A DNA stretch of 57,325 nucleotides from a virus. Location: the IMG/VR virus record IMGVR_UViG_3300031867_000069; one strand, given 5' to 3'. Both the position numbers and the translations under genes were made by a program. A model generated the notes under the pieces. That model was not told the origin of the DNA and ran no database searches. It worked only from the letters and a program-made list of their open reading frames with translations. This document shows positions 1-57,325 of this stretch, piece after piece (the first letter of the stretch is position 1; each line of letters opens with the position of its first letter).

Positions 1-1576
1 TGATCTAGTTAAAAACTCAGCCAAAGCAGCTATGGAGTTAGTCAAATTAGCAGAAGAAATTCCTAATACTGGTGGTTTAGTAGCCAAAATAACAGGTGAC
101 AATAGTCTTGCTGAATTTGGTAAAGAACTAGAACCATTCGGAACAAGTTTATCTGATTATTCTTATAATATATTAGGAATAGACACCGAATTGATAAAAC
201 AATCAGCGAGCGCAGCTCTTTCTTTGGCCAAAATGGCAAATTCTTTAGACGGTTATGACTATGATGATCTTGAAGATTTTCCAAGAGAAGATTTAACATC
301 GCTTGGAACTACTATGAAACAATATTCTGATAACGTAAACGGATTATCACTTTCTGATATTAGCAATTCATCATTTGCTTCCAAAATAATAGCATCTATG
401 ATTGACAAATTGTCTAAAATAGATTATTCCAAATTAAAGATGCTTCCTAATAATTTATCTGATTTTGGCGCTAAGTTAAAATCATATTCTTCATCTGTTT
501 CTGGTATAGATAAAGAAAAGATAGTTCATGCTTCTACTTCTGTTGAATCTATATCTAGAATGATGAAATCAATGAATGGGATAAATGTTTTGAGTATCAA
601 AGCGTTCAAGACAGGACTCGCTGATATATCAAAAACGGATATTAATAGTTTTGTTAAAGCATTTGAAGATTCAGCACCAAAAGCTTCATCTTCTATAAAA
701 GCACTTATTAAAGTTCTTAATGCTGATTTAAAGACTGGATCTAATACGTTAAAAAAGACTATTTTATCATCTCTTTCTGCTATGCTAAATTGCATAACAG
801 ATAAAAATGATGATTTTAAAAATAGCGGAATAAAAATAGTTAACAGCTTCATTAATGGTATTACTAAAAATAAGAAAAACATACCGAATTCTTTTACATC
901 GTCTTTAATGACGGCCGTTACTAGTATGAGAACAACATATTATGCTAAATTTTATAATGCAGGTTCATATTTAGTTACTGGATTTTGTAATGGTATAAGC
1001 GAAAATCAGTATAAAGTAGTTTCTAAAGCAAAAACCATGGCACTTTTTGCTGAGAAAGCAACGAAGAAACAATTAGGTATTCATTCTCCTTCTAAAATAT
1101 TTAGAAAGATTGGTTCCTTTATTCCTTTGGGATTTGCTCAAGGTATTGGCGACTTTGGTAGCATGATACAAAAATCATCAGCATCCATGGGAGACAGAGC
1201 AATAGATGGTACTAAAAATGCTATTTACAAGATTAGCAAAATAGCCAATATGGATATCGATTCTCAACCTACGATTCGTCCAGTAGTTGATCTTAGCGAC
1301 GTGTCTTCTAGTGTTAATTCTATGAATAAAATGTTTAACATTAATCCTTCCATTGGAGTTATTTCTAATGTTCGTTCTATTAGTTCATCTATGAATTCAA
1401 ATCAAAATGGAAATGGCATGCTGTTATCCGCTATTGATAAATTGAACGATAAGATGAAGAGCGGCGATAATGTTAATGTTACTGTTAATGTAGATTATAC
1501 ATCTGGAGAAAATGCGGATGAAATTGCTAATGATATAGCAGCAAGTTTGCAAAGAGCTATAAGGAGAGGTGTTTAA
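1..1576 (+). CDS. Tail tape measure protein, C-terminal segment (same ORF as 52048..57325, joined across the circular junction)
   Basis: The frame is open from base 2. The window end (...VATVNTDLVKNSAKA) continues in frame into DLVKNSAKAAMELVKLAEE. A GIHSPS motif is present and the stop is TAA 1574-1576. Track ORF 32..1576 starts at an internal Met only. Confidence 0.85.
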   Translation, partial: DLVKNSAKAAMELVKLAEEIPNTGGLVAKITGDNSLAEFGKELEPFGTSLSDYSYNILGIDTELIKQSASAALSLAKMANSLDGYDYDDLEDFPREDLTSLGTTMKQYSDNVNGLSLSDISNSSFASKIIASMIDKLSKIDYSKLKMLPNNLSDFGAKLKSYSSSVSGIDKEKIVHASTSVESISRMMKSMNGINVLSIKAFKTGLADISKTDINSFVKAFEDSAPKASSSIKALIKVLNADLKTGSNTLKKTILSSLSAMLNCITDKNDDFKNSGIKIVNSFINGITKNKKNIPNSFTSSLMTAVTSMRTTYYAKFYNAGSYLVTGFCNGISENQYKVVSKAKTMALFAEKATKKQLGIHSPSKIFRKIGSFIPLGFAQGIGDFGSMIQKSSASMGDRAIDGTKNAIYKISKIANMDIDSQPTIRPVVDLSDVSSSVNSMNKMFNINPSIGVISNVRSISSSMNSNQNGNGMLLSAIDKLNDKMKSGDNVNVTVNVDYTSGENADEIANDIAASLQRAIRRGV

Positions 1577-4500
1577 TGAATGATGTAAAAAAACCAACCG
1601 TTGGCCTTTCTAGAGATAATTATAATTTTGTACTGTCATTCGGACATCTGGATAGTAGACTCACAAATACTAATGATTATCATGGAGGTCGACACTATAA
1701 AAACGGTAGAATATGCATAGAAAGAGAAGTACATATAAAAGGTAGTTCTAAAATTATGGATAAAAAAACCGTTGAAATAGGCGCGGGAAATTCTTCATGG
1801 ACTTATAAACTCGATAAAAACGAGTATTACCCTTTTGTAAGTAAAGGCGAATCGCTTAACCGTAGAATTTCCAAAATAGTATTTAGAGTCTGGGTCAAAT
1901 TTGATGAGCGTTATAAAGAGACAAGTCCGGGTGGTCAATATATCGGTTATAGTTATAAAACTAAAAAATCCGAAAAGGTTACAAAAACATATGTGATGGA
2001 GGCTGCGGTGAAACCCACCGTGGCCATCGGATATACAGAAGATGGAACCGGTTTGTCTTTCGGTATTTATTTAAATAGTAATTACGCTATTGGGACAAAT
2101 ACTAGAAAAGTAAGTACCAGATGTTGGGGTTATTTGACTCGACAAATTTTGGGCAAAAAAGAAGAAATTGTATCTGGTTTCAAAGGAAAATGGTATAATT
2201 TGGAAGAAAATAACAGGAGCGTAAACAGGATAAGTTTCAAAAATGATATTAGTGGTTTTGACAATTTTGAAACTCCAGTAAAATATACTATTCGAGCTTA
2301 CTGTGCTGGTCCTGGCGGCAGATCTGAAATGGTAAAAAGAACTCATGTATTTGCTGTTCCAAAAATACAATCTGCTCCATCTGTCATCAAAAAAAATATT
2401 GGTTTTTATGGCGTAAAATGGCATATAGATACTAGTAGTGGCTGGCGACCAGTTGATAGTGTTTCCATTGAATACTGCGATAGTACCTCTTTCATAACTG
2501 ACGGGTATGGCGATGGGTCTTGGTCTACCGCTAAAGAAAATATTAATTATAAGATTACTTCGATCATGACTAATGACATAGGTAAGCCAGCAGCTGATTC
2601 GGCTAGATATTTTAGGTTAGTGGTTGTTCATGACGGCAACACAACATATTCGAGATTATCTAACGTTGTTCAATACGGAAAACTTAGTGGCATATCGCCA
2701 AGAGTTAATGATGTATCTGTTGGTGGCAAAAAAGTTGTGTCTATATCATGGGATAATATACCTAATTGTGTATTATATAAAGCAGGCGATTCTAGGAGTG
2801 TTAGAATAGAAATTTATGAAAAAGATACCAGTAATTTGATAAAAACCGTAAACTATAATTCTAACGAATGGAATAATAAAGAATGGGTGTACAATAAATA
2901 TGACGCCAATATAAATCCATATAAAAAATTCGCAGTTAAAGTAGTCGTTGGCGATAATAATGTAAAAGGCTATAGTGATTTAGAATGGGTTAAAGGCGGA
3001 ACCACTCCTGCCACCATAACAAAGGTTGTTGCTTCAAAATGGAAAAACAATACAACTTGTGAAGTATCATGGGTTAACCCGGTTGATGTAGATACCATTT
3101 ATAATGGGGTTCAAGTGGCATGGTCGGAAAATCCTGATATTTGGATGACGAATAATAACCCAAACACAGCAACATTCGACAATGTTAACATGACTAAAGT
3201 TTATATTACAGGTTTGTCATCTGGCAATATGTATTATTTCTGGGTAAGAAATTATAGAATTGAAGGAGAACAGACTATTTATGGTGATTGGTCAGAAATG
3301 TCTGCTGGCGTGTTAATGTCCGAAGATCCAGATATTCCGGTTTTAACTTTATCTCGTTCATGGGTAAAAGAAGGTTCTACACTGGCTGCACAATGGAATT
3401 ATGTAGCAAGTGCCAATTGCCCACAAACGGAGGCTAAAATTGAGTATAGCCATTACAAAGGTTTTCAGCAATTATATAAAGTATTGGCGAAGGTTGACGG
3501 AGAAGAAGATCGTTGCGATATTGACACAACTGTTATGGAACCTTACGAAACAGGTTCATCCAGTGTATTTGAATTAAACTATGGTAGCAGTTCTATTAAA
3601 AAATATTCTAGCATAATGTTGTATATTGATCGAAATTGGATTAATAAAGATGATATATTACATGTTAAATGGTTTTATACCGATGGCACTGCATATGGCG
3701 CTTTACAAAAACCGACAGATGTGCAAAACTATACTCAGCTGAATGCTGGTATTCAGTATACATCAGATGATATATACGATGATGACATAACACCTATATG
3801 GAATATGTTAGGCGATTCATCTGCTCAAAATGGAGAACAAGAATTAGATATTAATCTTGATTCCGATATAAAATGTAGACGTTATTATATAAAAATGTTA
3901 TCTACTCATAAGATAAACGGTTCTACTGTATCGCTAGAGTCTAATCCAATACCTTTGGATATCGTTAATCGCCATTATTTAAGAGTTGTGGTTAGTAATA
4001 ATCATGGATCAACACCATCTGAACCTGTGGAATTAATTCTAGCGAGAAAACCTCGTTGCATTTTGCAACCTAGTAATTCGTTGACGACTGTTACTCGTGA
4101 AGATACTTCAAAAGAAATAAAGGTTCTTAAAGATTCATATTTTAGTGTATATGTAGCCGGAACAGGAACTTTAAAACTTTATTTGTATGTTTTGGATACA
4201 TTCGAGCATGAAAGACCTGACAAAACTGATATCTTATATGAAAATGATTGTGTTTGGTCTGCTACTGTTGAAGAAGGCGAGTATACAATATTGGGAGCTA
4301 ATCTCGTAGATAATTGTAAATATCGTTTACAATTAGAGTGTACAGATCCAGATACTTCTTTAACTGCTGATCCTCAATATATCGACTTTGAAGTTCATTG
4401 GAGTCATCAGGCTGTTGCACCGGCTGATTCTAAAATTTTAGTTGGCTATAAATTGGATTCAAAAGGCGATTATATTTTAAATGAGGATGGAGAAAAAACC

Positions 4501-5130
4501 ATAGATGAAGGTGCTGCTTATTTAATCCCTGTAAAGCCAGAAGGGGCAGATGAAACGGATGTGTGCGACATATATCGTAGTACATCTGACGGAAGATATT
4601 TATGTAAAAAAGATGTTCCTTGGGGATCTGTAATAAGAGATGTGCTTCCTTCTTTTGGTGATGAGTTCGAGCATTCATATTGTTTCTGCACAAGAACAAA
4701 GAATGGCGATGAAGAATGGATTGATATTCCATACGAATTAAAAGGTACCGGAACAATTATAAATTATGGTGACGATAGAATAGCTTTACCTTGGGATGTA
4801 ACCATTGATGATAGCAGGACTAAGCAAGGTGAAACTCGTTATCATCTCGGGGGATCTAAAGCATATTACGCTCTTCCTTATATAGAACGAAGTGTTAGTA
4901 TTAATGCTAAATTAGTAAAGAATGAAAATGAAGATCTTGTAGAAAAGTTGTATGATTTATCAAGATTTTCAAACGTTTGCTATGTTAGAACATCAAATAA
5001 CTTAGGCTATCCTGCCACTGTTGATGTTTCTATAAATAGAGAATTTAATAACCAAATACTGTCAATTTCTTTGAGCATTAAGGAAACCGAAGTAAAAGAT
5101 GAGTATTTGGGCGATTTGATAACAGAATGA
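1576..5130 (+). CDS. Large tail/baseplate structural protein (1184 aa, distal-tail-protein position)
   Basis: The ATG overlaps the TMP stop (TAATG) and AAGGAGAGG lies upstream. It sits immediately downstream of the TMP. I recognise no catalytic motif. Confidence 0.6.
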   Translation: MNDVKKPTVGLSRDNYNFVLSFGHLDSRLTNTNDYHGGRHYKNGRICIEREVHIKGSSKIMDKKTVEIGAGNSSWTYKLDKNEYYPFVSKGESLNRRISKIVFRVWVKFDERYKETSPGGQYIGYSYKTKKSEKVTKTYVMEAAVKPTVAIGYTEDGTGLSFGIYLNSNYAIGTNTRKVSTRCWGYLTRQILGKKEEIVSGFKGKWYNLEENNRSVNRISFKNDISGFDNFETPVKYTIRAYCAGPGGRSEMVKRTHVFAVPKIQSAPSVIKKNIGFYGVKWHIDTSSGWRPVDSVSIEYCDSTSFITDGYGDGSWSTAKENINYKITSIMTNDIGKPAADSARYFRLVVVHDGNTTYSRLSNVVQYGKLSGISPRVNDVSVGGKKVVSISWDNIPNCVLYKAGDSRSVRIEIYEKDTSNLIKTVNYNSNEWNNKEWVYNKYDANINPYKKFAVKVVVGDNNVKGYSDLEWVKGGTTPATITKVVASKWKNNTTCEVSWVNPVDVDTIYNGVQVAWSENPDIWMTNNNPNTATFDNVNMTKVYITGLSSGNMYYFWVRNYRIEGEQTIYGDWSEMSAGVLMSEDPDIPVLTLSRSWVKEGSTLAAQWNYVASANCPQTEAKIEYSHYKGFQQLYKVLAKVDGEEDRCDIDTTVMEPYETGSSSVFELNYGSSSIKKYSSIMLYIDRNWINKDDILHVKWFYTDGTAYGALQKPTDVQNYTQLNAGIQYTSDDIYDDDITPIWNMLGDSSAQNGEQELDINLDSDIKCRRYYIKMLSTHKINGSTVSLESNPIPLDIVNRHYLRVVVSNNHGSTPSEPVELILARKPRCILQPSNSLTTVTREDTSKEIKVLKDSYFSVYVAGTGTLKLYLYVLDTFEHERPDKTDILYENDCVWSATVEEGEYTILGANLVDNCKYRLQLECTDPDTSLTADPQYIDFEVHWSHQAVAPADSKILVGYKLDSKGDYILNEDGEKTIDEGAAYLIPVKPEGADETDVCDIYRSTSDGRYLCKKDVPWGSVIRDVLPSFGDEFEHSYCFCTRTKNGDEEWIDIPYELKGTGTIINYGDDRIALPWDVTIDDSRTKQGETRYHLGGSKAYYALPYIERSVSINAKLVKNENEDLVEKLYDLSRFSNVCYVRTSNNLGYPATVDVSINREFNNQILSISLSIKETEVKDEYLGDLITE

Positions 5131-5147
5131 TAAAAGGAGGTTTTAAT

Positions 5148-6173
5148 ATGAATTGGAGTCAAGGATATACTTCAAAATGGAAATTATATTCTGTTGATAA
5201 AGAAACATGGGGAGAAAAAGAAGAAATCGAAAAGTTTGTTTCAGCGTCTATCACAAAAGATACAGATAGTAGTTTGATAGAAGATGCTAGTATATCCATT
5301 GATGGTGAACCAGTTAACGGATATGTTCGAATAGTATTGGAGGCAAAAGGAATAGAAGGCTTTGCCAGAGTTGATATGGGAACTTTCTTAGTTACATCGC
5401 CAAAAAGATCTATAAAAGGAACATTATCTACTATAGATTTACAATGCTATAGCGTATTAAAACCTGCCGATGATAAATTACTGCCTCCTGGATGGTATTT
5501 TCCAGAAGGCGGTGATCCTATCGCTGGAGCTTCAACATTATTAAGTGAATCACTTCAATGTCCTGTTGATCCGACGGAATCGGACATAAAGACAGACGAA
5601 ATAAAAGTTGCTGAAAGTAACGAAACGGTTTTATCCATGGTTAACTATTTGTTAACCGACACCGATTATTTCATAGATATTAACGGAAAAGGTAGAGTCA
5701 CTATCAAGAAGAAAACAGATGAAATTAAAGCAACTTTTGACACTAAAGAAAACGATGTGCTTATGTCTGAACTTTCTGATGAAAGTGATATTTTTGATAT
5801 ACCAAATGTATTAAGAGTAAGTGATAGTAATGGTCATTATCAAACATTAGTTAACAATGATGAAAATTCTGAAACATCTGTTGATAAACTAGGCTGGGAA
5901 AAATGGTCTGCCGAACAGTTGACATTAGACGCGGATGAAACATTAACAAGCAAAGGATCTGAACGTTTAGAAGAATTATCAAAATCCACTAGAAAAATTG
6001 ATTATACTAGGGAATTTAATCCTGATATAAATGTTAATGACATGGTAGCTTTTGTGTTACCACGACAAGGTATTTTAGGTTCATTTAGAATAATAAGCCA
6101 ATCTTTAACGATTGGGTCCGGAGCAACCGTTAAAGAGATTGCTCAATTTGAAAGTGAAAATTGGAGGGCTTAA
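5148..6173 (+). CDS. Tail/baseplate structural protein (341 aa)
   Basis: SD AAAAGGAGG lies before ATG 5148 (the track start 5127 is upstream of the SD). Called by tail-module synteny. Confidence 0.55.
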   Translation: MNWSQGYTSKWKLYSVDKETWGEKEEIEKFVSASITKDTDSSLIEDASISIDGEPVNGYVRIVLEAKGIEGFARVDMGTFLVTSPKRSIKGTLSTIDLQCYSVLKPADDKLLPPGWYFPEGGDPIAGASTLLSESLQCPVDPTESDIKTDEIKVAESNETVLSMVNYLLTDTDYFIDINGKGRVTIKKKTDEIKATFDTKENDVLMSELSDESDIFDIPNVLRVSDSNGHYQTLVNNDENSETSVDKLGWEKWSAEQLTLDADETLTSKGSERLEELSKSTRKIDYTREFNPDINVNDMVAFVLPRQGILGSFRIISQSLTIGSGATVKEIAQFESENWRA

Positions 6174-6174
6174 A

Positions 6175-7614
6175 ATGGATTTAAAAACTCAAAAGATATT
6201 AGTGGAAAGCATTGCAAAAACTCAAGATTCAAAAATAGCACCTTACACTACTACTGGTGTTGTAACCAGTGTTAGTGACGATATAATATATGTCAGGTTA
6301 CAAGGTAGTGATAATTCCACACCGATAAAGAAAACATCTGTTTCGGTCAAAATGGGCGACACAGTAGACGTTTCAGTTTCACATTCCGATACTCATATTA
6401 CAGGCAATAGAAGTGATGTTGCAATGAATGCAACAACCACCAATGATATATCGAAGCAATATGCCGAAGAAGTAAAAGATGAAATCAATTTAAAGTATGC
6501 AAAGATTCAAGATTTAGATGTAGCAAATGCTAACATCGAAAATCTAAAAGCGAACAAAGCAGAAATTGATGATTTAAAAGCAATAAATGCAGATGTAGAT
6601 AATCTAAAAGCTAAAGATTTAGAAATAACAAATCTCGTTGCTAACAAAGCCGAAATAAAAGATTTAGATGCTGCTAATGCTAATATCGAATACTTAAAGG
6701 CTCATTCTGCTGACATCGATTTTTCTAATATTGGTACAGCAGCTATTGAAAAGATATTTTCAGATACCGGCTTGATAAAGAATTTGGTTGTGGGTGATCA
6801 AACCATAACCGGTAATCTTGTTGGTGTTACTATCAATGGCGATCTGATTGAAGGTAACACGATTAAAGCTGATAAATTGGTAGTACTCGGTTCAGACGGT
6901 TTATATTACAAGCTTAATGTGAATGGATCAAGTATTGAACAGGAACAAACAGATTATAATAGTTTGAATGGCTCCAATATTCAAGCAAAATCAATCACAG
7001 CAAGTAAAATAGCTGTAGACGATTTGGTAGCATTTGGTGCTACTATAGGTGGTTTTCATATAACTAATAAATCCATATATTCCGGGGTTAAAAATAACAT
7101 TGATGATAAAACACATGGCGTATATCTCGATAGTGATGGCCAAATAGCCATTGGCGATAGCAATAATTATGTAAAATTTTACAAGAATCAAAATGGAGAA
7201 TATAAACTTGCTATAGCGGCTGAAGAAATAACTATGGGCAGTGTTTCAGGTAAAACTCTTGAAGATGAACTTAGAGACATGAATGAAAAAATGGAAACCA
7301 TGAAAGACGAAATAACTACTAATTTAGTAATTGAATCTTCTAGAGGAACCGTATTTAAAAATAATAGTGTTTCCACCGTATTATCAGTTGTGATATATCG
7401 TGGCTCTGAAAGAATCATAGACATCGATCATCTACATTCTTCTATGGGCGATAATACATATTTACAATGGAAATGGCAAAGACTGAATGAGGATTCATTC
7501 GGTATTATTTCTTCTAGTGATAGTAGAATCGGAAACGATGGATTTACTTTTACTTTATCGCCAGAAGACGTAGACACAAAAGTTACTTTTATGTGTGAAC
7601 TTATTAGCAGTTAG
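6175..7614 (+). CDS. Tail fibre/baseplate protein with coiled-coil repeats (479 aa)
   Basis: SD GGAGGG lies before ATG 6175. It carries the repeat run DLDVANANIENLKANKAEIDDLKAINADVDNLKAKDLEITNLVANKAEIKDLDAANANIEYLKA. Confidence 0.6.
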   Translation: MDLKTQKILVESIAKTQDSKIAPYTTTGVVTSVSDDIIYVRLQGSDNSTPIKKTSVSVKMGDTVDVSVSHSDTHITGNRSDVAMNATTTNDISKQYAEEVKDEINLKYAKIQDLDVANANIENLKANKAEIDDLKAINADVDNLKAKDLEITNLVANKAEIKDLDAANANIEYLKAHSADIDFSNIGTAAIEKIFSDTGLIKNLVVGDQTITGNLVGVTINGDLIEGNTIKADKLVVLGSDGLYYKLNVNGSSIEQEQTDYNSLNGSNIQAKSITASKIAVDDLVAFGATIGGFHITNKSIYSGVKNNIDDKTHGVYLDSDGQIAIGDSNNYVKFYKNQNGEYKLAIAAEEITMGSVSGKTLEDELRDMNEKMETMKDEITTNLVIESSRGTVFKNNSVSTVLSVVIYRGSERIIDIDHLHSSMGDNTYLQWKWQRLNEDSFGIISSSDSRIGNDGFTFTLSPEDVDTKVTFMCELISS

Positions 7615-7629
7615 GTGGGTGGGTTTTTA

Positions 7630-7755
7630 ATGTATGTAGATATTTTCGATGGTGTTTGGAATGTCGGGTTTATTAATCATGATACAGGTGCAATAGAACC
7701 CGAGACCGAAAGCTCTTTATATTCTAATTCAATTTCAATTAAAAAAAAATACTAA
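7630..7755 (+). CDS. Short ORF (41 aa) terminating just after an A9 tract; possibly the 5' part of a frameshifted long tail-fibre isoform
   Basis: GGTGGGTGGG lies before ATG 7630. The stop TAA 7753-7755 is 4 nt past A9 (7741-7749). The +1 frame is open from 7697 to 9043. Confidence 0.3.
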   Translation: MYVDIFDGVWNVGFINHDTGAIEPETESSLYSNSISIKKKY

Positions 7756-7972
7756 TTATGTTTTCGGATTTAATGACAATTCTAAAATCGGTAATTGTCG
7801 AATTAGAATTTGGTCTTCAGACGGAAAATATGTTGGAAGTATAGATACAATACAACCTAGTTCTGTGGATAATACATATTCGTCACCTGACGATCAAATT
7901 ATACGAATTTTAATGTATAGCGGTCTTACTAATGAACAAAAAACCAATTTTTATTTTAAGGAGGAACGAAAT

Positions 7973-9043
7973 ATGGCTATTAAATCAGCCGATCAAATTA
8001 CAATCGTTGATGTTACCGATGCCTATTCGGTTATGTTAACAAGCGAAGCGTATACATTTGTAGGTAATACAAGCGGAGCTCCATCAGGTCTGTCTTGCAG
8101 CACCGAAGCTGTAGCATTCTGCGGAACAAATCAGTGTTCAGTATTAACAGTAAACAAAGATGATATCACACTTCCTACAGGATTTAGTGCTACTGTAGAA
8201 AATAGTGGTACATCGAGAGTGAAGATTACCTTTACCACAACAGCTACTATCACGGCGGCTTGCGAAGCAACTATTCCAGTAGTAGTAGATGGTATTACAA
8301 TGAATAAAAAGTTCTCATTTGCAATAGCCAAAGCCGGCACAAATGGTACGAACGGTAAAAACGGAACATCAGTAACAGTAAGTTCCACATCCGTTACATA
8401 TCAAGTTGGAACTAGTGGTACCACCAAACCAACTGGTACTTGGCAGTCATCCATTCCTTCCGTTGGCAAAGGTCAATATCTCTGGACAAAGACAGTTGTG
8501 TCATATTCGGATGGTAAGTCAACTGAAGCCTATGCTGTTTCATACCAGGGTGTCAATGGTACAGACGGCACGTCTGTAACTATATCATCCACATCCGTTA
8601 CATATCAGGCAAGTTCAAGTGGTACAACACCACCAACTGATACTTGGAACACATCTGTGCCATCAGTATCCAACGGACAATTCTTATGGACTAAAACGGT
8701 TGTAAACTACTCCGACGGTAAATCTACTACATCTTACAGTGTTTCATATAAAGGCACAAATGGTACGAACGGTAAAAACGGTGAAGATGCAATTACCCTT
8801 ACAATCACTACTTCCAATGGTACTGTATTTAAGAACAACTCAGGTTCAACCATTCTTACAGCTCATGTGTTCAAAGGCGCTGTAGAGCAAACAGTCGCCG
8901 ATAACGGTACAGTATCTGGTCTTGGAACAATTAAATGGTATAAAGTTGGCAATTCAACAGCGGTTGCTACAGCAAAAACTTTAACTGTCTCAGCAAATGA
9001 CGTAACAAATTCTCAGGCGTATACTTGTCAGCTTGAAGGATAA
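7973..9043 (+). CDS. Tail fibre protein with two ~64-aa tandem repeats (356 aa)
   Basis: Strong SD AAGGAGG lies 8 nt before ATG 7973. The unit SVT(V/I)SSTSVTYQ..SGTT.PT.TW..S.PSV..GQ(Y/F)LWTKTVV.YSDGKST occurs twice, flanked by GTNGKNG. Confidence 0.65.
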   Translation: MAIKSADQITIVDVTDAYSVMLTSEAYTFVGNTSGAPSGLSCSTEAVAFCGTNQCSVLTVNKDDITLPTGFSATVENSGTSRVKITFTTTATITAACEATIPVVVDGITMNKKFSFAIAKAGTNGTNGKNGTSVTVSSTSVTYQVGTSGTTKPTGTWQSSIPSVGKGQYLWTKTVVSYSDGKSTEAYAVSYQGVNGTDGTSVTISSTSVTYQASSSGTTPPTDTWNTSVPSVSNGQFLWTKTVVNYSDGKSTTSYSVSYKGTNGTNGKNGEDAITLTITTSNGTVFKNNSGSTILTAHVFKGAVEQTVADNGTVSGLGTIKWYKVGNSTAVATAKTLTVSANDVTNSQAYTCQLEG

Positions 9044-9057
9044 GGAGGCGTTTGGTA

Positions 9058-12000
9058 ATGGCAGTAAAAGCTAAAGCTACAATAACAATCTCAAGAATCG
9101 TTGACATCCAATCTGTCACTAGATATTATCTATTGCAATCTTCTACGGCTAGTACACCAAGTAAACCAACTACAAATCCACCTGGCGGCAATTGGGTAAC
9201 AGTAGAGCCAGCATTTCAAAATGGTTCTACTAATACTTTATATTCTGTTGAATTAACTGTATTTTCGGATGATTCGTTTGATTATTCAGATGTTTCTAAA
9301 TCCACAAGTTATGAAGCTGCAAAAGAAGCGTGGAATAAGGCTAACAATGCTCAAAATACCGCCAACAGTGCAAATGCTAAAATTTCTAATTTAAATATTG
9401 GAGGACGAAATTTAATTAAGCATGGCCAAGGCGATAAACAAAAAGGTTTTTTCAAAAGTTTTAGTATTAATGGTGATGGTTATTTGGAAGCATCTATGAC
9501 TTCTAAAAATACCAATGCTACAATTAAATTAGATGAAGCATTTGTCATAAAACCAAGAGATTATCCTGTCGGAGAAACTTATATTTGGTCTTATGATATT
9601 ATGTATACGAAATGGGATTTTCCAGAAGGATCAACTTGTAATGCTTTATGGATGGGCCAACGTTACACTAATGCTCCGTCAGGTCAAACTTCTACTGGAC
9701 AATGGACTAGAATAACGGCTCATGATTTACCAAAAGTTGGTTCTAACGGTTGTGAATTAAATAAGTGGTATCATGTAGAGCAACTTATTACCATTCCCGT
9801 TCAAGCTTCCGATAACGTTGGGGTTGGTTCACAGTTTGAGTTTTACAACCAAAGCACAACCGTGGCAGCATCTATATCTATGCGATTTAAAAACGTCAAA
9901 CTGGAACATGGTAATATCGCTACTGATTGGACTCCGGCACCAGAAGATTTGGATGAATTAGTAACTAAGCTTGATGTTATGAAAATAGGCGGAGAAAATT
10001 TATTGTCTAATAGTAAGGAATTACCTACTGATATATACAATATTGGTGGAGGTTCAATCGACATCAGCACATATAAAGGTTTTAAAGTTTCAACCGGAGT
10101 TTGTAATAAAGATACACGTTTTACTGATATTCTATCTTATAATGGTAAGATTTCGCCAAAAGCGGATACATATTACACATTATCTTTCTACGCAAAAGCC
10201 AGTAAAAATGGTTTTATAATGAAATCTTTTTTTTATCCTGACTGTACAGTAATGATAAATGCTCCTGATGGTAATTCGTCTGGTAAATTTTCTAATTCTG
10301 GCGACGGCATGTCTGATAATATATTGACTACTGAATGGAAAAGATACTGGGTTAGATGGAAGACCACTAGTTCCGTATCTGGCGTCAAAAATATTCTTAT
10401 ATGTAGATTACAAGCAGATGTTAATCACTCAACTAATGACGGAGTTCAAGTTTGGGTATGCGCTCCTAGATTGGAAGAAAATACTTTTAATACTAATTGG
10501 GCCCCTAATTTAATGGATATCGAATCTGAAGTAACGGAGCAAGGAGCTGTAATGCACGTTATGAAAGATTCAATTGAATTGAAAGCTGACAAAACCGAAG
10601 TTACTAAATTAGGCGATGATGTTAAAAATTTAACCTCCACTACGAATAGTCAGTTTAAGCAAATGTCCGATTCTTTAACCGCCACAGTTTCTTCCGTAAA
10701 CCAAATTAAATCTAATTATAAATTAGGAGTTTATCATCGGGCTAATGGGGATTCGACTAAAAACGGATGTATATCTTTCGCTAGAATCACTATAAAAAAT
10801 GCTTGGTGCGGAACTCCTATATCTTTTGGTATTATTTCTACAACTAAGCAATATTATAATATTAATGTGCGCTTTAAGCATGCCAACACAACTGATCCAG
10901 ATTTAGATTATATTTCTTGTGATGGAAATGTTGATGTGTATGCTCACAAAGTCGGTACTTCTACTTGGGATATTTTATGTTCTAAAGACGATGGAGGAAA
11001 ATCGGATTTTGTTTTGGTATCTGATTATATTTTCAATTCTAGTAACACAGAATTGTTATCCAATGACACCGCTCAAACAAAATCTATTGGTGTTAAATGG
11101 ATTGATCAACATTATGATACTCCTACGGAAGCACAATTAAATAGCAAAGAATATATCAAAGCTGAACAATTAGCTGGTAAAATGACTAAGGAGACCATTA
11201 CGTCCGAAGTTAAACAAACTGCAGAAGGTTTGACAGTTAAACTAAATAAATCTTACCATGATACAAGTAATTATTCTCAGTTAAATATCAATACTGCTTC
11301 ATCTTGGAATTTTAATTATGATAATACCGCGGATGGTAGATGGTATACTCCAAAAACAATGGCAAGAGATATACCTATTTCTGATTTTTACGAATGCCTT
11401 GGCGGAGAAAAATTCAAAATAGAATTCGAGATATCAACTTCTGTTAAGGGTTCTTCTACATATGGAGGAACTGATCAGGTTTTTGTAGGGACAACAGTTG
11501 AGATATTTGGATTGGATGATACTAATAAATATAATTCATATTTAGCACCAACACCAATAGTCTCAGGACAAAGCACTAGAATAATGGGGACTGATGCGGC
11601 AACGCCCGTGAAAGTTGCAGGTTCAATAACTATTCCAACAAAATGTCGAAGATTCAGAGTCTTTATTCAGACAGATGGTTGGGGCAATTGGGCCGGCACT
11701 TTAAAGATCAGAAATATCGTAGTTAGTAAGATTAACGCGGTTTCTGATGCTGCTAGTACAGCTCAGTCTACGGCTAATACAGCCAGAACAGAGGCTGCTA
11801 ATGCCGCTAAAACAGCTACTAATTATTTAGGTTTCTCTAGTGCTGGTTTAACTGTTGGCGACTTATCCAAAGACACGTTAGGAAATAACGTAAACATTAA
11901 TTCCAGCAGTGTTGATATTCGTAACGGGCAAAAAGTTCTTGCTAGTTATGGTTCGGATACAATCTTATATAACAATGGATTAGAAGTGTTTTCAATCAAG

Positions 12001-13452
12001 AAATCATCATTACTGGCGAAGGCGATGGATCCTAACGACACAACGGTTGGATATTTAAAAACTACCGAAACTTTAGAAATGACTACAAGTGACGTATATT
12101 TGAAAGATTTTCTAAATAAAAAAAATAACACCGAAAAAATAATTACAACTTGTGATATCAATTTGGAACCATTAACTAGTGGCTTTTTAGTATGGCACAT
12201 ACAATGGAATCCGAAATATCCTAACGATGAACATGAAATAATACCGGATCAATATAAAAATGACTACATTGTTATTGATTTGACAACTCCTGCTGGCGGT
12301 GGCAGCCGATATACATGGAATGCTATTAAACTAACTTTTAGGCCTTATCGTAGAAACTATGTAGTTATTACTTTTGAAGAATATGGTTCTAGACAATTAT
12401 ATTGCACATATCTCGACAGCTATTCTGCTATATCTGTAACTTTAAACGGCGGATTATGGATTAACAATTCCGGAGATATAAACGGTTTTACAGAAGGAAT
12501 TCCTCCTTTTGGAATTGGCTATAAAGACAGTGAACATCTGGAAATGGACTATAACGAAATATCTGCCAAGTCCGATAATGTTACACCAAGCCATTTATAT
12601 TTTAACATGGAAGGCGGAGGTGTAAGTGTTAACAATAACTGCGACAGAGCTGTCATGTTTAAAGATGGTGCTATATATGCCAAAAATAAATCGTTTAATG
12701 ACGGTGAGTGGATAGGAATAGTTGACGGTTTAAACGAAGCTGGCGATACGACTTTTGGTTATGGCGGATATTTAAATAATATAGGTTCCACCAATATTTA
12801 CGGAAAAGATATTAACCTTACATCAAAGGGCGATGTCGTAGCTAATACAAGTTTTATAGTTCCGAATGGTAGTAGTTTCCAAGGTAAAAACACATCGGGT
12901 CAATTACGTAATAATTTCCAACCATGCAATACTAATAACAGTTGTGTTATAGGTTATGGCAGCTATACGGCAAAAGAAGGAAACACTGGCTTATATGGTA
13001 ACAGTGTTGGCATTACTTCGCAATCCGATATTAGTATTGCCTATTCCGGTAACTTGAGAATAAACGGAACTCAATATGACTCTGGATGGATAACACCAAC
13101 ACTTGTATCAACCATGACTAATTATGGCTCGGACTCTACAAACGCAGTCAAGTATAGAAAAATAGGTAGCGTGGTTGATATTGCCGGAACAGTAAGTCCT
13201 AAAGCAACTACCACATTAGCAAATGGAGGAGCTGTAACTCTGTTCACGTTACCAGAAGCATATCGACCATCTTATACTAGATCTTTCTTATGCCAAGGTT
13301 CAGCTCGTTGCATATTTATGCTTCAGATAGAAAGTAACGGAGCAGTAACCATAAGTAGATATAGAAATAGCACAAGTACAACTGACGCTTATCCAACAAG
13401 TGTTTCTACCAATTCATGGCTTGCTATATCTGCAACTTTCTTTGTTGATTAA
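9058..13452 (+). CDS. Receptor-binding / host-specificity tail protein (1464 aa)
   Basis: SD AAGGAGG lies 9 nt before ATG 9058. The N-terminus (ATITISRIVDIQSVTRYYLLQSS..PSKPTTNPPGGNWVTVEP) is typical of Bacillota phage tail-tip proteins. It is the last large gene before the holin. Confidence 0.65.
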   Translation: MAVKAKATITISRIVDIQSVTRYYLLQSSTASTPSKPTTNPPGGNWVTVEPAFQNGSTNTLYSVELTVFSDDSFDYSDVSKSTSYEAAKEAWNKANNAQNTANSANAKISNLNIGGRNLIKHGQGDKQKGFFKSFSINGDGYLEASMTSKNTNATIKLDEAFVIKPRDYPVGETYIWSYDIMYTKWDFPEGSTCNALWMGQRYTNAPSGQTSTGQWTRITAHDLPKVGSNGCELNKWYHVEQLITIPVQASDNVGVGSQFEFYNQSTTVAASISMRFKNVKLEHGNIATDWTPAPEDLDELVTKLDVMKIGGENLLSNSKELPTDIYNIGGGSIDISTYKGFKVSTGVCNKDTRFTDILSYNGKISPKADTYYTLSFYAKASKNGFIMKSFFYPDCTVMINAPDGNSSGKFSNSGDGMSDNILTTEWKRYWVRWKTTSSVSGVKNILICRLQADVNHSTNDGVQVWVCAPRLEENTFNTNWAPNLMDIESEVTEQGAVMHVMKDSIELKADKTEVTKLGDDVKNLTSTTNSQFKQMSDSLTATVSSVNQIKSNYKLGVYHRANGDSTKNGCISFARITIKNAWCGTPISFGIISTTKQYYNINVRFKHANTTDPDLDYISCDGNVDVYAHKVGTSTWDILCSKDDGGKSDFVLVSDYIFNSSNTELLSNDTAQTKSIGVKWIDQHYDTPTEAQLNSKEYIKAEQLAGKMTKETITSEVKQTAEGLTVKLNKSYHDTSNYSQLNINTASSWNFNYDNTADGRWYTPKTMARDIPISDFYECLGGEKFKIEFEISTSVKGSSTYGGTDQVFVGTTVEIFGLDDTNKYNSYLAPTPIVSGQSTRIMGTDAATPVKVAGSITIPTKCRRFRVFIQTDGWGNWAGTLKIRNIVVSKINAVSDAASTAQSTANTARTEAANAAKTATNYLGFSSAGLTVGDLSKDTLGNNVNINSSSVDIRNGQKVLASYGSDTILYNNGLEVFSIKKSSLLAKAMDPNDTTVGYLKTTETLEMTTSDVYLKDFLNKKNNTEKIITTCDINLEPLTSGFLVWHIQWNPKYPNDEHEIIPDQYKNDYIVIDLTTPAGGGSRYTWNAIKLTFRPYRRNYVVITFEEYGSRQLYCTYLDSYSAISVTLNGGLWINNSGDINGFTEGIPPFGIGYKDSEHLEMDYNEISAKSDNVTPSHLYFNMEGGGVSVNNNCDRAVMFKDGAIYAKNKSFNDGEWIGIVDGLNEAGDTTFGYGGYLNNIGSTNIYGKDINLTSKGDVVANTSFIVPNGSSFQGKNTSGQLRNNFQPCNTNNSCVIGYGSYTAKEGNTGLYGNSVGITSQSDISIAYSGNLRINGTQYDSGWITPTLVSTMTNYGSDSTNAVKYRKIGSVVDIAGTVSPKATTTLANGGAVTLFTLPEAYRPSYTRSFLCQGSARCIFMLQIESNGAVTISRYRNSTSTTDAYPTSVSTNSWLAISATFFVD

Positions 13453-13468
13453 AAGGAGATGTTTATTT

Positions 13469-13690
13469 ATGAAAATGAATAATAAAGTTTATGATATTCT
13501 TAAATGGATTGCACAATATCTATTACCAGCTATTGGTACTTTATATTTTGCATTGGCAGGTATTTGGGGCCTTTCATACGGCGAACAGATCGTAGGTTCC
13601 ATTACCGCCATTGACACTTTCTTGGGCGTTATTCTAGGTTTAAGTTCAAGGAAGTATAACAAAACTGATAATTCATCAAAGGATATTTAG
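13469..13690 (+). CDS. Holin (phiLC3/LL-H-like, 73 aa)
   Basis: SD AAAAGGAG lies before ATG 13469. The sequence YDILKWIAQYLLPAIGTLYFALAGIWGL...ITAIDTFLGVILG gives two hydrophobic helices. It is the last gene before a strong terminator. Confidence 0.7.
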   Translation: MKMNNKVYDILKWIAQYLLPAIGTLYFALAGIWGLSYGEQIVGSITAIDTFLGVILGLSSRKYNKTDNSSKDI

Positions 13691-13738
13691 ATTTAAAATC
13701 TAAAAAATCCCCGGAGTGAAATTTCGGAAAACCATTTT

Positions 13739-13780
13739 AAGAGGAGGTAGTCGTTTCGATTACTTCCTCTTTTATTTTTT
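13739..13780 (+). terminator. Rho-independent terminator ending the late region
   Basis: 15-bp stem (aagaggaggtagtcg / cgattacttcctctt, 2 G-U pairs), loop ttt, then a T-run. Confidence 0.8.
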
Positions 13781-13832
13781 ATACCGATTTTTATATCACG
13801 TTCTATTCTTGTTGATCTTTTATTAAATGATA

Positions 13833-13861
13833 TTCGCTAAAAAAACATGCCTCTTTATGAA
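13833..13861 (+). promoter_or_regulatory. Conserved promoter-like motif TTCGCT-N17-TATGAA
   Basis: Member of the 18-copy family. Intergenic, upstream of the SD and ATG 13880. Confidence 0.55.
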
Positions 13862-13879
13862 AAGAGAGGAGTGACATTT

Positions 13880-14020
13880 ATGTTTAATAAAATAAGATAT
13901 GCCTATCATTTAACAGCTTGTAAGAAAATTATGAAAAAATATAAGTATACTTATGAGCTGAATAAACGATTTATTTGGCATAGGAGACGGTTGAACAAAT
14001 TGATGCTTAATCTGAAATAA
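13880..14020 (+). CDS. Small basic protein (46 aa), below the ORF-track cutoff
   Basis: SD GAGAGGAG precedes the ATG. Product MFNKIRYAYHLTACKKIMKKYKYTYELNKRFIWHRRRLNKLMLNLK. Bounded by the motif upstream and a terminator downstream. Confidence 0.5.
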   Translation: MFNKIRYAYHLTACKKIMKKYKYTYELNKRFIWHRRRLNKLMLNLK

Positions 14021-14027
14021 AAAGATC

Positions 14028-14060
14028 GAGCTCTTTAACAAGGGCTCTTTCTTTTTTTTT
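14028..14060 (+). terminator. Cassette terminator (GAGCTCTT-TAAC-AAGGGCTC + T-run)
   Basis: 8-bp stem with one G-U pair, then T-run tttcttttttttt. Confidence 0.75.
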
Positions 14061-14129
14061 GTCGCATATTTTACAACTTATATGCTTCACAAGGAGAGGG
14101 AACACATACTGCACGCTCTTTTCTTTTTG

Positions 14130-14158
14130 TTCGCGTATTTTACAACTTATATTATGAA
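14130..14158 (+). promoter_or_regulatory. Promoter-like motif TTCGCG-N17-TATGAA
   Basis: ttcgcgtattttacaacttatattatgaa. Intergenic, upstream of gene 14198. Confidence 0.6.
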
Positions 14159-14197
14159 AAGAATCATTTTTTCAATATTTTAAAGGAGGTTTCTATT

Positions 14198-14395
14198 ATG
14201 AAAAAATACTTTAAAGATTATAAGGCTTTATGCAAACATTGCGGAAAATTTTATAAAGATCATTGGTTCGGAAGCTTAATGTTTACAACCATTGGTTTTG
14301 GATTATTAATCGCGCCGATTGCTATTAAGTCCATTAAAGATCACAAAGAATTTGAAAAAAAGAATCTTATAGTAAATGACGAAAAAGATGATTAA
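14198..14395 (+). CDS. Small membrane protein (65 aa)
   Basis: SD AAAGGAGG. Transmembrane (TM) segment WFGSLMFTTIGFGLLIAPIAI. Confidence 0.65.
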   Translation: MKKYFKDYKALCKHCGKFYKDHWFGSLMFTTIGFGLLIAPIAIKSIKDHKEFEKKNLIVNDEKDD

Positions 14396-14406
14396 TTCAA
14401 AAGATC

Positions 14407-14435
14407 GAGCTCTTTAACAAGGGCTCTTTCTTTTT
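14407..14435 (+). terminator. Cassette terminator (same sequence as 14028)
   Basis: gagctctt taac aagggctc tttcttttt. Confidence 0.75.
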
Positions 14436-14464
14436 GTCGCGTAAATTACAACTTATATTATGAA
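14436..14464 (+). promoter_or_regulatory. Promoter-like motif GTCGCG-N17-TATGAA
   Basis: gtcgcgtaaattacaacttatattatgaa, directly abutting the terminator. Confidence 0.6.
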
Positions 14465-14504
14465 AAGAATCATTTTTAAATAACTTTTAATGGAGGTATC
14501 TATA

Positions 14505-14729
14505 ATGAGTGAATTATTTTATAACTTTTGTAACTGGATTACTAAAATGATTACCGATATTCATAACACCAAAGACATGAATTTGTACGACCTTATTTAC
14601 TATTGTAATGTAGAAAATCAGGTCGAACATACAACAACTTTGGTACTATTGGTAATATTAGGAATCGTTGCTATTACAATAACATTCATCATGGTACATA
14701 AACTAATTGATGATTTTTCAAAAGATTGA
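14505..14729 (+). CDS. Small membrane protein (74 aa)
   Basis: SD TGGAGG lies before ATG 14505 (track ATG 14490 is inside the SD). TM segment LVLLVILGIVAITITFIMV. Confidence 0.6.
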   Translation: MSELFYNFCNWITKMITDIHNTKDMNLYDLIYYCNVENQVEHTTTLVLLVILGIVAITITFIMVHKLIDDFSKD

Positions 14730-14755
14730 GGCCTTAAACAAGGTCTCTTTCTTTT
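14728..14755 (+). terminator. Cassette terminator (GAGGCCTT-AAAC-AAGGTCTC)
   Basis: 8-bp stem with compensatory changes relative to 14028, then a T-run. It overlaps the stop codon. Confidence 0.75.
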
Positions 14756-14762
14756 GCTTTTG

Positions 14763-14791
14763 TACGCTTTAAAAACATATAATATTATGAA
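14763..14791 (+). promoter_or_regulatory. Promoter-like motif TACGCT-N17-TATGAA
   Basis: The TATGAA abuts SD AGGAGG. Confidence 0.5.
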
Positions 14792-14808
14792 AGGAGGCGA
14801 TTATATTT

Positions 14809-15099
14809 ATGAACATTGATTGGAATAAAAATATCGTTTTTAACCATGCAATAGCACTAGATAATGGAGTTGATGATATAAATCACAAACTTCTAACCTT
14901 TATAGATGATGTTATATGCTGGGGTAAAGCTTATAAATTAAAATTAATTGATTTTGAAGCGAGCTCACAGTATATAAATTTCGAATGGGAAGGAAAAAAA
15001 GAAGATGTATTTTTATTCTTCCGCCATTATAGTGTTAACTTAATAGGAAAAAATGATGATGAAACAATTAACACATTAAAATTAATAATAGCCAAATAA
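14809..15099 (+). CDS. Hypothetical protein (96 aa)
   Basis: SD AAAGGAGG. A terminator follows. Confidence 0.65.
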   Translation: MNIDWNKNIVFNHAIALDNGVDDINHKLLTFIDDVICWGKAYKLKLIDFEASSQYINFEWEGKKEDVFLFFRHYSVNLIGKNDDETINTLKLIIAK

Positions 15100-15104
15100 T
15101 GATT

Positions 15105-15133
15105 GAGGCCTTAAACAAGGTCTCTTTCTTTTT
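15105..15133 (+). terminator. Cassette terminator (GAGGCCTT-AAAC-AAGGTCTC)
   Basis: Same hairpin as 14728, then a T-run. Confidence 0.75.
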
Positions 15134-15160
15134 CGTTTATTTTACACGGTATATTATGAA
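15132..15160 (+). promoter_or_regulatory. Promoter-like motif TTCGTT-N17-TATGAA
   Basis: ttcgtttattttacacggtatattatgaa, abutting SD AGGAG. Confidence 0.5.
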
Positions 15161-15177
15161 AGGAGATGAATTATAAT

Positions 15178-15333
15178 ATGATTACTTTTACTATATTATT
15201 AATAGCACTATTAATAATCATTACAACTATAATAGTATTATTCTCATCAGGAACAATATTATTCATGTTTGTATTTTGCGATATAATAGTAGCAATAATA
15301 ATAATTGTTTTCATATGTAAAAAATTGTTCTAA
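15178..15333 (+). CDS. Very hydrophobic small membrane peptide (51 aa), below the ORF-track cutoff
   Basis: Product MITFTILLIALLIIITTIIVLFSSGTILFMFVFCDIIVAIIIIVFICKKLF. SD AAAGGAG. Confidence 0.55.
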   Translation: MITFTILLIALLIIITTIIVLFSSGTILFMFVFCDIIVAIIIIVFICKKLF

Positions 15334-15354
15334 AAGAAAAACAAATAAGAATTT

Positions 15355-15383
15355 GAGCTCTTTGACAAGGGCTCTTTCTTTTT
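15355..15383 (+). terminator. Cassette terminator (GAGCTCTT-TGAC-AAGGGCTC)
   Basis: Near-identical to 14028 and 14407. Confidence 0.75.
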
Positions 15384-15412
15384 GTCGCGTAAATTACAAC
15401 TTATATTATGAA
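15384..15412 (+). promoter_or_regulatory. Promoter-like motif GTCGCG-N17-TATGAA
   Basis: Identical to the 14436 copy. Confidence 0.6.
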
Positions 15413-15456
15413 GACTTTTGTTCTTAATACATAAAAAATAAAGGAGGATGAGATCA

Positions 15457-15705
15457 ATGAAATTATTCAACGATGCTCACGTATTTAACTTGGACGAGAA
15501 GAACGTATTACAGGTAGTTGACATTATCAACGATTCGTCAATGGATGAACTATATAATTTATCCATAAAACGATTAAATGATTCATCAACATACATGATT
15601 AAGTTCTTTACAAAAAAAGAAATATGGGATGACATATTAGCTGAATTAAACAATAATGGTTTTGAAATGATCATCAAACCGAATAACATTATGTGGTTAA
15701 GATAG
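15457..15705 (+). CDS. Hypothetical protein (82 aa)
   Basis: SD AAAGGAGG lies 9 nt before ATG 15457 (track ATG 15448 abuts the SD). Confidence 0.6.
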   Translation: MKLFNDAHVFNLDEKNVLQVVDIINDSSMDELYNLSIKRLNDSSTYMIKFFTKKEIWDDILAELNNNGFEMIIKPNNIMWLR

Positions 15706-15724
15706 GAGGATTAATAATTAGACT

Positions 15725-15752
15725 GAGACCTTAAACAAGGTCTCTTTCTTTT
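15725..15752 (+). terminator. Cassette terminator (GAGACCTT-AAAC-AAGGTCTC)
   Basis: Perfect 8-bp stem, then a T-run. Confidence 0.8.
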
Positions 15753-15779
15753 CGCTAAAATAACATGTTCCTTTATGGA
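15751..15779 (+). promoter_or_regulatory. Promoter-like motif TTCGCT-N17-TATGGA
   Basis: ttcgctaaaataacatgttcctttatgga (AACATGTTCC spacer subtype). Confidence 0.55.
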
Positions 15780-15801
15780 ATAATTAGAAAGGAGGTTTAC
15801 T

Positions 15802-15930
15802 ATGAATTTTATTAAAAATTGTTTGGTTTTAACAGCTAGCGCTGTTTCGGTAGCCATAGGCTATAAATTCGGCGAAGTTGTATGGGACCGAATTTTAAAA
15901 AATAAAATTGAAAATAAAATCAATTACTAA
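15802..15930 (+). CDS. Small membrane peptide (42 aa), below the ORF-track cutoff
   Basis: SD AAAGGAGG. Product MNFIKNCLVLTASAVSVAIGYKFGEVVWDRILKNKIENKINY. Confidence 0.55.
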   Translation: MNFIKNCLVLTASAVSVAIGYKFGEVVWDRILKNKIENKINY

Positions 15931-15943
15931 TTATTGAAACTGA

Positions 15944-15985
15944 AAGGGTTTAAGTTTAAATACTTAGACTCTTTCTTTTATTTTT
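15944..15985 (+). terminator. Rho-independent terminator
   Basis: 12-bp stem (aagggtttaagt / acttagactctt, 2 G-U pairs), then a T-run. Confidence 0.7.
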
Positions 15986-16166
15986 AATAGGCGCAATTAT
16001 AGGCACTATAATTACTACCATATTACATTTTTCACATAAAACATTTGGAGAATTGGATATCAATCACAATGGCGACGTTTGTCGATTAAAGTTAAATTCC
16101 AAAGAAATTTCGAAAAAGAATAAAAAGAAAGTTGCGCTTAAAATTATTCATATTTCGCATGAATAA
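15960..16166 (+). pseudogene. 5'-truncated remnant of a small membrane-protein gene
   Basis: The open frame (...LIGAIIGTIITTILHFSHKTFGELDINHNGDVCRLKLNSKEISKKNKKKVALKIIHISHE*) has no ATG and no SD. Its 5' end is overwritten by the terminator. Confidence 0.4.
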
Positions 16167-16182
16167 CATTTGCTATTATGGA
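16154..16182 (+). promoter_or_regulatory. Promoter-like motif TTCGCA-N17-TATGGA
   Basis: ttcgcatgaataacatttgctattatgga. It overlaps the 3' end of the remnant ORF. Confidence 0.5.
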
Positions 16183-16220
16183 ACCGAAAGGTTTTTAATA
16201 TTTTAAAGGAGGTTTTTATC

Positions 16221-16613
16221 ATGAGTATAAAGACACTATTAAACGCTGAAATTGAATCCGAGTTCAAAGAACTTGAAAAAACTCAGGTGGGCTCAGATGA
16301 GTACAAAGTATCTATCGATGGTATTAGTAAACTGATCGACAGATCTATCGAAATGTCAAAGCTCGAAGCTGATATTAAGGACAAAGAAGAGACTCGTGAA
16401 TTAGAGACTCAACTTGAACTTAAGAAACAGAAGGACGAGCATCGAAATAAAATGATAGCTAATGTCTTAACTGGTACTAGTATCATTTCTGGTATAGCTT
16501 TGACTGTTTGGGGCACTCTAAAGAGTTTGAAGTTTGAAGAAACCGGAACCATAACGACTTCGGCAGGTAGGAGTTTTATTAATGGGATTGTAAAATCTTT
16601 TACAAAACATTAA
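16221..16613 (+). CDS. Coiled-coil protein with C-terminal TM segment (130 aa)
   Basis: SD AAAGGAGG lies before ATG 16221. TM segment MIANVLTGTSIISGIALTVWGTL. Confidence 0.65.
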   Translation: MSIKTLLNAEIESEFKELEKTQVGSDEYKVSIDGISKLIDRSIEMSKLEADIKDKEETRELETQLELKKQKDEHRNKMIANVLTGTSIISGIALTVWGTLKSLKFEETGTITTSAGRSFINGIVKSFTKH

Positions 16614-16631
16614 ACAAAAAGGTTCAAGATT

Positions 16632-16665
16632 AGAGGTTATGTAAACTCATAGCCTCTTTTCTTTT
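16632..16665 (+). terminator. Rho-independent terminator
   Basis: 10-bp stem (agaggttatg / catagcctct, one G-U pair), then a T-run. Confidence 0.7.
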
Positions 16666-16695
16666 GCTAATAAACTCTTAAAGGAGACGAGACCG

Positions 16696-16827
16696 ATGAG
16701 ATCAGTAAAAAGATTTTTGAAACGTCAGTCTCCAACAGTAACAGTACGACAAATAATGTGGGCTTTAAAAATGAAGCCTATTAAAAAAGAAAAATGGGAA
16801 ACTTGTTTCGATAGGAGAGATATTTAA
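16696..16827 (+). CDS. Small basic protein (43 aa), below the ORF-track cutoff
   Basis: SD AAGGAGA. Product MRSVKRFLKRQSPTVTVRQIMWALKMKPIKKEKWETCFDRRDI. Confidence 0.45.
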   Translation: MRSVKRFLKRQSPTVTVRQIMWALKMKPIKKEKWETCFDRRDI

Positions 16828-16856
16828 TTCGCGCATTTTACAACTTGTATTATGAA
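16828..16856 (+). promoter_or_regulatory. Promoter-like motif TTCGCG-N17-TATGAA
   Basis: It starts immediately after the TAA stop. 34 nt (16825-16858) are identical to 18023-18056. Confidence 0.6.
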
Positions 16857-16892
16857 GATATTGGTTATTACCGAAAGGAGGATTGATTAGCT

Positions 16893-16958
16893 ATGCTCAT
16901 TGTTGGCCTAATATTGATAGCTATAGGATGTTTTCTAGTTGGTAAAGCATTATCTTAA
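16893..16958 (+). CDS. Tiny hydrophobic peptide (21 aa)
   Basis: SD AAAGGAGG. Product MLIVGLILIAIGCFLVGKALS. It has its own motif upstream and its own terminator. Confidence 0.4.
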   Translation: MLIVGLILIAIGCFLVGKALS

Positions 16959-16964
16959 CGAGTC

Positions 16965-16990
16965 AGGGGACCAAACCGGTCCTCTTACTT
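16965..16990 (+). terminator. Rho-independent terminator
   Basis: Stem aggggacc / ggtcctct, then a T-rich tail. Confidence 0.65.
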
Positions 16991-17019
16991 TTCGCGAATA
17001 TTGCATAGCATATTATGAA
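16991..17019 (+). promoter_or_regulatory. Promoter-like motif TTCGCG-N17-TATGAA
   Basis: ttcgcgaatattgcatagcatattatgaa, abutting SD AGGAGG. Confidence 0.6.
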
Positions 17020-17033
17020 AGGAGGAAGTTCTT

Positions 17034-17195
17034 ATGAACATTAAACTAGATGCAAGTAAACTTTTAGGTATTGGGACTATCGCTCTTGGGCTAGTATCAA
17101 CAATACTAGCCGGAGTGAAAGAAAACAACGACAAAAAAGTTTTAAAAAGCGAAATCACAGATGAAGTTCTTAAAAACTTAAAAACCAAAGAATAG
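17034..17195 (+). CDS. Small membrane protein (53 aa), below the ORF-track cutoff
   Basis: Product MNIKLDASKLLGIGTIALGLVSTILAGVKENNDKKVLKSEITDEVLKNLKTKE. Confidence 0.55.
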   Translation: MNIKLDASKLLGIGTIALGLVSTILAGVKENNDKKVLKSEITDEVLKNLKTKE

Positions 17196-17196
17196 G

Positions 17197-17225
17197 AGGG
17201 GATCAACAGATCCTCTTTTATTTTT
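17197..17225 (+). terminator. Rho-independent terminator
   Basis: Stem aggggatc / gatcctct, loop aaca, then a T-run. Confidence 0.7.
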
Positions 17226-17251
17226 GCTCATTATGAAAGGAGAAATTAAAA

Positions 17252-18025
17252 ATGAGTAAAATGAATTTATCAAGCATTGTTAAAAGCATGCGCCGTACAT
17301 TAAAAAAACACAGCCCTGAAATCCTTACTGGCATAGGTATTGCCGGTATGATTACGACCACAATATTGGCTGTTAAAGAAACGCCAAAAGCTGTTCGTTT
17401 GCTTGATGAAAGAAAAAACGAACTCGAAACTGAAAAATTGCCAGCGGTAGAAATCGTAAAAACTAGCTGGAAATGTTATATTCCAGCAGCTGTTACTTGT
17501 ACGCTATCTGCTGCTTGTTTGATTGGTGCGAGCTCCGTTAACTTAAAACGAAATGCTGCGCTAGCAACTGCTTATCAGCTTTCCGAAAAGGCTCTAACTA
17601 CTTATAAAGAAAAAGTAGTAGAAACTATCGGAGAGAAAAAAGAGCAAGTTATCAAAGATAAAGTGGCAGAGGAACATATGAAAGAAAATCCTAAGAGCCA
17701 TAACGAAGTTATTGTTACTGGCAATGGCGATGTGCTTTGCTACGATGCTTTCTCTGGACGATATTTTACATCTAGTAAAGCTAAAATTGATGATGCTGTT
17801 AATGCCATTAATAAAACAATGCTGGACGACTGGTGCGTAAGTCTGAATGACTTTTACGACGAGTTGAATCTGGATCATACTAAACTTGGCGATAGTATGG
17901 GATGGAATACTGATGGCGATTTGGTTAAAGTCTATTTTTCCAGCCAATTGACAGATGAAGGAAAGCCATGCTTGGTACTGGATTTCGATGTGGCGCCAAA
18001 CTATAACTATTACAGAATGAACTAA
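17252..18025 (+). CDS. Membrane-anchored protein, paralog of 19505..20446 (257 aa)
   Basis: The N-terminus LKKHSPEILTGIGIAGMITTTILAVKETPKA is shared with 19505 (LKKHSPEILVISGVVGTVAAGVMACKATTKA). SD AAAGGAG. Confidence 0.7.
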   Translation: MSKMNLSSIVKSMRRTLKKHSPEILTGIGIAGMITTTILAVKETPKAVRLLDERKNELETEKLPAVEIVKTSWKCYIPAAVTCTLSAACLIGASSVNLKRNAALATAYQLSEKALTTYKEKVVETIGEKKEQVIKDKVAEEHMKENPKSHNEVIVTGNGDVLCYDAFSGRYFTSSKAKIDDAVNAINKTMLDDWCVSLNDFYDELNLDHTKLGDSMGWNTDGDLVKVYFSSQLTDEGKPCLVLDFDVAPNYNYYRMN

Positions 18026-18054
18026 TTCGCGCATTTTACAACTTGTATTATGAA
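18026..18054 (+). promoter_or_regulatory. Promoter-like motif TTCGCG-N17-TATGAA
   Basis: Identical to the 16828 copy. The track ORF start 18050 is the ATG inside the motif. Confidence 0.6.
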
Positions 18055-18097
18055 GAACATTAATTGTTCGAAAATTATATTTACTGGAGGTACAAAA

Positions 18098-18352
18098 ATG
18101 GAAGAAGAAAAAATTGTTGAGATTGTAGACGAGGAAGAAACAGTGAAAACTGAAAATGATTCTAAGGCTTTGGTCACTAAGGCTAAAGACAAGTTTGTCA
18201 AGTACGGAAAGAAAGCTGGCGTTATCGCAGCTGGAATCGGTATTGGCGTTCTTGGATTTATTCTTGGATCAAAAACTAAAGATAATTCGGATGACTGTTA
18301 TGTCGAAACTACAGTCGCAGATGATTCTACCGAACACGATTCAGAAGAATAA
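18098..18352 (+). CDS. Small acidic membrane protein (84 aa)
   Basis: SD TGGAGG lies before ATG 18098. TM segment AGVIAAGIGIGVLGFILGS. Confidence 0.6.
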   Translation: MEEEKIVEIVDEEETVKTENDSKALVTKAKDKFVKYGKKAGVIAAGIGIGVLGFILGSKTKDNSDDCYVETTVADDSTEHDSEE

Positions 18353-18372
18353 TCGAAACAAATGTTCAAGGA

Positions 18373-18412
18373 GGGGGAATACCTGTAACAAGGTATTCTC
18401 TCTTTTGTTTTT
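18373..18412 (+). terminator. Rho-independent terminator ending the cassette array
   Basis: 12-bp stem (gggggaatacct / aggtattctctc, 2 G-U pairs), then ttttgttttt. Confidence 0.75.
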
Positions 18413-18426
18413 GACAGGAGATGAAA

Positions 18427-18627
18427 ATGGATAATCATGTGTATCATTATGAAGGACCTGTAATGCGTTATGGAACTTGCCTTTCTTCTAGGTGGTCGGC
18501 AAATACTATTGCTCCATCTAAAGCAAAAGCTAGGTCTAATTTTATGTATCAATATAAATCCTTAATTAATCTGTCTCCGACTGCAAAAATATATTTGCCT
18601 GGTGAGGTTGTATTAGTTAAAGATTAG
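18427..18627 (+). CDS. Hypothetical protein (66 aa)
   Basis: SD AGGAG lies 6 nt before ATG 18427 (track ATG 18421 abuts the SD). Confidence 0.55.
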   Translation: MDNHVYHYEGPVMRYGTCLSSRWSANTIAPSKAKARSNFMYQYKSLINLSPTAKIYLPGEVVLVKD

Positions 18628-18639
18628 GAGTGACAAAAA

Positions 18640-19236
18640 ATGGCAGAATACAAACCAAATTCTCACAAGTATAGAGAAGAACAGAATGCCGAAAGACAGA
18701 AAATACAAAAAGCTGTCAAAGGCAAAGTTAAAGTAAAAAAGAAAAAAGGAATTAATAAGTTAGCTGATAACTTTATTTCCGAAGATGTTAAGAATGTAAA
18801 GTCTTATGTCATCATGGACGTACTTATTCCATCACTTAAGAAAGCTATATCTGATATCGTTACGAACGGTATCGATATGATTCTTTACGGTGAAACAAGA
18901 GGTAAAAAGAAGACGGCTACCAATTATGTTTCCTACGATCGTTTTGCGGATAATCGAAGAGACGATAGAAGCAGAACAACATCAAGAGTAAGATATTCTA
19001 TCGATGATATCATCTTTGAAACTAAACGAGATGTTGATGATGTCATTCAAGGAATGGAACAAATCATTGATCAGTACGGTGTAGTAAGAGTTGCTGATCT
19101 TTACGATTTGGTTGGCATTACTGGCGATTATACCGACAACAAATACGGTTGGGATGATATTCGTACAGCAGATGCAGTAAGAACTAGGGACGGCGATTAT
19201 GCTCTTAGAATGCCTAAAGCCAAGCCTATTAAATAA
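18640..19236 (+). CDS. Hypothetical protein with basic N-terminus (198 aa)
   Basis: SD AGGAGTG. Long ORF with coherent composition. Confidence 0.65.
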   Translation: MAEYKPNSHKYREEQNAERQKIQKAVKGKVKVKKKKGINKLADNFISEDVKNVKSYVIMDVLIPSLKKAISDIVTNGIDMILYGETRGKKKTATNYVSYDRFADNRRDDRSRTTSRVRYSIDDIIFETKRDVDDVIQGMEQIIDQYGVVRVADLYDLVGITGDYTDNKYGWDDIRTADAVRTRDGDYALRMPKAKPIK

Positions 19237-19247
19237 AGGAGAGCAAT

Positions 19248-19508
19248 ATGAAGATTGAAAAGCAGGATATGGTTAACCATCCTAGCCATTATATTTCCAA
19301 GACAGGTCTCGAAACTATCGATGTTATCGAGGCTTTTACTGATGCCCTTAAGGGTATTGAAGCTACAGACACAGGCAATATCATTAAGTATATTTGCCGT
19401 TGGAAAGGTAAGAATGGAGTCGAGGATTTAAAGAAAGCTCAATGGTACTTGAACCATCTTATCGAACATGTTGAAAAAACTACTAAAAAGGAGAATAAAT
19501 TATCATGA
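19248..19508 (+). CDS. DUF3310-like phage protein (86 aa)
   Basis: The pattern VNHPSHY...ETIDVIEAF...GNIIKYICRWKGKNG.EDLKKAQWYLNHLI matches the DUF3310 signature as I recall it. Confidence 0.6.
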   Translation: MKIEKQDMVNHPSHYISKTGLETIDVIEAFTDALKGIEATDTGNIIKYICRWKGKNGVEDLKKAQWYLNHLIEHVEKTTKKENKLS

Positions 19509-20446
19509 AAAAATTAAAAATCACAAAAAATGTAACTAGAGCTTTTGGTAAAGCTAAACTACAGCTAAAAAAGCATAGTCCAGAAATCTTGGTTATTTCT
19601 GGTGTTGTTGGCACAGTTGCAGCAGGTGTAATGGCTTGTAAAGCAACTACTAAGGCTTCTGATATTTTGGAAGAAATGCATGAATCTATGGATCAGATTC
19701 ATAAAGTAAATGAAATGGCGGAAGAAAATGAAAACATTTCTTATGATGAAAACGATCTTAAGAAAGACACAACTATGGTTTATGTTCAGACAGGCGTTAA
19801 GTTTGCTAAACTTTATGGTCCTTCTTTAGCCGTTGGTATTCTATCAATCACTAGCATTCTTGTTGGTCATAACATCCTTCGCAAGAGAAATCTAGCGTTA
19901 GCAGCTGCTTACACAACCGTTTCTAATAGCTTTAAAGCTTATAGAGATCGTGTTGTGGATCGTTTCGGTAAAGATCTAGATCGTGAATTACGTTATGATG
20001 TTAAAGCAAAAGAAGTAGAAGAAACTGTTGTTGATGAAAACGGCAATGAAACTACTGTTAAGAATACTGTGAATGTTATTGATCCTAACCAAGTAAGCGA
20101 CTTCGCTCGAATCTTTGACGATGGTAACATTGGATGGGAAAAAGATTCCGAACACAATCTGGCATTCCTTAAGATGCAACAGAATTACGCGAATGATATT
20201 CTACAAACCAGAGGATATCTGTTCCTGAATGAAGTTTATGACATGCTTGGCTTTAACAGAACTAAAGCTGGTCAAGTAGTTGGCTGGTATTATGACGAGA
20301 AAAATCCAACTGGTGATAACTTCGTTGACTTTGGTATTTATCGTGGTGAATCTCCAGCAGTTAGAGCATTTGTTAACGGTGACGAACGTAGCATCTTGCT
20401 AGACTTTAATGTTGATGGTGAAATTCTTAACAGAGTATATGAATAA
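19505..20446 (+). CDS. Membrane-anchored protein, paralog of 17252..18025 (313 aa)
   Basis: Shares the N-terminal TM module and the RNLALAAAYT / RNAALATAYQ segment with 17252. ATGA overlap with the upstream gene. Confidence 0.7.
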   Translation: MKKLKITKNVTRAFGKAKLQLKKHSPEILVISGVVGTVAAGVMACKATTKASDILEEMHESMDQIHKVNEMAEENENISYDENDLKKDTTMVYVQTGVKFAKLYGPSLAVGILSITSILVGHNILRKRNLALAAAYTTVSNSFKAYRDRVVDRFGKDLDRELRYDVKAKEVEETVVDENGNETTVKNTVNVIDPNQVSDFARIFDDGNIGWEKDSEHNLAFLKMQQNYANDILQTRGYLFLNEVYDMLGFNRTKAGQVVGWYYDEKNPTGDNFVDFGIYRGESPAVRAFVNGDERSILLDFNVDGEILNRVYE

Positions 20447-20462
20447 TTGAGGAGATGATTCT

Positions 20463-20732
20463 ATGACTGGTAGAGATCTTGTCATTTATATTTTAGAGAA
20501 CCATCTAGAAGATAAACCGGTTATTTCAGAAACAGGTGAATTAATCGGTTTCTTAACCATTACCCAGGCCGCAAAGGAATTGAATGTAGGAACTGAAAGC
20601 ATAAAAACTTTGTTCCTATTAGGAGGCTTAGAAGGTATTAAAATCGGAGATACTATATTGCTATATCCTAAAAGTGTATATGATCGTAAAGAATTTAATA
20701 ATGCCAAACGAAATGAATTATTTGGATGCTAA
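20463..20732 (+). CDS. Small HTH DNA-binding protein (89 aa)
   Basis: The helix-turn-helix pattern LTITQAAKELNVGTESIKTLFLLGGLEGIKIG is excisionase/MerR-like. Confidence 0.5.
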   Translation: MTGRDLVIYILENHLEDKPVISETGELIGFLTITQAAKELNVGTESIKTLFLLGGLEGIKIGDTILLYPKSVYDRKEFNNAKRNELFGC

Positions 20733-20856
20733 AAGAAAACGTCATGTTGTCGGCGGTGTGCTAATTAGCGTATCATTTCTATTCGGAGGACTTGCATTAA
20801 CCGTATTTACCATTAAAGAAGATGAAAGGAGTTCTTATGAACAAAGTACTAACTAA
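20701..20856 (+). CDS. Small membrane protein (51 aa)
   Basis: ATG 20701. TM segment VVGGVLISVSFLFGGLALTVF. It overlaps the upstream gene by 32 nt. Confidence 0.4.
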   Translation: MPNEMNYLDAKRKRHVVGGVLISVSFLFGGLALTVFTIKEDERSSYEQSTN

Positions 20857-21322
20857 CCTATTTATATTTTTAGCAGGTGCAGCAGTAGGTTCAGGTATAA
20901 CCTACTATTTGCTTAATAGAGAAGACCAGTATGAGATTATATCTGGAGAAGAAACTGACGAATCTGAATCAGACGACGAAGACTCATCTAATGAAGAATA
21001 CTCTGATATAATCATCGATAATGGTTACACAACAGATACAAAGAAAGAGGTGGATGATAAAATGGAAAGCAGACCTTATGTTATTCCTCCTGACGAATTC
21101 GATATGATGGACTATGACACATCAAGTTTGACTTATTATGCAGACGGTGTTCTTACCGACGAATGCAACAATAAGATCGACGATATCGATGAGATTGTAG
21201 GTTTAGAATCACTAAAACATTTCGGAGAGTACGAAGATGATAGTGTATTCGTAAGGAATGACAAACTTAAAATTGATTACGAAATCTTATTAGATGTTCG
21301 TAAATATGAGGATACATTATGA
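20837..21322 (+). CDS. N-terminally anchored, highly acidic protein (161 aa)
   Basis: SD GAAAGGAG lies before ATG 20837. TM segment LFIFLAGAAVGSGITYYLL, then EETDESESDDEDSSNEEYSD. Confidence 0.6.
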   Translation: MNKVLTNLFIFLAGAAVGSGITYYLLNREDQYEIISGEETDESESDDEDSSNEEYSDIIIDNGYTTDTKKEVDDKMESRPYVIPPDEFDMMDYDTSSLTYYADGVLTDECNNKIDDIDEIVGLESLKHFGEYEDDSVFVRNDKLKIDYEILLDVRKYEDTL

Positions 21323-21873
21323 TTCTTGATAGCAATTTCGCTGATTGGATTGCTAACGATTACTTTGAATGGATTTGTAGTAAAGTATGTGAAAATAGAT
21401 TTCATGAAGAAGTATCTTTTAGAAAACTTCTAATGTGCTTACATGATATTGAATTCACATATATTATTAAAAATGATGTAAATCGTGAAGAAGATGGTTT
21501 AAATCTACGTTATAGATACTGTCTTCTTCATGACCACATGGATGATTTGCATTATTTAAATGGTCCATGTAGTGTGCTAGAAATAATGGTTGCTTTGGCA
21601 ATAAGATGCGAAGAAGATTTCATGTCTGACACCCGTTTAGGTAATCGTACCGCACAATGGTTTTGGAACATGATAGTTAGTTTGGGACTTGGATCTCAAA
21701 TTGATTATAATTTCGACAGAGAGTATGTTGAAAAAACTATCGACAGATTTCTTAATAGAAAGTACGAACGAAATGGAAAAGGCGGTTTGTTCACTGTTAG
21801 GAATTGTAAATATGACTTACGTAAAGTTGAAATATGGTGTCAAATGAACTGGTACCTAGACAACTTTGATTGA
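21319..21873 (+). CDS. Hypothetical protein (184 aa)
   Basis: ATGA overlap with the upstream gene. It sits immediately upstream of the replicase. Confidence 0.6.
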   Translation: MILDSNFADWIANDYFEWICSKVCENRFHEEVSFRKLLMCLHDIEFTYIIKNDVNREEDGLNLRYRYCLLHDHMDDLHYLNGPCSVLEIMVALAIRCEEDFMSDTRLGNRTAQWFWNMIVSLGLGSQIDYNFDREYVEKTIDRFLNRKYERNGKGGLFTVRNCKYDLRKVEIWCQMNWYLDNFD

Positions 21874-21891
21874 AAGGGGAACGTAAGATGA

Positions 21892-24800
21892 ATGATTGAT
21901 TTTTTAATGATTTCCACACGTAGTCCGAAACGTGGAATTATAGAAATCTATCCTAAATTCATTATTAAAGAAACTTCTGATCTAATGATTAGAGGTGGTG
22001 ATTTTTATGCAGTTTGGATAGACGAATTAGGTTTATGGTCCACTAGAGAACAAGATGCTTTACAACTTATAGACCACGAATTAAAAAAATACACTGAAGA
22101 AAACAAAAGTAAATTCGATGGACTTGTAAAGACTCTTTATATGTGGGATGCAGAATCAGGCATGATTGACCGATGGCATAAATATTGTCAAAAGCAAATG
22201 AGAGACAATTATGTCATGCTTGATGAAAAACTTATATTCTCTAATACTAAGACCACTAAAAAAGACTACGCTAGTAAAAGATTAAGCTATCCTCTTGAAT
22301 CGGGCGACTTCCCCGCATATGAAAAGATAATGTCTACTTTATATTCTCCAGAAGAACGTCATAAAATAGAATGGGCTATAGGTTCTATTGTTACTGGAGA
22401 TAGTAAAACTATACAAAAATTCATGGTTCTTTACGGAGCTGCTGGTACAGGTAAATCAACAATATTGAATATTATCCAACAATTATTTGAAGGATATTAT
22501 TCGGTATTCGACGCCAAAGCTTTAGGATCATCTACCAATGCCTTTGCATTGGAAGCATTTAAAAATAATCCTTTAGTAGGCATTCAACATGACGGTGACT
22601 TATCAAGAATCGAAGATAATACTAGGCTTAATAGTTTGGTTTCTCACGAACTTATGACGGTTAATGAGAAATTTAAGAGCACTTATTCCAATAGGTTTAA
22701 GTGCTTTCTTTTTATGGGCACTAATAAACCTGTAAAAATTACAGACGGTAAATCTGGTTTACTTCGAAGATTAATTGATGTTACTCCATCTGGTAATAAA
22801 CTTAGTTTTCGAGAATACAACACTGCTATAAAGCAGGTGCCATTTGAGCTGGGGTTTATTGCCAACCATTGCAAAGAAGTATATTTGAGCGATCCAGCTA
22901 AGTACGACGATTATATTCCTATTTCAATGATGGGAGCTTCGAACGATTTCTATAACTTTATTATAGATTCATACCATATATTCAAGAAGGAAAATGGAAC
23001 TACTCTAAAGCAAGCATGGGCTTTGTATAACACATATTGTGAAGAGGCTAGAGTTCCATATCCATTCTCGAAAAGGAGTTTTAAAGAGGAACTAAAAAAC
23101 TACTTCTGGGATTTCAAAGAAAGATTTATATCCGAAGATGGTTCCAGAGTACGAAGTTATTATGTTGGTTTTAGAACCGATAAATTTGAAGATGAAAAAA
23201 ATCCGGAGGGCAAAAATGATAAAAACAAAGTAAATCTTATCAGTTTCAAAGAACAGCCATCTATATTTGATACTTATTGTGCGGATTGCATTGCTCAATA
23301 TTCAACTCCGAATGAAATTCCGAACCAACCTTGGGATAAAGTAACAACTAAACTTTCAGACATCAACACATCAAAACTTCACTTCGTTAAAGTGCCTTTG
23401 AATCATATTGTCATTGACTTTGATATTAAAGGACCAGATGGTAAAAAGAGTTTTGAACGAAACTTAGAAGCGGCTAGTAAATGGCCTGCTACTTATGCTG
23501 AACTAAGTAAGTCTGGAGCAGGAATTCATCTTCATTATATTTATAGTGGAGATCCAACGAAATTAAGTAGTGTGTATGATGAGAACATTGAAGTTAAAGT
23601 ATTCAAAGGTAAATCTTCTCTTAGAAGAAGATTAACTAAATGCAATGACTTGTCAATAACTACTATTACGTCTGGATTACCTTTGAAAGGAGATACCAAA
23701 ATGATAAACAGGGAGGCTGTTAAAACCGAAAAAGGTATTCGTACTTTAATCAAGCGAAACCTCAATAAGGAATACCATCCTGGGACAAAACCAAGCATCG
23801 ACTTCATTTATAAGATATTAGAAGATGCTTACAATCAAGGACTTAAATATGATGTGTCCGATATGAAAAATGCAGTAATTGCTTTTGCCGCTGGCAGTAC
23901 ACATAAAGCCGATTATTGTTTGAGGCTTGTTGGCAAGATGAAATTTAAATCAGAAGAACAGTCCAAAGTTAAGGATGAAGACAAGACTTTAGTATTCTAT
24001 GATATTGAAGTCTTTCCTAATCTATTCTTAGTCAACTGGAAAGCAGCCGGCAAAGGAAAACCTGTTGTGAGAATGATTAATCCTTCTTCAGAAGAAATTG
24101 AAGACCTATTAAAGTTCAGACTTATAGGTTTCAATTGTCGTAGATACGATAATCATATTTTGTATGCTCGTTTAATGGGTTATACAAATGAACAGCTATA
24201 TAATCTATCACAAAAGATTATATCTGGTGATCGTAATGCATTCTTTGGCGAAGCTTACAATCTATCCTATACGGATGTTTATGACTTTTGTGCGAAAAAG
24301 CAATCCCTTAAAAAATGGGAAATCGAACTAGGTATTCATCATAAAGAATTAGGATTGCCTTGGGATCAACCTGTTCCAGAAGATATGTGGATTAAGGTGG
24401 CAGAATATTGCGATAATGATGTTATTGCTACTGAAGCCGTATTCGATACTAGACAGTCAGACTTTGTTGCTAGAGAAGTTCTAGCTGATGTGGCAGGAAT
24501 GACTGTTAACGATACAACTAACAGTCTTACAACTAGAATTATATTTGGTAAGAATAAGAAACCTCAATCTTCATTTAACTATAGAGACATGGGTGACATG
24601 TCTATACCTCATCAAAAATTCATAATAACAAAGGATATGGATTTATATCCTAATGATGAATTTGATGATTTTACAATATTTGATGAAGAAAATCGTCCTT
24701 TATTTCCGGGTTATAAATATGAAGCCGGAAAATCAACATATCGCGGTGAGGAAATCGGCGAAGGAGGTTATGTATATGCCGAACCAGGCATGTACAAAAA

Positions 24801-25842
24801 TATTGCCTTACTTGATATTGCTAGTATGCACCCTAGCAGTATTGTAGCAGAGAGACTATTCGGTGATTACACTGATAGATTTCAAGATATTTTGAATGCC
24901 CGTATTGCCATTAAGCATAAAGACTTTGAAAAAGCAAGAACCATGCTTAATGGTGCTTTGGCGAAGTATCTAACCAATGAAGAATCTGCAGCAGATCTAG
25001 CTCAAGCGCTAAAGATTGCCATAAATTCAGTTTATGGATTAACCTCAGCGCGATTCGATAATCCTTTTAGGGATATTCGAAATAAGGACAATATAGTTGC
25101 AAAACGTGGAGCTTTGTTCATGGTAAACCTTAAACATGAGGTTCAAAAAAGAGGATTTACAGTGGCACACATTAAAACGGATTCAATTAAAATTCCTGAT
25201 GCCACACCCGAAATCATTCAGTTTGTCATGGATTATGGCAAAATGTATGGTTATAATTTCGAGCATGAAGCCACTTATGACAGAATGTGCCTAGTCAACG
25301 ATGCTGTATATATTGCCAAATACGATAATGGTGAATGGACCGCTACAGGTACTCAATTCCAAGTGCCATATGTATTCAAAACTCTATTTTCACATGAACC
25401 AATTGAATTCAAAGACATGTGTGAAACAAAGTCAGTATCAAAAGGTGATTTATATTTGGATATGAACGAAAAACTTCCAGAAGACGAACACAATTATATT
25501 TTCGTCGGACGAGTTGGTAGTTTCTGTCCAATTAAGCCTGAACATAATGGCGGCATTCTATATCGTGTTAATGATGGCAAGTATTATGCAGCTGCCGGAA
25601 CAAAGGGTTACCGTTGGTTAGAAGCGGAAACCGTTAAGGTTCTAGAAAAAGAAGATTCCATTGATAGAACTTATTACGAAGCTTTAGTTCATGATGCAGT
25701 TACTGATATTTCGAAGTATGGCGATTTTGATTGGTTTGTTAATGGCTCAACTAAGATTCAGGAATCTGATTCTAATGATATTCCACCTTGGGAAGTCGAT
25801 CCTAGAATGGTTCTTCCTGATGACACATTTGATAAAAGATAA
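21892..25842 (+). CDS. Fusion replicase: P-loop (SF3/D5-like) helicase + AEP primase-polymerase + family B DNA polymerase with 3'-5' exonuclease (1316 aa)
   Basis: Helicase Walker A is VLYGAAGTGKST. The archaeo-eukaryotic primase (AEP) motifs are VIDFDIK and AGIHLHYIY. The exonuclease motifs are ExoI FYDIEV, ExoII FNCRRYDNHIL and ExoIII YCDNDVIATE. The PolB motifs are A LLDIASMHPSS, B KIAINSVYGL and C HIKTDSIKI. Confidence 0.85.
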   Translation: MIDFLMISTRSPKRGIIEIYPKFIIKETSDLMIRGGDFYAVWIDELGLWSTREQDALQLIDHELKKYTEENKSKFDGLVKTLYMWDAESGMIDRWHKYCQKQMRDNYVMLDEKLIFSNTKTTKKDYASKRLSYPLESGDFPAYEKIMSTLYSPEERHKIEWAIGSIVTGDSKTIQKFMVLYGAAGTGKSTILNIIQQLFEGYYSVFDAKALGSSTNAFALEAFKNNPLVGIQHDGDLSRIEDNTRLNSLVSHELMTVNEKFKSTYSNRFKCFLFMGTNKPVKITDGKSGLLRRLIDVTPSGNKLSFREYNTAIKQVPFELGFIANHCKEVYLSDPAKYDDYIPISMMGASNDFYNFIIDSYHIFKKENGTTLKQAWALYNTYCEEARVPYPFSKRSFKEELKNYFWDFKERFISEDGSRVRSYYVGFRTDKFEDEKNPEGKNDKNKVNLISFKEQPSIFDTYCADCIAQYSTPNEIPNQPWDKVTTKLSDINTSKLHFVKVPLNHIVIDFDIKGPDGKKSFERNLEAASKWPATYAELSKSGAGIHLHYIYSGDPTKLSSVYDENIEVKVFKGKSSLRRRLTKCNDLSITTITSGLPLKGDTKMINREAVKTEKGIRTLIKRNLNKEYHPGTKPSIDFIYKILEDAYNQGLKYDVSDMKNAVIAFAAGSTHKADYCLRLVGKMKFKSEEQSKVKDEDKTLVFYDIEVFPNLFLVNWKAAGKGKPVVRMINPSSEEIEDLLKFRLIGFNCRRYDNHILYARLMGYTNEQLYNLSQKIISGDRNAFFGEAYNLSYTDVYDFCAKKQSLKKWEIELGIHHKELGLPWDQPVPEDMWIKVAEYCDNDVIATEAVFDTRQSDFVAREVLADVAGMTVNDTTNSLTTRIIFGKNKKPQSSFNYRDMGDMSIPHQKFIITKDMDLYPNDEFDDFTIFDEENRPLFPGYKYEAGKSTYRGEEIGEGGYVYAEPGMYKNIALLDIASMHPSSIVAERLFGDYTDRFQDILNARIAIKHKDFEKARTMLNGALAKYLTNEESAADLAQALKIAINSVYGLTSARFDNPFRDIRNKDNIVAKRGALFMVNLKHEVQKRGFTVAHIKTDSIKIPDATPEIIQFVMDYGKMYGYNFEHEATYDRMCLVNDAVYIAKYDNGEWTATGTQFQVPYVFKTLFSHEPIEFKDMCETKSVSKGDLYLDMNEKLPEDEHNYIFVGRVGSFCPIKPEHNGGILYRVNDGKYYAAAGTKGYRWLEAETVKVLEKEDSIDRTYYEALVHDAVTDISKYGDFDWFVNGSTKIQESDSNDIPPWEVDPRMVLPDDTFDKR

Positions 25843-25870
25843 AAATTATATTTAAAGGAGATTAAAAATT

Positions 25871-26350
25871 ATGGAACTAACTTATGCACCTAGAGAAATT
25901 TTACAGATTGATGATGCTAAGATCATCTACAGAAACTTTGCAGGCAGAGGCGACAAGTATAATCGCGAAGGCGATAGAAACTTTGCCGTTGTTATCCCTG
26001 ATCAAAAAATAGCTAATGAGCTTATTGATAGAGGCTGGAATGTTAAGATCAAGCCACCTCGTGATGAAGATGACGAGCCATTTATGTACTTACCCGTTAA
26101 GGTTAAGTTTAATGATAGAGGCCCTCATGTATATTTGGTTACCGGTAAAAACAAGAATCGTCTAAGAGATGACGCAATTGCATGCCTTGATGACATTGAT
26201 ATTTCCAGAGTTGATCTGGACATTAGACCTTATGATTGGGAAGTAAATGGCAAAACAGGTAGAACTGCATATTTACAAAACATTCAGGTGGTTCAGGAAA
26301 TCGACCGTTTTGCGGCAATCTATGCCGAGGAAGAATATCCTGAGGAATAA
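25871..26350 (+). CDS. Putative ssDNA-binding protein with acidic C-terminal tail (159 aa)
   Basis: Positioned after the polymerase. The C-terminal tail is IYAEEEYPEE. The pattern YNREGDRNF..V.....A..L...GWNVK...LDI.PYDW..NGKTG.TAYL is one I recall from phage SSB-like families. Confidence 0.45.
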   Translation: MELTYAPREILQIDDAKIIYRNFAGRGDKYNREGDRNFAVVIPDQKIANELIDRGWNVKIKPPRDEDDEPFMYLPVKVKFNDRGPHVYLVTGKNKNRLRDDAIACLDDIDISRVDLDIRPYDWEVNGKTGRTAYLQNIQVVQEIDRFAAIYAEEEYPEE

Positions 26351-26379
26351 TTCGCGATATTTACATCGTGTATTATGAA
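26351..26379 (+). promoter_or_regulatory. Promoter-like motif TTCGCG-N17-TATGAA
   Basis: ttcgcgatatttacatcgtgtattatgaa, abutting SD AGGAGG. Confidence 0.6.
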
Positions 26380-26392
26380 AGGAGGCGATTAT

Positions 26393-26572
26393 ATGAAGGT
26401 CACTTCAAAAGATCTTGTTGAGATCGGTAAGTTATCAAAGGAGATCAAATTAAATTGGCACGAATCTGAAGCTAAAAAGAAATTAGCTTATGATTTGTTG
26501 AACGATTTAAATTCTAAACTTTCCGATCTATGTGGAGAGGTCATGGAGATGGAAGATGTACTCGCTATTTAA
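26393..26572 (+). CDS. Hypothetical protein (59 aa)
   Basis: SD AAAGGAGG lies before ATG 26393 (track ATG 26375 is inside the motif). Confidence 0.55.
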   Translation: MKVTSKDLVEIGKLSKEIKLNWHESEAKKKLAYDLLNDLNSKLSDLCGEVMEMEDVLAI

Positions 26573-26590
26573 AAACTATTAACAAAAAAT

Positions 26591-26627
26591 TGAGGGCTCA
26601 AGTTTAATAACTTGGGCTCTTCTTTTT
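26591..26627 (+). terminator. Rho-independent terminator
   Basis: 11-13-bp stem (gagggctcaagtt / aacttgggctctt), then ctttttt. Confidence 0.75.
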
Positions 26628-26812
26628 TATGGTGCCGACTTTATACATGTTCGGTTAAATGTCCAGCAAGGTTCAAACTAGGTCGTGAACTAGGGAGATA
26701 AGAGGAAACAGCCAAAATGAAAGGAAAATGAACGATATGCAATTAGATTTAATAGAATTATTGTAAACAATGCATACCCAGATATTTTCCTGATATTTGA
26801 AAGGAGAATAGT

Positions 26813-27121
26813 ATGACAGGAATACAAATGCAAATAGAAACCAGATTAAGACCTTGCTATATTAATATTGGAAAAGGTAATAAAGAAAAAGCTTTATTTC
26901 ATTGCTGGAGCCATTTTAGCAATGTTATCGAGCCATCACTAATGGTTGGAGGACACCCTGGAGGAGTTATCGCATATCCTACAGGAATTGTAGAGCTTGA
27001 AGACGGTAAAGTTATCGAAGTAATGCCAACAAATATTACTTTTTGTAAAGGCATATTCAATGACTATTGCTGGGATGAGAAAGGAGAAAAAATGAGTAAA
27101 GCAGGTGAACAAGATGTATAA
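26813..27121 (+). CDS. Hypothetical protein (102 aa)
   Basis: SD AAAGGAGAA lies before ATG 26813. Confidence 0.6.
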   Translation: MTGIQMQIETRLRPCYINIGKGNKEKALFHCWSHFSNVIEPSLMVGGHPGGVIAYPTGIVELEDGKVIEVMPTNITFCKGIFNDYCWDEKGEKMSKAGEQDV

Positions 27122-27341
27122 TTCTTCTACTTGTATATGGCCGGAGGGATTCAATTGTAAAGATTGCCCTAACCGGTCTATAGAACCAAATTGTCATACG
27201 ACCTGTGAAGGATATTTGGCTATGAAAGAGAATCAGGAAACTCACAGCAAAAAAAGGCGAAAAGAGTCTTCATACACAGATTACTATTACGAAGCCAAAC
27301 AACGTATGAGAAAACACAAAAACAAAAAATATTGGAAATGA
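27114..27341 (+). CDS. Cys-rich small protein with basic tail (75 aa)
   Basis: ATG 27114 overlaps the upstream stop. It contains C..C.....C...C in STCIWPEGFNCKDCPNRSIEPNCHTTCEGY. Confidence 0.5.
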   Translation: MYNSSTCIWPEGFNCKDCPNRSIEPNCHTTCEGYLAMKENQETHSKKRRKESSYTDYYYEAKQRMRKHKNKKYWK

Positions 27342-27353
27342 GGTTTATATTTT

Positions 27354-27551
27354 ATGAGCAAGCAATTAGTTTTAGCATGTGATTATTGCATACATAAAAG
27401 CGTATGCGGGAAAAAACATCTTTTTGAAGGTGCACAGAAAGATCTTGAACAATTTAATGTTCTAAAGATTATTAATGATAAAGATTGGATTACAGTCCAA
27501 CCTTTAAAATGTTCATATTATTTAGGTTACAGTGATATCAGTGATGAGTAA
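27354..27551 (+). CDS. Cys-containing small protein (65 aa)
   Basis: ATG 27354 lies after GAGG. Contains CDYCIHKSVCG. Confidence 0.5.
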   Translation: MSKQLVLACDYCIHKSVCGKKHLFEGAQKDLEQFNVLKIINDKDWITVQPLKCSYYLGYSDISDE

Positions 27552-28770
27552 AGATTTTTTATATAGCTATCAAAAAAAGGCTGTTGATCAAATGAAAAAC
27601 GGCTGCATACTTAATGGCGGGGTCGGTTCTGGTAAATCTAGGACTGGCCTTTACTATTATTTCAAAGAACAAGGTGGATCTATTGATTCTAAATATATAG
27701 AGATGAAGAATCCTAAAGATCTTTATATCATCACGACTGCTATGAAAAGAGATAGCTTAGAATGGGAAGGCGAATTGGCTAATTTCTTATTGACTACTAA
27801 TAAGGACGAAGCCATTTACCATAATCATACTGTTGTAATCGATAGTTGGAATAATATTAAGAAGTATGCTGATATTAAGAATTCATTCTTTATATTTGAC
27901 GAGGATAGGGTCACAGGCAAAGGTGTTTGGGTTAAATCTTTTCTTAAGATAGCAAAATCTAATGATTGGATTATATTATCAGCAACCCCAGGAGACACAT
28001 GGGAACAATATATTCCTGTGTTTATTGCGAACGGATTTTACAAAAACAAAACGGAATTCCTTAGGGAACACGTTATCTTTTGTAGATATACAAAATTCCC
28101 TAAAATCGACAGATATATTAATACAGGAAGACTCATTCGTCTACGTAATAAGATATTAGTCGATATGGATTTTACCAGAAATACTATAGCACATCATGAA
28201 GATGTGTATGTCAGGTATGATATTTCGAAGTACAAGGATGCCATCAGAACTAGATGGAATCCGTTTAAAGATGAACCAATACGACAAGCATCGGATCTAT
28301 GCTATGTTTTAAGAAGAATTGTAAACAGCGATGAGTCTAGACAAATTGCTTTGCTTGAGTTATTTGAAAAACATCCTAGAATGATTGTTTTCTATAACTT
28401 TGATTACGAGCTTGATATTTTAAAAGGATTGTATTATGGAGAAAACGTTGATGTTGCGGAGTGGAATGGACATGCTCATAATCCTATACCAACTTCTAAA
28501 CAATGGGTATATCTTGTGCAATATACTGCCGGATGCGAAGGATGGAATTGCATCAAAACAGACACTATTGTCTTCTACTCTCAAAACTATTCCTATAAGG
28601 TTATGGCGCAAGCCTCCGGGCGTATTGACCGTCTCAATACTCCGTTCAGGGATTTATATTATTACCATATTAAATCTAGAAGTGGAATTGACTTGGCCAT
28701 CAGTAAAGCATTATCAAACAAAAAGAAGTTTAATGAAAGAAGATGGTATGATAAATTTGCAAATGATTGA
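27544..28770 (+). CDS. SF2 (DEAD/SNF2-like) helicase (408 aa)
   Basis: Motif I is LNGGVGSGKSRT, motif II is FFIFDEDRV and motif III is ILSATPG. ATG 27544 overlaps the upstream stop by 8 nt. Confidence 0.75.
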   Translation: MSKDFLYSYQKKAVDQMKNGCILNGGVGSGKSRTGLYYYFKEQGGSIDSKYIEMKNPKDLYIITTAMKRDSLEWEGELANFLLTTNKDEAIYHNHTVVIDSWNNIKKYADIKNSFFIFDEDRVTGKGVWVKSFLKIAKSNDWIILSATPGDTWEQYIPVFIANGFYKNKTEFLREHVIFCRYTKFPKIDRYINTGRLIRLRNKILVDMDFTRNTIAHHEDVYVRYDISKYKDAIRTRWNPFKDEPIRQASDLCYVLRRIVNSDESRQIALLELFEKHPRMIVFYNFDYELDILKGLYYGENVDVAEWNGHAHNPIPTSKQWVYLVQYTAGCEGWNCIKTDTIVFYSQNYSYKVMAQASGRIDRLNTPFRDLYYYHIKSRSGIDLAISKALSNKKKFNERRWYDKFAND

Positions 28771-28774
28771 TGAA

Positions 28775-28803
28775 TTCGCGTAAAACACATGTTCCTTTAT
28801 GGA
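28775..28803 (+). promoter_or_regulatory. Promoter-like motif TTCGCG-N17-TATGGA
   Basis: ttcgcgtaaaacacatgttcctttatgga. Confidence 0.6.
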
Positions 28804-28845
28804 ATCATACTGATTCAGAATTATATTTTAAAGGAGGACGAATCT

Positions 28846-29139
28846 ATGAAATTCGTTGAAAAAACTAAAAACTTTGTAAAGAAACATAAGAACATTTTTA
28901 TCATGGGTGCTGCTACTGGTGGAGCAATACTAATCGGTTGTTTAGCTTATGACTTCGGGACTAAGCGTCAATTAAAAGCGCTTGGCTTGGATTCTAAGAA
29001 AGAAATTTGGATTGGAAAAAGCAAAATCAACAAAGCCGAATGGTTAAAAGATGGAACTATGTCGGATGAAGCTAGAGAGTTTTTAAATTCAATGAAACAA
29101 GAAGAGATCGATACAACATTCTTTTTACAAAATAAATAA
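28846..29139 (+). CDS. Small membrane protein (97 aa)
   Basis: SD AAAGGAGG lies before ATG 28846. TM segment IFIMGAATGGAILIGCLAY. Confidence 0.65.
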   Translation: MKFVEKTKNFVKKHKNIFIMGAATGGAILIGCLAYDFGTKRQLKALGLDSKKEIWIGKSKINKAEWLKDGTMSDEAREFLNSMKQEEIDTTFFLQNK

Positions 29140-29160
29140 AATGAATCGATTCCAAATTTA

Positions 29161-29192
29161 GGAGATCTTAAACAAGGTCTCCTATTATTTTT
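29161..29192 (+). terminator. Cassette-type terminator (GGAGATCTT-AAAC-AAGGTCTCC)
   Basis: 9-bp stem with the same loop context (TTAAACAAGG) as the 14.7-15.7 kb terminators. Confidence 0.7.
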
Positions 29193-29213
29193 GTTAAACA
29201 AAGGAGAATGACA

Positions 29214-29447
29214 ATGAATGAAATTGTTATCAAAAGTAAGGATTCGGAAAATAAATGGAGATTAGCCGAGATCATACGAAATCAAGTCTTAGACTCTGAT
29301 TACAGCAGCAAAGGAATCATATTAGATTTCAGCGAAATTCGTAGAGTAATTATATTCTACGATGATAGTGAAACCGCATTAAATATGGTTGAGCATATTC
29401 GTGATTACATGAACGGTCCAGGTGCTGAATTTGGACGAGTTGTTTAG
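29214..29447 (+). CDS. Hypothetical protein (77 aa)
   Basis: SD AAGGAG lies 7 nt before ATG 29214. Confidence 0.6.
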   Translation: MNEIVIKSKDSENKWRLAEIIRNQVLDSDYSSKGIILDFSEIRRVIIFYDDSETALNMVEHIRDYMNGPGAEFGRVV

Positions 29448-29674
29448 TGGAGGCCTATTTGAAAAGAATAAGAAAAAGGTATTATTGTTTATATTTGGTT
29501 GTTGCTAATCTATCTGGTGTTTATAGTGATTACACATATTTGTTAAAGACCAGATTTAAGATCACTGCAATGATTAAAAGGTATATTTATGCAAAAGTTT
29601 TATCCAATGCTTTGCGAAGTGATCCTAAGTATAAACAGAAGTCATACATATCTATTGTAGAGGATTATTTATAA
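29447..29674 (+). CDS. Hypothetical basic protein (75 aa), GTG start
   Basis: The GTG overlaps the upstream TAG by 1 nt. The SD is weak. Confidence 0.3.
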   Translation: MEAYLKRIRKRYYCLYLVVANLSGVYSDYTYLLKTRFKITAMIKRYIYAKVLSNALRSDPKYKQKSYISIVEDYL

Positions 29675-29713
29675 ATTCGGAAGATAGAAAGTTCGTTGGT
29701 CAATAAAATGTAA

Positions 29714-29742
29714 TTCGCGAGAATAACATGTTCCTTTATGAA
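29714..29742 (+). promoter_or_regulatory. Promoter-like motif TTCGCG-N17-TATGAA
   Basis: ttcgcgagaataacatgttcctttatgaa. Confidence 0.6.
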
Positions 29743-29764
29743 AACATATAAAGGAGGATTTATT

Positions 29765-29998
29765 ATGTATACGAAAAAAGTGACTGTTGAATATTACGAT
29801 CGAAAACATGGTTTGGTTCGTAAGATTGAGAGAACTTACCAGTATGACGATAAAGCTTCTTATATCAACTCTTTGAGAAAAAAAGTTGAAAAAAGAAGAT
29901 TTATGGAAATTTGTAAGTATGATCAATCTCTACCACACTCAAGTATCGATGATATTATGGATGCTTACAAAGAATACATAGAAGTTCTAAAGTTTTAA
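29765..29998 (+). CDS. Hypothetical protein (77 aa)
   Basis: SD AAAGGAGG lies before ATG 29765 (track ATG 29738 is inside the motif). Confidence 0.6.
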   Translation: MYTKKVTVEYYDRKHGLVRKIERTYQYDDKASYINSLRKKVEKRRFMEICKYDQSLPHSSIDDIMDAYKEYIEVLKF

Positions 29999-30003
29999 AG
30001 TTT

Positions 30004-30041
30004 AAGGTGTCTGAAACATGGCACCTTATTCTTTTATTTTT
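30004..30041 (+). terminator. Rho-independent terminator
   Basis: 8-bp stem (aaggtgtc / ggcacctt), then attcttttattttt. Confidence 0.65.
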
Positions 30042-30056
30042 GAAAGGAGAATTTAC

Positions 30057-30932
30057 ATGAGCAAAAAATATGAATTCACGGGAGAAACTAAAACGATGCA
30101 GGATGGCAATATTTTGCATAGAATCATAGCTTGTAAAACATTCGGAAATGTAAAATCCGGAGAACTCGGCGGATGGATCGAAAACGAAAATAATTTGAGT
30201 CATGAAGGAAATGCTTGGGTTTCTGAAAATGCTAGTGTTTATGGAAATGCTAAGGTTTCTGGAAATGCTGAGATTTCTGGAGATGCTAGAGTTTATGGTG
30301 ATGCTGAGATTTTTGGAGATGCTGAGATTTCTGGAGATTCTTGGGTTTCTGGAAATGCTAAGGTTTCTGGAAATGCTGAGATTTCTGGTGATTCTTGGGT
30401 TTTTGGAAATGCTGAGATTTCTGGAAATGCTGAGATTTCTGGAAATGCTAGTGTTTATGGAGATTCTGGGGTTTATGGTGATGCTAAGATTTCTGGAGAT
30501 GCTAAGATTTCTGGAGATGCTGAGATTTCTGGTGATTCTTGGGTTTATGGTGATGCTAGGGTTTATGGTTATTCTTGGGTTTATGGAAATGCTAGGGTTT
30601 ATGGTGATGCTAGGGTTTCTGGAAATGCTATAGTTTATGGAGATGCTAGAGTTTTTGGAAACGCTTGGGTTTTTGGAAATGCTGAGATTTCTGGAAATGC
30701 TGAGATTTCTGGAGATGCTGATTATGCAACAATCAAAGGATTTGGAACTAACTTTAGAAATACTACTTTCTTTAAGTGTTCCGACGGATCTATAAAGGTC
30801 AATTGCGGTTGTTTCTATGGAACTTTAAAAGAGTTTAGAAAACAGGTAAATAAAACTAGATCTGGAAAAATCAGAAAAGAATATCTTATGATTGCAGATC
30901 TAATGGAAATGCATTTTTCAAATAAAACTTAG
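30057..30932 (+). CDS. Hexapeptide-repeat (left-handed beta-helix type) protein of unknown function (291 aa)
   Basis: SD AAAGGAGAA lies before ATG 30057. There are 28 consecutive G-[ND]-[AS]-x-[VI]-x hexads. The C-terminal domain contains a GCFYGTLKEF motif. Confidence 0.75.
   Translation: MSKKYEFTGETKTMQDGNILHRIIACKTFGNVKSGELGGWIENENNLSHEGNAWVSENASVYGNAKVSGNAEISGDARVYGDAEIFGDAEISGDSWVSGNAKVSGNAEISGDSWVFGNAEISGNAEISGNASVYGDSGVYGDAKISGDAKISGDAEISGDSWVYGDARVYGYSWVYGNARVYGDARVSGNAIVYGDARVFGNAWVFGNAEISGNAEISGDADYATIKGFGTNFRNTTFFKCSDGSIKVNCGCFYGTLKEFRKQVNKTRSGKIRKEYLMIADLMEMHFSNKT
30207..30719 (+). repeat. 18-bp tandem repeat array (about 28.5 units, consensus ggaaatgctgagatttct)
   Basis: Read directly from the sequence. 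It encodes the hexapeptide repeats. Confidence 0.9.
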
Positions 30933-30948
30933 TGAAAGGAGCAAAACT

Positions 30949-31119
30949 ATGAACAAACAAATGGATTATGTACTAAGGAGATATGATAAAAAGTGCCCAA
31001 TTTGCGGAAAGACTTTTGCATATTATCCGTCGGAGCATGTATACAAGCGTGGCAAAGGACGAGAAACTTTATATTTTTGTTCTTGGACTTGCATGAGAAA
31101 ATACGATAAAATCGTATGA
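30949..31119 (+). CDS. Small zinc-ribbon-like protein (56 aa), below the ORF-track cutoff
   Basis: SD AAAGGAG. Contains CPICG...CSWTC. Confidence 0.5.
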   Translation: MNKQMDYVLRRYDKKCPICGKTFAYYPSEHVYKRGKGRETLYFCSWTCMRKYDKIV

Positions 31120-31138
31120 TATTGAAAGGAGAATAAAA

Positions 31139-31303
31139 ATGGCTAATAAACCTAAAAAAGCTTGCCGAGGATGCTTATATTGCACTCCATATTACGGAAA
31201 TAAGAATAAGTTCGGAAAGAGAACCATTTCTAAATATTGGTGTATTAAGAAAAGTACTACGTGTTCTGATCCGAAAGAGTGTTCATTTAGAAAGGAGAAA
31301 TAA
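31139..31303 (+). CDS. Small Cys-rich basic protein (54 aa), below the ORF-track cutoff
   Basis: SD AAAGGAGAA. Contains CRGCLYC...C....TTC....C. Confidence 0.5.
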   Translation: MANKPKKACRGCLYCTPYYGNKNKFGKRTISKYWCIKKSTTCSDPKECSFRKEK

Positions 31304-31305
31304 AA

Positions 31306-31561
31306 ATGATTAAAATTGAAAACGCGGAAGTTATGGGTTGGGAGGCTGCTATTCGTGGAATGCGAAATCCAATGAATTCTTGGGATAGGAGTGATAGCGA
31401 ACGAAAATACGAATCATGGCACGATATGTCTGGAGGAGAGTTTACCATTGGCCCAAATGATCATGACTTGATGATGCGGTTGGCAGCGGGTGGACCGGTT
31501 CATGCGAAGTATCGTAGGATGATTACGGTATATGTTGATATTACTGCTCCTCTATATTGGT
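31306..31561 (+). CDS. ThyX-like (flavin-dependent thymidylate synthase fold) protein, exon 1
   Basis: The N-terminal 85 aa end in ...VDITAPLYW, which corresponds to ThyX ...[10 protein letters not shown]. The apparent TAG stop is the first bases of the intron. The exon ends on U31561. Confidence 0.7.
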
Positions 31562-31607
31562 AGTTCTTTCTGCCAATGAAACACTTTTCCTAGTTATCGC
31601 TAGGGGT

Positions 31608-31636
31608 CACGCGTAAATAACATGCTCCTTTACGAA
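31608..31636 (+). promoter_or_regulatory. Promoter-like motif CACGCG-N17-TACGAA (inside the intron)
   Basis: A variant copy. Its CACGC can pair with GCGUG at 32471-75, closing the insertion. Confidence 0.45.
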
Positions 31637-31650
31637 AGGAGGAATTAAGT

Positions 31651-31839
31651 ATGATATTTAGAAGAAACAAACTTACAGTTGACGAAATTGAAGCATATGT
31701 ACAAAATCATTTAGATCTATATAATAGCCAAATAAAAATATTAGAAGATGATAATTATACATGTGAATGTTTAAAAGCACAAAGAGTAACTTGTAAAGAG
31801 ATACTTAGATTCATTAAAGTTAGAAAGGCTCAGCAATAA
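31651..31839 (+). CDS. Intron-nested small protein (62 aa)
   Basis: SD AAAGGAGG. The stop lies inside the terminator stem. Confidence 0.55.
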   Translation: MIFRRNKLTVDEIEAYVQNHLDLYNSQIKILEDDNYTCECLKAQRVTCKEILRFIKVRKAQQ

Positions 31840-31859
31840 CGCTGGGTCTTTTCTCTTTT
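31827..31859 (+). terminator. Rho-independent terminator (copy 1 of a 35-nt exact repeat)
   Basis: Stem ggctcagc / gctgggtc, then ttttctctttt. 31826-31860 is identical to 32428-32462. Confidence 0.7.
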
Positions 31860-31879
31860 ATGAAAGGAAGGTGATATTT

Positions 31880-32149
31880 ATGACCAATACCGAAAAACAA
31901 ATAGAAAATATGGGGTATGAAATTCGTGTTAGTGATATGCTTTGCAATTATGTTGTTTATGAGAACAAAAAAGAAGATCAAGAAATAATCTTGGAATGGG
32001 ATGATGAAGATCAATATTGTATGTTGTTTTCACAAACAATATCGAGAGAAAAGGATTGGCTCGGACATACACGACAAATGCCTCAAGCATTAACTATTCG
32101 TGAATTGGAAATATTTACAGCTAGACTTAAAGAATTGAGAGAGGCCTAA
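31880..32149 (+). CDS. Intron-nested small protein (89 aa)
   Basis: TATGAAAGGAAGG lies before ATG 31880. Confidence 0.55.
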   Translation: MTNTEKQIENMGYEIRVSDMLCNYVVYENKKEDQEIILEWDDEDQYCMLFSQTISREKDWLGHTRQMPQALTIRELEIFTARLKELREA

Positions 32150-32180
32150 TTAATGGTCTCTTTCTCTTTTTTATTTTTTT
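32140..32180 (+). terminator. Rho-independent terminator
   Basis: Stem agaggcc / ggtctct, then a long T-run. Confidence 0.7.
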
Positions 32181-32191
32181 GAAATCTAAAA

Positions 32192-32220
32192 TTCGCGAAA
32201 TACGCACTTCCTTTTATGAA
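32192..32220 (+). promoter_or_regulatory. Promoter-like motif TTCGCG-N17-TATGAA (inside the intron)
   Basis: ttcgcgaaatacgcacttccttttatgaa, abutting SD AGGAG. Confidence 0.55.
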
Positions 32221-32234
32221 AGGAGTGAATTATT

Positions 32235-32402
32235 ATGTTACAATCACACGAAGTTAAAAATTATTTACATTCATTAAATGCGGTAAAATATCATTATGAT
32301 ACTGATGAATTTAACAGACGAGTTAATTTCGTTTGTAAAATATGTAGTTATCATGGATATTTGTCGTATGGAAAGATAAGAGAAATATTCGAAAATTGTT
32401 AA
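32235..32402 (+). CDS. Intron-nested small protein (55 aa), below the ORF-track cutoff
   Basis: Product MLQSHEVKNYLHSLNAVKYHYDTDEFNRRVNFVCKICSYHGYLSYGKIREIFENC. Confidence 0.5.
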   Translation: MLQSHEVKNYLHSLNAVKYHYDTDEFNRRVNFVCKICSYHGYLSYGKIREIFENC

Positions 32403-32428
32403 ACATTGTAATGGATTATAGAGCGAGA

Positions 32429-32461
32429 GGCTCAGCAATAACGCTGGGTCTTTTCTCTTTT
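32429..32461 (+). terminator. Rho-independent terminator (copy 2 of the 35-nt repeat)
   Basis: Identical to 31827-31859. Confidence 0.7.
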
Positions 32462-32528
32462 ATATTTAAAGCGTGGCTAACGGGGAACCACCCATTGGAA
32501 TCCCGTGGGAAACATTTCAAAAATATAA

Positions 32529-32557
32529 TACGCGAAAAATACATAGCGTATTATGAG
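32529..32557 (+). promoter_or_regulatory. Promoter-like motif TACGCG-N17-TATGAG with no ORF downstream
   Basis: It lies between the P4-P6 and P7 halves of the intron core. No SD or credible ORF follows in the next ~300 nt. Confidence 0.4.
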
Positions 32558-32834
32558 AAATAGACTTGTGAAGACAAATGACACATGAATTTGCGGTTTG
32601 TATATTTTATACAAATTGAGAGAAGTGAGAAACCTGATATCGGATCATAGGAAAATGAGACTATGTGAACATAGCAAGTTCTATTCTTTTTTATTTTTGA
32701 AACGAACCTGTAGAGGCTATCCCCTATGCCTTCTGGGCGGGGGAGTAGGGCTACTATTGATACGTAGCTGGATTTTAGGAAACGAAGTCCATGAAAACCG
32801 AAATGGTGTCCTATTGTTTTGAATTTGTGTGTGA

Positions 32835-33421
32835 AAAAAATTATGGTGGACTTATATTTATAATAACGAACATGATTCGTATATCTATAAAGGTCCTTAT
32901 AGTATTGATTTGATGTATCAAAAACGTGATAAATTCGATGGGAATATTTATGAGCATAATTTAAGAACAAAGAAAGATATAAAGGCTGCTAGTGAAGATA
33001 CCTTAATAGAGGAGTTTGATACCTTTTATAAGAAAAACAAAAATGATATAGATAATCTTTTACGTCCTGGTTTTGATAATTTAATGAATACTCCGTATGC
33101 TAAATTAACAAAGGACGGCGTTACATATAAAGATGTGGCTGGAAATTCAAGAAATCTGCAAAACAATATAAGTATGCGGAAAAATTTGTAAATAGATTAA
33201 AGGAACAGAAATATTCCGCTATCGAAGATATGAATAATAAAGGTTCGTATTATAATTCTATAAGTCCTGTTGTCATTCTTGATGGCAAACAATATTTATC
33301 AGAAACCGGAATATCTTCTTTACCAGCAAGTCATGTTTATGCATACGGTAATTACGTTATGAATGTATTAGGTTACAAAAACGAGCAAGCCGGTTATCGT
33401 AATATCATAAAACAATTTTAA
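32835..33421 (+). pseudogene. Frame-disrupted intronic ORF (possible decayed homing-endonuclease gene)
   Basis: Two overlapping frames (32835/32913..33191 and 33131..33421) sit between the P7 5' and 3' strands. There is no SD. I see no LAGLIDADG, GIY-YIG or HNH motif. Confidence 0.3.
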
Positions 33422-33461
33422 ATAAACACACAAAACAATAGTAAAAGATAGTCCATTAATG

Positions 33462-33886
33462 GGAAAGAATTTGATACTTATAAGGTTGGTACTGTTGCAA
33501 ACTCATGCTCAACGATGCACAAGATTCATGAGAAGGAGTTTATGATGGAGGATTTTAGTTGTGAAAAGCTTATAAACTCAGCATGCATGGAAATTCAAGA
33601 ACAGCATATTCGTATAAGCCCGATACAAGCATTGGCAACGACCATTGAGTGCTTGAATTCCTATCGGGATTTATATTTGCAAACCAAAGATAAAAAATAT
33701 TGGTGGCAGATGATCCAGCTTCTTCCAAGCTCATATAACCAGAAGAGAACTGTAATGCTGAATTACGAGGTTCTTGCTGGCATTTATATTTCTAGGAAGG
33801 ACCATAAGCTCGACGAATGGAAGGAGTTCTGTAAGTGGATAGAAAGCCTTCCATATTCTGAGTTAATTACTGGAAAGGAGAACTAA
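33462..33886 (+). CDS. ThyX-like protein, exon 2
   Basis: The frame is open from 33452. (W)KEFDTYKVGTVANSCSTMH... continues the ThyX alignment, and ...LLPSSYNQKRTVMLNYEVLAGIYISRKDHKLDEW corresponds to ThyX [34 protein letters not shown]. Confidence 0.7.
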
Positions 33887-33887
33887 T

Positions 33888-34664
33888 ATGGCTATTGAAG
33901 AAAAATACAGAAAAATAAGGAGAAAGGATCGACATCTAATGAATAATGTAAATAACGCTGAACTCTATGATATCATCCCTTTTAAAGAGGACAAGAGCTG
34001 GTATCTTAAATTAATTTACAAATATGAAGACGAGTACGGTAAACATTCGGTTGTGATACCAAAAGCCGCAATACCCTTTGTTCAAAGAAAACTTCCGACT
34101 ATTATGAGATTAACATCCCATCCGCATATCGATTTTTTAGAGCGCCCTTATATTGAATGTAATAGTTCAATGCCATTATACAAAAACCAATGTAACCTCG
34201 CACTTGAGCGAGGCATTAAGAGATCCGACTGTTATTTTGATATTATAACAGATTTCACTCCAATGCAGAGCAAAATTAGGAATGTGTATTTCAACGACCC
34301 TTTAACTGTTGTAATTTGGACAGATGGCACTAAGACATTTGTCAAAAATGCTGACGGTGACCATAACTATGATCCTGAGAAGGCTCTTGCCATGGCTATT
34401 TCTAAGAAAGCTCTTGGAAATAAGTATAGATATTACCAAGAGTTTGAAAAATGGCTTCCTGAAGAGAAAGCGAAGACTTCTAGAAAAAGCTTCTCATCCT
34501 TTAAAATGGCATCTAAAGAATGCGTAGATGGACAACTAGCTTTAACAGAAAATCCTGTAGAAAAAGCATATTTAATGCTTCTAAAAATGAAAGATGATCC
34601 ATCAAGCACAGATATTGATGCCATAATCGAATATTTAGGAGAAATGCTATATCTGGATATTTAG
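33888..34664 (+). CDS. Hypothetical phage protein (258 aa)
   Basis: ATG lies 1 nt after the upstream stop. It carries the conserved phage segment VYFNDPLTVVIWTDGTKTFVKNADGDHNYDPEKALAMAISKKALGNK. Confidence 0.65.
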   Translation: MAIEEKYRKIRRKDRHLMNNVNNAELYDIIPFKEDKSWYLKLIYKYEDEYGKHSVVIPKAAIPFVQRKLPTIMRLTSHPHIDFLERPYIECNSSMPLYKNQCNLALERGIKRSDCYFDIITDFTPMQSKIRNVYFNDPLTVVIWTDGTKTFVKNADGDHNYDPEKALAMAISKKALGNKYRYYQEFEKWLPEEKAKTSRKSFSSFKMASKECVDGQLALTENPVEKAYLMLLKMKDDPSSTDIDAIIEYLGEMLYLDI

Positions 34665-34696
34665 GAGAGGCGTTAGATAGCTAAGGAGGAACTATA

Positions 34697-34894
34697 ATGC
34701 ATGATGCATCAATGTTTATAGTATTTTTGCTAATATTGGCATTAATACTTATATTGGTAGCCGGGGCTTTCGTGTTTATACACGAGGCTCTGGAAGACCG
34801 AAGAAAAAGAAAAATAAAGAAAGAACAACGTATGATTCGTAGGGAATGCTACGAATATTGGAAGGAGAAGTATTCAAATGACAAACAAGAATGA
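34697..34894 (+). CDS. Small membrane protein (65 aa)
   Basis: SD AAGGAGG. TM segment FIVFLLILALILILVAGAFVFI, then a basic tail. Confidence 0.6.
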   Translation: MHDASMFIVFLLILALILILVAGAFVFIHEALEDRRKRKIKKEQRMIRRECYEYWKEKYSNDKQE

Positions 34895-35321
34895 AACACT
34901 AAGAGAAAAAGCAAAAGCATGTAACAGCAACATTCAAGATCTTATCAACAAGTTAACCGATATTCAAAAGGATATCAGTGAGTATGTGAATAAGAGTAAT
35001 GCAATCGATGCTTTAGAGGAATTAAATATGCCTATTAATCCGATGATAGCTTTTCAATTAATTCAAATTCAAGTTAAGATGTTATGCGACAGTACAGCAT
35101 TGGGAGAACATTTGGACACAGTAGTAAACAGTCTGCAAACTGTCGCTAATGCCTTTAACAAAGACATGTTTGGCGACAACAATAAGCATACAAATCTTAA
35201 TGATATTCCTAAAGATGCTGTTCAATTGAAAGGAAAAATCGGAACTGTTGATAGCTTCCTCACTGATATTGAAGCTATAATGAAAATGATGGAAGATGAA
35301 GAAGGTGAGAACAATGAATAA
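34878..35321 (+). CDS. Hypothetical protein (147 aa)
   Basis: SD GGAAGGAG. Confidence 0.6.
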   Translation: MTNKNETLREKAKACNSNIQDLINKLTDIQKDISEYVNKSNAIDALEELNMPINPMIAFQLIQIQVKMLCDSTALGEHLDTVVNSLQTVANAFNKDMFGDNNKHTNLNDIPKDAVQLKGKIGTVDSFLTDIEAIMKMMEDEEGENNE

Positions 35322-35511
35322 TTCGGATAAATTCAACGGTTCGGGCTGTGTTGATTTAACGGCATATGAAGCCATTAAAAACATTGAAGACGAAGAAGTT
35401 CGCTTTAAAAAGCTCTTACATACTATTAAATATATTTGCGATATTGCAGACTTCGAAATCTGTGGTCGCATTGTACTTAGAGACAGAAAGTCTGAAAGGA
35501 CTTGGAGGTAA
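35314..35511 (+). CDS. Hypothetical protein (65 aa)
   Basis: ATG 35314 overlaps the upstream stop. Confidence 0.5.
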   Translation: MNNSDKFNGSGCVDLTAYEAIKNIEDEEVRFKKLLHTIKYICDIADFEICGRIVLRDRKSERTWR

Positions 35512-35518
35512 CATATTT

Positions 35519-35866
35519 ATGGTTGTAAAAAAGATGGGCAATAAGATATTTGGAGCTGAGTTAACTCGTAATGAGCAAAAGGCTTTAGATATTGAGATTA
35601 AGAAACAATTGGCCGAATATGACCGTAAGAATATGATGGAGATGGACTCTATTATATTGTGGATCCTTCATTCCATGTATGGACTCGGCGAGAAAAGGCT
35701 TAGAGCATTTTATGATAATTTCCATACAGAGCTTGAAGCTTTAGCTGATCGTTATGAAATGGATGATGAAGACGCATATTTATGTACCGAAAATCTAAGA
35801 CGAATTGGCATTGATGTTGAAAAATGGCATCAAGAAAAAGCCGAAAGATTATCAAAAGAGTTATAA
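35519..35866 (+). CDS. Hypothetical protein (115 aa)
   Basis: SD GGAGG lies before ATG 35519. The track start 35366 lacks an SD and overlaps the previous gene. Confidence 0.6.
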   Translation: MVVKKMGNKIFGAELTRNEQKALDIEIKKQLAEYDRKNMMEMDSIILWILHSMYGLGEKRLRAFYDNFHTELEALADRYEMDDEDAYLCTENLRRIGIDVEKWHQEKAERLSKEL

Positions 35867-35881
35867 TTTTTTGAAATAATT

Positions 35882-35916
35882 GGGCTAGTTTTAATAACTA
35901 GTCCTTTTATTTTTCC
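35882..35916 (+). terminator. Rho-independent terminator
   Basis: Stem gggctagtt / aactagtcc, then ttttattttt. Confidence 0.75.
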
Positions 35917-35941
35917 ATTTTTGAGGATGTTTTTAGTGTTT

Positions 35942-36129
35942 ATGCCCACTTTTGTGGCCAAAAGCCCACTTTATGCCCACTTTTGGCCAATAAAAATGGC
36001 CACAAGAATTGTCCAATTTGGGTCATTTTTGGTCGTTTTTGGGGTAAAAAAGGGCATTTTTGGGGTATTTTGTGGTGTTTTTTCACATTTTTTGAGAATT
36101 TTTAAGGTTTGTGGCCAAAAGCCCACTTT
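35942..36129. repeat. Short direct repeats (iteron-like): ATGCCCACTTTTG x2 and TTTGTGGCCAAAAGCCCACTTT x2, plus multiple TGGCCA
   Basis: The 13-mer is at 35942 and 35973. The 22-mer is at 35951 and 36108. TGGCCA occurs about 7 times between 35955 and 36249. Confidence 0.85.
36021..36110. repeat. Nine helically phased T4-6 tracts (10-nt period), predicted bent DNA
   Basis: ggtcattttt ggtcgttttt ggggtaaaaa agggcatttt tggggtattt tgtggtgttt tttcacattt tttgagaatt tttaaggttt. Confidence 0.8.
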
Positions 36130-36196
36130 TATTTTAATTTATTTAAGAAAAAAGTATATATATTTAAAAAGAATTGACAAAAAAAAACGGGTTTTT

Positions 36197-36302
36197 GGCC
36201 ACAGGCATATTTTAGGGTCGAATAAGGTTGAAAATGTGCATTTGGCCACAGGCATATTTTAGGGTCGAATAAGGTTGAAAATGTGCATTTGGCTATATTT
36301 TT
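36197..36302. repeat. Perfect 47-bp tandem repeat, 2 full units plus a partial third
   Basis: ggccacaggcatattttagggtcgaataaggttgaaaatgtgcattt occurs at 36197-36243 and 36244-36290, followed by ggctatattttt. Confidence 0.9.
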
Positions 36303-36315
36303 CAATTTTTTAAAA

Positions 36316-36344
36316 TTCGCGTGAAAAACATGCCCTTTTATGAA
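36316..36344 (+). promoter_or_regulatory. Promoter-like motif TTCGCG-N17-TATGAA heading the nuclease / RNA polymerase operon
   Basis: ttcgcgtgaaaaacatgcccttttatgaa. Confidence 0.6.
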
Positions 36345-36424
36345 GGGAAGTACAAATATGTCGTATTTTTACGGTGTATCATTTCCTTTTGAGTTTTGTT
36401 TAAGATGAAAGGAGAGAGCATTTA

Positions 36425-36721
36425 ATGGCAAAACTAGAAAGTATATTTCAAAAAGAATTGATGGATGAAATTAGGGAACGTTATCCTGGGTGTGTTATTA
36501 TCAAGAATGATCCGAATTATATTCAAGGATTTCCAGATTGGACAATTCTGTATAAAGACAAATGGGCTGTTATAGAAGCAAAGCGCAGTGCATCTGCTAA
36601 ACATCAGCCTAATCAAGACTTTTATGTAAAAAAGCTCAACGATATGTCTTATGCAGCTTTTGCATATCCTGAGAATAAGGAGGTTATATTACGTGAAATT
36701 CAATCAGCATTTAAATCTTGA
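36425..36721 (+). CDS. VRR-NUC-type PD-(D/E)XK nuclease (98 aa)
   Basis: Contains GFPDWTILYKDKWAVIEAKRS....QPNQDFYVKKLND (the G.PD...E.K...Q pattern). SD AAAGGAGAG. Confidence 0.6.
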   Translation: MAKLESIFQKELMDEIRERYPGCVIIKNDPNYIQGFPDWTILYKDKWAVIEAKRSASAKHQPNQDFYVKKLNDMSYAAFAYPENKEVILREIQSAFKS

Positions 36722-37250
36722 AGGATTGCATGCACCATTTAGTGCCAGTCAAAACTCTTGGCTAAGATATGATGACGGCAAAGCAATGGAAGTATACAAA
36801 AATAAAAAAGCGGCATTGATAGGAACCAAATTACATCAATGGGCAAAAGAAACTATAGATTTGGGCATAAAGCAACCTAGATCCAAGAAGACCTTATATT
36901 CGTATGTAAACGATGCTATAGGGTACCAAATGGATACTGAGGTTGTTTTATTTCATTCAGAAAGATTTTTCGGAACAGCAGATGCTATTTGTTTTAGAAA
37001 TGGTGTTTTGAGAATTCATGATCTAAAGACAGGGAAAACACCAGTACATATGGAGCAGCTAGAAATATATGCAGCTCTTTTTTGTTTGGAATACAGAACC
37101 AAACCTGGCGAAATAAAAATGGAGTTACGAATATATCAGAATGATGAAGTACTAGTTCATAAGCCAACTGCTGAGGATATTCTCCCTATTATGGATAAAA
37201 TAATACATTTGGATAATTTGTTATCAAAGATTGATCAAGAAGGAGAATAG
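36693..37250 (+). CDS. RecB/Cas4-like PD-(D/E)XK nuclease (185 aa), GTG start
   Basis: SD AAGGAGG lies 7 nt before GTG 36693. Contains FGTADAICF...LRIHDLKTGK...QLEIYAALF. Confidence 0.6.
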   Translation: MKFNQHLNLEGLHAPFSASQNSWLRYDDGKAMEVYKNKKAALIGTKLHQWAKETIDLGIKQPRSKKTLYSYVNDAIGYQMDTEVVLFHSERFFGTADAICFRNGVLRIHDLKTGKTPVHMEQLEIYAALFCLEYRTKPGEIKMELRIYQNDEVLVHKPTAEDILPIMDKIIHLDNLLSKIDQEGE

Positions 37251-37253
37251 TGT

Positions 37254-40088
37254 ATGAACAATATCATAAAAGATATGGATGAACATGTGCTAATGCATTA
37301 CGGAATGCCTAAACGTTCTGGACGATATCCTTGGGGAAGTGGTGATAATCCATATCAGCGTACAGGCGATTTTATGGGTAGAGTTGACGAGCTAAGAAAA
37401 CAGAATTTTACTTATACTGATGAAAAAGGAAAAGTTTGGACAGGCGATACTGCTATTGCCAAATCTATGGGTTTGTCAACAACTCAATTTAGAACCGAAT
37501 ATTCTATTGCTAAAAACGAACGTAGACTCTATCAAGTAAATACTGCTAAAGCGTTGCAGAAAGATGGACTCGGTGCTACAGAAATCGGTAGAAAAATGGG
37601 TATACCAGAATCATCAGTTAGATCCTTATTGAATGCAAAATCCGAAACAAAAATGAATCAGGCTAAAGAAACAGCTAAATTCATAAAAGAGCAGATTGAT
37701 AAAAAAGGAATGATTGATGTTGGTACTGGTGTTGAAAGAGAACTAAACATATCTAAGGAAAAACTTAATCAGGCCTTATATTTACTCGAAAGAGAAGGCT
37801 ATCCTATATATAAAGGCGGCATTCCCCAAGTAACAAACATAGGTAATCAAACAAATCAAAAGATTATTTGTAAACCTGGTACAGAACATAAAGAAATTTA
37901 TGATTTTGACAAGGTTCATGCTCTTAATGAGGATAACTATATTTCTAGAGATGACGGTAAAACTTTCGAAAAGAAATTCCATTATCCAGAAAGTATGGAT
38001 TCAAAACGTCTTATGATTAGATACAAAGAGGACGGCGGCATCGATAAAGATGGTGTTGCAGAAATTAGACCAGGTGTTGACGATCTTTCACTTGGCGAAT
38101 CTCGATATTCTCAGGTTCGTATAATGGTTGATGGTAAAAAATACATAAAAGGTATGGCTGTATATGGCGATCCTAAAGATTTTCCTAAAGGTGTTGACGT
38201 TATATTTAACACTAACAAATCAAAGTCTGTATCTAAACTAGATGTTCTTAAAGATATTAAGAGCGATCCAGATAATCCATTTGGTTCTTTAATTAAAGAC
38301 GCTACACAAGGCGGTCAATATTGGTATACGGATTCTAAGACCGGAAAGAAGAAGCTTGGACTTATTAATAAGACAAGAGAAGAAGGCGATTGGGATGATT
38401 GGAAAGATGCTCTGCCTTCACAGTTCTTAGCTAAGCAGCCTATACAAATGATTAAGAAACAATTAAAGTTAGCAGTTGCTGATAAGGAAGCAGAATATGC
38501 TGATATTATGTCTATTAATAATCCTACTATTAAGAAATATTATCTTAATAAGTTTGCGGATGAATGTGATTCGACGGCTGTACATTTAAAAGCAGCCGCA
38601 TTACCAGGACAAAAGTATCACGTTATTATTCCTAATAATACGCTTAAAGAGAATGAAGTGTATGCGCCGGGCTATGCTTCAGGCACAAAGCTTGCTTTAA
38701 TAAGATATCCACATGGTGGAACATTTGAGATTCCTATATGTACAGTAAACAATAAGAATGCATTAGGTAAAAAACTTATAGGTACAACTCCTATAGATGC
38801 TGTATGTATTAATTCTAGAGTTGCTGAAAGATTATCAGGAGCGGATTTTGATGGCGATACGGTTATGTGCATTCCAACCCATGATCGTCAAGGAAAAGTT
38901 AAGATTACTTCTACTCCTCCTTTGAAAGGTCTAGAAGGTTTTGACCCAAAGATGGCCTATCCAGAACGTCCAGGTATGCAGTATATGAAAAATCCTAAGA
39001 CTGGAAGTGATAGCACTCCAGTGCAAATGGGAATGATTTCGAATCTTATAACCGATATGACTTTACTTGGCGCTACCTCTGATGAATTGGCTGCTGCCGT
39101 ACGTCACAGTATGGTAGTTATTGATGCTGGTAAGCACAAGCTGGACTATAAGCAGAGCGAGATAGATAACAACATAGCCGCTCTAAAGAAAAAGTATCAA
39201 GTGGGTGGCGCTTCTACTTTAATGTCTAGGGCTAAAGGTGAGTATGATGTACCCAAAAGGCAGGGTAATCCCCGTGTCAATTTAAAGGGCAAAACATATT
39301 ATGACCCTACCCGTCCCGAGGGAGCCCTAGTATATAAGACGGCAGACGACGCCAAATGGATACAAACAAAAGTCAATAAACGTACTGGAGAAGTAAAAAA
39401 AGTTGAGAGGATTCGTACTCAGAAGAGTACCAATATGGCAGAGACGGATGACGCATATACCCTAGTGTCTAAATTTAACACCCCTAAGGAGAGAGCCTAT
39501 GCCGACTATGCCAATAAAATGAAATCAATGGCTAACCAGGCCCGTATAGAAGCATCTAATTCGGGCAAAATAGCCTATTCAAGATTGGCAAAAGCAGAAT
39601 ATCAAAAAGAAGTAGATTCTTTGAATGCAAAATTAAACAAAGCTTTACTTAATTCTCCTAGAGAACGTCAAGCTCAACGTATGTCTAACGCTGAAATGAA
39701 TATAAAAAAGAGAGCCTATTATGATGAAACGGGCGCAAAGATGAAAACTAAGGATATAAAGAAAGCCAGTCAGCAAGCAATATCAAAGTATCGTGATGAA
39801 GTAGGCTCTGTATCTAGAAGAAACCGTTCTATTACTATAGATGATAGAGAATGGGAAGCTATTCAAAAGGGTGCAATAAGCGAAAGCGTGCTTAATAAGA
39901 TACTGAATAATAGTGATCCTGACAAACTAAGAGAAAGAGCAACACCTAAAACTTCTAAAGGTTTAAACACTGCTAAAGTAAACAGAATCAAAGCTTTGTC
40001 TGCTTCTAATTACACATTAGAACAAATCGCTAACAAACTTGGTATTTCAACTTCAACAGTTGCTAAGTATTTGAAAGGAGGAAATTAA
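37254..40088 (+). CDS. YonO / RdRP-like two-barrel single-subunit RNA polymerase candidate with flanking HTH domains (944 aa)
   Basis: The core motifs are ALIRYPHGGTFEIP (R484), then LSGADFDGDTVMCIPTHD (D531-D535, nt 38844-38858), then GMISNLITD...AAAVRHSMVVIDAGKHKLDYK. The HTH segments are GATEIGRKMGIPESSVRSLL near the N-terminus and YTLEQIANKLGISTSTVAKYLKGG at the C-terminus. Confidence 0.6.
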   Translation: MNNIIKDMDEHVLMHYGMPKRSGRYPWGSGDNPYQRTGDFMGRVDELRKQNFTYTDEKGKVWTGDTAIAKSMGLSTTQFRTEYSIAKNERRLYQVNTAKALQKDGLGATEIGRKMGIPESSVRSLLNAKSETKMNQAKETAKFIKEQIDKKGMIDVGTGVERELNISKEKLNQALYLLEREGYPIYKGGIPQVTNIGNQTNQKIICKPGTEHKEIYDFDKVHALNEDNYISRDDGKTFEKKFHYPESMDSKRLMIRYKEDGGIDKDGVAEIRPGVDDLSLGESRYSQVRIMVDGKKYIKGMAVYGDPKDFPKGVDVIFNTNKSKSVSKLDVLKDIKSDPDNPFGSLIKDATQGGQYWYTDSKTGKKKLGLINKTREEGDWDDWKDALPSQFLAKQPIQMIKKQLKLAVADKEAEYADIMSINNPTIKKYYLNKFADECDSTAVHLKAAALPGQKYHVIIPNNTLKENEVYAPGYASGTKLALIRYPHGGTFEIPICTVNNKNALGKKLIGTTPIDAVCINSRVAERLSGADFDGDTVMCIPTHDRQGKVKITSTPPLKGLEGFDPKMAYPERPGMQYMKNPKTGSDSTPVQMGMISNLITDMTLLGATSDELAAAVRHSMVVIDAGKHKLDYKQSEIDNNIAALKKKYQVGGASTLMSRAKGEYDVPKRQGNPRVNLKGKTYYDPTRPEGALVYKTADDAKWIQTKVNKRTGEVKKVERIRTQKSTNMAETDDAYTLVSKFNTPKERAYADYANKMKSMANQARIEASNSGKIAYSRLAKAEYQKEVDSLNAKLNKALLNSPRERQAQRMSNAEMNIKKRAYYDETGAKMKTKDIKKASQQAISKYRDEVGSVSRRNRSITIDDREWEAIQKGAISESVLNKILNNSDPDKLRERATPKTSKGLNTAKVNRIKALSASNYTLEQIANKLGISTSTVAKYLKGGN

Positions 40089-40091
40089 CAA

Positions 40092-40373
40092 TTGAATAAT
40101 GATTATGATGAAAACTATTCTATTGAAAAGAATTACATGTTAACAACAGTTGACAATCCTTTTGATCCTTTTGAGCAATTTGTTTCTTGGTTCATGTTCG
40201 ACACTGAAAAAGGTTATAATACTTGTTCTACTTTAGCAAGGATAGCGAATATTTCAGATGATATGTCTCAAAAAGAAGTAATCGATGAAACGAATAGAGC
40301 TATCGATGAAATAATAAAGTATGACTTTTTAGACATATATAAAAAAGTAGAACGAGATAATATCAATTCATAA
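40092..40373 (+). CDS. Hypothetical conserved phage protein (93 aa), TTG start
   Basis: SD AAAGGAGG lies 11 nt before TTG 40092. Contains TVDNPFDPFEQFVSWFMFDTEKGYNTCSTLARIA. Confidence 0.5.
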   Translation: MNNDYDENYSIEKNYMLTTVDNPFDPFEQFVSWFMFDTEKGYNTCSTLARIANISDDMSQKEVIDETNRAIDEIIKYDFLDIYKKVERDNINS

Positions 40374-40398
40374 CCATATCCATATTATTTTATACATA

Positions 40399-40462
40399 GG
40401 GGGGGTGTCGAAAATTACACCCCCTCCCCACATCGCCGCCCTCCTCGAAAATTCCCCGGGGG
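40399..40462. other. GC-rich island with hairpin and palindrome (candidate cos / packaging site)
   Basis: A G7 run is followed by the stem GGGGGTGT (40401-08) / ACACCCCC (40417-24). TCGAAAATT occurs twice (40408 and 40445). CCCCGGGG lies at 40454-61. The island is unique within an otherwise AT-rich genome. Confidence 0.45.
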
Positions 40463-40490
40463 ATATTTTTGAAAAAACTTTTTGTTGGAG

Positions 40491-40623
40491 CTAGTGTTCC
40501 AAGGAGCGTATGAGTTTTATATTTTTCTAGTCCACAATCATTACGTTGCATTCTTTAAATGAAATATATTCTCCTTTCAAATATTAAGTTCTTATATGGC
40601 TCATACGTTCCTTAGAATACTAG
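40491..40623. repeat. 24-nt imperfect inverted repeat (21/24) separated by 85 nt
   Basis: ctagtgttccaaggagcgtatgag (40491-40514) pairs with ctcatacgttccttagaatactag (40600-40623). As + strand RNA, two of the mismatches become G-U pairs and one is a C-A mismatch. Confidence 0.8.
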
Positions 40624-40695
40624 CCTAAAAGTATACACAAAGCGATAAAAACATATTTGTTTGTGTGTCTAAATAGCAGAAAGGAGATAAAAAGC

Positions 40696-41037
40696 ATGAA
40701 AAAAGTTGGTAAAAAAGACGATAAAGATTCCTCTTCTAATAAAATCAGACCTGCTTTAACGCCCGAAGCCAGAGAAAATCAGATGATATCTTTGGCTGTA
40801 GACTTAGCAGAGAAGCAATTACAAGAAGGAACTGCGTCTTCTCAAGTAATAACGCATTTTCTAAAGCTGGGATCCACAAAGCAACAATTAGAAAAACAGA
40901 AACTAGTAGAAGAGAATAAGTTATTACGTGCTAAAACAGAAAATCTTCAATCAGTGGGTAGAATAGAAGAGTTATATGCGGAAGCTATTAATGCTATGAG
41001 AAATTATTCAGGTCAAGGAGATTCGGATGAATATTAG
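40696..41037 (+). CDS. Putative terminase small subunit (113 aa)
   Basis: SD AAAGGAGA lies before ATG 40696. It is the first gene of the packaging module, with a basic N-terminus and a coiled coil. Called by position only. Confidence 0.4.
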   Translation: MKKVGKKDDKDSSSNKIRPALTPEARENQMISLAVDLAEKQLQEGTASSQVITHFLKLGSTKQQLEKQKLVEENKLLRAKTENLQSVGRIEELYAEAINAMRNYSGQGDSDEY

Positions 41038-41446
41038 AACATATTCAGAATTAATTACTTTGCCAACATTTGAAGAACGTTATCGTTATTTGAAGTTAAA
41101 TGGCAATGTTGGAGAAGAGACATTCGGATTCGATAGATATTTGAATCAAATGTTTTACAGATCTGCTAAATGGCGGTCTATTAGAGATTATGTAATTATT
41201 CGCGATGGCGGATTTGATCTCGCTATCAAAGACAGAGAGATCAGAGGTAAAATACTAGTTCATCATATGAATCCAATATCTAAAGCTGATATTTTAAATG
41301 AATCTGAGTTTCTTTTAAATCCTGAGTATTTAATAAGCACTGTGAAAAATACTCACGACGCTATTCATTACGGAGATGAAAGTTTATTAATCACAAATCC
41401 TGTTACACGTAGAAGAAATGATATGTGTCCATGGAAGAAAGACTAA
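41027..41446 (+). CDS. HNH endonuclease (139 aa)
   Basis: Contains ILVHHMNPISKADILN...NPEYLISTVKNTHDAIHYG (HH..N..N..H). It is terminase-proximal. Confidence 0.75.
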   Translation: MNIRTYSELITLPTFEERYRYLKLNGNVGEETFGFDRYLNQMFYRSAKWRSIRDYVIIRDGGFDLAIKDREIRGKILVHHMNPISKADILNESEFLLNPEYLISTVKNTHDAIHYGDESLLITNPVTRRRNDMCPWKKD

Positions 41447-41461
41447 AGGAGGAAATTAGAG

Positions 41462-41770
41462 ATGGCAAAACATACTAATTACAGCAAACCAAAAAAAATC
41501 GATAAGGTAGAAGAAACAACAGTTAATGTTGAAGAAGTGCTACCGGTAGACGTTGAAACACCAGAAGTTCTTGTTGGATTTGTAAGCGGTTGCAAGAAAC
41601 TTAATGTTCGTTCGAATCCTTGGATTGATGCGGAAGTGCTAACTGTAATTGACGAGAACGATGAAGTGAGTGTTATTCGCTACGAAAGTGAACCAGCGGA
41701 TTTCTATCAAGTAAGAACAAAGAATGATGTCGAAGGTTATTGCATGAAAAAGTACATAACACTTAGTTAA
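41462..41770 (+). CDS. SH3-like domain protein (102 aa)
   Basis: The pattern LNVRSNPWIDAEVLTVIDENDEVSVI...FYQVRTKNDVEGYCMKKYI is typical of bacterial SH3 domains. Confidence 0.45.
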   Translation: MAKHTNYSKPKKIDKVEETTVNVEEVLPVDVETPEVLVGFVSGCKKLNVRSNPWIDAEVLTVIDENDEVSVIRYESEPADFYQVRTKNDVEGYCMKKYITLS

Positions 41771-41772
41771 GG

Positions 41773-42123
41773 ATGATGATCATGGATAGTGTATTAACAT
41801 CTATTAAAAAGCTGCTCGGTATTACCGAAGAGTATAAGCAGTTCGATCAGGATTTGATTATACATATTAACTCGGTGTTGATGGGATTGACACAAATCGG
41901 AGTTGGTCCTTCCGAAGGCATGAGAATCCAAGATGATTCTACTACTTGGAATGATTTATTATCAAATATTTCTAATCTTGAAGCTGTTAAAACATATGTG
42001 TATTTGAAAGTCAAAATGGTTTTTGATCCGCCTACAAGCTCTTCGGTGATGGATGCCATGAATAGATCAATAAACGAGTATGAATGGCGTTTAAACATAA
42101 ATGCCGATTCTCAAAAGGAGTGA
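41773..42123 (+). CDS. Hypothetical protein, possibly head-tail-connector-like (116 aa)
   Basis: Three in-frame ATGs (41773, 41776, 41782). Only weak resemblance to the N-terminus of gp6-like connectors. Confidence 0.45.
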   Translation: MMIMDSVLTSIKKLLGITEEYKQFDQDLIIHINSVLMGLTQIGVGPSEGMRIQDDSTTWNDLLSNISNLEAVKTYVYLKVKMVFDPPTSSSVMDAMNRSINEYEWRLNINADSQKE

Positions 42124-42128
42124 TTGCA

Positions 42129-42359
42129 ATGGACGTCACAACTATTGTAGTTGCTGTTTTATCTTTGGCTGGAACATTTATAGGAACATTAGGCGGCATA
42201 TTGACAAGTACAAAGTTAACAAGCTATAGAATTGAACAATTAGAAAAAAAAGTAGAAAAGCATAATTCAGTGGTTGAACGTACTACTGTTTTAGAAAAAG
42301 AGTTCGAAATAGTTCGGCACGATATTGATGAATTAAAAAATGATATGACTCGAAAATAA
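42129..42359 (+). CDS. Small membrane protein with coiled-coil tail (76 aa)
   Basis: SD AAAAGGAG lies before ATG 42129. TM segment IVVAVLSLAGTFIGTLGGIL, then RIEQLEKKVEKHN... Confidence 0.55.
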   Translation: MDVTTIVVAVLSLAGTFIGTLGGILTSTKLTSYRIEQLEKKVEKHNSVVERTTVLEKEFEIVRHDIDELKNDMTRK

Positions 42360-42374
42360 AGGACGGTGAGATTA

Positions 42375-43046
42375 ATGAATGATGAACTTTATCATCACGG
42401 TATCAAAGGTATGAAATGGGGCGTTCGTAGATATCAGAATAAAGACGGTAGTTTGACTCCTAGAGGAAAAAAGAAATATGGAACTAGAGAGAATTTTGAA
42501 AGGCACTTGGCCTCTAAAAAATTTAAAAAGAGTTCTCATAAACTTTCTGGTATAGAGAAGAAAAAGCCTATAAAGTCGGCTAAGGATATGACCGATGATG
42601 AATTAAAAAGTAGGATCAATCGTCTTCAAATGGAAAGGCAATATCTTGATTTAAATAAACAGATTTCTTCTTTAACTCCTAAAAAAGTGTCGAAAGGAGA
42701 ACAGTTCATCAAAGCAATCGGTAAAGACGTTATAGCTCCAGTTGCCAAAAATATTGGCAAACAATATTTGGAAAAAGCATTAAAGAAAAATCTAGGATTG
42801 GATATAAAAGATACTTTGGAAGGTCTAGAAAAAGAAGCAAAGAAATTAAGACTAAAAAAAGAAATAAATGATCTAAAGAATCCTAAAAAAGACTATAAAG
42901 ATGAATTTGTTAAGAATTGGAACAAACATAAAAGATGGAAAAAAGCAGTTGAAGAATATGAAAATGAAGCTGCTGATGATTTTGTAAATAGTAATGCTGA
43001 TTCCGGAAAGCAATATGTAGAAACAGCTTTGGCTATACGTAAATAG
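42375..43046 (+). CDS. Lys-rich protein with N-terminal LYHHGIKGMKWGVRR motif (223 aa)
   Basis: Shares a 53-bp exact DNA segment with 44839..45414. It sits immediately upstream of terL. Confidence 0.65.
   Translation: MNDELYHHGIKGMKWGVRRYQNKDGSLTPRGKKKYGTRENFERHLASKKFKKSSHKLSGIEKKKPIKSAKDMTDDELKSRINRLQMERQYLDLNKQISSLTPKKVSKGEQFIKAIGKDVIAPVAKNIGKQYLEKALKKNLGLDIKDTLEGLEKEAKKLRLKKEINDLKNPKKDYKDEFVKNWNKHKRWKKAVEEYENEAADDFVNSNADSGKQYVETALAIRK
42379..42431 (+). repeat. 53-bp exact direct repeat, copy 1
   Basis: atgatgaactttatcatcacggtatcaaaggtatgaaatggggcgttcgtaga, identical to 44867-44919. Confidence 0.95.
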
Positions 43047-43060
43047 CGAGGAGGATTTTT

Positions 43061-44824
43061 ATGGCATTATCGAATGTTGCCACCCCTAAATATTACGGTA
43101 AATTTCGAGATGCTGTAATTAGAGGTGAAATACCTGTATGCGAAGAAATTTCAATGGAAATGAATAGAGTAGATGCTCTTATTGATAATCCAGGAGTTTG
43201 GTATGACAATCAAGCTATAGACGGATTTATTAGATATTGTGAGAATGAACTAACTCTAACTGATGGCGAAGATTTGCATTTACTTGACACATTTAAACTT
43301 TGGGCTGAACAAATCTTTGGCTGGTATTATTTTGTAGATAGAAGTATTTATGTCCCTTCAGAAGATGGTCATGGCGGGCACTATGAAACTCGAACTATTA
43401 AAAAACGTTTAATTACAAAATTTTATTTAATAGTAGCTAGAGGTGCGGCCAAGTCTATGTTCGCATCATGTATTCAAAATTATTTTCTAAATGTCGATCC
43501 AGCGACAACGCATCAAGTGACAACAGCGCCAACAATGGCGCAGGCAGAAGAAGTTATGTCACCAATACGAACTGCCATCACTAGATCTAGAGGACCACTT
43601 TATAAATTTTTAACAGAAGGTTCCTTACAGAATACCACAGGTTCCAAGGCTAATCGTGTTAAATTGGCTAGTACTAAAAAAGGAATTCAGAATTTTCTGA
43701 CAGGTTCTTTATTAGAAGTAAGGCCTATGTCTATCGATAAACTACAAGGTTTACGAGTTAAGGTAGCGACAGTTGATGAATGGTTGTCTGGTGATATAAG
43801 AGAAGACGTCATAGGTGCGTTGGAACAAGGTGCTGCTAAAGAACAAGGCGGTGGTAAGAATGACGACTATCTAATATTAGCTATTAGTTCCGAAGGTACT
43901 GTTCGTAACGGAAGTGGCGATACAATCAAAATGGAATTAATGAGTATACTTAAAGGTGAATACAATGCTCCTCATACCGCTATTTGGTGGTACAAACTTG
44001 ATTCAATAGATGAAGTATCAGATCCATCCAAATGGTTGAAAGCCAATCCAAACCTTGGAAAAACAGTTTCCTACGAAACATATCAGCTTGACGTTGAAAG
44101 AGCAGAAAAGAATCCAGCTGCAAGAAACGATATCCTGGCAAAACGTTTTGGTTTACCTATGGAAGGTTATACATACTATTTTACATATGAAGAAACACTA
44201 CCACATAGAAGAAGAGACTATTGGGGTATGCCTTGTGCATTAGGAGGAGATTTATCTCAAGGTGACGACTTTTGTGCGTTTACATTTTTGTTTCCATTAT
44301 CGAGTGGGGCTTTTGGAGTAAAAACTCGAAATTATATAACTGAACTTACATTATCGAAATTACCAGGTGCCATGCGAATGAAATATGAAGAATTCATCAA
44401 AGAAGGAAGTTTAATAATCATGCCTGGCACTGTTCTAGATATGATGGAAGTTTATGAAGATCTAGATAATCATATTTCTAGAGTTGAGTATGATGTTCGT
44501 TGCTTTGGATTCGATCCATATAATGCGAGAGAGTTTGTCGAAAGATGGGAACGAGAAAACGGACCATTCGGCATAGAAAAAGTAATCCAGGGTTCCAAAA
44601 CAGAATCTGTTCCGCTAGGAGAGTTAAAGAAACTTGCTGAAGAAAGAATGCTTTTGTTTGATGAAGAACTGATGACATTTGCGATGGGTAACTGTATCAC
44701 ATTAGAGGATACTAATGGTAATCGTAAATTATATAAGAAAAGATATGAACAAAAAATCGATGCAGTTGCGGCTATGATGGATGCATATGTTGCATTTAAG
44801 CTTAACCGAGAAGCTTTCGAATAA
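43061..44824 (+). CDS. terL: Terminase large subunit (587 aa)
   Basis: Walker A-like LIVARGAAKS, Walker B KVATVDEW, and nuclease C-terminus QKIDAVAAMMDAYVAF. Terminase_1/COG4626-like. Confidence 0.9.
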   Translation: MALSNVATPKYYGKFRDAVIRGEIPVCEEISMEMNRVDALIDNPGVWYDNQAIDGFIRYCENELTLTDGEDLHLLDTFKLWAEQIFGWYYFVDRSIYVPSEDGHGGHYETRTIKKRLITKFYLIVARGAAKSMFASCIQNYFLNVDPATTHQVTTAPTMAQAEEVMSPIRTAITRSRGPLYKFLTEGSLQNTTGSKANRVKLASTKKGIQNFLTGSLLEVRPMSIDKLQGLRVKVATVDEWLSGDIREDVIGALEQGAAKEQGGGKNDDYLILAISSEGTVRNGSGDTIKMELMSILKGEYNAPHTAIWWYKLDSIDEVSDPSKWLKANPNLGKTVSYETYQLDVERAEKNPAARNDILAKRFGLPMEGYTYYFTYEETLPHRRRDYWGMPCALGGDLSQGDDFCAFTFLFPLSSGAFGVKTRNYITELTLSKLPGAMRMKYEEFIKEGSLIIMPGTVLDMMEVYEDLDNHISRVEYDVRCFGFDPYNAREFVERWERENGPFGIEKVIQGSKTESVPLGELKKLAEERMLLFDEELMTFAMGNCITLEDTNGNRKLYKKRYEQKIDAVAAMMDAYVAFKLNREAFE

Positions 44825-44838
44825 TAAGGAGGATAATA

Positions 44839-45414
44839 ATGACTAATTACATTATAAAAACAAAGGATGATGAACTTTATCATCACGGTATCAAAGGTAT
44901 GAAATGGGGCGTTCGTAGACAACAGAAAAAACAGGCAAAGAAAGATTTTGCAAACATGCCAAGTAAGAAGAAAGGCCCAGTTGATATTGGTAATTCCGCA
45001 GCACGAAGTTATTTTAAGTCGCAAAATCTTATAAGAAAGGCTGATAAAACTAGAAGTTTTGCCAAGTATAGGAAATTAAATAAAAAAGCCCATCGTTTGC
45101 AAAAAATAGCAGATAGAAAAACAGGTCAATTAAACGAGGCGCAAGTTAAAGCCGGTCGCTATAGAATCGCTAGAAATAGAAACTATAGAAGAACAGCTTT
45201 ATCCGCTGTTATAGGAACAGCAGCTGGAGTAGCTGCTATGGGACTTGGTGCAGCAGCATTGGGCGTTCCTATTGCTGGTGCGGCATACATTACAAGTAGA
45301 TATGCTAGTGGTGGTAGACGATATCGAAGAGAACAGATTAGTTATAAGAAGTTTGCAACAAAAGAAAGCAAGCCGATAAAGAAAAATAAATCTAAATCTA
45401 AATCTAGTAAATAA
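44839..45414 (+). CDS. Basic protein with N-terminal LYHHGIKGMKWGVRR motif and C-terminal Gly/Ala-rich hydrophobic segment (191 aa)
   Basis: SD AAGGAGG. Hydrophobic segment ALSAVIGTAAGVAAMGLGAAALGVPIAGAAYI. It lies between terL and the portal gene. Confidence 0.65.
   Translation: MTNYIIKTKDDELYHHGIKGMKWGVRRQQKKQAKKDFANMPSKKKGPVDIGNSAARSYFKSQNLIRKADKTRSFAKYRKLNKKAHRLQKIADRKTGQLNEAQVKAGRYRIARNRNYRRTALSAVIGTAAGVAAMGLGAAALGVPIAGAAYITSRYASGGRRYRREQISYKKFATKESKPIKKNKSKSKSSK
44867..44919 (+). repeat. 53-bp exact direct repeat, copy 2
   Basis: Identical to 42379-42431. Confidence 0.95.
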
Positions 45415-45434
45415 TATCTAGTGGGAGTATCAAA

Positions 45435-46679
45435 ATGGAAATAAACATAGGTACAAGAGTTAAACGCGCCTGGAATGCGTTTTTAAACAGAAGTCCTACT
45501 ACTAGAGCTGATATAGGTTCTAGTTATTCATACAGACCGGATCGTCCACGGTTGGCAAGAGGCAATGATCGTTCGATTATAACGGCTGTCTATAATAGAT
45601 TAGCGATCGATATATCATCAATCGAAATAAAACATTGTAAATTGGATGACGAGGGTAGATATTTATCCGACGTTGATTCTGGGCTTAATGAGTGTTTAAA
45701 CACTTCTGCCAATATAGATCAAACAGGTCGATCATTTATACAAGACGTGGTAATGTCTATGTTCGATGAAGGTTGTGTGGCAATAGTGCCAGTAGATACA
45801 AACGCCGATCCTAAAGAAACTAATTCCTATGATATATTATCTTTGAGAACTGGCAAAATAGTGGATTGGTATCCATCTCATGTGAAGGTTAAATTATATA
45901 ATGATAGGACGGGTAACAAAGAAGAATTAATATTTGCGAAGTCTAATGTTGCGATTATTGAAAATCCTTTTTATTCCGTAATGAATGAGCCGAATTCGAC
46001 TTTACAGCGTTTGATTAGAAAATTAAGTTTATTGGATGTGACAGATGAAAACACGGCTTCTAGTAAATTAGATTTGATAATTCAGTTGCCTTACGTTATA
46101 AAAACGGATGCTCGAAGAAAGCAAGCTGAAGATAGGCGAAAAGATATTGAAAAACAATTATCCGGATCTAAATATGGCATAGCTTACACTGACGGTACCG
46201 AAAAAATCACTCAACTTAATAGAAGTGTAGAAAATAATTTGTTGTCGCAAATAGAATCATTGACTAATCAATTATTTAGTCAGCTTGGAATAACACAATC
46301 TGTTTTGGATGGAACTGCCGACGAACAAACAATGCTTAACTATAATAATAGGACAATTGAACCGATAATATCAGCCATTATCGATGAAATGAAACGAAAA
46401 TTTCTAACAAAAACGGCCAGATCACAAGGTCAATCAATAGTGGCTTTTAGAGATCCTTTCAAACTTGTTCCTTTAAATAACATAGCTGATATGGCCGATA
46501 AATTCACTAGAAATGAGATTCTAACTTCAAACGAATTTAGGCAAATAATCGGTATGAAACCATCAGATGATCCAAAAGCGGATGAACTGGTAAATAGTAA
46601 CATTAGTCAACCTAGTGAAGGTGAAAACTCCGATGAGTATTCAGAATTTTCAGATAATGAAGAAACATATCCGGATTAA
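45435..46679 (+). CDS. Portal protein (414 aa)
   Basis: Called on size and position between terL and the protease-capsid gene. The C-terminus is acidic. Confidence 0.6.
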   Translation: MEINIGTRVKRAWNAFLNRSPTTRADIGSSYSYRPDRPRLARGNDRSIITAVYNRLAIDISSIEIKHCKLDDEGRYLSDVDSGLNECLNTSANIDQTGRSFIQDVVMSMFDEGCVAIVPVDTNADPKETNSYDILSLRTGKIVDWYPSHVKVKLYNDRTGNKEELIFAKSNVAIIENPFYSVMNEPNSTLQRLIRKLSLLDVTDENTASSKLDLIIQLPYVIKTDARRKQAEDRRKDIEKQLSGSKYGIAYTDGTEKITQLNRSVENNLLSQIESLTNQLFSQLGITQSVLDGTADEQTMLNYNNRTIEPIISAIIDEMKRKFLTKTARSQGQSIVAFRDPFKLVPLNNIADMADKFTRNEILTSNEFRQIIGMKPSDDPKADELVNSNISQPSEGENSDEYSEFSDNEETYPD

Positions 46680-46717
46680 ACACACAAATTTCTAATATAT
46701 AAGGAGGAAAAATCAAA

Positions 46718-48538
46718 ATGGATTATGATTTTAGTGGTTGGGCCACCAGAAATGATCTATTATGTGGAGATGGACGTACCATTCGAAAGAATGCGTTTAT
46801 TGAAAATGATGGCGAAACCGTTCCATTAATATATAATCACGATCATTCAAACCCTGATGCTGTTTTGGGTCACGCTCTTTTACAAAACAGAGATGAAGGC
46901 GTTTATGCCTATTGCAAATTCAATGATACAGAATCAGGGCAGCATGCCAAAGAACTTGTCAAAAATGGCGACGTTCGTTCTTTATCTATTTATGCTAATA
47001 AGCTTAAACAGATTGGACGCGACGTTATTCATGGCAGTATTAAAGAATTAAGTTTAGTTCTTGCAGGCGCTAATCCGGGAGCTTACATTGATTTTGTAAT
47101 GGCTCACGGCGACGACGAAGAAGACGGATTATATGCGAACTATGACGAAAGTGCATTAGTGCTTTATCATTCAGATAGTTCTGCTAAAAAGGAGGAAAAA
47201 GAAATGAAGGAAGAGAAAAATAAGACTCCCGAGTCTAACGATAAGGGCGATGAAAAAACAGTTCAAGACGTTCTTGACACTTTCAATGACGAACAGACTA
47301 AGGTTCTATATGCATTGATCGGTCAAGCACTACAGGATGCTGGTGTAGAACCAGAAGATTTAGAAGATGATGAAGAAGGAGACGATGAAGATATGAAACA
47401 TAACGTATTTGATAACGATGTGCAGACATCACAGAATGTTCTAACCCATGCCGATCAGGAAGCTATTATTGAACTTGCCAAATCTAAGAATGTTGGTAGT
47501 TTCCAGTCAGCTCTAGAACTTTATGCTGAAGATCATCTTGCGCATGGTATTGATAGTATTGAAACTCTATTCCCAGAATACGAACTAACAAATCCTGGTG
47601 CTCCAGAGATGCTCACTAGAGACCAGACATGGGTTGAATCTGTTCTAAGCAAAGCTCATAAAAGTCCTATCAGTAGAATCAGAACAAGACATGCTGATGT
47701 TAGAGCAGAAGATATCAGAGCTATGGGTTATAAAAAGACTAAGGAAAAGCAGCTTATTGCTAATCTAAAGCTGTTGAACAGAACTACAGATCCTCAGACA
47801 GTTTATGTTAAGGATAAACTAGAAAGAGATGATATTATTGATATCACTGATTTCGATGTAGTAGAGTATCAGCGCAAAATTATGCGTATGGCATTGAACG
47901 AAGAAATTGCTAAAGCTATTCTTATTGGTGATGGCAGAGAAGAAGGCGACGAAGGCAAGATTCAAGAAACTCATATTCGTTCTATTTGGAAAGATGAAGA
48001 TCTATACACAATTCGTGCTGATGTTGATGTTGCAGCAGCAAAGAAGGAACTTCAGGGCTCTAATACATCCGCTAATTTTGGCGAAAATTATGTTTACGCA
48101 GAAGCTATCATTACTGCAGCTCTTTATGCTCGTGAAAAGTATAAGGGTAGTGGTAGTCTAGATTTCTATTGCACACCACATCTTCTAAATGTTATGTTGT
48201 TAGCTAGAGACCTAAATGGCCGCAGAATTTATGATTCAAAGTCTGATCTTGCAGCGGCATTAAATGTAGCTGATATTAAGACAGTTGAACAGTTCGAAGG
48301 TAAGACACGTACAACTTCTGATGGTAAAACTAAGAAGCTTCTAGGTCTATTTGTAAACATGAGTGACTATCAGATCGGTTCCACAAAGGGTGGCGAAATC
48401 ACAAACTTTGAAGATTTCGATATTGACTTCAATAACTATAAGTATCTAATGGAAACTAGACTATCTGGTGCATTAACAAAAGCATTCTCAGCTATTGCTC
48501 TTGAAGAACCAGTTGCGGAAGCTGAAGTATCAGGCTGA
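46718..48538 (+). CDS. Prohead protease - acidic scaffold-like linker - HK97-fold major capsid protein fusion (606 aa)
   Basis: The N-terminus resembles S78/U35 proteases (VPLIYNHDHSNPDAVLGH...SLSIYAN...IKELSLVLAGANPGAYI). A Glu/Asp/Lys-rich linker spans about residues 150-225. The C-terminal ~380 aa are capsid-like. Confidence 0.75.
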   Translation: MDYDFSGWATRNDLLCGDGRTIRKNAFIENDGETVPLIYNHDHSNPDAVLGHALLQNRDEGVYAYCKFNDTESGQHAKELVKNGDVRSLSIYANKLKQIGRDVIHGSIKELSLVLAGANPGAYIDFVMAHGDDEEDGLYANYDESALVLYHSDSSAKKEEKEMKEEKNKTPESNDKGDEKTVQDVLDTFNDEQTKVLYALIGQALQDAGVEPEDLEDDEEGDDEDMKHNVFDNDVQTSQNVLTHADQEAIIELAKSKNVGSFQSALELYAEDHLAHGIDSIETLFPEYELTNPGAPEMLTRDQTWVESVLSKAHKSPISRIRTRHADVRAEDIRAMGYKKTKEKQLIANLKLLNRTTDPQTVYVKDKLERDDIIDITDFDVVEYQRKIMRMALNEEIAKAILIGDGREEGDEGKIQETHIRSIWKDEDLYTIRADVDVAAAKKELQGSNTSANFGENYVYAEAIITAALYAREKYKGSGSLDFYCTPHLLNVMLLARDLNGRRIYDSKSDLAAALNVADIKTVEQFEGKTRTTSDGKTKKLLGLFVNMSDYQIGSTKGGEITNFEDFDIDFNNYKYLMETRLSGALTKAFSAIALEEPVAEAEVSG

Positions 48539-48556
48539 TAAAAGGAGAGATTCAAA

Positions 48557-48877
48557 ATGGGCAAATGGTATGGAAAAATAGGTTTTGCTGAAACCATGGA
48601 AACAGAACCTGGCGTTTGGGAAGATGATCGCATCACAGAGCATGATTATTATGGTGAAACGATTAGAAATTGGTCTAAAAAGTTTCAGCCTTCATCAGGG
48701 GTTAATGATAACATTACTTTGTCTAATAGTATCAGCATATTAGCAGATCCGTTTGCCACCAAGAATCTCGGCAATATGCGTTATGTTACATTCATGGGTT
48801 CTAATTGGAAAATCACAGATGTTGAAGTCCAGTACCCTAGAATAATTTTAACCATAGGGGGGTTGTATAATGGCTGA
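48557..48877 (+). CDS. Head-tail adaptor / head-closure protein (106 aa)
   Basis: Called by synteny directly after the capsid gene. Confidence 0.4.
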   Translation: MGKWYGKIGFAETMETEPGVWEDDRITEHDYYGETIRNWSKKFQPSSGVNDNITLSNSISILADPFATKNLGNMRYVTFMGSNWKITDVEVQYPRIILTIGGLYNG

Positions 48878-49175
48878 TAGATTGAAATTGCATGCGAAGC
48901 TAATCGAGCTATTAGGAAGTAATCATGTTTATTATCAATCCCCTGAAACAATCAAAATGGAGTATCCTGCTATACGATACTCTAAAACTAACATAAAGAG
49001 TACATTTGCGAACAGCAATGTGTATTCAAATAAAAAATCATATGAAATAATTGTGATAGATAAGAAGCCAGATAATCCTATCATAGATAAAATGTTTGAG
49101 TTACCTTATGTGCGATTTGATAGACATTATGTGGCAGACAATCTAAATCATGATGTATTTACATTATATTATTAA
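48870..49175 (+). CDS. Head-tail joining / tail completion protein (101 aa)
   Basis: Called by synteny. It overlaps the upstream gene by 8 nt. Confidence 0.35.
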   Translation: MADRLKLHAKLIELLGSNHVYYQSPETIKMEYPAIRYSKTNIKSTFANSNVYSNKKSYEIIVIDKKPDNPIIDKMFELPYVRFDRHYVADNLNHDVFTLYY

Positions 49176-49191
49176 AAGGAGGACAAATATT

Positions 49192-49869
49192 ATGTCTAAA
49201 TTAGTATGGGACAAAGAAGGCGAACATCTTTACGAAACTGGTGTCAAAAATTGTGCCTTATATGTTCATGATGGTAAAAAATATGGCAACGGTGTTGCGT
49301 GGAACGGTATCACAGGTATCACAGAAAGTCCATCCGGTGCGGAAGCAAGCCCACTATATGCTGATGATACTAAGTATCTAAACTTATACAGCGTAGAGGA
49401 ACTAGGTGCTACAGTTGAAGCTTATACATATCCTGACGAATTCGCAGAATGTGATGGTTCTGCTTCAGTTGCTACTGGCGTTACTATTGGTCAGCAGAAT
49501 CGTAAAACTTTCGGCCTAGCTTATAAGACCGTTGTAGGTAACGACACAGAGGCTAACGATTATGGTTATAAAATTCATATCATTTATGGTGCTAAGGCTT
49601 CTCCTTCTGAGAAAGCATACGCTACAATTAACGACAGTCCAGAAGCTATCACATTCTCTTGGGAACTTACAACAACTCCAGTAGAAATTACTGGTTATAA
49701 GAAAACCGCTAGCGTCACTATCGATACAACCAAGTTTACAACAGAAGAAGCTAAGAATAAGCTTAAGTCTCTAGAAGATAAGCTATTTGGTTCTGAAAAT
49801 GAAGAACCTACTCTTCTTATGCCTAATGAAATCATTACGTTAATCGGCAAAAATGTAGTATCAGGCTGA
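49192..49869 (+). CDS. Major tail protein (225 aa)
   Basis: SD AAAAGGAGG lies before ATG 49192. The N-terminus is MSKLVWDKEGEHLYETGVKNCALYV. A strong terminator follows. No sheath gene is present. Confidence 0.7.
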   Translation: MSKLVWDKEGEHLYETGVKNCALYVHDGKKYGNGVAWNGITGITESPSGAEASPLYADDTKYLNLYSVEELGATVEAYTYPDEFAECDGSASVATGVTIGQQNRKTFGLAYKTVVGNDTEANDYGYKIHIIYGAKASPSEKAYATINDSPEAITFSWELTTTPVEITGYKKTASVTIDTTKFTTEEAKNKLKSLEDKLFGSENEEPTLLMPNEIITLIGKNVVSG

Positions 49870-49900
49870 TTTATTTAATCTATTAAAAATTATTAATCTA

Positions 49901-49932
49901 AGGTCTCTCCTTTACGGGAGAGGCCTGTTTTT
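49901..49932 (+). terminator. Rho-independent terminator after the major tail gene
   Basis: 10-bp stem (aggtctctcc / ggagaggcct, one G-U pair), then gttttt. Confidence 0.8.
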
Positions 49933-49954
49933 ATTACCGAAAGGAGAAACCAAA

Positions 49955-50371
49955 ATGTTAACAAAAACTATCAAATATACAGACTATAATGGTGTAGAAA
50001 GAAGCGAGGACTTCTCATTCAATCTTACCAAAGCAGAAATTATGGAAATGGAAATGAGCACAGTTGGTGGCTTAGCAGAGTCAATTAATAAGATCGTTGC
50101 CGCCCAGGATGCTCCGCAGCTAATCAAATTATTTAAAGATCTCATTCTTAAAGCTTATGGCGAAAAGAGTGCAGATGGTAAACGATTCGTGAAGAGCGAT
50201 GAGCTAAGAGAAGCCTTCTCTCAAACTGAAGCATATTCAATTCTATTTATGGAACTAGCTGAAAATGCTGATGAAGCTTCAAGATTCATCAATGGTATTA
50301 TTCCTGCGGATCTTAGTAAAGAACTACAGAAGCAACAGGCTCCAAAGATTCCAGGACAAATTAATAAATAA
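49955..50371 (+). CDS. Tail assembly chaperone (138 aa)
   Basis: FSFNLTKAEIMEMEMS... plus an acidic region. It lies after the major tail gene. Confidence 0.6.
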   Translation: MLTKTIKYTDYNGVERSEDFSFNLTKAEIMEMEMSTVGGLAESINKIVAAQDAPQLIKLFKDLILKAYGEKSADGKRFVKSDELREAFSQTEAYSILFMELAENADEASRFINGIIPADLSKELQKQQAPKIPGQINK

Positions 50372-50397
50372 AGTAGATTATTACGGAGGAATAAGGA

Positions 50398-50949
50398 ATG
50401 CTTCGAATTACAATACCTGCGACTGAACTATGGGACGAAAGAAAAGAAGAATTTGTTTCCATAAAAGAAAAGACGTTGGAATTGGAGCATTCCCTCGTCT
50501 CTCTTTCAAAATGGGAATCAAAATGGTGTAAACCTTTCTTAACAGATGCGAAGAAAACTGATGAAGAAACTATAGATTACATAAGATGTATGACTATTAC
50601 ACCTAATGTTGATCCAGAAATATATTATGCGTTGACCAAAGAAAACGTTGAACAAATAAATAAGTATATAGAATCCCCAATGACCGCAACATTTTTTTCA
50701 AAAGATAAAGCTAGAGGCGGCAGGGGAATGAGCAGAGAGATAATAACTTCCGAACTTATATATTATTGGATGATTTCTTTTAACATCCCATTTGAATGCC
50801 AGAAATGGCATATAAACAGACTCATTACATTAATCAAGGTTTGTAGTATAAAGAATGAACCCCCTAAGAAGATGAGTAAAAAATCGCTAATGAGTCGTAA
50901 CGCAGCTTTAAACGCTGCTCGAAGAAAGCAATTTAACACGAAAGGATGA
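50398..50949 (+). CDS. Gp15-like tail-module protein / second chaperone (183 aa)
   Basis: LEHSLVSLSKWESKWCKPFL...EETIDYIRCMT is a pattern I recall from Bacillota siphovirus Gp15-type proteins. Confidence 0.45.
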   Translation: MLRITIPATELWDERKEEFVSIKEKTLELEHSLVSLSKWESKWCKPFLTDAKKTDEETIDYIRCMTITPNVDPEIYYALTKENVEQINKYIESPMTATFFSKDKARGGRGMSREIITSELIYYWMISFNIPFECQKWHINRLITLIKVCSIKNEPPKKMSKKSLMSRNAALNAARRKQFNTKG

Positions 50950-51659
50950 TGCATATGGCTAAACTTTATATTATTTGTGGTCATGGCGCCGGCGATCCTG
51001 GTGCATGCGCTAATGGTTACAGTGAAGCAGAACGAGTTAGAGCTCTTGGTAAAAAAATCAAAGAGCTTGGTGGTTCAAATGTTGTTTTAATGGATACAAG
51101 CCGAAATTGGTATGAAGATAATGGCATCTCTTCTTATAAATTTCCTAAAGGCGCTGTTGTTTGTGAACTGCATCTTGACAGTGCTTCTGCTTCTGCCAAA
51201 GGCGGACATGTTATTGTCAAAGAAGGTCTAAAGGCCGATAACTATGACAGAAATATTGCCAAATTTATTACAGGCATGTTTCCTGGGCGTTCGGCATCAA
51301 TTGCGTATAGAAACGATTTAGCAAATCCTAATCGCGCAGCATTTAGAGGCGTGAACTATCGTCTTGTAGAATGCTGCTTTATAAGCAATGCCGATGACAT
51401 TGAAAAATTTAATAAAAACATTAGCAAAATCGCAAAAGGATTTATTGAAGCGGTTGGTCTTAAAGCATCAACAGCTAAGACGTCAACAACTTCAAAGAAA
51501 TCCGATACCAAAAAGAAAACAGCGAAAAAATCTATCGATGTCATTGCCAAAGAAGTAATCAATGGTAAATGGGGAAATGGCGATGCACGTAAGAAGAAAC
51601 TAAAAGCCGCTGGATATGATTATGCTTCAGTTCAGAAGAGAGTTAATGAGCTTCTTTAA
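50946..51659 (+). CDS. N-acetylmuramoyl-L-alanine amidase (Amidase_3) with C-terminal CW_7-type cell-wall-binding repeat: endolysin (237 aa)
   Basis: Contains LYIICGHGAGDPGA, ELHLDS and VECCFISNADD. The C-terminus is VINGKWGNGDARKKKLKAAGYDYASVQKRVNELL. Confidence 0.8.
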   Translation: MMHMAKLYIICGHGAGDPGACANGYSEAERVRALGKKIKELGGSNVVLMDTSRNWYEDNGISSYKFPKGAVVCELHLDSASASAKGGHVIVKEGLKADNYDRNIAKFITGMFPGRSASIAYRNDLANPNRAAFRGVNYRLVECCFISNADDIEKFNKNISKIAKGFIEAVGLKASTAKTSTTSKKSDTKKKTAKKSIDVIAKEVINGKWGNGDARKKKLKAAGYDYASVQKRVNELL

Positions 51660-51673
51660 AAGAGGTATTTAAA

Positions 51674-52051
51674 ATGATTAGTTTCAGACAAAAGGGAGAT
51701 TTCTCTAAATTAACAAGATTTTTGGAAAGAGCAAAAGAGGTTACACACCTTGGCGTTCTCGACAAGTATGGTAAAGAGGGAGTGGCAGCCCTTTCGTCTG
51801 CAACGCCTCATGATACCGGAAAAACTGCTGAATCATGGTATTACGAAATAGAGAATAAAAATGGCTCAGCGACCATTTCATTTTGCAATTCAAATATTCA
51901 AAATGGAGTTAATATAGCAATAATATTGCAATATGGACATGCCACTAAAGGCGGAGGATGGGTTCAGGGAAAAGATTACATCAACCCTGCAATCCGTCCT
52001 ATTTTTGATAAAATCGCAGAAGATGCTTGGAAGGAGGTCTCTAAATTATGA
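51674..52051 (+). CDS. HK97 gp10-family tail-component protein (125 aa)
   Basis: Contains ...ATPHDTGKTAESW...ILQYGH. ATGA overlap with the TMP start. Confidence 0.5.
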   Translation: MISFRQKGDFSKLTRFLERAKEVTHLGVLDKYGKEGVAALSSATPHDTGKTAESWYYEIENKNGSATISFCNSNIQNGVNIAIILQYGHATKGGGWVQGKDYINPAIRPIFDKIAEDAWKEVSKL

Positions 52052-55000
52052 GCAAAACAATAGACGAAAGAGTTGTTGAAATGCGATTCGACAATAAACA
52101 ATTTGAATCAAATGTTAATCAAACGATGTCGACTCTAGATAAATTTAAACAAAAGTTGAATCTGTCTGGAGCATCCAAAGGGCTCGAAGAAGTTGGTCGT
52201 AGTGCAAAGAACGTTGATGTTTCTTCTATTAGCTCTGGTTTAGACTCCGTTAAAGCCAAATTTTCAGCATTACAAGTTATGGGCGTTACCGCCTTAGCTA
52301 ATATAACTAATTCGGCAGTAAATGCTGGTAAAAGACTTGTATCGGCTTTTACCATCGATCCTGTTAAATCTGGCTTCGAAGAATATGAAACTCAGATAAA
52401 TTCTGTCCAAACCATTTTGGCCAATACCCAAAAAGAAGGAACAAAAATAGGCGATGTAAATAAAGCTCTCGATGAGTTGAATCTATATGCTGATAAAACT
52501 ATCTATAATTTTACTGAAATGACTAGAAACATAGGTACATTTACAGCTGCCGGGGTTAAGTTGAAAACATCAGTATCATCAATACAAGGTATAGCTAACC
52601 TTGCCGCGGTATCAGGTTCGAACGCTCAGCAAGCTTCTACTGCAATGTATCAGCTTTCTCAGGCTCTTGCTGCCGGTAAAGTTCAGCTTATGGACTGGAA
52701 ATCAGTAGAAAATGCTGGTATGGGCGGTCAAGTTTTTCAAGATGCTTTAAAGAAAACCGCTAAAGAACATGGAGTAGCAGTAGATGAGATCATAAAGAAA
52801 AGTGGATCTTTTAGAGAAAGTTTGCAAAAAGGCTGGATAACATCAAAAATACTTACCGAAACTCTTGGCAAAATGACAAAATCCGGTGCTGCCGAATACT
52901 TGGCAAAATTAACCGGAGTAACTCAAAAAGAAATTACAGCTGCTCAAAAAGCGGTAGAAACCAATAAAGATGGATCTGCTTCTTACGACAAGTTAGCTGA
53001 AAAAATGGCTAAATCCGGAAAGATAACTAAAAAGGAAGCTCTAGAAACTTTAAAAATGGCCGATACTGCTGAAGACGCAGCTACCAAAGTTAAGACTTTT
53101 TCACAGTTAATGGACACCTTAAAGGAAGCTGCTCAATCCGGTTGGTCACAAACTTGGAGAATATTAGTAGGCGACTTTGAAGAAGCAAAAGATTTATTTA
53201 CTCCTCTTAATGATTTCTTTAGTGGAATTATTAATAACATATCCAATGCTAGAAATGCAATGCTTAAAAGCGCTTTAGGTAAAAGTTTTAAAAAACTAGG
53301 TGAAGAAATTACAGCTATAACGAAGCATATAAAGAAAACCGCGGATGGCGTTAAGGAAGCTTCTAAAAGTTTAGAAAAATATGGTGAGATTGTAAACCAA
53401 ATAATTAGAGGCGACTGGGGTAACGGACAAGAAAGATTTGATAAGCTTACAAAGGCCGGTTATGATTGGGCTCATGCGCAGAATTTGGTAAATGAGAAAT
53501 TAGGTGATTCTACTCGTTATGAAACCAAATATGCAGAAGCTAAGAATAAATCGTCAAAGGTGCAAGGAGATTCCGCAAAGTCACAATCAAAAAATTTGGA
53601 AGCTCTTACTAAAATGTCTGATGCTGAATTGAAGCATATTGGTCTTAATGATAAGGAAATAAAATCTCTTAGACAATTAAAAAAAGAAGCTGATAAAGTT
53701 GGAATGTCAGTTTCTAATTTTAGTGCTAACATAGACAATATCAATGGTAGATGGCTTATATTTGACTCTTTTAAGACAATAGGTAAAAGTCTCGTTAAAG
53801 TGTTGCATTCAGTGAAAGATGCATGGGACGAAGTATTTCATGGAACTACCGATAACAATAAAATTGCTAATCAAAGAGCAAAAAGTTTGTATAATCTTAT
53901 AGCTGCTTTCCATAAGTTATCGATGAAACTAAAAGTTAACGATGAGACGGCCGATAAGATAAAGCGTACATTTAAAGGTTTATTTGCTATCATAAAACTA
54001 ATCACATCGATAACTGGTGGCACTTTTAAGACTGTTTTTACAGTAGCTCAAAATGTATTGGGAGCATTTAATCTTGATATTTTGGATGTTACAGCTTCTG
54101 TTGGTGATGTCCTTGTTAAATTTAGCGATTGGGTTTCGCAAAATAGTCTATTAACAAAAGCTATTAAGTTTTTAACCCCTTATATTACAATTGCCGTAAA
54201 AGCTGTTAAAGACTGGATAAATGCTATTATTGAATCCGGTGTAGCTCAAAAAGTATTTGATGGTTTTGTTAGTTTTTTAAAATCGGCATTCAGTAGTATA
54301 AAAGGGTGGATAATAGCAATTAAAGACTCCGAAATTGCACAAAACATTATTTCTGGTTTGGTCAACGGACTTAAAACCGGAGCTAGTTCAGCATGGGATG
54401 CAATCGTTTGGTTAGGCACTACTTTGCTTGAAAAGATAAAAGCCATTCTAGGTATTCATTCTCCATCTACCGAATTCTTTGAAATTGGTGGAAATATTAT
54501 TTCAGGTTTATTTAATGGGTTGAAAAATGGAGCATCATGGATTTACGATTTCATAACTGATCTCGGCTCAAAAATAATAAACATAGTCAAAAATTTAGAT
54601 ATCGGAACCGTTATAGCTGGCATATTAGCTGGTGGTATGTTTGTTGGTATTAAAAAATCTTTTGATTTTATAGAACTTATTTCCGAACCATTGCATGGAT
54701 TGAATAAAATATTTGATTCCGTTGCCGGAGTAATAAAAGCATCACAAAAAGGTATTGCTAAGTCATTAAAAGGTTTAGCCAAAACTTTTAAAGCATTTGC
54801 GTTTAAAATGCGTATGGATGCTATAAAAGATTTAGTGATATCAGTAACAATTTTAATAGCAGCTTTGATTGTTTTAGCGCATCAAGATACTGATAAACTG
54901 TGGGATGCAGTAGGTGTACTAGGCGCAGTCGTTGGCATGTTAGCCGCTTTGGTAGTCATCACTGAAGTATGTACTAAAAGCTCAACTAAAATAGATGCAG

Positions 55001-57325
55001 CGTCAAAAACTTTCGAATCATCAGGTCTATTAGCTATGCTTATTGGAATTGCTGGCGCGATACTTCTAATTGCGATAGCAGTTAAAATGCTAGGTGGATT
55101 GAATCAAGATCAAGCGATTCAAGGGTTCATAGGTGTTGGTCTAATAGCAACTGCTATAGCCGGCGTGATTTTAGTGTTTGGCAAAGTAGTTAAAGGACAG
55201 TCCGCAAAAAATATAGATGGACTTGGAAAAATGTTAGTCAAAATGTCAGTCGCTATACTATTAATGGCTATTGTTATTAAAATGCTTGGACGTTTGGAAA
55301 CTAAAGCACTAGTACAAGGCTTTGCTGCTATGATGGGATTTGTAGGCATTATAGCTTTATTAACATTAATAGCAAAAATGTCTGGCGGTGCCATTGAGTC
55401 AGTTGGTAAAACCATGATACAATTTGCAGCAGCCATGTTGCTAATGGCTGTAGTTATTGGTATTTTAGGTCATATGGATCCGCAAAAATTAGCTAAAGGT
55501 TATGTTGCTATGCTAGGATTTGTTGGAATTATAGCATTGTTAACATTGATTACGAAATTAGCTGGGTATGGAACAATGGAACGATTGAGCACTGTGTTAC
55601 TATCAATGTCCGCTTCTATGTTTATAATGACCATAGTTATGTCATTATTGGGCCATATGGATCCTAGTGTAATGGCAAAAGGTATTGTTGGAATAGGTTT
55701 GTTGGTTGGCGTTATAGCATTATTAGTATACATAACGAAATTAGCTGGTAAAGATTCAGCTAAAATATCATCTACCCTTTTAGCCATGTCTGCTTCTATA
55801 GCAATATTGGCAGCTGTTGCTGTTGTGTTAAGTTTATTAGATATCGGTTCATTAGTTAAAGGTATAGTTGCTGTTGGTATATTGACATCTTTTATGGTCG
55901 GTCTTATTTACGTAACAAAGTATGCGCAAGACAGCATGAAAAACATTATTGCACTTACAGTAGCCGTTGCTGTAATGGCCGCGGCAGTTGTTGTTTTATC
56001 GTTAATAGATACAAGCAAATTAGTCCCAGCAGTGGCCGGAATGATATTCATGATGACATCATTTGGCGTAATGTGTAAGCTAGCTTCTAACATAAATTCT
56101 AGTTTGCCATCATTAATTATTATGGTTGGTGTCGTCGCAATATTAGCTGGCGTTGTTGTTTTATTATCAACATTACAAGTAGAAAGTGTAATGGGTTCAG
56201 CTATTTCGTTATCTGCATTATTATTAGCTGTTTCTGCCGCTATGTTTATAGTTAGCAAAGTACCAGTAGCTAGTGCTTTACAAGGCGCATTAGGATTGTT
56301 AGCAATGGCCGTCCCTCTTTTAGCATTTGTCGGCATTCTATATTTAATGAATAATGTGCAAAATGCATTAACTAATGCTATGGCGCTGACTTTATTAGCA
56401 GGAGCATTAACTTTAATGTTGATACCTTTGACTTTAATCGGATCACTTATTGCTCCGGCGTTACTTGGCGTGCTAGCTTTATTAGCCATGGCGGTACCAC
56501 TAGTTGCGTTTGTTGGCGTTCTATATTTAATGGAAGGTTTGCAAAATGCTATGGCTAACGTAATTATATTAACGACATTGTTGAACGCGTTGACTAGTTC
56601 ATTATTGATCGTTAGTTTATTAGGTCCGTTAGCAATAATTGGCGTTGTGGCTTTAACGGCTATGATAGGTTTGGTTGGTATAATGGGCGCGTTCATGGTG
56701 GCAATAGGGGCTTTAAATGAATATTGCCCAATGCTGCAAACTTTCTTAGAGAAATCATTACCTATTCTCGAACTTTTAGGTCAAGGAATAGGCCGATTCT
56801 TAGGCGGTTTAGTTACCGGAATATTGGATTCTTTAGACTTATCAGGATTGACAAAAATAGGAAACGATTTATCTATGTTTATGATGAGTTTACAACCTTT
56901 TATACTCGGAGCAAATATGATAGACGCCAAATGTATGGAAGGTGTCAAATCGTTAGCCATGATGATTGTCATATTAACTGCGGCTAAGGTTTTGGATGGT
57001 CTTACTTCTTGGCTTACTGGGGGCTCATCATTAGCCGATTTCGGTAAAGAATTAGTTCCATTTGGTATATCATTGGCAGCGTTTGCGGCGACAACTGCTG
57101 GTATAAATGGAGATCAAATAAAGAAAGTAGCGCAAGCAACTAAAATATTAGCTGAAATGGCTTCGGAAATTCCAAATAAAGGCGGACTTGTTGCATGTAT
57201 AACAGGTGACAATAGTCTTGCTGAATTTGGTAAGGAACTTATAAGTTTTGGCCCTTACTTAGCTATGTATTCCATGTCTGTAGCAACTGTTAATACTGAT
57301 CTAGTTAAAAACTCAGCCAAAGCAG
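52048..57325 (+). CDS. Tail tape measure protein, N-terminal 1759 codons (continues at 1..1576; 2274 aa in total)
   Basis: ATG 52048 overlaps the upstream TGA. There is no stop in this frame to the window end, and the ORF is missing from the supplied track. Contains NFTEMTRNIGTFTAAGVKLK...QLMDWKSVENAGMGG and a GIHSPS motif. Hydrophobic repeats span about 54.8-56.7 kb. Confidence 0.9.
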   Translation, partial: MSKTIDERVVEMRFDNKQFESNVNQTMSTLDKFKQKLNLSGASKGLEEVGRSAKNVDVSSISSGLDSVKAKFSALQVMGVTALANITNSAVNAGKRLVSAFTIDPVKSGFEEYETQINSVQTILANTQKEGTKIGDVNKALDELNLYADKTIYNFTEMTRNIGTFTAAGVKLKTSVSSIQGIANLAAVSGSNAQQASTAMYQLSQALAAGKVQLMDWKSVENAGMGGQVFQDALKKTAKEHGVAVDEIIKKSGSFRESLQKGWITSKILTETLGKMTKSGAAEYLAKLTGVTQKEITAAQKAVETNKDGSASYDKLAEKMAKSGKITKKEALETLKMADTAEDAATKVKTFSQLMDTLKEAAQSGWSQTWRILVGDFEEAKDLFTPLNDFFSGIINNISNARNAMLKSALGKSFKKLGEEITAITKHIKKTADGVKEASKSLEKYGEIVNQIIRGDWGNGQERFDKLTKAGYDWAHAQNLVNEKLGDSTRYETKYAEAKNKSSKVQGDSAKSQSKNLEALTKMSDAELKHIGLNDKEIKSLRQLKKEADKVGMSVSNFSANIDNINGRWLIFDSFKTIGKSLVKVLHSVKDAWDEVFHGTTDNNKIANQRAKSLYNLIAAFHKLSMKLKVNDETADKIKRTFKGLFAIIKLITSITGGTFKTVFTVAQNVLGAFNLDILDVTASVGDVLVKFSDWVSQNSLLTKAIKFLTPYITIAVKAVKDWINAIIESGVAQKVFDGFVSFLKSAFSSIKGWIIAIKDSEIAQNIISGLVNGLKTGASSAWDAIVWLGTTLLEKIKAILGIHSPSTEFFEIGGNIISGLFNGLKNGASWIYDFITDLGSKIINIVKNLDIGTVIAGILAGGMFVGIKKSFDFIELISEPLHGLNKIFDSVAGVIKASQKGIAKSLKGLAKTFKAFAFKMRMDAIKDLVISVTILIAALIVLAHQDTDKLWDAVGVLGAVVGMLAALVVITEVCTKSSTKIDAASKTFESSGLLAMLIGIAGAILLIAIAVKMLGGLNQDQAIQGFIGVGLIATAIAGVILVFGKVVKGQSAKNIDGLGKMLVKMSVAILLMAIVIKMLGRLETKALVQGFAAMMGFVGIIALLTLIAKMSGGAIESVGKTMIQFAAAMLLMAVVIGILGHMDPQKLAKGYVAMLGFVGIIALLTLITKLAGYGTMERLSTVLLSMSASMFIMTIVMSLLGHMDPSVMAKGIVGIGLLVGVIALLVYITKLAGKDSAKISSTLLAMSASIAILAAVAVVLSLLDIGSLVKGIVAVGILTSFMVGLIYVTKYAQDSMKNIIALTVAVAVMAAAVVVLSLIDTSKLVPAVAGMIFMMTSFGVMCKLASNINSSLPSLIIMVGVVAILAGVVVLLSTLQVESVMGSAISLSALLLAVSAAMFIVSKVPVASALQGALGLLAMAVPLLAFVGILYLMNNVQNALTNAMALTLLAGALTLMLIPLTLIGSLIAPALLGVLALLAMAVPLVAFVGVLYLMEGLQNAMANVIILTTLLNALTSSLLIVSLLGPLAIIGVVALTAMIGLVGIMGAFMVAIGALNEYCPMLQTFLEKSLPILELLGQGIGRFLGGLVTGILDSLDLSGLTKIGNDLSMFMMSLQPFILGANMIDAKCMEGVKSLAMMIVILTAAKVLDGLTSWLTGGSSLADFGKELVPFGISLAAFAATTAGINGDQIKKVAQATKILAEMASEIPNKGGLVACITGDNSLAEFGKELISFGPYLAMYSMSVATVNTDLVKNSAKA
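57297..57325. repeat. 29-nt terminal overlap identical to bases 1-29 (circular closure or terminal redundancy of the assembly)
   Basis: tgatctagttaaaaactcagccaaagcag occurs at both ends. Joining them keeps the TMP frame intact. Confidence 0.9.

Follow-up and report, generated by a model that had tools for sequence, protein, structure and literature searches.

The closest described counterparts of the locus analysed here are the promoter-early stem-loops (PeSLs) of T4-type myoviruses (Arbiol et al., 2010, PMC2839356; Comeau et al., 2014, PMC4122927), small composite terminator/promoter modules which recur among non-essential ORFans of a hyperplastic early region and whose inter-copy recombination explains indels and replacements between close relatives. 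In the Arthrobacter cluster AU phages, a 32-bp intergenic "boundary" repeat marks the sole region of deletions and translocations (bioRxiv 10.1101/2020.01.10.891226); the preprint reads it as a recombination sequence only, its text mentioning no promoter, terminator or RNA polymerase. The Gordonia cluster DJ phage Vardy carries a 50-bp intergenic motif proposed to regulate expression (PMC9671010), which recurs, alongside predicted terminators, among the small transmembrane genes arrayed in the middle of the genome; it was interpreted as a sigma-70 promoter of the host whose -10 element is TATAAT, and neither a recombination role nor a link to a phage polymerase was proposed. Since homologous repeats have been published for clusters AU (the "boundary sequence") and DJ (the "sigma-70 promoter motif"), the array described below represents a known, PeSL-like arrangement, and what is distinctive here is that it is built on an unusual promoter-like motif common to a whole phage lineage.

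The window (the whole stretch of DNA analysed, 57,325 nucleotides) is a complete genome of a 57-kb Oengus/1706-like gut siphophage with all genes on one strand; its physical ends are at approximately 40.45 kb, and the late operon extends from 40.7 kb through 57.3/1 to 13.7 kb. The array, located after the tail/lysis genes and before the replication genes, is the early, hyperplastic part of this genome, and contained approximately 15 ORFs (21–257 aa), 11 motif copies and approximately 12 intrinsic-terminator hairpins within 13.7–18.6 kb. In each cassette, the promoter-like motif is followed by an SD, by a small ORFan whose product is often membrane-like, and by a predicted intrinsic-terminator hairpin with a T-tail; such a cassette would be monocistronic. 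The initial annotation had described about 14 mini-genes bracketed by terminator-promoter modules, and most of its elements were present where it had placed them. Its statement that nearly every gene has its own motif held for most genes, but 16696–16827 and 18427–18627 had none, and only the TTATGAAAGGAG half was found upstream of 17252–18025.

The motif comprises 28 bases, TT-CGCG-N6-ACA-N7-TTATGAAA, with the consensus TT CGCG AAAA WW ACA N4 CTW TTATG AAA, in which three boxes are spaced approximately 10 bp apart. The pattern CGC-N8-CA-N7-TTAYGRAA with up to 2 mismatches gave 23 matches compared to 4.2 ± 2.1 expected, and a PWM built from 19 of these matches on the plus strand and scanned over the whole window recovered just those 19 sites (13835–36318, i.e. 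13.8 to 36.3 kb, all on the plus strand), with 0–1 matches in shuffled sequence. An exact-motif scan of IMG/VR yielded at least 118 loci, with homologs of the window genes encoded in 101 of 119, while the PWM produced 579 matches in 118 related gut-virus loci, confined to one strand in 117 of 117 loci; at least four motifs within 2.5 kb were present in 55 loci, and a terminator hairpin ended 5–20 nt upstream in 201 of 589 motifs. The core boxes were conserved throughout the motif family. The geometry CGC-N7-ACA-N9-ATGA was found in Streptomyces phage RosaAsantewaa (6 copies) and in the Arthrobacter phages Makai (at least 7) and Giantsbane (9 plus-strand copies at 27.8–31.5 kb versus 0.24 expected), and Lactococcus phage 1706 has 11 copies of a variant containing CACTATAG. 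In all four phages the motif occurs in a small-gene array right after the tail/lysis genes, and each of the Streptomyces, Arthrobacter and 1706 motif phages has a gene for a single-chain RNA polymerase that is YonO-like and carries HTH domains. The motif is an orientation-specific signal conserved lineage-wide and not a local repeat. The AU boundary repeat is homologous to it and occupies the same genome position on the flanks of single small genes, but has TATAATGAGA in place of the window's TTATGAAA, which an SD adjoins; Vardy, compared by its published description, belongs to the same supercluster.

Five relatives (L124/L125, L126, L250, L251 and L252) were obtained using the 257-aa DUF6353 array protein as query, with 70–95% aa identity in this protein. 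All features below are on the plus strand. The last late gene upstream of the array encodes a Dp-1-type holin (13400–13690; Pfam PF16938, E 1.2e-29; 82–83% aa identity to the L125 and L126 holins), followed by the late-operon terminator from the terminator scan (13739–13781; a 15-bp stem, then a T-run). Homology to L125 stops at 13779, beyond which L125 has a recombinase/repressor module. Motif copy 1 (13835–13862; class B, CTTTATG; motif search and PWM) is the predicted promoter of the gene at 13880–14020 (46 aa), whose homolog in a distant locus (L090) also has a motif and a terminator on its flanks. The next unit (14028–14131), recognised by sequence reading and repeat families D6 and D8, corrects the initial annotation at 14047–14131: it is an empty cassette with a terminator (14028–14047), a degenerate motif (14061–14088), an SD-like AAGGAGAGG and a remnant T-tail, probably a deletion scar. 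Cassette 2 (14132–14426) includes a motif (14132–14159), a gene for a membrane-like protein (14198–14395, 65 aa; 57% aa identity to L125 6145–6327) and a terminator (14407–14426). The gene of cassette 3 (14438–14747; motif 14438–14465, gene 14505–14729 of 74 aa, terminator 14728–14747) had no homolog among the relatives. Cassette 4 (14765–15124) combines motif 14765–14792, directly adjoined by the SD, with an ORFan (14809–15099, 96 aa) and terminator 15105–15124, and cassette 5 (15134–15374) combines motif 15134–15161 with a gene for a hydrophobic protein (15166/15178–15333, 51–55 aa) and terminator 15355–15374. Cassette 6 (15386–15744; motif 15386–15413, terminator 15725–15744) encodes an 82-aa protein (15457–15705) with 45–50% aa identity to L125 6442–6705 and L126 7497–7772, and cassette 7 (15753–15975; class B motif 15753–15780, gene 15802–15930 of 42 aa, terminator 15942–15975) shares 97–100% DNA identity with L250 1–250.

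The stretch 15976–16150, in a further correction, is a pseudogene, the remnant of a 69-aa gene having neither motif, SD nor proper start codon; L126 7821–8030 matched it at 16023–16145 with 44% identity (tblastn), and the L126 homology block begins at 15979. Behind it, motif 16156–16183 precedes a conserved gene (16221–16613, 130 aa, phrog_15866; 88–90% aa identity in L125 and L126) with terminator 16632–16657, the unit spanning 16156–16657. The motif-free 43-aa ORF at 16696–16827 is an in-frame fusion, since, by blastp against L125 7823–8554 and 8560–8919, its first ~15 aa match a DUF6353 paralog at the N-terminus, while the last 31 aa match the C-terminal end of a conserved protein of 89–119 aa; blastn blocks end at 16737 and resume at 16731/16740. 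The fusion is an intragenic deletion and not a module junction. Cassette 11 (16830–16985; motif 16830–16857, gene 16893–16958 for a hydrophobic 21-aa protein, terminator 16965–16985) is missing in L251 and replaced in L125. Homology to L125, L250, L251 and L252 starts at 16989–16991, at cassette 12 (16993–17217), in which the SD adjoins motif 16993–17020 and gene 17034–17195 (53 aa) is followed by a terminator-like hairpin (17196–17217). The DUF6353 protein (17252–18025, 257 aa; Pfam PF19880, E 8e-83) is a paralog of 19505–20446, and cassette 14 (18028–18406) consists of motif 18028–18055, gene 18098–18352 (84 aa) and terminator 18369–18406. The motifs of cassettes 11 and 14 lie within the two copies of a 34-nt repeat at 16825 and 18023, which was confirmed to be exact.

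The terminator scan of 12–31 kb gave 29 sites compared to 7.2 ± 2.4 in shuffles. One family, GAGNNCTTWRACAAGGNCTC plus TTTCTTTT, comprises six of the hairpins, with GAGCTCTTTAACAAGGGCTC at 14028 and 14407, GAGGCCTTAAACAAGGTCTC at 14728 and 15105, GAGCTCTTTGACAAGGGCTC at 15355 and GAGACCTTAAACAAGGTCTC at 15725, and a related hairpin occurs at 29159–29184. The compensatory or G-U stem changes noticed initially were evident in the alignment, the fourth pair being C-G, G-T or A-T with both sides altered, and the fifth T-G or C-G. Between hairpin and motif there is just the T-tail of 7–17 nt. The three boundary blocks were 74–81% identical over the full lengths given for them, with 1 of 58 bases differing in the core between 15355–15412 and 14407–14464. 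Terminator and motif together form predicted composite boundary modules. Hairpin similarity was approximately 10 times more frequent within a locus than between loci. The comparison with PeSLs made in the initial annotation is supported, together with a promoter type that is not sigma-70-like. In contrast to the PeSLs, however, the array is found in an unrelated 57-kb siphophage without sequence similarity, its motif is conserved in phages of two bacterial phyla sharing a phage-encoded polymerase, and its modules are ordered terminator to promoter, separated by nothing but the T-tail; moreover, the promoter and terminator activities and the mini-circles of PeSLs were demonstrated experimentally, while the promoters and terminators of the array are predicted from sequence.

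Alignment to the related contigs, proposed as a check, placed most cassette presence/absence breakpoints at boundary modules. Homology blocks ended at window positions 13779, 15979, 16150, 16665–16667, 16824–16828, 16861 and 16989–16992, each in a motif or terminator tail, and 6 of 7 distinct breakpoints were within 5 nt of modules covering ~20% of the region (L125 and L126 only; binomial P ~7e-4); one breakpoint (16737) is an intragenic deletion. L126 has an extra 86-aa cassette with a direct copy of the motif on either side. Its counterpart in the window is one chimeric motif (16830), which has the left flank of the first L126 copy and the right flank of the second. In L251 a terminator tail is fused straight to TCGCG with 323 nt deleted, the junction falling into a shared CTTTT/TCGCG microhomology, and L250 matches the window at 97–100% identity as far as the 5'UTR of the 16221 gene, its putative promoter included, and at 58–68% from there on, with the switch at ~16206. 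The motif pair 9580 and 10789 is identical within L126 and differs from the orthologous, also identical window pair 16830 and 18028; such likeness within a genome and unlikeness between orthologs indicates concerted evolution, in which paralogous module copies of one genome homogenise. Indels, replacements and identity jumps in the five close relatives support the claim that the modules are substrates of cassette shuffling, with cassettes inserted, deleted, replaced and translocated there. Given module repeats of 40–70 nt every 250–400 nt, homologous recombination or gene conversion between modules would move whole ready-to-express cassettes, within one genome or between co-infecting relatives, as in the PeSLs of T4-type phages.

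It is improbable that the modules are alike merely through selection as promoter and terminator, with illegitimate recombination from which only intergenic junctions survive. The intergenic DNA of the array is almost all module, so viable junctions tend to fall there by any mechanism, the junction at 16737 was intragenic and gave the fused ORF, and function keeps the core boxes conserved family-wide; however, such selection does not account for the L126 cassette between direct motif copies facing a single chimera in the window, for the L251 microhomology, for non-consensus positions shared by paralogous copies (16830 with 18028, 9580 with 10789) and not by orthologs, for 58-nt cores (14407 versus 15355) that differ at one base although the genes they flank are unrelated, or for the within-locus excess of hairpin similarity. 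A single polycistronic RNA, with hairpin and motif acting as RNA-level endonuclease-processing or 3'-stabilising signals comparable to the RNase III sites that separate T7 early genes, is very improbable: the signals occur strictly on one strand and between cistrons, and TTATGAAAGGAG occurs at 17228 and 31858 without the upstream motif half, but the hairpins have canonical T-tails, no secondary structure is conserved in the motif, the Rfam search gave no family match, and three boxes approximately one helical turn apart suggest recognition of duplex DNA. A pairing test of the motif spacer with the downstream SD gave -3.64 compared to -3.43 ± 0.09 in permutations.

The proposal of a different promoter type held as well, because the motif geometry does not match a sigma-70 promoter: the would-be A-11 position was A in only 46% of sites, and sigma-70-like sites were not enriched (78 versus 83 expected). 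Of 482 sites, about one in four has its SD core beginning at motif positions 28–31, with a hard lower bound of ~27, which places the start site at or before position ~27, while a -10 element at positions 19–24 would predict a start at 30–32. We infer that the motif is a promoter read by the YonO-like, HTH-bearing RNA polymerase that the phage itself encodes, and not by the host sigma-A holoenzyme. The candidate reader (37254–40088; phrog_4291, 1197 bits; supporting reference bioRxiv 10.1101/842583) has N- and C-terminal HTH domains, Sigma70_r4/HTH Pfam matches at residues 909–942, PDB matches at both ends that are HTH only, and an invariant SGADFDGD at residues 528–535 in the alignment. Transcripts would start inside TTATGAAA at approximately G25, giving leaders 5'-GAAAGGAGG..., in a T7-like layout in which binding boxes lie upstream, positions -4..-1 are AT-rich and +1 is a purine. 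T7-class promoters are likewise ~28-bp contiguous elements with upstream specificity boxes, present in many near-identical copies of one orientation, although the array phage polymerase is unrelated to T7 RNA polymerase. YonO of SPbeta, the sole characterised relative, is of the same two-barrel class, but it transcribes one long late operon from one late promoter and not many early units, and HTH domains were not reported for it (PMC5467207). The hairpins would terminate each transcript, so that each small gene would be expressed separately. Cassettes, a phage-polymerase promoter, terminating hairpins and inter-module recombination together probably explain the array best. Hairpin-plus-U terminators are, however, signals of the host polymerase, which counts against the phage-polymerase reading, and these host-type terminators are abundant in the early region and nearly absent from the plus strand of the late region. 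Since the polymerase gene lies behind motif 36318, the phage-polymerase model also requires the enzyme to be available from time zero, whether it enters the cell together with the DNA or is first expressed from a host-type promoter; the polymerase in the phage 1706 record carries no structural-protein label. The same cassette architecture and evolutionary role with a host sigma-A-type early promoter, where the CGCG and ACA boxes might be bound by a phage-encoded factor, like MotA at T4 middle promoters, and the YonO-like polymerase would serve the long late operon only, is a possibility that we consider doubtful. It would provide early genes with a pre-existing polymerase and agrees with TATTAT in class A copies, which are enriched in the array (40:10) compared to the replication region (12:12), and with the perfect TATAAT of the actinophage motif, published for Vardy as a sigma-70 -10 element (PMC9671010). 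The would-be -11 position, however, is T in 43% of family sites, including 8 of 8 that precede the polymerase operon, the motif sites share neither a -35 nor an extended -10 consensus, a start at 30–32 would cut off the SD abutting position 28 (~26% of sites), and the CGC and ACA boxes are common to phages of Actinobacteria and Firmicutes with 40–50% protein identity, a conservation across two host phyla that a host sigma does not explain.

The array was found at 13739–18412 as described initially, but the motif and more terminator-motif modules extend to 36.3 kb. Motif copies beyond the array (26353–36345, plus strand) start at 26353, 28777, 29716, 31172 (weak, within an ORF), 31610, 32194, 32531 and 36318, the last one upstream of the nuclease/RNA polymerase operon, and further terminators are located at 29159–29184, 31823–31852, 32137–32164 and 32425–32454.

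The window represented a complete phage genome with a G+C content of 35%, the ends of which were cut within the tape-measure gene that runs off both of them, and all of its real genes were located on the + strand. The gene order followed that of Faecalibacterium phage FP_oengus, with synteny also to the 1706-like siphophages: tail genes at 1-13.7 kb, a 1300-aa primase-polymerase (21892-25842), a helicase (27532-28770) and a polymerase-like protein of 944 aa (37254-40088), after which come the terminase, portal and capsid genes. The late operon runs from 40.7 kb through 57.3/1 to 13.7 kb and finishes with a Dp-1 holin and a strong terminator at 13739, directly followed by the array of small genes. 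A GC-rich segment within 40380-40470 (GGGGGGGTGTCGAAAATTACACCCCCTCCCCACATCGCCGCCCTCC/TCGAAAATTCCCCGGGGG) could be aligned with both physical ends, right and left, of Lactococcus phage 1706 and of Streptomyces phage RosaAsantewaa and is probably a cos site; given this alignment at 40.40-40.47 kb, the linear genome would start near 40.45 kb. No tRNAs were found in the window, no Rfam family reached the gathering score anywhere in it, and the array had no Rfam matches at E <= 1 beyond chance.

Gene reading together with terminator and motif scans bore out the array of mini-genes proposed in the initial annotation, albeit with corrections. The SD-preceded starts, all on the + strand, were placed at 13880, 14198, 14505, 14809, 15166/15178, 15457, 15802, 16221, 16696, 16893, 17034, 17252, 18098 and 18427, with products of 21-257 aa that had no Pfam or PHROG function; four of the cassettes were unique to the window. 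The statement that almost every gene has its own motif (the 28-nt promoter-like repeat) held for most of them, except for three genes lacking a full copy. Furthermore, the stretch 14047-14131 has a decayed motif but no gene (an empty cassette), 15976-16150 is a pseudogene, and 16696-16827 is an in-frame fusion ORF of 43 aa that joins ~15 N-terminal aa of a DUF6353 paralog to the 31 C-terminal aa of a conserved protein of 89-119 aa. This fusion was made by an intragenic deletion of 0.5-1 kb relative to the close relatives L125 and L126, and nearly all relatives retain the 31-aa tail, with 75-87% conservation. Of the 19 motif copies, all on the + strand, eleven fall within the array and the other eight lie beyond it, as far as position 36318; the 34 kb of late genes contained none.

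Between 12 and 31 kb, 29 terminator-like sites were counted vs 7.2 +/- 2.4 in shuffled sequences. The assignment of the hairpins to a single family, with compensatory or G-U changes in the stem, also stood: six had the form GAGNNCTTWRACAAGGNCTC plus TTTCTTTT (GAGNCCTTAAACAAGGNCTC hairpins), one base pair being altered on both sides (C-G, G-T, A-T) and another alternating between G-U and G-C. With a GC-containing predicted stem, a U-tract, the compensatory change and orthologous hairpins kept in L125 and L126, they have the features of rho-independent terminators and are treated here as putative ones. The predicted hairpins end 7-17 nt upstream of seven array motifs with only the T-tail in between, and 201 of 589 family motifs, among the matches listed, likewise had a putative hairpin just upstream. 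The 34-nt repeat at 16825 and 18023 was exact, and one base of 58 distinguished the terminator-plus-motif core at 14407 from that at 15355, although the genes flanking them are unrelated. The regular expression CTT[TA][AG]ACAAGG, describing the window-type loop, had no match in distant relatives, where a looser comparison found related GAGTCCTAACAAGGGCTC hairpins.

Megablast of the 13.0-19.5 kb region against 50,697 phage records gave no match, and no related locus was confirmed in IMG/VR using the DUF6353 protein (the 257-aa array protein encoded at 17252-18025) as a query. Relatives were reached by a motif scan of IMG/VR and by a protein-database search with the same 257-aa protein, the latter yielding loci with 95, 80, 73, 71 and 70% identity to it. 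Alignment with these contigs, suggested initially as a check on the shuffling of single-gene cassettes, placed most junctions in the modules (terminator hairpin, T-tail and motif) and supported shuffling. The relative L125 (Logan SRR14160760; array protein 95% identical) lost homology to the window at 13779, at the late terminator, and carried, exactly between this terminator and the first cassette, an opposite-strand module at 1955-4194 that encodes a serine recombinase and an HTH repressor. No such module was present at 13780-13830 of the window, and it looks like a temperate/virulent difference made at that same junction. Homology with L125 resumed at window position 16150, at the motif 16156, and with L125, L250, L251 and L252 at 16989-16991, at the TTCGCG of the motif 16993, while homology with L126 began at 15979, just past the terminator 15942-15975. 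The 21-aa cassette at 16862-16990 was replaced in L125 by an ORF-less GC-rich segment flanked by the same two motifs; this 140-nt slot (L125 9313-9450) gave a sub-threshold match to the AdoCbl riboswitch (20 bits vs gathering score 50, E = 0.18). In L251 the whole of 16666-16988 was missing, leaving a terminator tail joined to a motif (CCTCTTTTCTTTT followed by TCGCGAA), and in L250 the identity of 97-100% from 15726 to ~16205 changed to 58-68% from the gene start at 16221, so that the switch fell at the promoter and leader. Overall, the six genomes had six different gene complements between the conserved genes for 130-aa and 257-aa proteins.

Several observations concern the way in which the cassettes are exchanged. 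The window motif at 16828-16861 aligned to two copies in L126 (9217-9249 and 9578-9611) around an extra 86-aa cassette, its left flank being that of the first copy and its right flank that of the second; recombination between direct repeats would be expected to leave such a chimeric copy. Concerted evolution was evident from the identity of window sites 16830 and 18028 over 34 nt and of their L126 orthologs 9580 and 10789, the latter pair being six positions off the window pair, and the terminator hairpins were alike ~10x more often within than between loci. In the comparisons with L125 and L126, six of the seven distinct junctions fell within 5 nt of modules, which make up ~20% of the region (P about 7e-4), the exception, at 16737, being an intragenic deletion by which two genes were fused. 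Since almost all intergenic DNA is module, the junctions that survive would tend to fall in modules through selection alone; what speaks for homologous exchange specifically, as the probable route, is the arrangement of direct repeats together with the chimeric copy and the concerted evolution. Outside the array, the gene 31871-32149 has a terminator and a half-motif on one side and a terminator with a motif on the other, and its homologs lie within the early arrays of the loci L106, L108 and L090, there too between GAGGGTCCTAACAAGGGCTC-type terminators and motifs.

Scanning of IMG/VR with the exact pattern TTCGCG-N6-ACA-N7-TTATGAAA recovered at least 118 stretches, and homologs of the window early and replication proteins, with 40-80% identity, were present in 101 of 119 loci among the matches listed. 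Position-weight matrix scoring gave, among the matches listed, 579 sites in 965 kb, confined to a single strand in 117 of 117 loci and spaced by a median of 474 nt, with at least four motifs within 2.5 kb in 55 loci; their consensus was TT CGCG AAAA WW ACA NNNN C T W TTATG AAA, with positions C1-G2-C3, C12, A23-T24 and G25 conserved in at least 95%. The matches in genome contigs were mostly single and due to chance, with at least three motifs on one strand in 11 of 120 loci, and those of the 11 with displayed titles were Clostridia MAGs (Christensenellaceae, Oscillospiraceae, Ruminococcus) or an unclassified bin. The core CGC-N7-ACA-N9-ATG(A) was found on the coding strand only in the window, its gut relatives, RosaAsantewaa and the Arthrobacter phages Makai and Giantsbane, the box spacing being the same in the two Arthrobacter phages and in the six copies of RosaAsantewaa (tCGCAAGATCTACAnggnnTWAAATGAGAcccc). 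The exact window motif was absent from Lactococcus phage 1706, in which de novo repeat finding produced 11 copies of a variant, yCACAtGTTTTACAtayaCTATAGTAGAAAGAAGG, of the form CACA-N6-ACA-N4-CTATAGTAGAAAG. In all these phages the copies occupy an array of small genes, often for membrane proteins, right after the tail/lysis and before the replication genes, and often stand directly 3' of a hairpin and T-run; such phages are known for a central cluster of small genes for membrane proteins (PMC13313380). Together they form one supercluster, the signature gene of which encodes an HTH-bearing polymerase-like protein (bioRxiv 10.1101/842583), and the window genome encodes an HTH-bearing YonO-like polymerase together with the 1300-aa primase-polymerase. 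Because the proteins are only 40-50% identical and unconstrained intergenic DNA would be randomised at such a distance, the three boxes must be read by something conserved across hosts of two phyla.

The array resembles the promoter-early stem-loop (PeSL) system of T4-type phages (PMC2839356, PMC4122927) in its composite terminator/promoter modules within a hyperplastic ORFan region undergoing modular shuffling: a putative stem-loop terminator and a candidate early promoter are fused in one small module, and the indel and replacement junctions between close relatives lie in the modules, except for the one intragenic case. However, the PeSL promoter is strong and sigma-70-like, in contrast to the window motif, and the PeSL family proper belongs to T4-type myovirus genomes, whereas the window is syntenic with FP_oengus and the 1706-like siphophages; owing to this unrelated lineage and different promoter, the array is PeSL-like functionally and not a member of the PeSL family. 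Closer to the window, a 32-bp 'boundary sequence' was reported around genes 37-41 of the cluster AU Arthrobacter phages, a region to which deletions and translocations were confined (bioRxiv 10.1101/2020.01.10.891226), and this repeat is the window-type motif, as confirmed in Giantsbane. A 50-bp motif with TATAAT, accompanied by terminators and transmembrane genes, was described in the Gordonia phage Vardy of cluster DJ (PMC9671010) and is likened here to the window motif by its description. Neither the AU nor the Vardy report tied the motif to a phage polymerase, to cross-phylum conservation or to a fused terminator. The arrangement is therefore of a known kind; a tentative lead is that the motif would be the promoter code of an orphan class of single-chain RNA polymerases. 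In Giantsbane, three motif copies were also present within 300 nt (30.0-30.3 kb; L129 2245-2538) with no annotated gene between them, as empty cassettes comparable to window 14047-14131.

The polymerase-like protein matched phrog_4291 with 1197 bits, contained the invariant SGADFDGD, which is the metal-binding loop of multisubunit RNA polymerases, and had an HTH domain at either end; these domains were also the only parts of it matched in PDB searches by sequence and by profile. The chance that this polymerase reads the motif, judged from co-occurrence and geometry, is put at about even. The fuller proposal, held tentatively and at slightly less than even, is that the motif (CGCG-N6-ACA-N7-TTATG/AAA and its actinophage and 1706 variants) would be the cognate promoter of the HTH-fused YonO-like two-barrel polymerase, conserved since before the supercluster split across Firmicutes and Actinobacteria hosts. 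The HTH domains would then read duplex boxes one helical turn apart, with the start at G25; the polymerase would transcribe the early and middle genes from ~19 promoters and, after the cos ends join, may read through from the 36318 promoter into the late operon. A reading by the host polymerase, alone or aided by a phage factor, is considered less likely. Several points count against the phage enzyme: the polymerase operon itself stands behind a motif copy (36318 in the window, 19088 of the FP_oengus locus L001), YonO serves one late operon, terminators of the hairpin-U type are signals of the host, and the actinophage versions include a perfect TATAAT, published as a sigma-70 -10 for Vardy (PMC9671010). 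On the other hand, if positions 19-24 (TWTTAT) are taken as the -10 of a sigma-A promoter, just 46% of the sites among the matches listed have A at the -11 position so defined, and there is neither a -35 consensus nor a TG extension; sigma-70 scans showed no enrichment. The SD core, located at 482 sites among the matches listed, never occurred before ~position 27 and lay at 28-31 in about a quarter of them, peaking with 63 sites at position 28, which means that the transcript must begin inside TTATGAAA, at or before position 27, while sigma-70 geometry predicts a start at 30-32, inside the SD. Motif and hairpin could also act as RNA-processing signals, which is unlikely because the boxes are one helical turn apart and there is neither a covarying structure nor an Rfam family match. 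The YonO protein, the characterised member of the class, is a processive DNA-dependent RNA polymerase serving a single late operon, its promoter consensus not being known (PMC5467207), and no promoter description for the YonO-like family was found in the searchable literature. An anti-SD role, with the pyrimidine spacer of the motif pairing with the downstream SD in read-through RNA, was dropped as marginal (-3.64 vs -3.43 +/- 0.09).

A possible reconciliation of the phage and the host reader comes from two motif classes, with either A (TATTATG) or T (YTTTATG) at position 20. In the loci L002-L119 and the window the A:T ratio was 40:10 before array genes and 12:12 in the replication region, and class T accounted for each of the eight sites that precede the polymerase operon in relatives (Fisher p = 0.014); the classes may be temporal. 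Two 47-nt tandem repeats were located at 36184-36277, just upstream of the motif preceding the nuclease/RNA polymerase operon, and phage 1706 had a different triple repeat (CTATCACGAAAAAACTTCGGGAAAACTTCGGGATTG; L123 2634-3083) upstream of its polymerase gene, with no motif there; both may be regulator sites or a replication origin. A degenerate motif with the upstream boxes kept (aGCGATAAAAACATATTTGTTTGTGTGT) was present at 40641-40668, with the SD of the first late gene 30 nt further downstream, and could be a late promoter variant or a chance match; RosaAsantewaa had CGCGGGGCCTACA before its first gene (L121 1-110).

The findings indicate that the PeSL principle extends beyond the T4-like phages: in an abundant group of gut siphophages, a regulatory module also serves as a recombination joint, the junctions can be located to the single base, and the paralogous candidate promoters show concerted evolution. 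They also provide a candidate promoter for the YonO-like polymerases, with a consensus, a predicted +1 and two sequence classes, and name culturable relatives: Lactococcus phage 1706 and the Arthrobacter, Gordonia and Streptomyces phages. If the polymerase does read the motif, the PeSL-like shuffling would rest on a phage-private transcription code, making the cassettes exchangeable among phages of very different hosts. With motif and terminators together, dozens of tiny ORFs that tend to be missed by gene callers, some as short as 21 aa, receive exact boundaries and starts. The two signals also mark where thousands of contigs from uncultured gut phages carry their ORFan cargo, which probably serves host takeover or anti-defence.

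Several minor features were located elsewhere in the window. At 32531-32700 a motif copy is followed by ~140 nt without an SD or ORF and then by a terminator-like T-run, which could be a small non-coding transcription unit; the fold of 32555-32700 was no better than in shuffles (z = -1.25), with no Rfam match. A second family of repeated terminators (31813-31861 and 32415-32463; 49 nt, 90% identical, GAGAGGCTCAGCAATAACGCTGGGTCTTTTCTCTTTTAT) brackets small replication-region genes and is a second small PeSL-like patch. The ORF 30018-30932 (304 aa) includes ~37 tandem copies of an 18-nt unit at 30144-30809, so that its product would consist largely of 6-residue repeats. Finally, a 70-nt repeat (42374-42443 and 44862-44931, 93% identical) provides two late ORFs, one on each side of the terminase gene, with a common N-terminal peptide (DELYHHGIKGMKWGVRR...), and FP_oengus has one site matching this repeat.

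Follow-up and report, generated by a model that had tools for sequence, protein, structure and literature searches.

Like the enzyme considered here, YonO of the Bacillus prophage SPbeta is a phage-encoded single chain of about 100 kDa homologous to the catalytic core of the multisubunit RNA polymerases; it transcribes phage genes, namely a single late operon. Neither a promoter nor any need for a factor was defined for it (Forrest et al. 2017, PMC5467207). For a putative polymerase shared by an actinophage supercluster, Lactococcus phage 1706 and FP_oengus, Koert et al. (10.1101/842583) had already predicted RdRP-like motifs, a DxDGD loop and, at either end, helix-turn-helix domains; their paper never uses the word 'promoter'. 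The non-virion polymerases of jumbo phages are sigma-independent two-barrel enzymes that use short elements at or just upstream of the start, T(-3)ATG(+1) for the late promoters of phiKZ and A(-11)ACA-N6-T-R(+1) for those of AR9, whose enzyme requires uracil and reads the template strand (PMC7598289). The P23-45 two-barrel polymerases gp64 and gp96, one of them fused to the tape measure, have GC-rich and AT-rich promoters mapped by ONT-cappable-seq and ChIP-seq, and co-occurrence of motif and polymerase across relatives was likewise used there as support (10.1101/2022.12.01.518664). In the crAss-like phage phi14:2, the QDE-1-like single-chain polymerase gp66 is packaged in the virion and transcribes early genes; no common motif lies upstream of gp66 transcripts, and a conserved tripartite motif proved to be a host sigma-70 promoter (10.1101/2020.03.07.982082).

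We analysed a viral sequence of 57,325 nucleotides (IMG/VR record IMGVR_UViG_3300031867_000069), referred to throughout as the window. Its ORF 37254-40088 is a YonO/QDE-1-like two-barrel polymerase with three conserved helix-turn-helix segments (Table 1). The YonO-like assignment made by the first-pass annotation is upheld by a phrog_4291 match of 1197 bits, a GADFDGD loop and QDE-1 as the top Foldseek fold match (E 3e-5, prob 1.0). The protein belongs to the family described by Koert et al., which comprises about 900 clusters at 50% identity (E<=1e-30) and is widespread in phages and prophages of gut Clostridia; SGADFDGD is identical in all 16 aligned members, from Firmicutes and Actinobacteria phages. 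In addition to its C-terminal segment, whose fold is a generic three-helix type seen in LuxR, resolvases and IstA, the polymerase has an N-terminal Pfam match to HTH_IclR (aa 103-127). No other protein among the roughly 29 checked, mostly those >90 aa, gave a Pfam match to sigma region 4 or to any other helix-turn-helix. The relation to YonO rests on shared PHROG/RdRP-type annotation and on Koert et al., with no direct alignment. Unlike YonO, the window family combines conserved N- and C-terminal helix-turn-helix segments with a many-copy candidate promoter in the genome half that holds the early and replication genes. YonO transcribes late genes, not early ones, which counts against assigning early promoters to the window enzyme.

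The candidate promoter had been described as eighteen full, intergenic, plus-strand copies of TTCGCG-N17-TATGAA, and these signals are confirmed as genuine and as preceding early and replication genes. Strand and spacing are constant in 18/18 and the coordinates agree; only eight copies match exactly, all on the plus strand, against 0.03 expected. Allowing <=2 mismatches gave 17 plus-strand copies, and the site at 31608, with three mismatches and a position weight matrix score of 32.4, is the eighteenth. The 18 sites score 27-39, clear of everything else on either strand, the runner-up reaching 15.4 (at 31170); the matrix found no copy on the minus strand of the window. Intergenic placement holds for 17 sites, with coding sequence making up 84% of the region, and fails at 32529, which overlaps a doubtful 55-aa ORF starting with TTG. 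Both hexamers were in register, but a third invariant block within the spacer had been overlooked: A13 is present in 16/18 copies, and C14 and A15 in all 18. The 3' block is TTATGAAa, with T23, T24, A25 and G27 invariant and T26 in 17/18, and positions 7-12 are nearly all A/T. The refined consensus is thus a 29-base signal, tTCGCg-W6-ACA-N7-TTATGAAa, conserved by position in three blocks, with spacers and flanks free to vary. The two spacer families correspond roughly to those described earlier, and the one degenerate and two truncated copies were all recovered. A ribosome-binding site and start codon follow 18-85 nt downstream at 16/18 sites; the ribosome-binding site abuts TATGAA in 6-7 copies, about one third rather than the half previously estimated.

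Table 1. Positions of motif copies, the polymerase and associated features in the window.
Feature	Position	Strand	Remarks
Motif copy (TTCGCT...TATGAA)	13833..13861	+	score 32.9; before 46-aa ORF 13880
Hairpin and T-run terminator, first of family	14028..14047	+	family lies directly upstream of motif copies
Degenerate copy	14060..14088	+	TCGC and ACA blocks kept, TTATGAA block lost
Motif copy, exact	14130..14158	+	score 38.3; before 65-aa ORF 14198
Motif copy	14436..14464	+	before ORF 14505; terminator 14407-14426 directly 5'
Motif copy	14763..14791	+	ribosome-binding site abuts TATGAA; before ORF 14809
Motif copy	15132..15160	+	ribosome-binding site abuts TATGAA; before ORF 15178
Motif copy	15384..15412	+	before ORF 15448
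Motif copy, TATGGA variant	15751..15779	+	before ORF 15802
Motif copy	16154..16182	+	before ORF 16221-16613
Motif copy, exact	16828..16856	+	then ribosome-binding site, very short ORF, terminator 16965-16985
Motif copy, exact	16991..17019	+	ribosome-binding site abuts; before ORF 17034 and DUF6353 gene 17252
Truncated copy	17231..17242	+	TTATGAAAGGAG only, directly 3' of terminator; upstream blocks absent
Motif copy, exact	18026..18054	+	upstream of gene run 18098 to 26350
Motif copy, exact	26351..26379	+	ribosome-binding site abuts; before ORF 26393
Motif copy	28775..28803	+	directly 3' of helicase gene; before ORF 28846
Motif copy, exact	29714..29742	+	before ORF 29765
Motif copy (CACGCG...TACGAA)	31608..31636	+	ribosome-binding site abuts; before ORF 31651
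Truncated copy	31858..31869	+	TTATGAAAGGAA fused to T-run of terminator 31823-31852
Motif copy, exact	32192..32220	+	ribosome-binding site abuts; before ORF 32235
Motif copy (TACGCG...TATGAG)	32529..32557	+	downstream gene uncertain
Motif copy, exact	36316..36344	+	heads operon 36425 (98 aa), exonuclease 36651, polymerase 37254, 40092
Cas4-like exonuclease	36651..37250	+	ahead of polymerase, co-transcription inferred; gene order kept in all relatives
Single-chain two-barrel RNA polymerase, YonO/QDE-1-like	37254..40088	+	944 aa; proposed motif reader
Two N-terminal helix-turn-helix-like segments	37443..37634	+	IAKSMGLSTTQFR and EIGRKMGIPESSVRSLL; family-wide conservation
Catalytic loop SGADFDGDTV	38835..38864	+	aa 528-537; sequence alignment
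C-terminal helix-turn-helix	39996..40076	+	YTLEQIANKLGISTSTVAKYL; conserved; Pfam Sigma70_r4 26.6 bits, HTH_23, HTH_3
cos site	40394..40470	.	physical genome ends ~40433/40443

The array begins at 13833, the first copy after the holin gene and a terminator. Further members of the terminator family lie at 14407, 14728, 15105, 15355, 15725, 16965 and 32137, each directly 5' of a motif copy; these terminators belong to repeat families D5/D6. Between 13 and 33 kb there are 33 terminator-like sites, nearly all on the plus strand, against 8.2 expected. The gene run behind 18026 includes a primase/polymerase (21892-25842) and a terminator-like hairpin (18369-18406). As previously noted, the polymerase gene sits behind a motif copy of its own, at 36316. 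Given the genome ends at cos, the linear genome has the late genes at its left end and the polymerase operon at its right. The structural and lysis half contains no motif copy, and we found no convincing plus-strand terminator between 36316 and 49901. Classical hairpin and T-run terminators are signals for the host polymerase, and their presence at unit ends counts against transcription by the phage enzyme; the discussion of the YonO paper links termination at hairpins with the flap domain, one of several domains regarded there as having been added later to a minimal YonO-like core (PMC5467207).

Comparison with relatives revealed the motif, in the same register, in every polymerase-encoding relative examined. 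Coding-strand sites alone were found in FP_oengus (14 sites, 49% GC), Lactococcus phage 1706, Arthrobacter Giantsbane and Gordonia Petito (12 each) and Streptomyces RavenPuff (7 sites, 61% GC). Polarity is absolute at every site in the six genomes examined, full or partial. Eighty IMG/VR loci (1.16 Mb), picked solely for encoding the polymerase, gave 120 matches on the plus strand and none on the minus strand, and 21 loci from bacterial genomes (prophages or phage contigs) gave 33 and none. FP_Mushu, a phage of the same host as FP_oengus that lacks this polymerase, contains no match. The relatives retain the motif even though their polymerases are only 44-68% identical to that of the window (47% for FP_oengus) and nucleotide megablast matches are absent. 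At nearly every locus a copy precedes the polymerase gene by ~0.9-1.3 kb, so the position of the 36316 copy is conserved in nearly all relatives. Conservation there begins exactly at motif position 1, with no conserved sigma-A or other host-type promoter element upstream in the relatives' loci. The motif is absent from the structural modules of the complete genomes examined and, as far as their sequence reaches (at most 10 kb), from the region 3' of the polymerase in the IMG/VR loci. In the GenBank record of phage 1706 several ORFs carry structural labels; orf75, the polymerase, has no such label, and this weighs against virion delivery as part of our preferred reading. Those labels presumably come from virion analysis, reportedly that of Garneau et al. 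in 2008.

Our preferred reading, to which we assign a probability of roughly 0.6 in the absence of transcript ends, enzyme assays or binding data, is that the motif is a promoter read directly by the phage's own polymerase. The first-pass annotation had left the choice between this enzyme and host polymerase with an unknown factor; the comparative sequence evidence favours the former without settling the question, because motif and polymerase gene go together in phages of both Firmicutes and Actinobacteria and because the polymerase is the sole helix-turn-helix carrier among the window proteins checked. On this reading, the built-in helix-turn-helix segments would bind duplex DNA at TCGCG (positions 2-6) and ACA (13-15), with an A/T-only stretch between them, and the enzyme would melt the T/A-rich TTAT at positions 23-26. 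RNA would begin at a purine within TTATGAA, most likely G27 with A25 as the alternative, so that TCGCG would span roughly -25 to -21 and ACA roughly -14 to -12. Each start would yield an mRNA in which 0-60 nt separate the 5' end from the ribosome-binding site. Most such units would comprise one small gene closed by a hairpin and T-run terminator; the run from 18026 to 26350 would supply replication genes, and the last unit, from 36316, would express the exonuclease and the polymerase itself in a positive-feedback loop. Transcription from 36316 would probably read through the re-joined cos into the structural and lysis half, a proposal prompted by the lack of a convincing terminator in that interval. 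A polymerase gene behind its own motif requires a prior source of enzyme, which counts against the reading, as does the absence of a conserved host-type promoter ahead of that gene in the relatives' loci; virion delivery, for which phi14:2 gp66 offers a model, or weak host transcription could each provide the first molecules.

It is conceivable, albeit unlikely, that the reader is host RNA polymerase, which would either recognise the motif as an extended sigma-A promoter of unusual form or be assisted by a phage-encoded activator bound at TCGCG/ACA. The sigma-A -10 element would then occupy positions 21-26 (TATAAT/TATTAT), and the phage polymerase, the last product of the early/middle region, would serve the late genes through a promoter near cos that has gone unrecognised, in the manner of YonO in SPbeta. 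Indeed, the outer blocks lie 17 nt apart, positions 21-26 are TATTAT in roughly half of the window copies, and two give TTGTCG-16-TATTAT, a 9/12 match. In actinophage copies positions 21-26 match TATAAT perfectly and the ribosome-binding site follows ~13-20 nt later, leaving room for a sigma-A start, an observation that counts against the phage enzyme. Intrinsic terminators close the units, no bootstrapping is needed, and the account agrees both with the late-gene role of YonO and with the conserved tripartite host promoter of the crAss-like phage; the latter is a caution for any reading of the window motif and speaks against our own. However, sigma-A does not contact the best-conserved positions (C3 G4 C5, C14 A15 and G27), which fall in the spacer or discriminator if the spacer is 17 nt long, while many Firmicutes-phage copies have T in place of the essential -10 A (A-11), as in CTTTAT and TTTTAT. 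Generic sigma-70 matches are not enriched (91 against 89.6 expected, and 72 against 73.9), which together with the contact positions bears out the earlier description of the motif as promoter-like but not of sigma-A type. Furthermore, in 97 sites from the window phage and its relatives the ribosome-binding-site core is never earlier than motif position 27, and in 22 it lies at positions 27-31. We therefore infer a start at or before position 27, inside TTATG, in keeping with the earlier proposal of a start at or within TATGAA; a sigma-type start 6-8 nt past position 26 or 29 would delete the ribosome-binding site at those 22 sites and is ruled out there. Nor does a host factor explain why phages of Clostridia, Lactococcus and three actinobacterial genera all retain the upstream blocks, and the polymerase is the only conserved phage protein seen with helix-turn-helix segments. 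As for a promoter near cos, we found nothing conserved at the blastn level between cos and the first late gene except a structured-RNA stem.

The possibility that the motif is no promoter at all, but the site of a phage regulator or a recombination 'boundary sequence' for shuffling small early genes, appears improbable. A 32-bp repeat in Arthrobacter cluster AU, which flanks a gene cassette rearranged between phages, was read in this way for that one cluster (10.1101/2020.01.10.891226). It is the same element: the Giantsbane sequence TTCGCGAAAATTACAAGGCCTATAATGA aligns position for position with the window motif, although the preprint draws no link to the polymerase, strand polarity or other hosts. 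The small genes that the motif separates vary strongly between relatives, and helix-turn-helix proteins are mostly regulators. Against this, strand polarity is absolute, the motif holds a fixed place with the terminator on one side and the ribosome-binding site on the other, and in almost every relative the nuclease-polymerase operon, which is conserved and not mosaic, has a copy ahead of it. Conservation in blocks across phyla, with free spacers, is what a fixed-geometry signal read by a protein would be expected to show. Promoter and recombination-linker functions can nonetheless coexist. That the copies are merely functionless residue of recent cassette duplications is contradicted by the comparative data: some neighbours do share longer flanks (14407-14479 and 15355-15427 at 89% identity), but most share nothing beyond 30 nt, invariant and free positions alternate inside the motif, and it persists in relatives as divergent as those above.

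If the phage polymerase is indeed the reader, the motif offers a directly testable promoter sequence for this family. We found no published description of this promoter in the literature; what we add is the link between motif and polymerase, together with the finding that the family is widespread among phages and prophages of gut Clostridia. As in P23-45, a conserved motif precedes early genes only in relatives encoding the enzyme, but the motif sequences differ and fused helix-turn-helix readers are not described there. The window motif contains ACA-N8-TATG, an ACA block as in AR9 and an invariant TATG as in phiKZ; the interval is 8 nt rather than the 6 of AR9, TCGCG lies ~10 nt further upstream as an extra element, and the phiKZ and AR9 enzymes are multisubunit (split beta/beta') where the window enzyme is a single chain. 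We regard this resemblance as a lead, not a test. T7/SP6-type promoters are likewise contiguous, span 20-30 bp, repeat on one strand and combine an upstream recognition part, a T/A-rich melting part and a start at a purine on the 3' edge; their polymerases have an unrelated fold, Pol I-like rather than two-barrel. The motif version of Lactococcus phage 1706, ACTATAGTAGAAAG, even resembles the SP6 promoter, CACTATAGAAG, a similarity that is probably coincidental.

An exact pattern search of the window for TTCGCG-N17-TATGAA returned eight copies, all on the + strand, against 0.03 expected; allowing up to two mismatches gave 17 + strand copies, and the eighteenth, at 31608, carries three mismatches while keeping the register. 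The first-pass annotation had described eighteen full copies, all on the + strand and all intergenic. Its positions and strand assignment were recovered, with the qualification that only eight copies are exact and that 17 of the 18, not all, are intergenic with respect to the called ORFs; coding sequence makes up 84% of this stretch. In a scan with a weight matrix derived from them, the 18 sites scored 27-39 and the next best position on either strand 15.4, with 18 sites on the + strand and none on the - strand. Per-position counts revealed three conserved blocks, not two: C3 and G4 are present in all 18 copies and C5 in 17; positions 7-12 are almost exclusively A or T; A13 occurs in 16 copies, C14 and A15 in all 18; T23, T24, A25 and G27 are invariant, T26 is found in 17 copies, and positions 28-30 are rich in A. 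Of the earlier two-hexamer description, the outer blocks were thus found in register, but the conserved A13-C14-A15 block had been missed.

A ribosome-binding site (RBS) and start codon follow within 18-85 nt downstream in 16 of the 18 sites, and many copies have a hairpin/T-run terminator directly upstream. Terminator-like sites in the 13-33 kb region number 33, compared with 8.2 expected, and nearly all are on the + strand. The hairpins ahead of the motifs form a repeat family of their own, GAGnyCTTwAACAAGGnCTC followed by a T-run, whose ACAAGG core is also found in terminators of the Arthrobacter, Gordonia and Streptomyces phages Giantsbane, Petito and RavenPuff and is absent from those of the Faecalibacterium phage FP_oengus and the Lactococcus phage 1706. 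Two long intergenic stretches after terminators (26620-26812 and 32455-32528) hold no recognisable motif copy, and transcription of the helicase block (26813-28770) and of the genes at 32910-35866 is unaccounted for.

Megablast of the 13-33 kb region against GenBank phages gave no match, and relatives were therefore found through the polymerase protein. In FP_oengus (49% GC; polymerase 47% identical) the window matrix identified 14 + strand and no - strand sites, located in the small-gene region and ahead of the nuclease-polymerase operon. Repeat searches uncovered the same element in the same genomic place in 1706 (where it reads TCGCATGTTTTACATATACTATAGTAGAAAG), RavenPuff, Giantsbane and Petito, and lineage-specific matrices counted 12, 7, 12 and 12 + strand sites, respectively, with none on the - strand of any. 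A common matrix yielded 120 + strand and no - strand matches in 1.16 Mb from 80 IMG/VR loci, chosen solely for encoding the polymerase (47-68% identity), and 33 against none in 21 loci from bacterial genome assemblies. The enrichment and strand bias that the first-pass annotation had expected in this genome and its relatives are thus borne out. One copy lies 0.9-1.3 kb ahead of the polymerase start in almost all loci whose upstream sequence is long enough, and in the Streptomyces, Arthrobacter and Gordonia phages a copy lies ahead of the VRR-Nuc/Cas4/polymerase genes. When 22 operon-head sites were aligned, conservation began at motif position 1 and extended for ~40 nt, the upstream sequence being unrelated between lineages. 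There are no copies in the structural modules of the window, FP_oengus, 1706 and RavenPuff, and none downstream of the polymerase in the IMG/VR loci, where that sequence is present; three bacterial-genome loci (L097, L101 and L106) are exceptions in having downstream copies. FP_Mushu, which shares the host of FP_oengus and has no polymerase, gave 0 motif matches. Judged from these sequence comparisons, the motif appears to have been inherited with the polymerase and not with the host, an inference with a single negative control behind it. Changes in the recognition helices were compared with those in the TCGCG/TCGCA block by eye only, and the independent lineages are too few for a conclusion.

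The polymerase candidate at 37254 proposed in the first-pass annotation is likewise upheld. The whole of ORF 37254-40088 is covered by a match to phrog_4291 (1197 bits), and the ORF contains the catalytic loop SGADFDGDTV, of the DxDGD metal-binding type, whose SGADFDGD core is identical in all 16 aligned family members. Its best Foldseek match in the PDB is QDE-1 (E 3e-5, probability 1.0), followed by RDR2 and beta'/Rpb1 chains. The QDE-1 alignments span 818-838 columns at a TM score of 0.25-0.28 and the AlphaFold model is only moderate (pLDDT 67.5), and the fold evidence is therefore supportive and not strong. Taken together, these matches identify a DNA-dependent RNA polymerase encoded by the phage and, with the fold evidence at that strength, assign it to the YonO/QDE-1-like single-chain two-barrel type, its activity being inferred. 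Pfam helix-turn-helix signals occur at residues 103-127 and 915-941, and two N-terminal and one C-terminal helix-turn-helix-like segments are conserved throughout the 16-member alignment; a sequence search of these regions against the PDB found nothing significant. The C-terminal segment exceeds the Pfam Sigma70_r4 cut-off (26.6 bits against 24.1), over only 18 residues and beside a dozen other helix-turn-helix families. Modelled in isolation, the C-terminal domain matches LuxR-type, resolvase, IstA and DeoR helix-turn-helix domains, all at E>=0.095, and is predicted to fold as a generic three-helix DNA-binding domain of the LuxR/resolvase/IstA type; we therefore do not call it sigma region 4.

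Koert et al. (10.1101/842583) had already predicted this family to be polymerases with helix-turn-helix domains at both ends, and did not mention promoters at all. The family comprises about 250 GenBank phage records, mostly from sequenced Arthrobacter, Gordonia and Streptomyces phages and including cultured Lactococcus phage 1706, and more than 8000 clusters at 90% identity (about 900 at 50% identity with E<=1e-30). Closely related polymerase operons, each with a motif copy, occur in contigs of cultured Clostridia (L092, L093, L094, L095 and L110, from [Ruminococcus] torques ATCC 27756, Cuneatibacter caecimuris, Hungatella hathewayi, Enterocloster lavalensis and Clostridium sp.); these are probably prophages, and polymerase matches in bins labelled Bacteroidaceae, Collinsella and Succinivibrionaceae are probably binning errors.

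We consider that the motif is read directly by the phage polymerase, with a probability of about 0.6 and with no transcript data for any member. The helix-turn-helix segments of the enzyme would read the two upstream blocks, and RNA would start in TTATG, giving short monocistronic early mRNAs, the replication operon and the polymerase's own operon. As the polymerase gene lies behind its own signal, a first source of the enzyme would be needed. Closure of the units by classical intrinsic terminators either counts against this reading or leaves the matter open.

Recognition by the host RNA polymerase is unlikely by comparison, yet it is the alternative that survives best. Sigma-70/sigma-A promoters combine TTGACA and TATAAT 16-18 nt apart, with conservation at TTG and at A2 and T6 of the -10 box. 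TTCGCG agrees with the first hexamer at three of six positions and TATGAA with the second at four, lacking T6, and the invariant positions are C3, G4, C5, C14, A15 and T23-G27. The best-conserved blocks are thus not those contacted by sigma-A, and they are retained across two phyla. The actinophage copies do hold a perfect TATAAT at 21-26, where a host-type start would be allowed, but with the -10 box so placed many Firmicutes copies have T at the A2 position and lack the essential A. Sigma-70-like hexamer pairs were not enriched (91 against 89.6 expected, and 72 against 73.9), in keeping with the original description of the element as promoter-like but not of sigma-A type. No separate phage sigma factor or activator was found by Pfam and PHROG among the non-structural proteins checked, mostly of more than 90 residues, smaller ORFs remaining mostly unscanned; the sole sigma-region-4/helix-turn-helix Pfam match among the scanned window proteins was the polymerase itself. 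Upstream of the polymerase operon no host-type promoter is conserved in 21 relatives, the candidate TTGGCT-16-TAAAAT adjoining site 36316 being rejected on that ground. Precedent counts against the phage enzyme or leaves the matter open: in a crAss-like phage a conserved tripartite motif is read by the host sigma-70 polymerase and no motif was seen for the QDE-1-like virion enzyme (10.1101/2020.03.07.982082), and YonO transcribes late genes from a promoter that has not been defined (PMC5467207).

The position of the RBS bears on where transcription by the phage polymerase would begin. The 97 sites considered, drawn from the window and from Firmicutes relatives, include 22 in which the RBS core starts at motif positions 27-31 (for example TTATGGAGGTGATATTTATG) and none in which it starts earlier; position 27 is therefore the latest possible first nucleotide of the RNA. 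Since sigma-70 promoters start transcription 6-8 nt past the -10 hexamer, the start would fall at 32-37 if such a hexamer lay at 21-26 or 24-29, and the RBS at those sites would be lost. This lends indirect support to the earlier argument that a sigma-type start would delete the Shine-Dalgarno sequence. Every lineage consensus has a purine at both position 25 and position 27. The promoter of the phiKZ non-virion polymerase is T(-3)ATG(+1), and the AR9 late promoters, read from uracil-containing template DNA by a multisubunit enzyme, are AACA-N6-T-R(+1) (PMC7598289). By analogy with these, G27 is the likeliest start, a lead and not a measurement: TATG and ACA blocks are present and invariant in the window motif, its spacing differs from that of AR9, and the window enzyme is single-chain.

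The last 29 nt of the window (57297-57325) repeat the first 29 (1-29), which indicates a complete circular assembly of ~57.3 kb. The tape measure is a 1760-codon open frame running from 52045 across the circular junction to 1576. The minus-strand ORFs within it at 52-57 kb are consequently spurious and are rejected as a lysogeny module, and all genes lie on the + strand. Most relatives share, at 75-85% conservation, a GC-rich non-coding element at 40394-40470. Window position 40433 is the terminus of at least eight IMG/VR contigs, and deposited actinophage genomes end in ...CATCGCCGCCCT, equivalent to window 40432-40443. These shared ends identify the element as cos, which is conserved between phages of Firmicutes and Actinobacteria, and thus place the polymerase operon at the right-hand terminus of the linear genome, with the late genes at the left-hand one.

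Gene order, terminator hairpins, repeats and lineage consensuses of the motif (consensuses aligned in one register)
Feature	Coordinates	Description
Gene order 1	40373-40657	cos-like GC-rich gap
Gene order 2		small late genes, terminase, portal, protease/capsid, tail
Gene order 3	13400-13690	holin
Gene order 4	13.8-18 kb	many small genes, motif copy each
Gene order 5		replication: primase/polymerase, annealing protein, helicase
Gene order 6		further small genes
Gene order 7		exonuclease, then 944-aa protein
Terminator hairpin family	14028-14047, 14407-14426, 14728-14747, 15105-15124, 15355-15374, 15725-15744	upstream of motif copies
Tandem repeat	30144-30809	~37 copies of an 18-nt unit
Consensus, Giantsbane		cTCGCaagaaTTaCA.ggccTATAATGAgA
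Consensus, Petito		cTCGCA..aAtTACAtgtCcTATAATGAGA
Consensus, RavenPuff		.TCGCA.GtTtTtC.tGCttTATaaTGAGA
Consensus, 1706		T.cacAtgTTTTACAta.aCTATAGTAGAa
Consensus, window		TTCGCgtaaattACAt.tt.taTTATGAAa
Consensus, FP_oengus		GaCGCGAAAAat.CAg..TcCTTTATGgaa

The interval from cos to the first late gene (40657) yielded no conserved late promoter: blastn found only cos, and inspection of the aligned regions disclosed a structured-RNA stem and no shared linear motif. The stem (~40486-40630), just past cos, folds at -51.3 kcal/mol on the + strand (z = -6.0) and -41.6 on the - strand, shows compensatory changes at 23 of 27 pairs in 11 relatives, and matches nothing in Rfam; an RNase III site and a late-operon regulatory leader are both conceivable roles for it. 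In its loop stands a conserved TTCTCCTTTC, similar in appearance to the 16S rRNA end that bears the anti-Shine-Dalgarno sequence. No convincing + strand terminator was found between 36316 and 49901. Read-through of + strand RNA across the joined cos fits these observations and is unproven. Just left of the cos cut, a hairpin at 40398-40425 (GGGGGGGTGTCGAAAATTACACCCCC) has the loop TCG-AAAATT-ACA, resembling the upstream half of the motif, and TCGC(A/G) stands at the equivalent cos-side place in RavenPuff, Giantsbane, Petito and 1706; the likeness may reflect a half-site for polymerase binding at the genome end or be coincidental.

A more far-reaching proposal, which we hold to be doubtful, is that a self-sufficient, sigma-free, single-chain polymerase with three built-in helix-turn-helix readers of a tripartite duplex promoter would enter the cell with the DNA, transcribing early and replication genes without host RNA polymerase, and that the late genes would be turned on only once transcription from the polymerase operon is able to pass through re-joined cos. 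Each of the leads toward it is inconclusive, namely the weak likeness of the polymerase N-terminal peptide to the DUF7211 peptide of two terminase-neighbour proteins, the TCG-AAAATT-ACA hairpin beside the right genome end, the fact that no host-type promoter is conserved ahead of the polymerase operon, the absence of a strong terminator from 36316 to the late genes, and the covarying + strand RNA stem just beyond cos. By analogy with lambda, we would expect the right genome end to enter first.

As to the peptides themselves, the polymerase N-terminus (37287-37358) opens with the invariant LxHYGMPRRSGRYPWGSG, while the DUF7211 peptide ELYHHGIKGMKWGVRRYQ opens two proteins flanking the terminase gene (42366-43046 and 44839-45414) and recurs among the head-module proteins of several relatives, RavenPuff and FP_oengus included. 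Their likeness is weak (hhalign probability 84% over 11 columns; hmmsearch E 0.6-0.9), and the common peptide may be a capsid-targeting or ejection signal.

That the motif serves in some role other than as a promoter seems very improbable. Repeats marking recombination boundaries need neither strand polarity nor a fixed distance to the RBS, and here polarity admits no exception and one copy stands ahead of a conserved operon, although the repeats do flank variable small genes. Such a role is not exclusive of a promoter role. Searches of the literature for the motif strings and for promoters of this polymerase family found no promoter description, and only the Giantsbane preprint reports the element, as a 32-bp intergenic repeat of cluster AU phages read as recombination boundary sequences (10.1101/2020.01.10.891226). 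Three further candidates were rejected: a leaderless start at the ATG of TTATGAA, which shares an open frame with the downstream gene in just 3 of 18 copies and is GTA in 1706, ACG in copy 31608 and ATA in some relatives; an N4-type DNA hairpin or an RNA hairpin hiding the RBS, for which the window copies show no covariation and the relatives only a marginal signal (pairing around TTATG 4.33 against 4.54 for shuffled partners in the window, and 4.90 against 4.68 in relatives); and a known RNA family or tRNA, none being found.

It is an open question how a minimal two-barrel RNA polymerase locates its promoters when it has neither sigma nor general transcription factors. The promoter of YonO is undefined (PMC5467207), the crAss-like virion enzyme showed no promoter motif (10.1101/2020.03.07.982082), and phiKZ late promoters shrink to four bases (PMC7598289). 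In the present case the consensus is sharp, spans 29 bp and has three separable blocks, and it is paired with one polypeptide bearing three helix-turn-helix segments; the large family, with its cultured and easily handled systems, makes the question directly testable. Promoters specific to phage polymerases are known in kind, and promoter recognition in the present enzyme family has not been characterised; in the absence of a prior promoter description, our finding therefore adds to that kind for this family. If confirmed, direct reading by the phage polymerase would supply Gram-positive hosts with a compact, orthogonal pair of polymerase and promoter. It would then also put right the usual labelling of the polymerase gene as a "helix-turn-helix DNA-binding protein", give the cluster AU "boundary sequences" a new interpretation and account for one transcription programme kept across hosts of two phyla.

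Two features of the early and replication regions deserve separate mention. Two paralogous DUF6353 (phrog_2152) proteins of unknown function are encoded upstream of the primase/polymerase (17252-18025 and 19505-20446). In the early/middle region, the tandem repeat lies inside ORF 30018-30932, which encodes a beta-solenoid/bactofilin-like repeat protein (Pfam B_solenoid_ydck, Bactofilin).

Follow-up and report, generated by a model that had tools for sequence, protein, structure and literature searches.

A gut-phage gene for a predicted all-in-one replicase of the HelPrimPolB family, with a D5-type SF3 helicase module preceding an AEP primase and a proofreading family B polymerase

Does the stretch of viral DNA analysed here (the window; 57,325 nucleotides of IMG/VR record IMGVR_UViG_3300031867_000069) really code for a single polypeptide with helicase, primase and proofreading polymerase parts, and is such a fusion new? 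A preliminary description had proposed the fusion and called its order unusual. We confirm that this gut-phage gene really encodes all three in one 1316-residue chain. The fusion architecture is thus real but its novelty does not stand: the protein belongs, as an ordinary member, to a known and very common family (8000 or more clusters at 90% identity), whose design was described, named and assayed in turn. The helicase-primase-polymerase fusion was noted in 2016 (Kazlauskas et al., PMC4889955), the group was named HelPrimPolB in 2020 (Kazlauskas et al., PMC7544198), and GP55 of Lactococcus phage 1706, a 'four-in-one replicase', was shown in vitro in 2025 to act as a helicase, as an RNA primase, as an exonuclease and as a polymerase (Zhang et al., PMC12205980). 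The features of the locus, with the evidence for each, are these:

21892-25842, plus strand: replicase gene, a HelPrimPolB/GP55-family member (ORF list and translation, PHROG 4210, colinearity with GP55)
21892-22221, plus strand: alpha/beta domain at the N-terminus (residues 1 to ~110), the counterpart of the D5N-like collar that stands before the ATPase in D5-type helicases (model)
22222-22926, plus strand: SF3 (AAA+) helicase core, residues ~111-345 (Pfam DUF5906, fold, conserved residues)
22927-23181, plus strand: C-terminal domain of the helicase module, residues ~346-430, helices and a beta hairpin (secondary structure of the model)
23248-23694, plus strand: AEP/Prim-Pol (PriS-like) primase core, residues 453-601 (fold, conserved motifs)
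23701-23961, plus strand: alpha-helical accessory domain (aHD), residues 604-690, four helices (model, GP55 alignment)
23980-24561, plus strand: PolB 3'-5' exonuclease domain, residues ~697-890 (GP55 alignment, conserved residues, PHROG 1252)
24595-24702, plus strand: variable insertion of 34-36 aa in the exonuclease-to-palm linker, residues 902-937 (gap opposite in GP55)
24703-25761, plus strand: PolB polymerase domains (palm, fingers, thumb), residues 938 to ~1290 (family profile, GP55 alignment)
25871-26350, plus strand: ssDNA-binding/annealing protein (Pfam PF24083 Phage_ssDNA_bind, 5e-51; PHROG 4787)
27532-28770, plus strand: second, separate helicase gene (PHROG 62 'DNA helicase', 2.9e-54)

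The claim of a single chain stands or falls with the reading frame, which according to the ORF list and translation runs for 1316 codons plus a stop with no internal stops. Its ATG follows a GGGG-rich ribosome-binding site by ~12 nt, the TGA of the upstream gene finishes at 21873, the following gene, which has an AAGGAG site of its own, starts at 25871, and the alignment of homologues shows conservation of Met1 and the N-terminal residues. In a phage collection, the query was matched over at least 80% of its length at one place in 252 records; 122 divergent representatives (1238-1520 aa) align with it full length and free of frame changes, and independent assemblies yield near-identical proteins of 1316-1323 aa. 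We looked at the proposal that the long frame is spurious, two or three genes for a helicase-primase and a polymerase having been joined because a frameshift or stop went unnoticed. That proposal could draw on the split forms of some relatives (L103, L105, L115 and L091) and on more distant phages with a stand-alone PolB gene beside a separate primase-helicase gene; the open frame and its parallels already refute it. When 20 kb surrounding the gene was compared by megablast with the phage collection, nothing matched; relatives of this locus can thus be recognised at the protein level only.

At that level, the protein matches PHROG 4210 almost end to end (residues 2-1292 against profile positions 1-1294 of 1304, E=0) and is colinear with GP55 in BLASTP (39% identity over residues 19-1286, 882 bits). 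The two proteins are of nearly equal length (1316 and 1317 aa) and share the order SF3 helicase, PriS-like AEP, aHD, exonuclease and PolB as well as the KTDS form of motif C. Moreover, the equivalents of all residues whose loss-of-function mutants are reported for GP55 (PMC12205980) are present in the alignment: K188 (GP55 K189A, helicase activity lost), D511 (D509A, primase activity lost), Y653 and F665 (Y655 and F667, neither dispensable for priming), D704/E706 (D712A/E714A, exonuclease activity lost) and D975 (D949A, polymerase activity lost). These positions are likewise conserved among the 122 divergent representatives. We are hence highly confident that the gene codes for an all-in-one phage replicase orthologous to GP55, within the HelPrimPolB group, and its four activities are predicted from homology to the assayed protein and from these conserved residues. 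It differs from GP55 in being only 39% identical, in the 34-aa insertion at 902-937, in a different, shorter stretch around 1186-1240, and in coming from a gut metagenome phage, with predicted activities, rather than from a dairy phage. It may also depart from GP55 in which nucleotides it prefers, where it primes and how it oligomerises. The preferred priming site of the latter, CCAAC, occurs 26 times on the plus strand and 65 times on the minus strand, near the Markov expectations of 24 and 76, and thus gives no signal.

Residues 1-430 are modelled as a complete D5-type SF3 module, comprising collar, ATPase and C-terminal domain. The Walker A motif (GAAGTGKST, residues 182-190) lies where an NTPase had been proposed, near residue 183, and its assignment to a helicase is upheld by Pfam (DUF5906, residues 180-292, E=1.6e-13), by a match of the family profile to the SaPI5 primase-helicase in the PDB (4.5e-15), and by the fold, with the model of residues 1-440 (pLDDT 92.9) recovering the D5-type SF3 modules of SaPI5, D5, E5 and NrS-1 at Z-scores of 18-22. 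The core residues are the Walker A K188, the Walker B D234, the sensor-1 N278 and the arginine finger R292/R293, with K188, N278, R292 and R293 found in 122 of 122 representatives. The structural alignment with the SaPI5 primase-helicase (316-748) starts from residue 1 (Z 21.9, 379 aligned) and that with vaccinia D5 (324-780) from residue 7 (Z 18.4); papillomavirus E1 and AAV Rep40 align with residues ~110-345, and residues ~346-430 are included in the alignments with the C-terminal regions of SaPI5, MPXV E5, D5 and the ASFV primase-helicase. By analogy with the D5-type relatives, this last region may have a DNA-binding role (Kazlauskas 2016, PMC4889955). As Pfam D5_N had no sequence match in the whole protein, residues 1-143 or residues 440-690, the collar (D5N-like) label is a structural one.

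The same Pfam searches returned DUF5906 alone, with no AEP match and with PolB under threshold; hence both the AEP and the collar assignments needed folds. The AEP core that had been claimed at about residues 500-545 is nevertheless well founded: residues 453-601 (pLDDT 93.4) match the NrS-1 Prim-Pol (6a9w; Z 9.8, 143 aligned) and pRN1 ORF904 (Foldseek E=1.6e-5), and the DxD and SxxGxxH signatures are invariant. Motif I is VIDFDIK (507-513, D509xD511) and motif II SGAGIHLHYIY (541-551; S539...H546); D509, D511, S539 and H546 are present in 122/122 representatives and E567, probably motif III by its position only, in 121/122. The preliminary description had held that failure of profiles for the helicase or the AEP would count against it; the helicase has its profile match, whereas the AEP lacks one in Pfam and is supported by its fold. 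In the aHD that follows, Y653 and F665 align with the two priming residues of GP55, each being kept in 117 of the 122 representatives. A search of the PDB with the aHD model gave generic helical-repeat matches (Z up to 6.8) and nothing specific, as was likewise reported for the aHD of GP55 (PMC12205980).

An AEP domain of this kind could alternatively be a repair or translesion Prim-Pol, or an initiator, with replicative priming coming from the host or from another phage protein. Repair roles are described for many Prim-Pols (PMC4538821), the domain goes unrecognised by Pfam, and its usual PriL or helix-bundle partner is missing. Against this, the RNA primers of GP55 are extended by its own PolB and are abolished in the D509A mutant (PMC12205980), the equivalent AEP residues and aHD Y653 and F665 are kept both here and across the family, and the neighbouring ORFs scanned gave no further primase match. 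We therefore judge a non-replicative AEP to be very unlikely and favour a primase that serves the polymerase of the same chain.

That polymerase was claimed to be a complete member of family B, and its motifs are indeed all in place: ExoI (FYDIEVFPN, 702-710, D704/E706), ExoII (GFNCRRYDNH, 746-755, N748/D753), ExoIII (YCDNDV, 839-844, Y839/D843), motif A (DIASMHPS, 975-982, D975), motif B (KIAINSVYG, 1041-1049, K1041/N1045/Y1048/G1049) and motif C (KTDS, 1095-1098, K1095-T-D1097-S). The residues of the three exonuclease motifs are invariant or nearly so among the 122 representatives, PHROG 1252 matches residues 684-1154 (1e-48), and the family profile finds E. coli Pol II (3.4e-6) and Pol alpha (~5e-3) in the PDB, and also archaeal PolB. 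The replacement of DTDS by KTDS in motif C is likewise present, but it is no oddity of this protein; rather, it is the family norm, with D1097 in 122/122 and K1095 in 119/122 representatives and with KTDS in the active GP55. It is no bar to activity, for which the second aspartate of motif C alone is needed, and divergence of motif C in the HelPrimPolB group has been noted before (PMC7544198).

The altered motif C might instead reflect the mode of initiation, in which case the polymerase would be a PolB of the phi29-like, protein-primed kind or of the piPolB-like, primer-independent kind. In piPolBs, too, the first aspartate of motif C is missing, and the motifs of GP55 were aligned with those of the phi29 DNA polymerase (PMC12205980). 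However, the motif is KTD here as against TTD in the piPolBs, and the nearest stand-alone relatives carry NTD, not TTD. These are the PolBs of Efquatrovirus (Enterococcus), Nonagvirus (E. coli JenP1) and Staphylococcus phage HHU-22 (PHROG 1252; 22-24% identity), which resemble the replicase in their exonuclease and polymerase motifs but, unlike it, have no helicase or primase domains; a primase-helicase in HHU-22 and a processivity factor in JenP1 are encoded by a separate neighbouring gene. Further, the profile matches named above include no phi29-type polymerase chain at E up to 1, GP55 requires its AEP domain for de novo synthesis (PMC12205980), and HelPrimPolB was placed in an EpsilonN-like clade of the main RNA/DNA-primed cluster, apart from the cluster of pPolB and piPolB (PMC7544198). 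Protein-primed or primer-independent synthesis is thus extremely improbable, and the profile matches are consistent with the published placement of the polymerase in the RNA/DNA-primed main group.

Between the exonuclease and the palm, the insertion at 902-937 is absent from GP55 and present in gut-phage relatives in the alignment. In some relatives, the gene is split by mobile cassettes at this same point of the linker: in L103, L105, L115 and L091, located by means of an alignment query, one ORF of 912-928 aa carries Hel-Prim-Exo and the next, of 413-426 aa, the polymerase. Their spacers gave only Rfam tRNA-model matches (34-43 bits), which ARAGORN did not call as tRNAs. L079, suspected from its match span of 4.8 kb to carry an intein or intron, turned out to be an ordinary 1392-aa ORF, and a search of IMG/VR for close relatives of P0228 found none. 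The exonuclease/polymerase linker is hence a recurrent insertion and split site, one of two points that this member adds to the published picture.

The other point concerns the domain order, which from the N- to the C-terminus is D5-type SF3 helicase (1-430), AEP (~453-601), aHD (604-690) and PolB (~697-1290). The helicase-before-primase order was rightly called unusual, the primase being N-terminal in 94% of primase-helicase fusions (Kazlauskas 2016, PMC4889955). The canonical D5-like primase-helicase order (AEP, D5N, SF3) was considered and rejected for this protein, and it is the C-terminal halves of the primase PHROGs that align with the N-terminal part of the replicase. The replicase resembles D5-type primase-helicases (vaccinia D5/MPXV E5, ASFV C962R, NrS-1 gp28, SaPI5 PriRep and pRN1 ORF904) in its AEP/Prim-Pol core, collar, SF3 ATPase and C-terminal domain, the helicase module matching theirs structurally at Z 18-22 and the AEP at Z 7-10. 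It differs from them in having the helicase module first and the AEP second, an unrelated aHD in place of the helix-bundle/PriCT accessory domain, and a complete PolB fused at the C-terminus. In the model, residues 1-430 thus match the whole D5-type helicase module of the solved primase-helicases, permuted relative to the primase. Full-length colinear homologues (47-61% identity) include the 'helicase/polymerase' of Faecalibacterium phage FP_oengus (AUV56521.1; 61% identical) and the 'DNA primase/polymerase' genes of Arthrobacter, Gordonia, Streptomyces and Curtobacterium phages; these lie in siphophage genomes of ~55-60 kb with the same replication module, and differ in host phyla and in annotations that name only two activities. 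The other design known to join helicase, primase and polymerase in one chain is that of Pas55 from Actinoplanes phage phiAsp2, which combines an SF3 helicase with a DnaG primase and PolA (PMC4889955); by that description, its primase and polymerase families are non-homologous to those of the replicase.

The neighbouring ssDNA-binding/annealing protein is a probable partner of the replicase, and an SSB or annealing-protein gene likewise lies shortly downstream of the replicase gene in phage 1706, FP_oengus and Curtobacterium phage Daddyjeff. The second helicase gene is in synteny with orf67 of phage 1706 and with the 'helicase' of FP_oengus. Together the two probably complete the replication module, and the phage shares both downstream genes, as well as an encoded YonO-like RNA polymerase, with phage 1706. 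An upstream conserved DUF6353 protein (19505-20446) was considered as a relative of the JenP1 'processivity factor' and rejected for lack of similarity; DUF6353 is also absent from phage 1706 orf53.

By extension from GP55, the N-terminal D5-type SF3 module would unwind DNA and confer strand-displacement ability, the central AEP core and aHD would lay short RNA primers on the single-stranded template, and the C-terminal PolB would extend these with dNTPs and proofread with its own 3'-5' exonuclease. To our knowledge, all solved relatives of the complete D5-type helicase unit act as ring hexamers. Hence, the dimer observed for GP55 in solution (PMC12205980) may not be the working form. We tentatively raise the possibility, which we hold to be rather doubtful, that HelPrimPolB proteins act on DNA as a hexameric ring with six heads each of primase and polymerase; the flexible linker between exonuclease and polymerase, variable here and cassette-split in relatives, would then let the polymerase heads act in trans. 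This reading concerns the whole family and is nothing special to the window.

This member leaves the picture of the HelPrimPolB family, which is abundant in gut and soil phages, unchanged. Its value lies in annotation: such genes should be named HelPrimPolB/GP55-type replicase (SF3 helicase, AEP primase, PolB) rather than 'DUF5906 protein' or 'DNA polymerase'. A self-priming, strand-displacing enzyme of DNA synthesis is also of some practical interest, along a line already opened with GP55.

The replicase gene occupies 21892-25842 (+) as one open frame of 1316 codons, as seen in both the ORF list and the translation. Its ATG lies right behind the stop of the preceding gene, with a G-rich ribosome-binding site about 12 nt upstream, and the gene downstream begins 28 nt past the replicase stop with an AAGGAG site of its own. 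The motifs quoted in the preliminary description, including ExoI-III and motifs A, B and C of the family B DNA polymerase (PolB), are all found at the positions given there. Those marking the helicase, the archaeo-eukaryotic primase (AEP) and motif C are, in residues of the 1316-aa protein (used throughout unless stated otherwise):

Residues 182-190, Walker A
Residues 507-513, AEP motif VIDFDIK
Residues 544-551, AEP motif GIHLHYIY
Residues 1095-1098, motif C, reading KTDS

The claim that these domains form one chain also holds up. A missed frameshift is not the cause: at least 80% of the protein is matched in one piece in 252 phage records, and 122 representatives of 50%-identity clusters (1238-1520 aa) align with it over their full length.

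The novelty claimed for this architecture does not survive, as the literature already contains the fusion, the helicase-first order and the deviant motif C, with an assayed exemplar; the design of the window's gene is thus already known. Kazlauskas et al. drew attention to the fusion as early as 2016. The primase is N-terminal in 94% of primase-helicase fusions (Kazlauskas et al. 2016, PMC4889955), so that the helicase-first order was rightly called unusual, yet the same remark was already made in that study. The group was named HelPrimPolB by Kazlauskas et al. 2020 (PMC7544198), who assigned it, as a divergent member, to the EpsilonN-like clade within the main RNA/DNA-primed PolB cluster and noted "profound" differences in its MotifC and KxY. 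Its representative GP55 of Lactococcus phage 1706 (1317 aa) was purified and four activities were demonstrated (Zhang et al. 2025, PMC12205980): a UTP/dTTP-dependent helicase abolished by K189A; an RNA primase abolished by D509A, Y655A and F667A, which favours the site CCAAC and initiates with GTP; a 3'-5' exonuclease abolished by D712A/E714A; and a DNA polymerase abolished by D949A. GP55 is a dimer in solution, displaces strands and replicates M13 ssDNA de novo (PMC12205980).

GP55 aligns with residues 19-1286 of the window protein at 39% identity, shares the KTDS of motif C, and counterparts of its mutated residues are all present (K188, D511 together with D509, Y653, F665, D704/E706 and D975). 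PHROG 4210, a "DNA polymerase" profile of length 1304, covers residues 2-1292 (E=0). The nearest isolated phage is Faecalibacterium phage FP_oengus (61% identity; gene annotated "helicase/polymerase"), followed by actinophage "DNA primase/polymerase" genes (47-53%) and the Lactococcus 1706-like phages (37-39%). The HelPrimPolB/GP55-type family is very large, with 8000 or more clusters at 90% identity and members on at least 414 IMG/VR contigs; residues 1-690 as query recovered 1428 50%-identity representatives at E<=1e-3 and 396 at E<=1e-30, and the closest among the matches listed is 98% identical.

The sole Pfam match on the whole protein is DUF5906 (D5/P4-type P-loop; residues 180-292). The C-terminal, helicase halves of primase-helicase PHROGs align to residues ~120-445, the N-terminal, primase part of PHROG 3022 aligns weakly to residues 459-569, and the stand-alone phage PolB PHROG 1252 aligns at residues 684-1154. 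As neither the AEP domain nor the N-terminal 140 residues were supported by Pfam, structure predictions were aimed at both. The model of residues 1-440 (pLDDT 92.9) aligns near end-to-end with D5-type helicase modules, namely the SaPI5 primase-helicase (Z 21.9 over 379 residues; chain residues 316-748), vaccinia D5 residues 324-780 and MPXV E5 (Z 18-19), and ASFV C962R and the NrS-1 C-terminal region (Z 17-19); the family profile also matches the SaPI5 chain by sequence (4.5e-15). Given this near-complete alignment, residues 1-430 are predicted to constitute an entire D5-type unit, comprising a collar-like N-terminal domain, an SF3 ATPase and a C-terminal domain, but placed ahead of the AEP rather than behind it. 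In the model of residues 440-690 (pLDDT 93.4), protein residues 453-601 (model residues 14-162) match the NrS-1 Prim-Pol 6a9w (Z 9.8, 143 aligned, rmsd 3.6) and pRN1 ORF904 (Z 6.4-6.9, Foldseek E 1.6e-5), and more weakly Prim-PolC, LigD PolDom, S-2L PrimPol and CAPP (Z 5.7-6.5). The four-helix domain at residues 604-690 yielded only generic helical matches (Z<=6.8), in agreement with the report that the helical accessory domain of GP55 has no known relative (PMC12205980). Between them, these folds (for helicase and AEP), the profile matches and the conserved residues bear out the assignment of helicase, AEP and PolB.

All 122 divergent full-length representatives retain the Walker A Lys, sensor-1 N278 and R292/R293 of the helicase; D509, D511, S539 and H546 of the AEP; D704/E706 (ExoI), D753 (ExoII) and Y839/D843 (ExoIII) of the exonuclease; and D975 (motif A), K1041/N1045/Y1048/G1049 (motif B) and D1097 (motif C) of the polymerase. 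E567 is present in 121, K1095 at the first position of motif C in 119, and Y653 and F665 in 117 each. The nearest stand-alone PolBs (Efquatrovirus, Nonagvirus JenP1 and Staphylococcus phage HHU-22; 22-24% identity) have NTD at motif C, which indicates that the loss of its first Asp predates the fusion; published piPolB work found the second Asp alone to be needed. Among the matches of the family profile are E. coli Pol II at 3.4e-6, Pol alpha at ~5e-3 and several archaeal PolBs; no phi29-type chain appears at E<=1. This is consistent with the published RNA/DNA-primed placement and with the ability of GP55 to elongate RNA primers that it has made itself.

The genome is siphophage-like, ~57.3 kb, with every gene on one strand. 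Its last 29 nt (57297-57325) repeat the first 29 (1-29), an overlap suggesting that a complete phage genome was assembled and closed into a circle; the long ORF that begins at 52048 and is still open at the 3' end is probably completed by ORF 2-1576, itself open at the 5' side. As in phage 1706 and FP_oengus, two replication genes lie downstream of the replicase:

25871-26350 (+), ssDNA-binding/annealing protein (PF24083), directly downstream
27532-28770 (+), second helicase (PHROG 62)

Upstream, a 313-aa DUF6353 protein (PHROG 2152; 19505-20446) is also conserved in FP_oengus; it showed no similarity to the JenP1 "processivity factor", and phage 1706 orf53 yielded no DUF6353 match. The window contains 26 copies of CCAAC, the preferred priming site of GP55, on its + strand and 65 on its - strand; both counts lie near Markov expectation, and the asymmetry follows from the strong G>C skew of the coding strand. 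In phage HHU-22, a distant relative (L003:2992-6570), a stand-alone PolB (583 aa) is directly followed by a separate 608-aa "DNA primase" with D5_N and DUF5906 helicase parts in its C-terminal half, i.e. in canonical order; this arrangement possibly pictures the unfused ancestral state.

The window protein differs from GP55 by a 34-aa insertion at residues 902-937 (window 24595-24702), between exonuclease and palm. Eight divergent 50%-identity representatives (40-46% mutual identity) all stop at the equivalent of residues 886-905, and several relatives with a split gene encode a Hel-Prim-Exo ORF of 912-928 aa and a polymerase ORF of 413-426 aa, with the break at this linker. In three IMG/VR loci (L103, L105 and L115), the Hel-Prim-Exo ORF has 912 aa, and ~530-600 nt beyond it lies an ORF of 413 aa whose start coincides exactly with the FPGY of residue 938 and which shares 63% identity with the polymerase half; their spacers hold a small ORF and a stretch of 39-46 nt that matches window 32519-32564. 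Spacers were delimited in one of these and in a further phage locus, L091:

L103:7709-8237, gene-splitting spacer
L091:7727-8309, gene-splitting spacer

By eye, the L091 spacer looks to encode an HNH-type homing endonuclease. Within spacers, the Rfam tRNA model reaches 34-43 bits, above its gathering threshold of 29, at L103:7747-7816 and L105:7824-7893, where ARAGORN called no tRNA; these may be tRNA-like elements or chance matches. Gene 43 of some T4-like phages is comparably split. The window's own gene is intact at this point. Thus, from the insertion, the splits at the same point and the truncated representatives, the exonuclease/polymerase linker of these replicases is a place where mobile cassettes insert recurrently.
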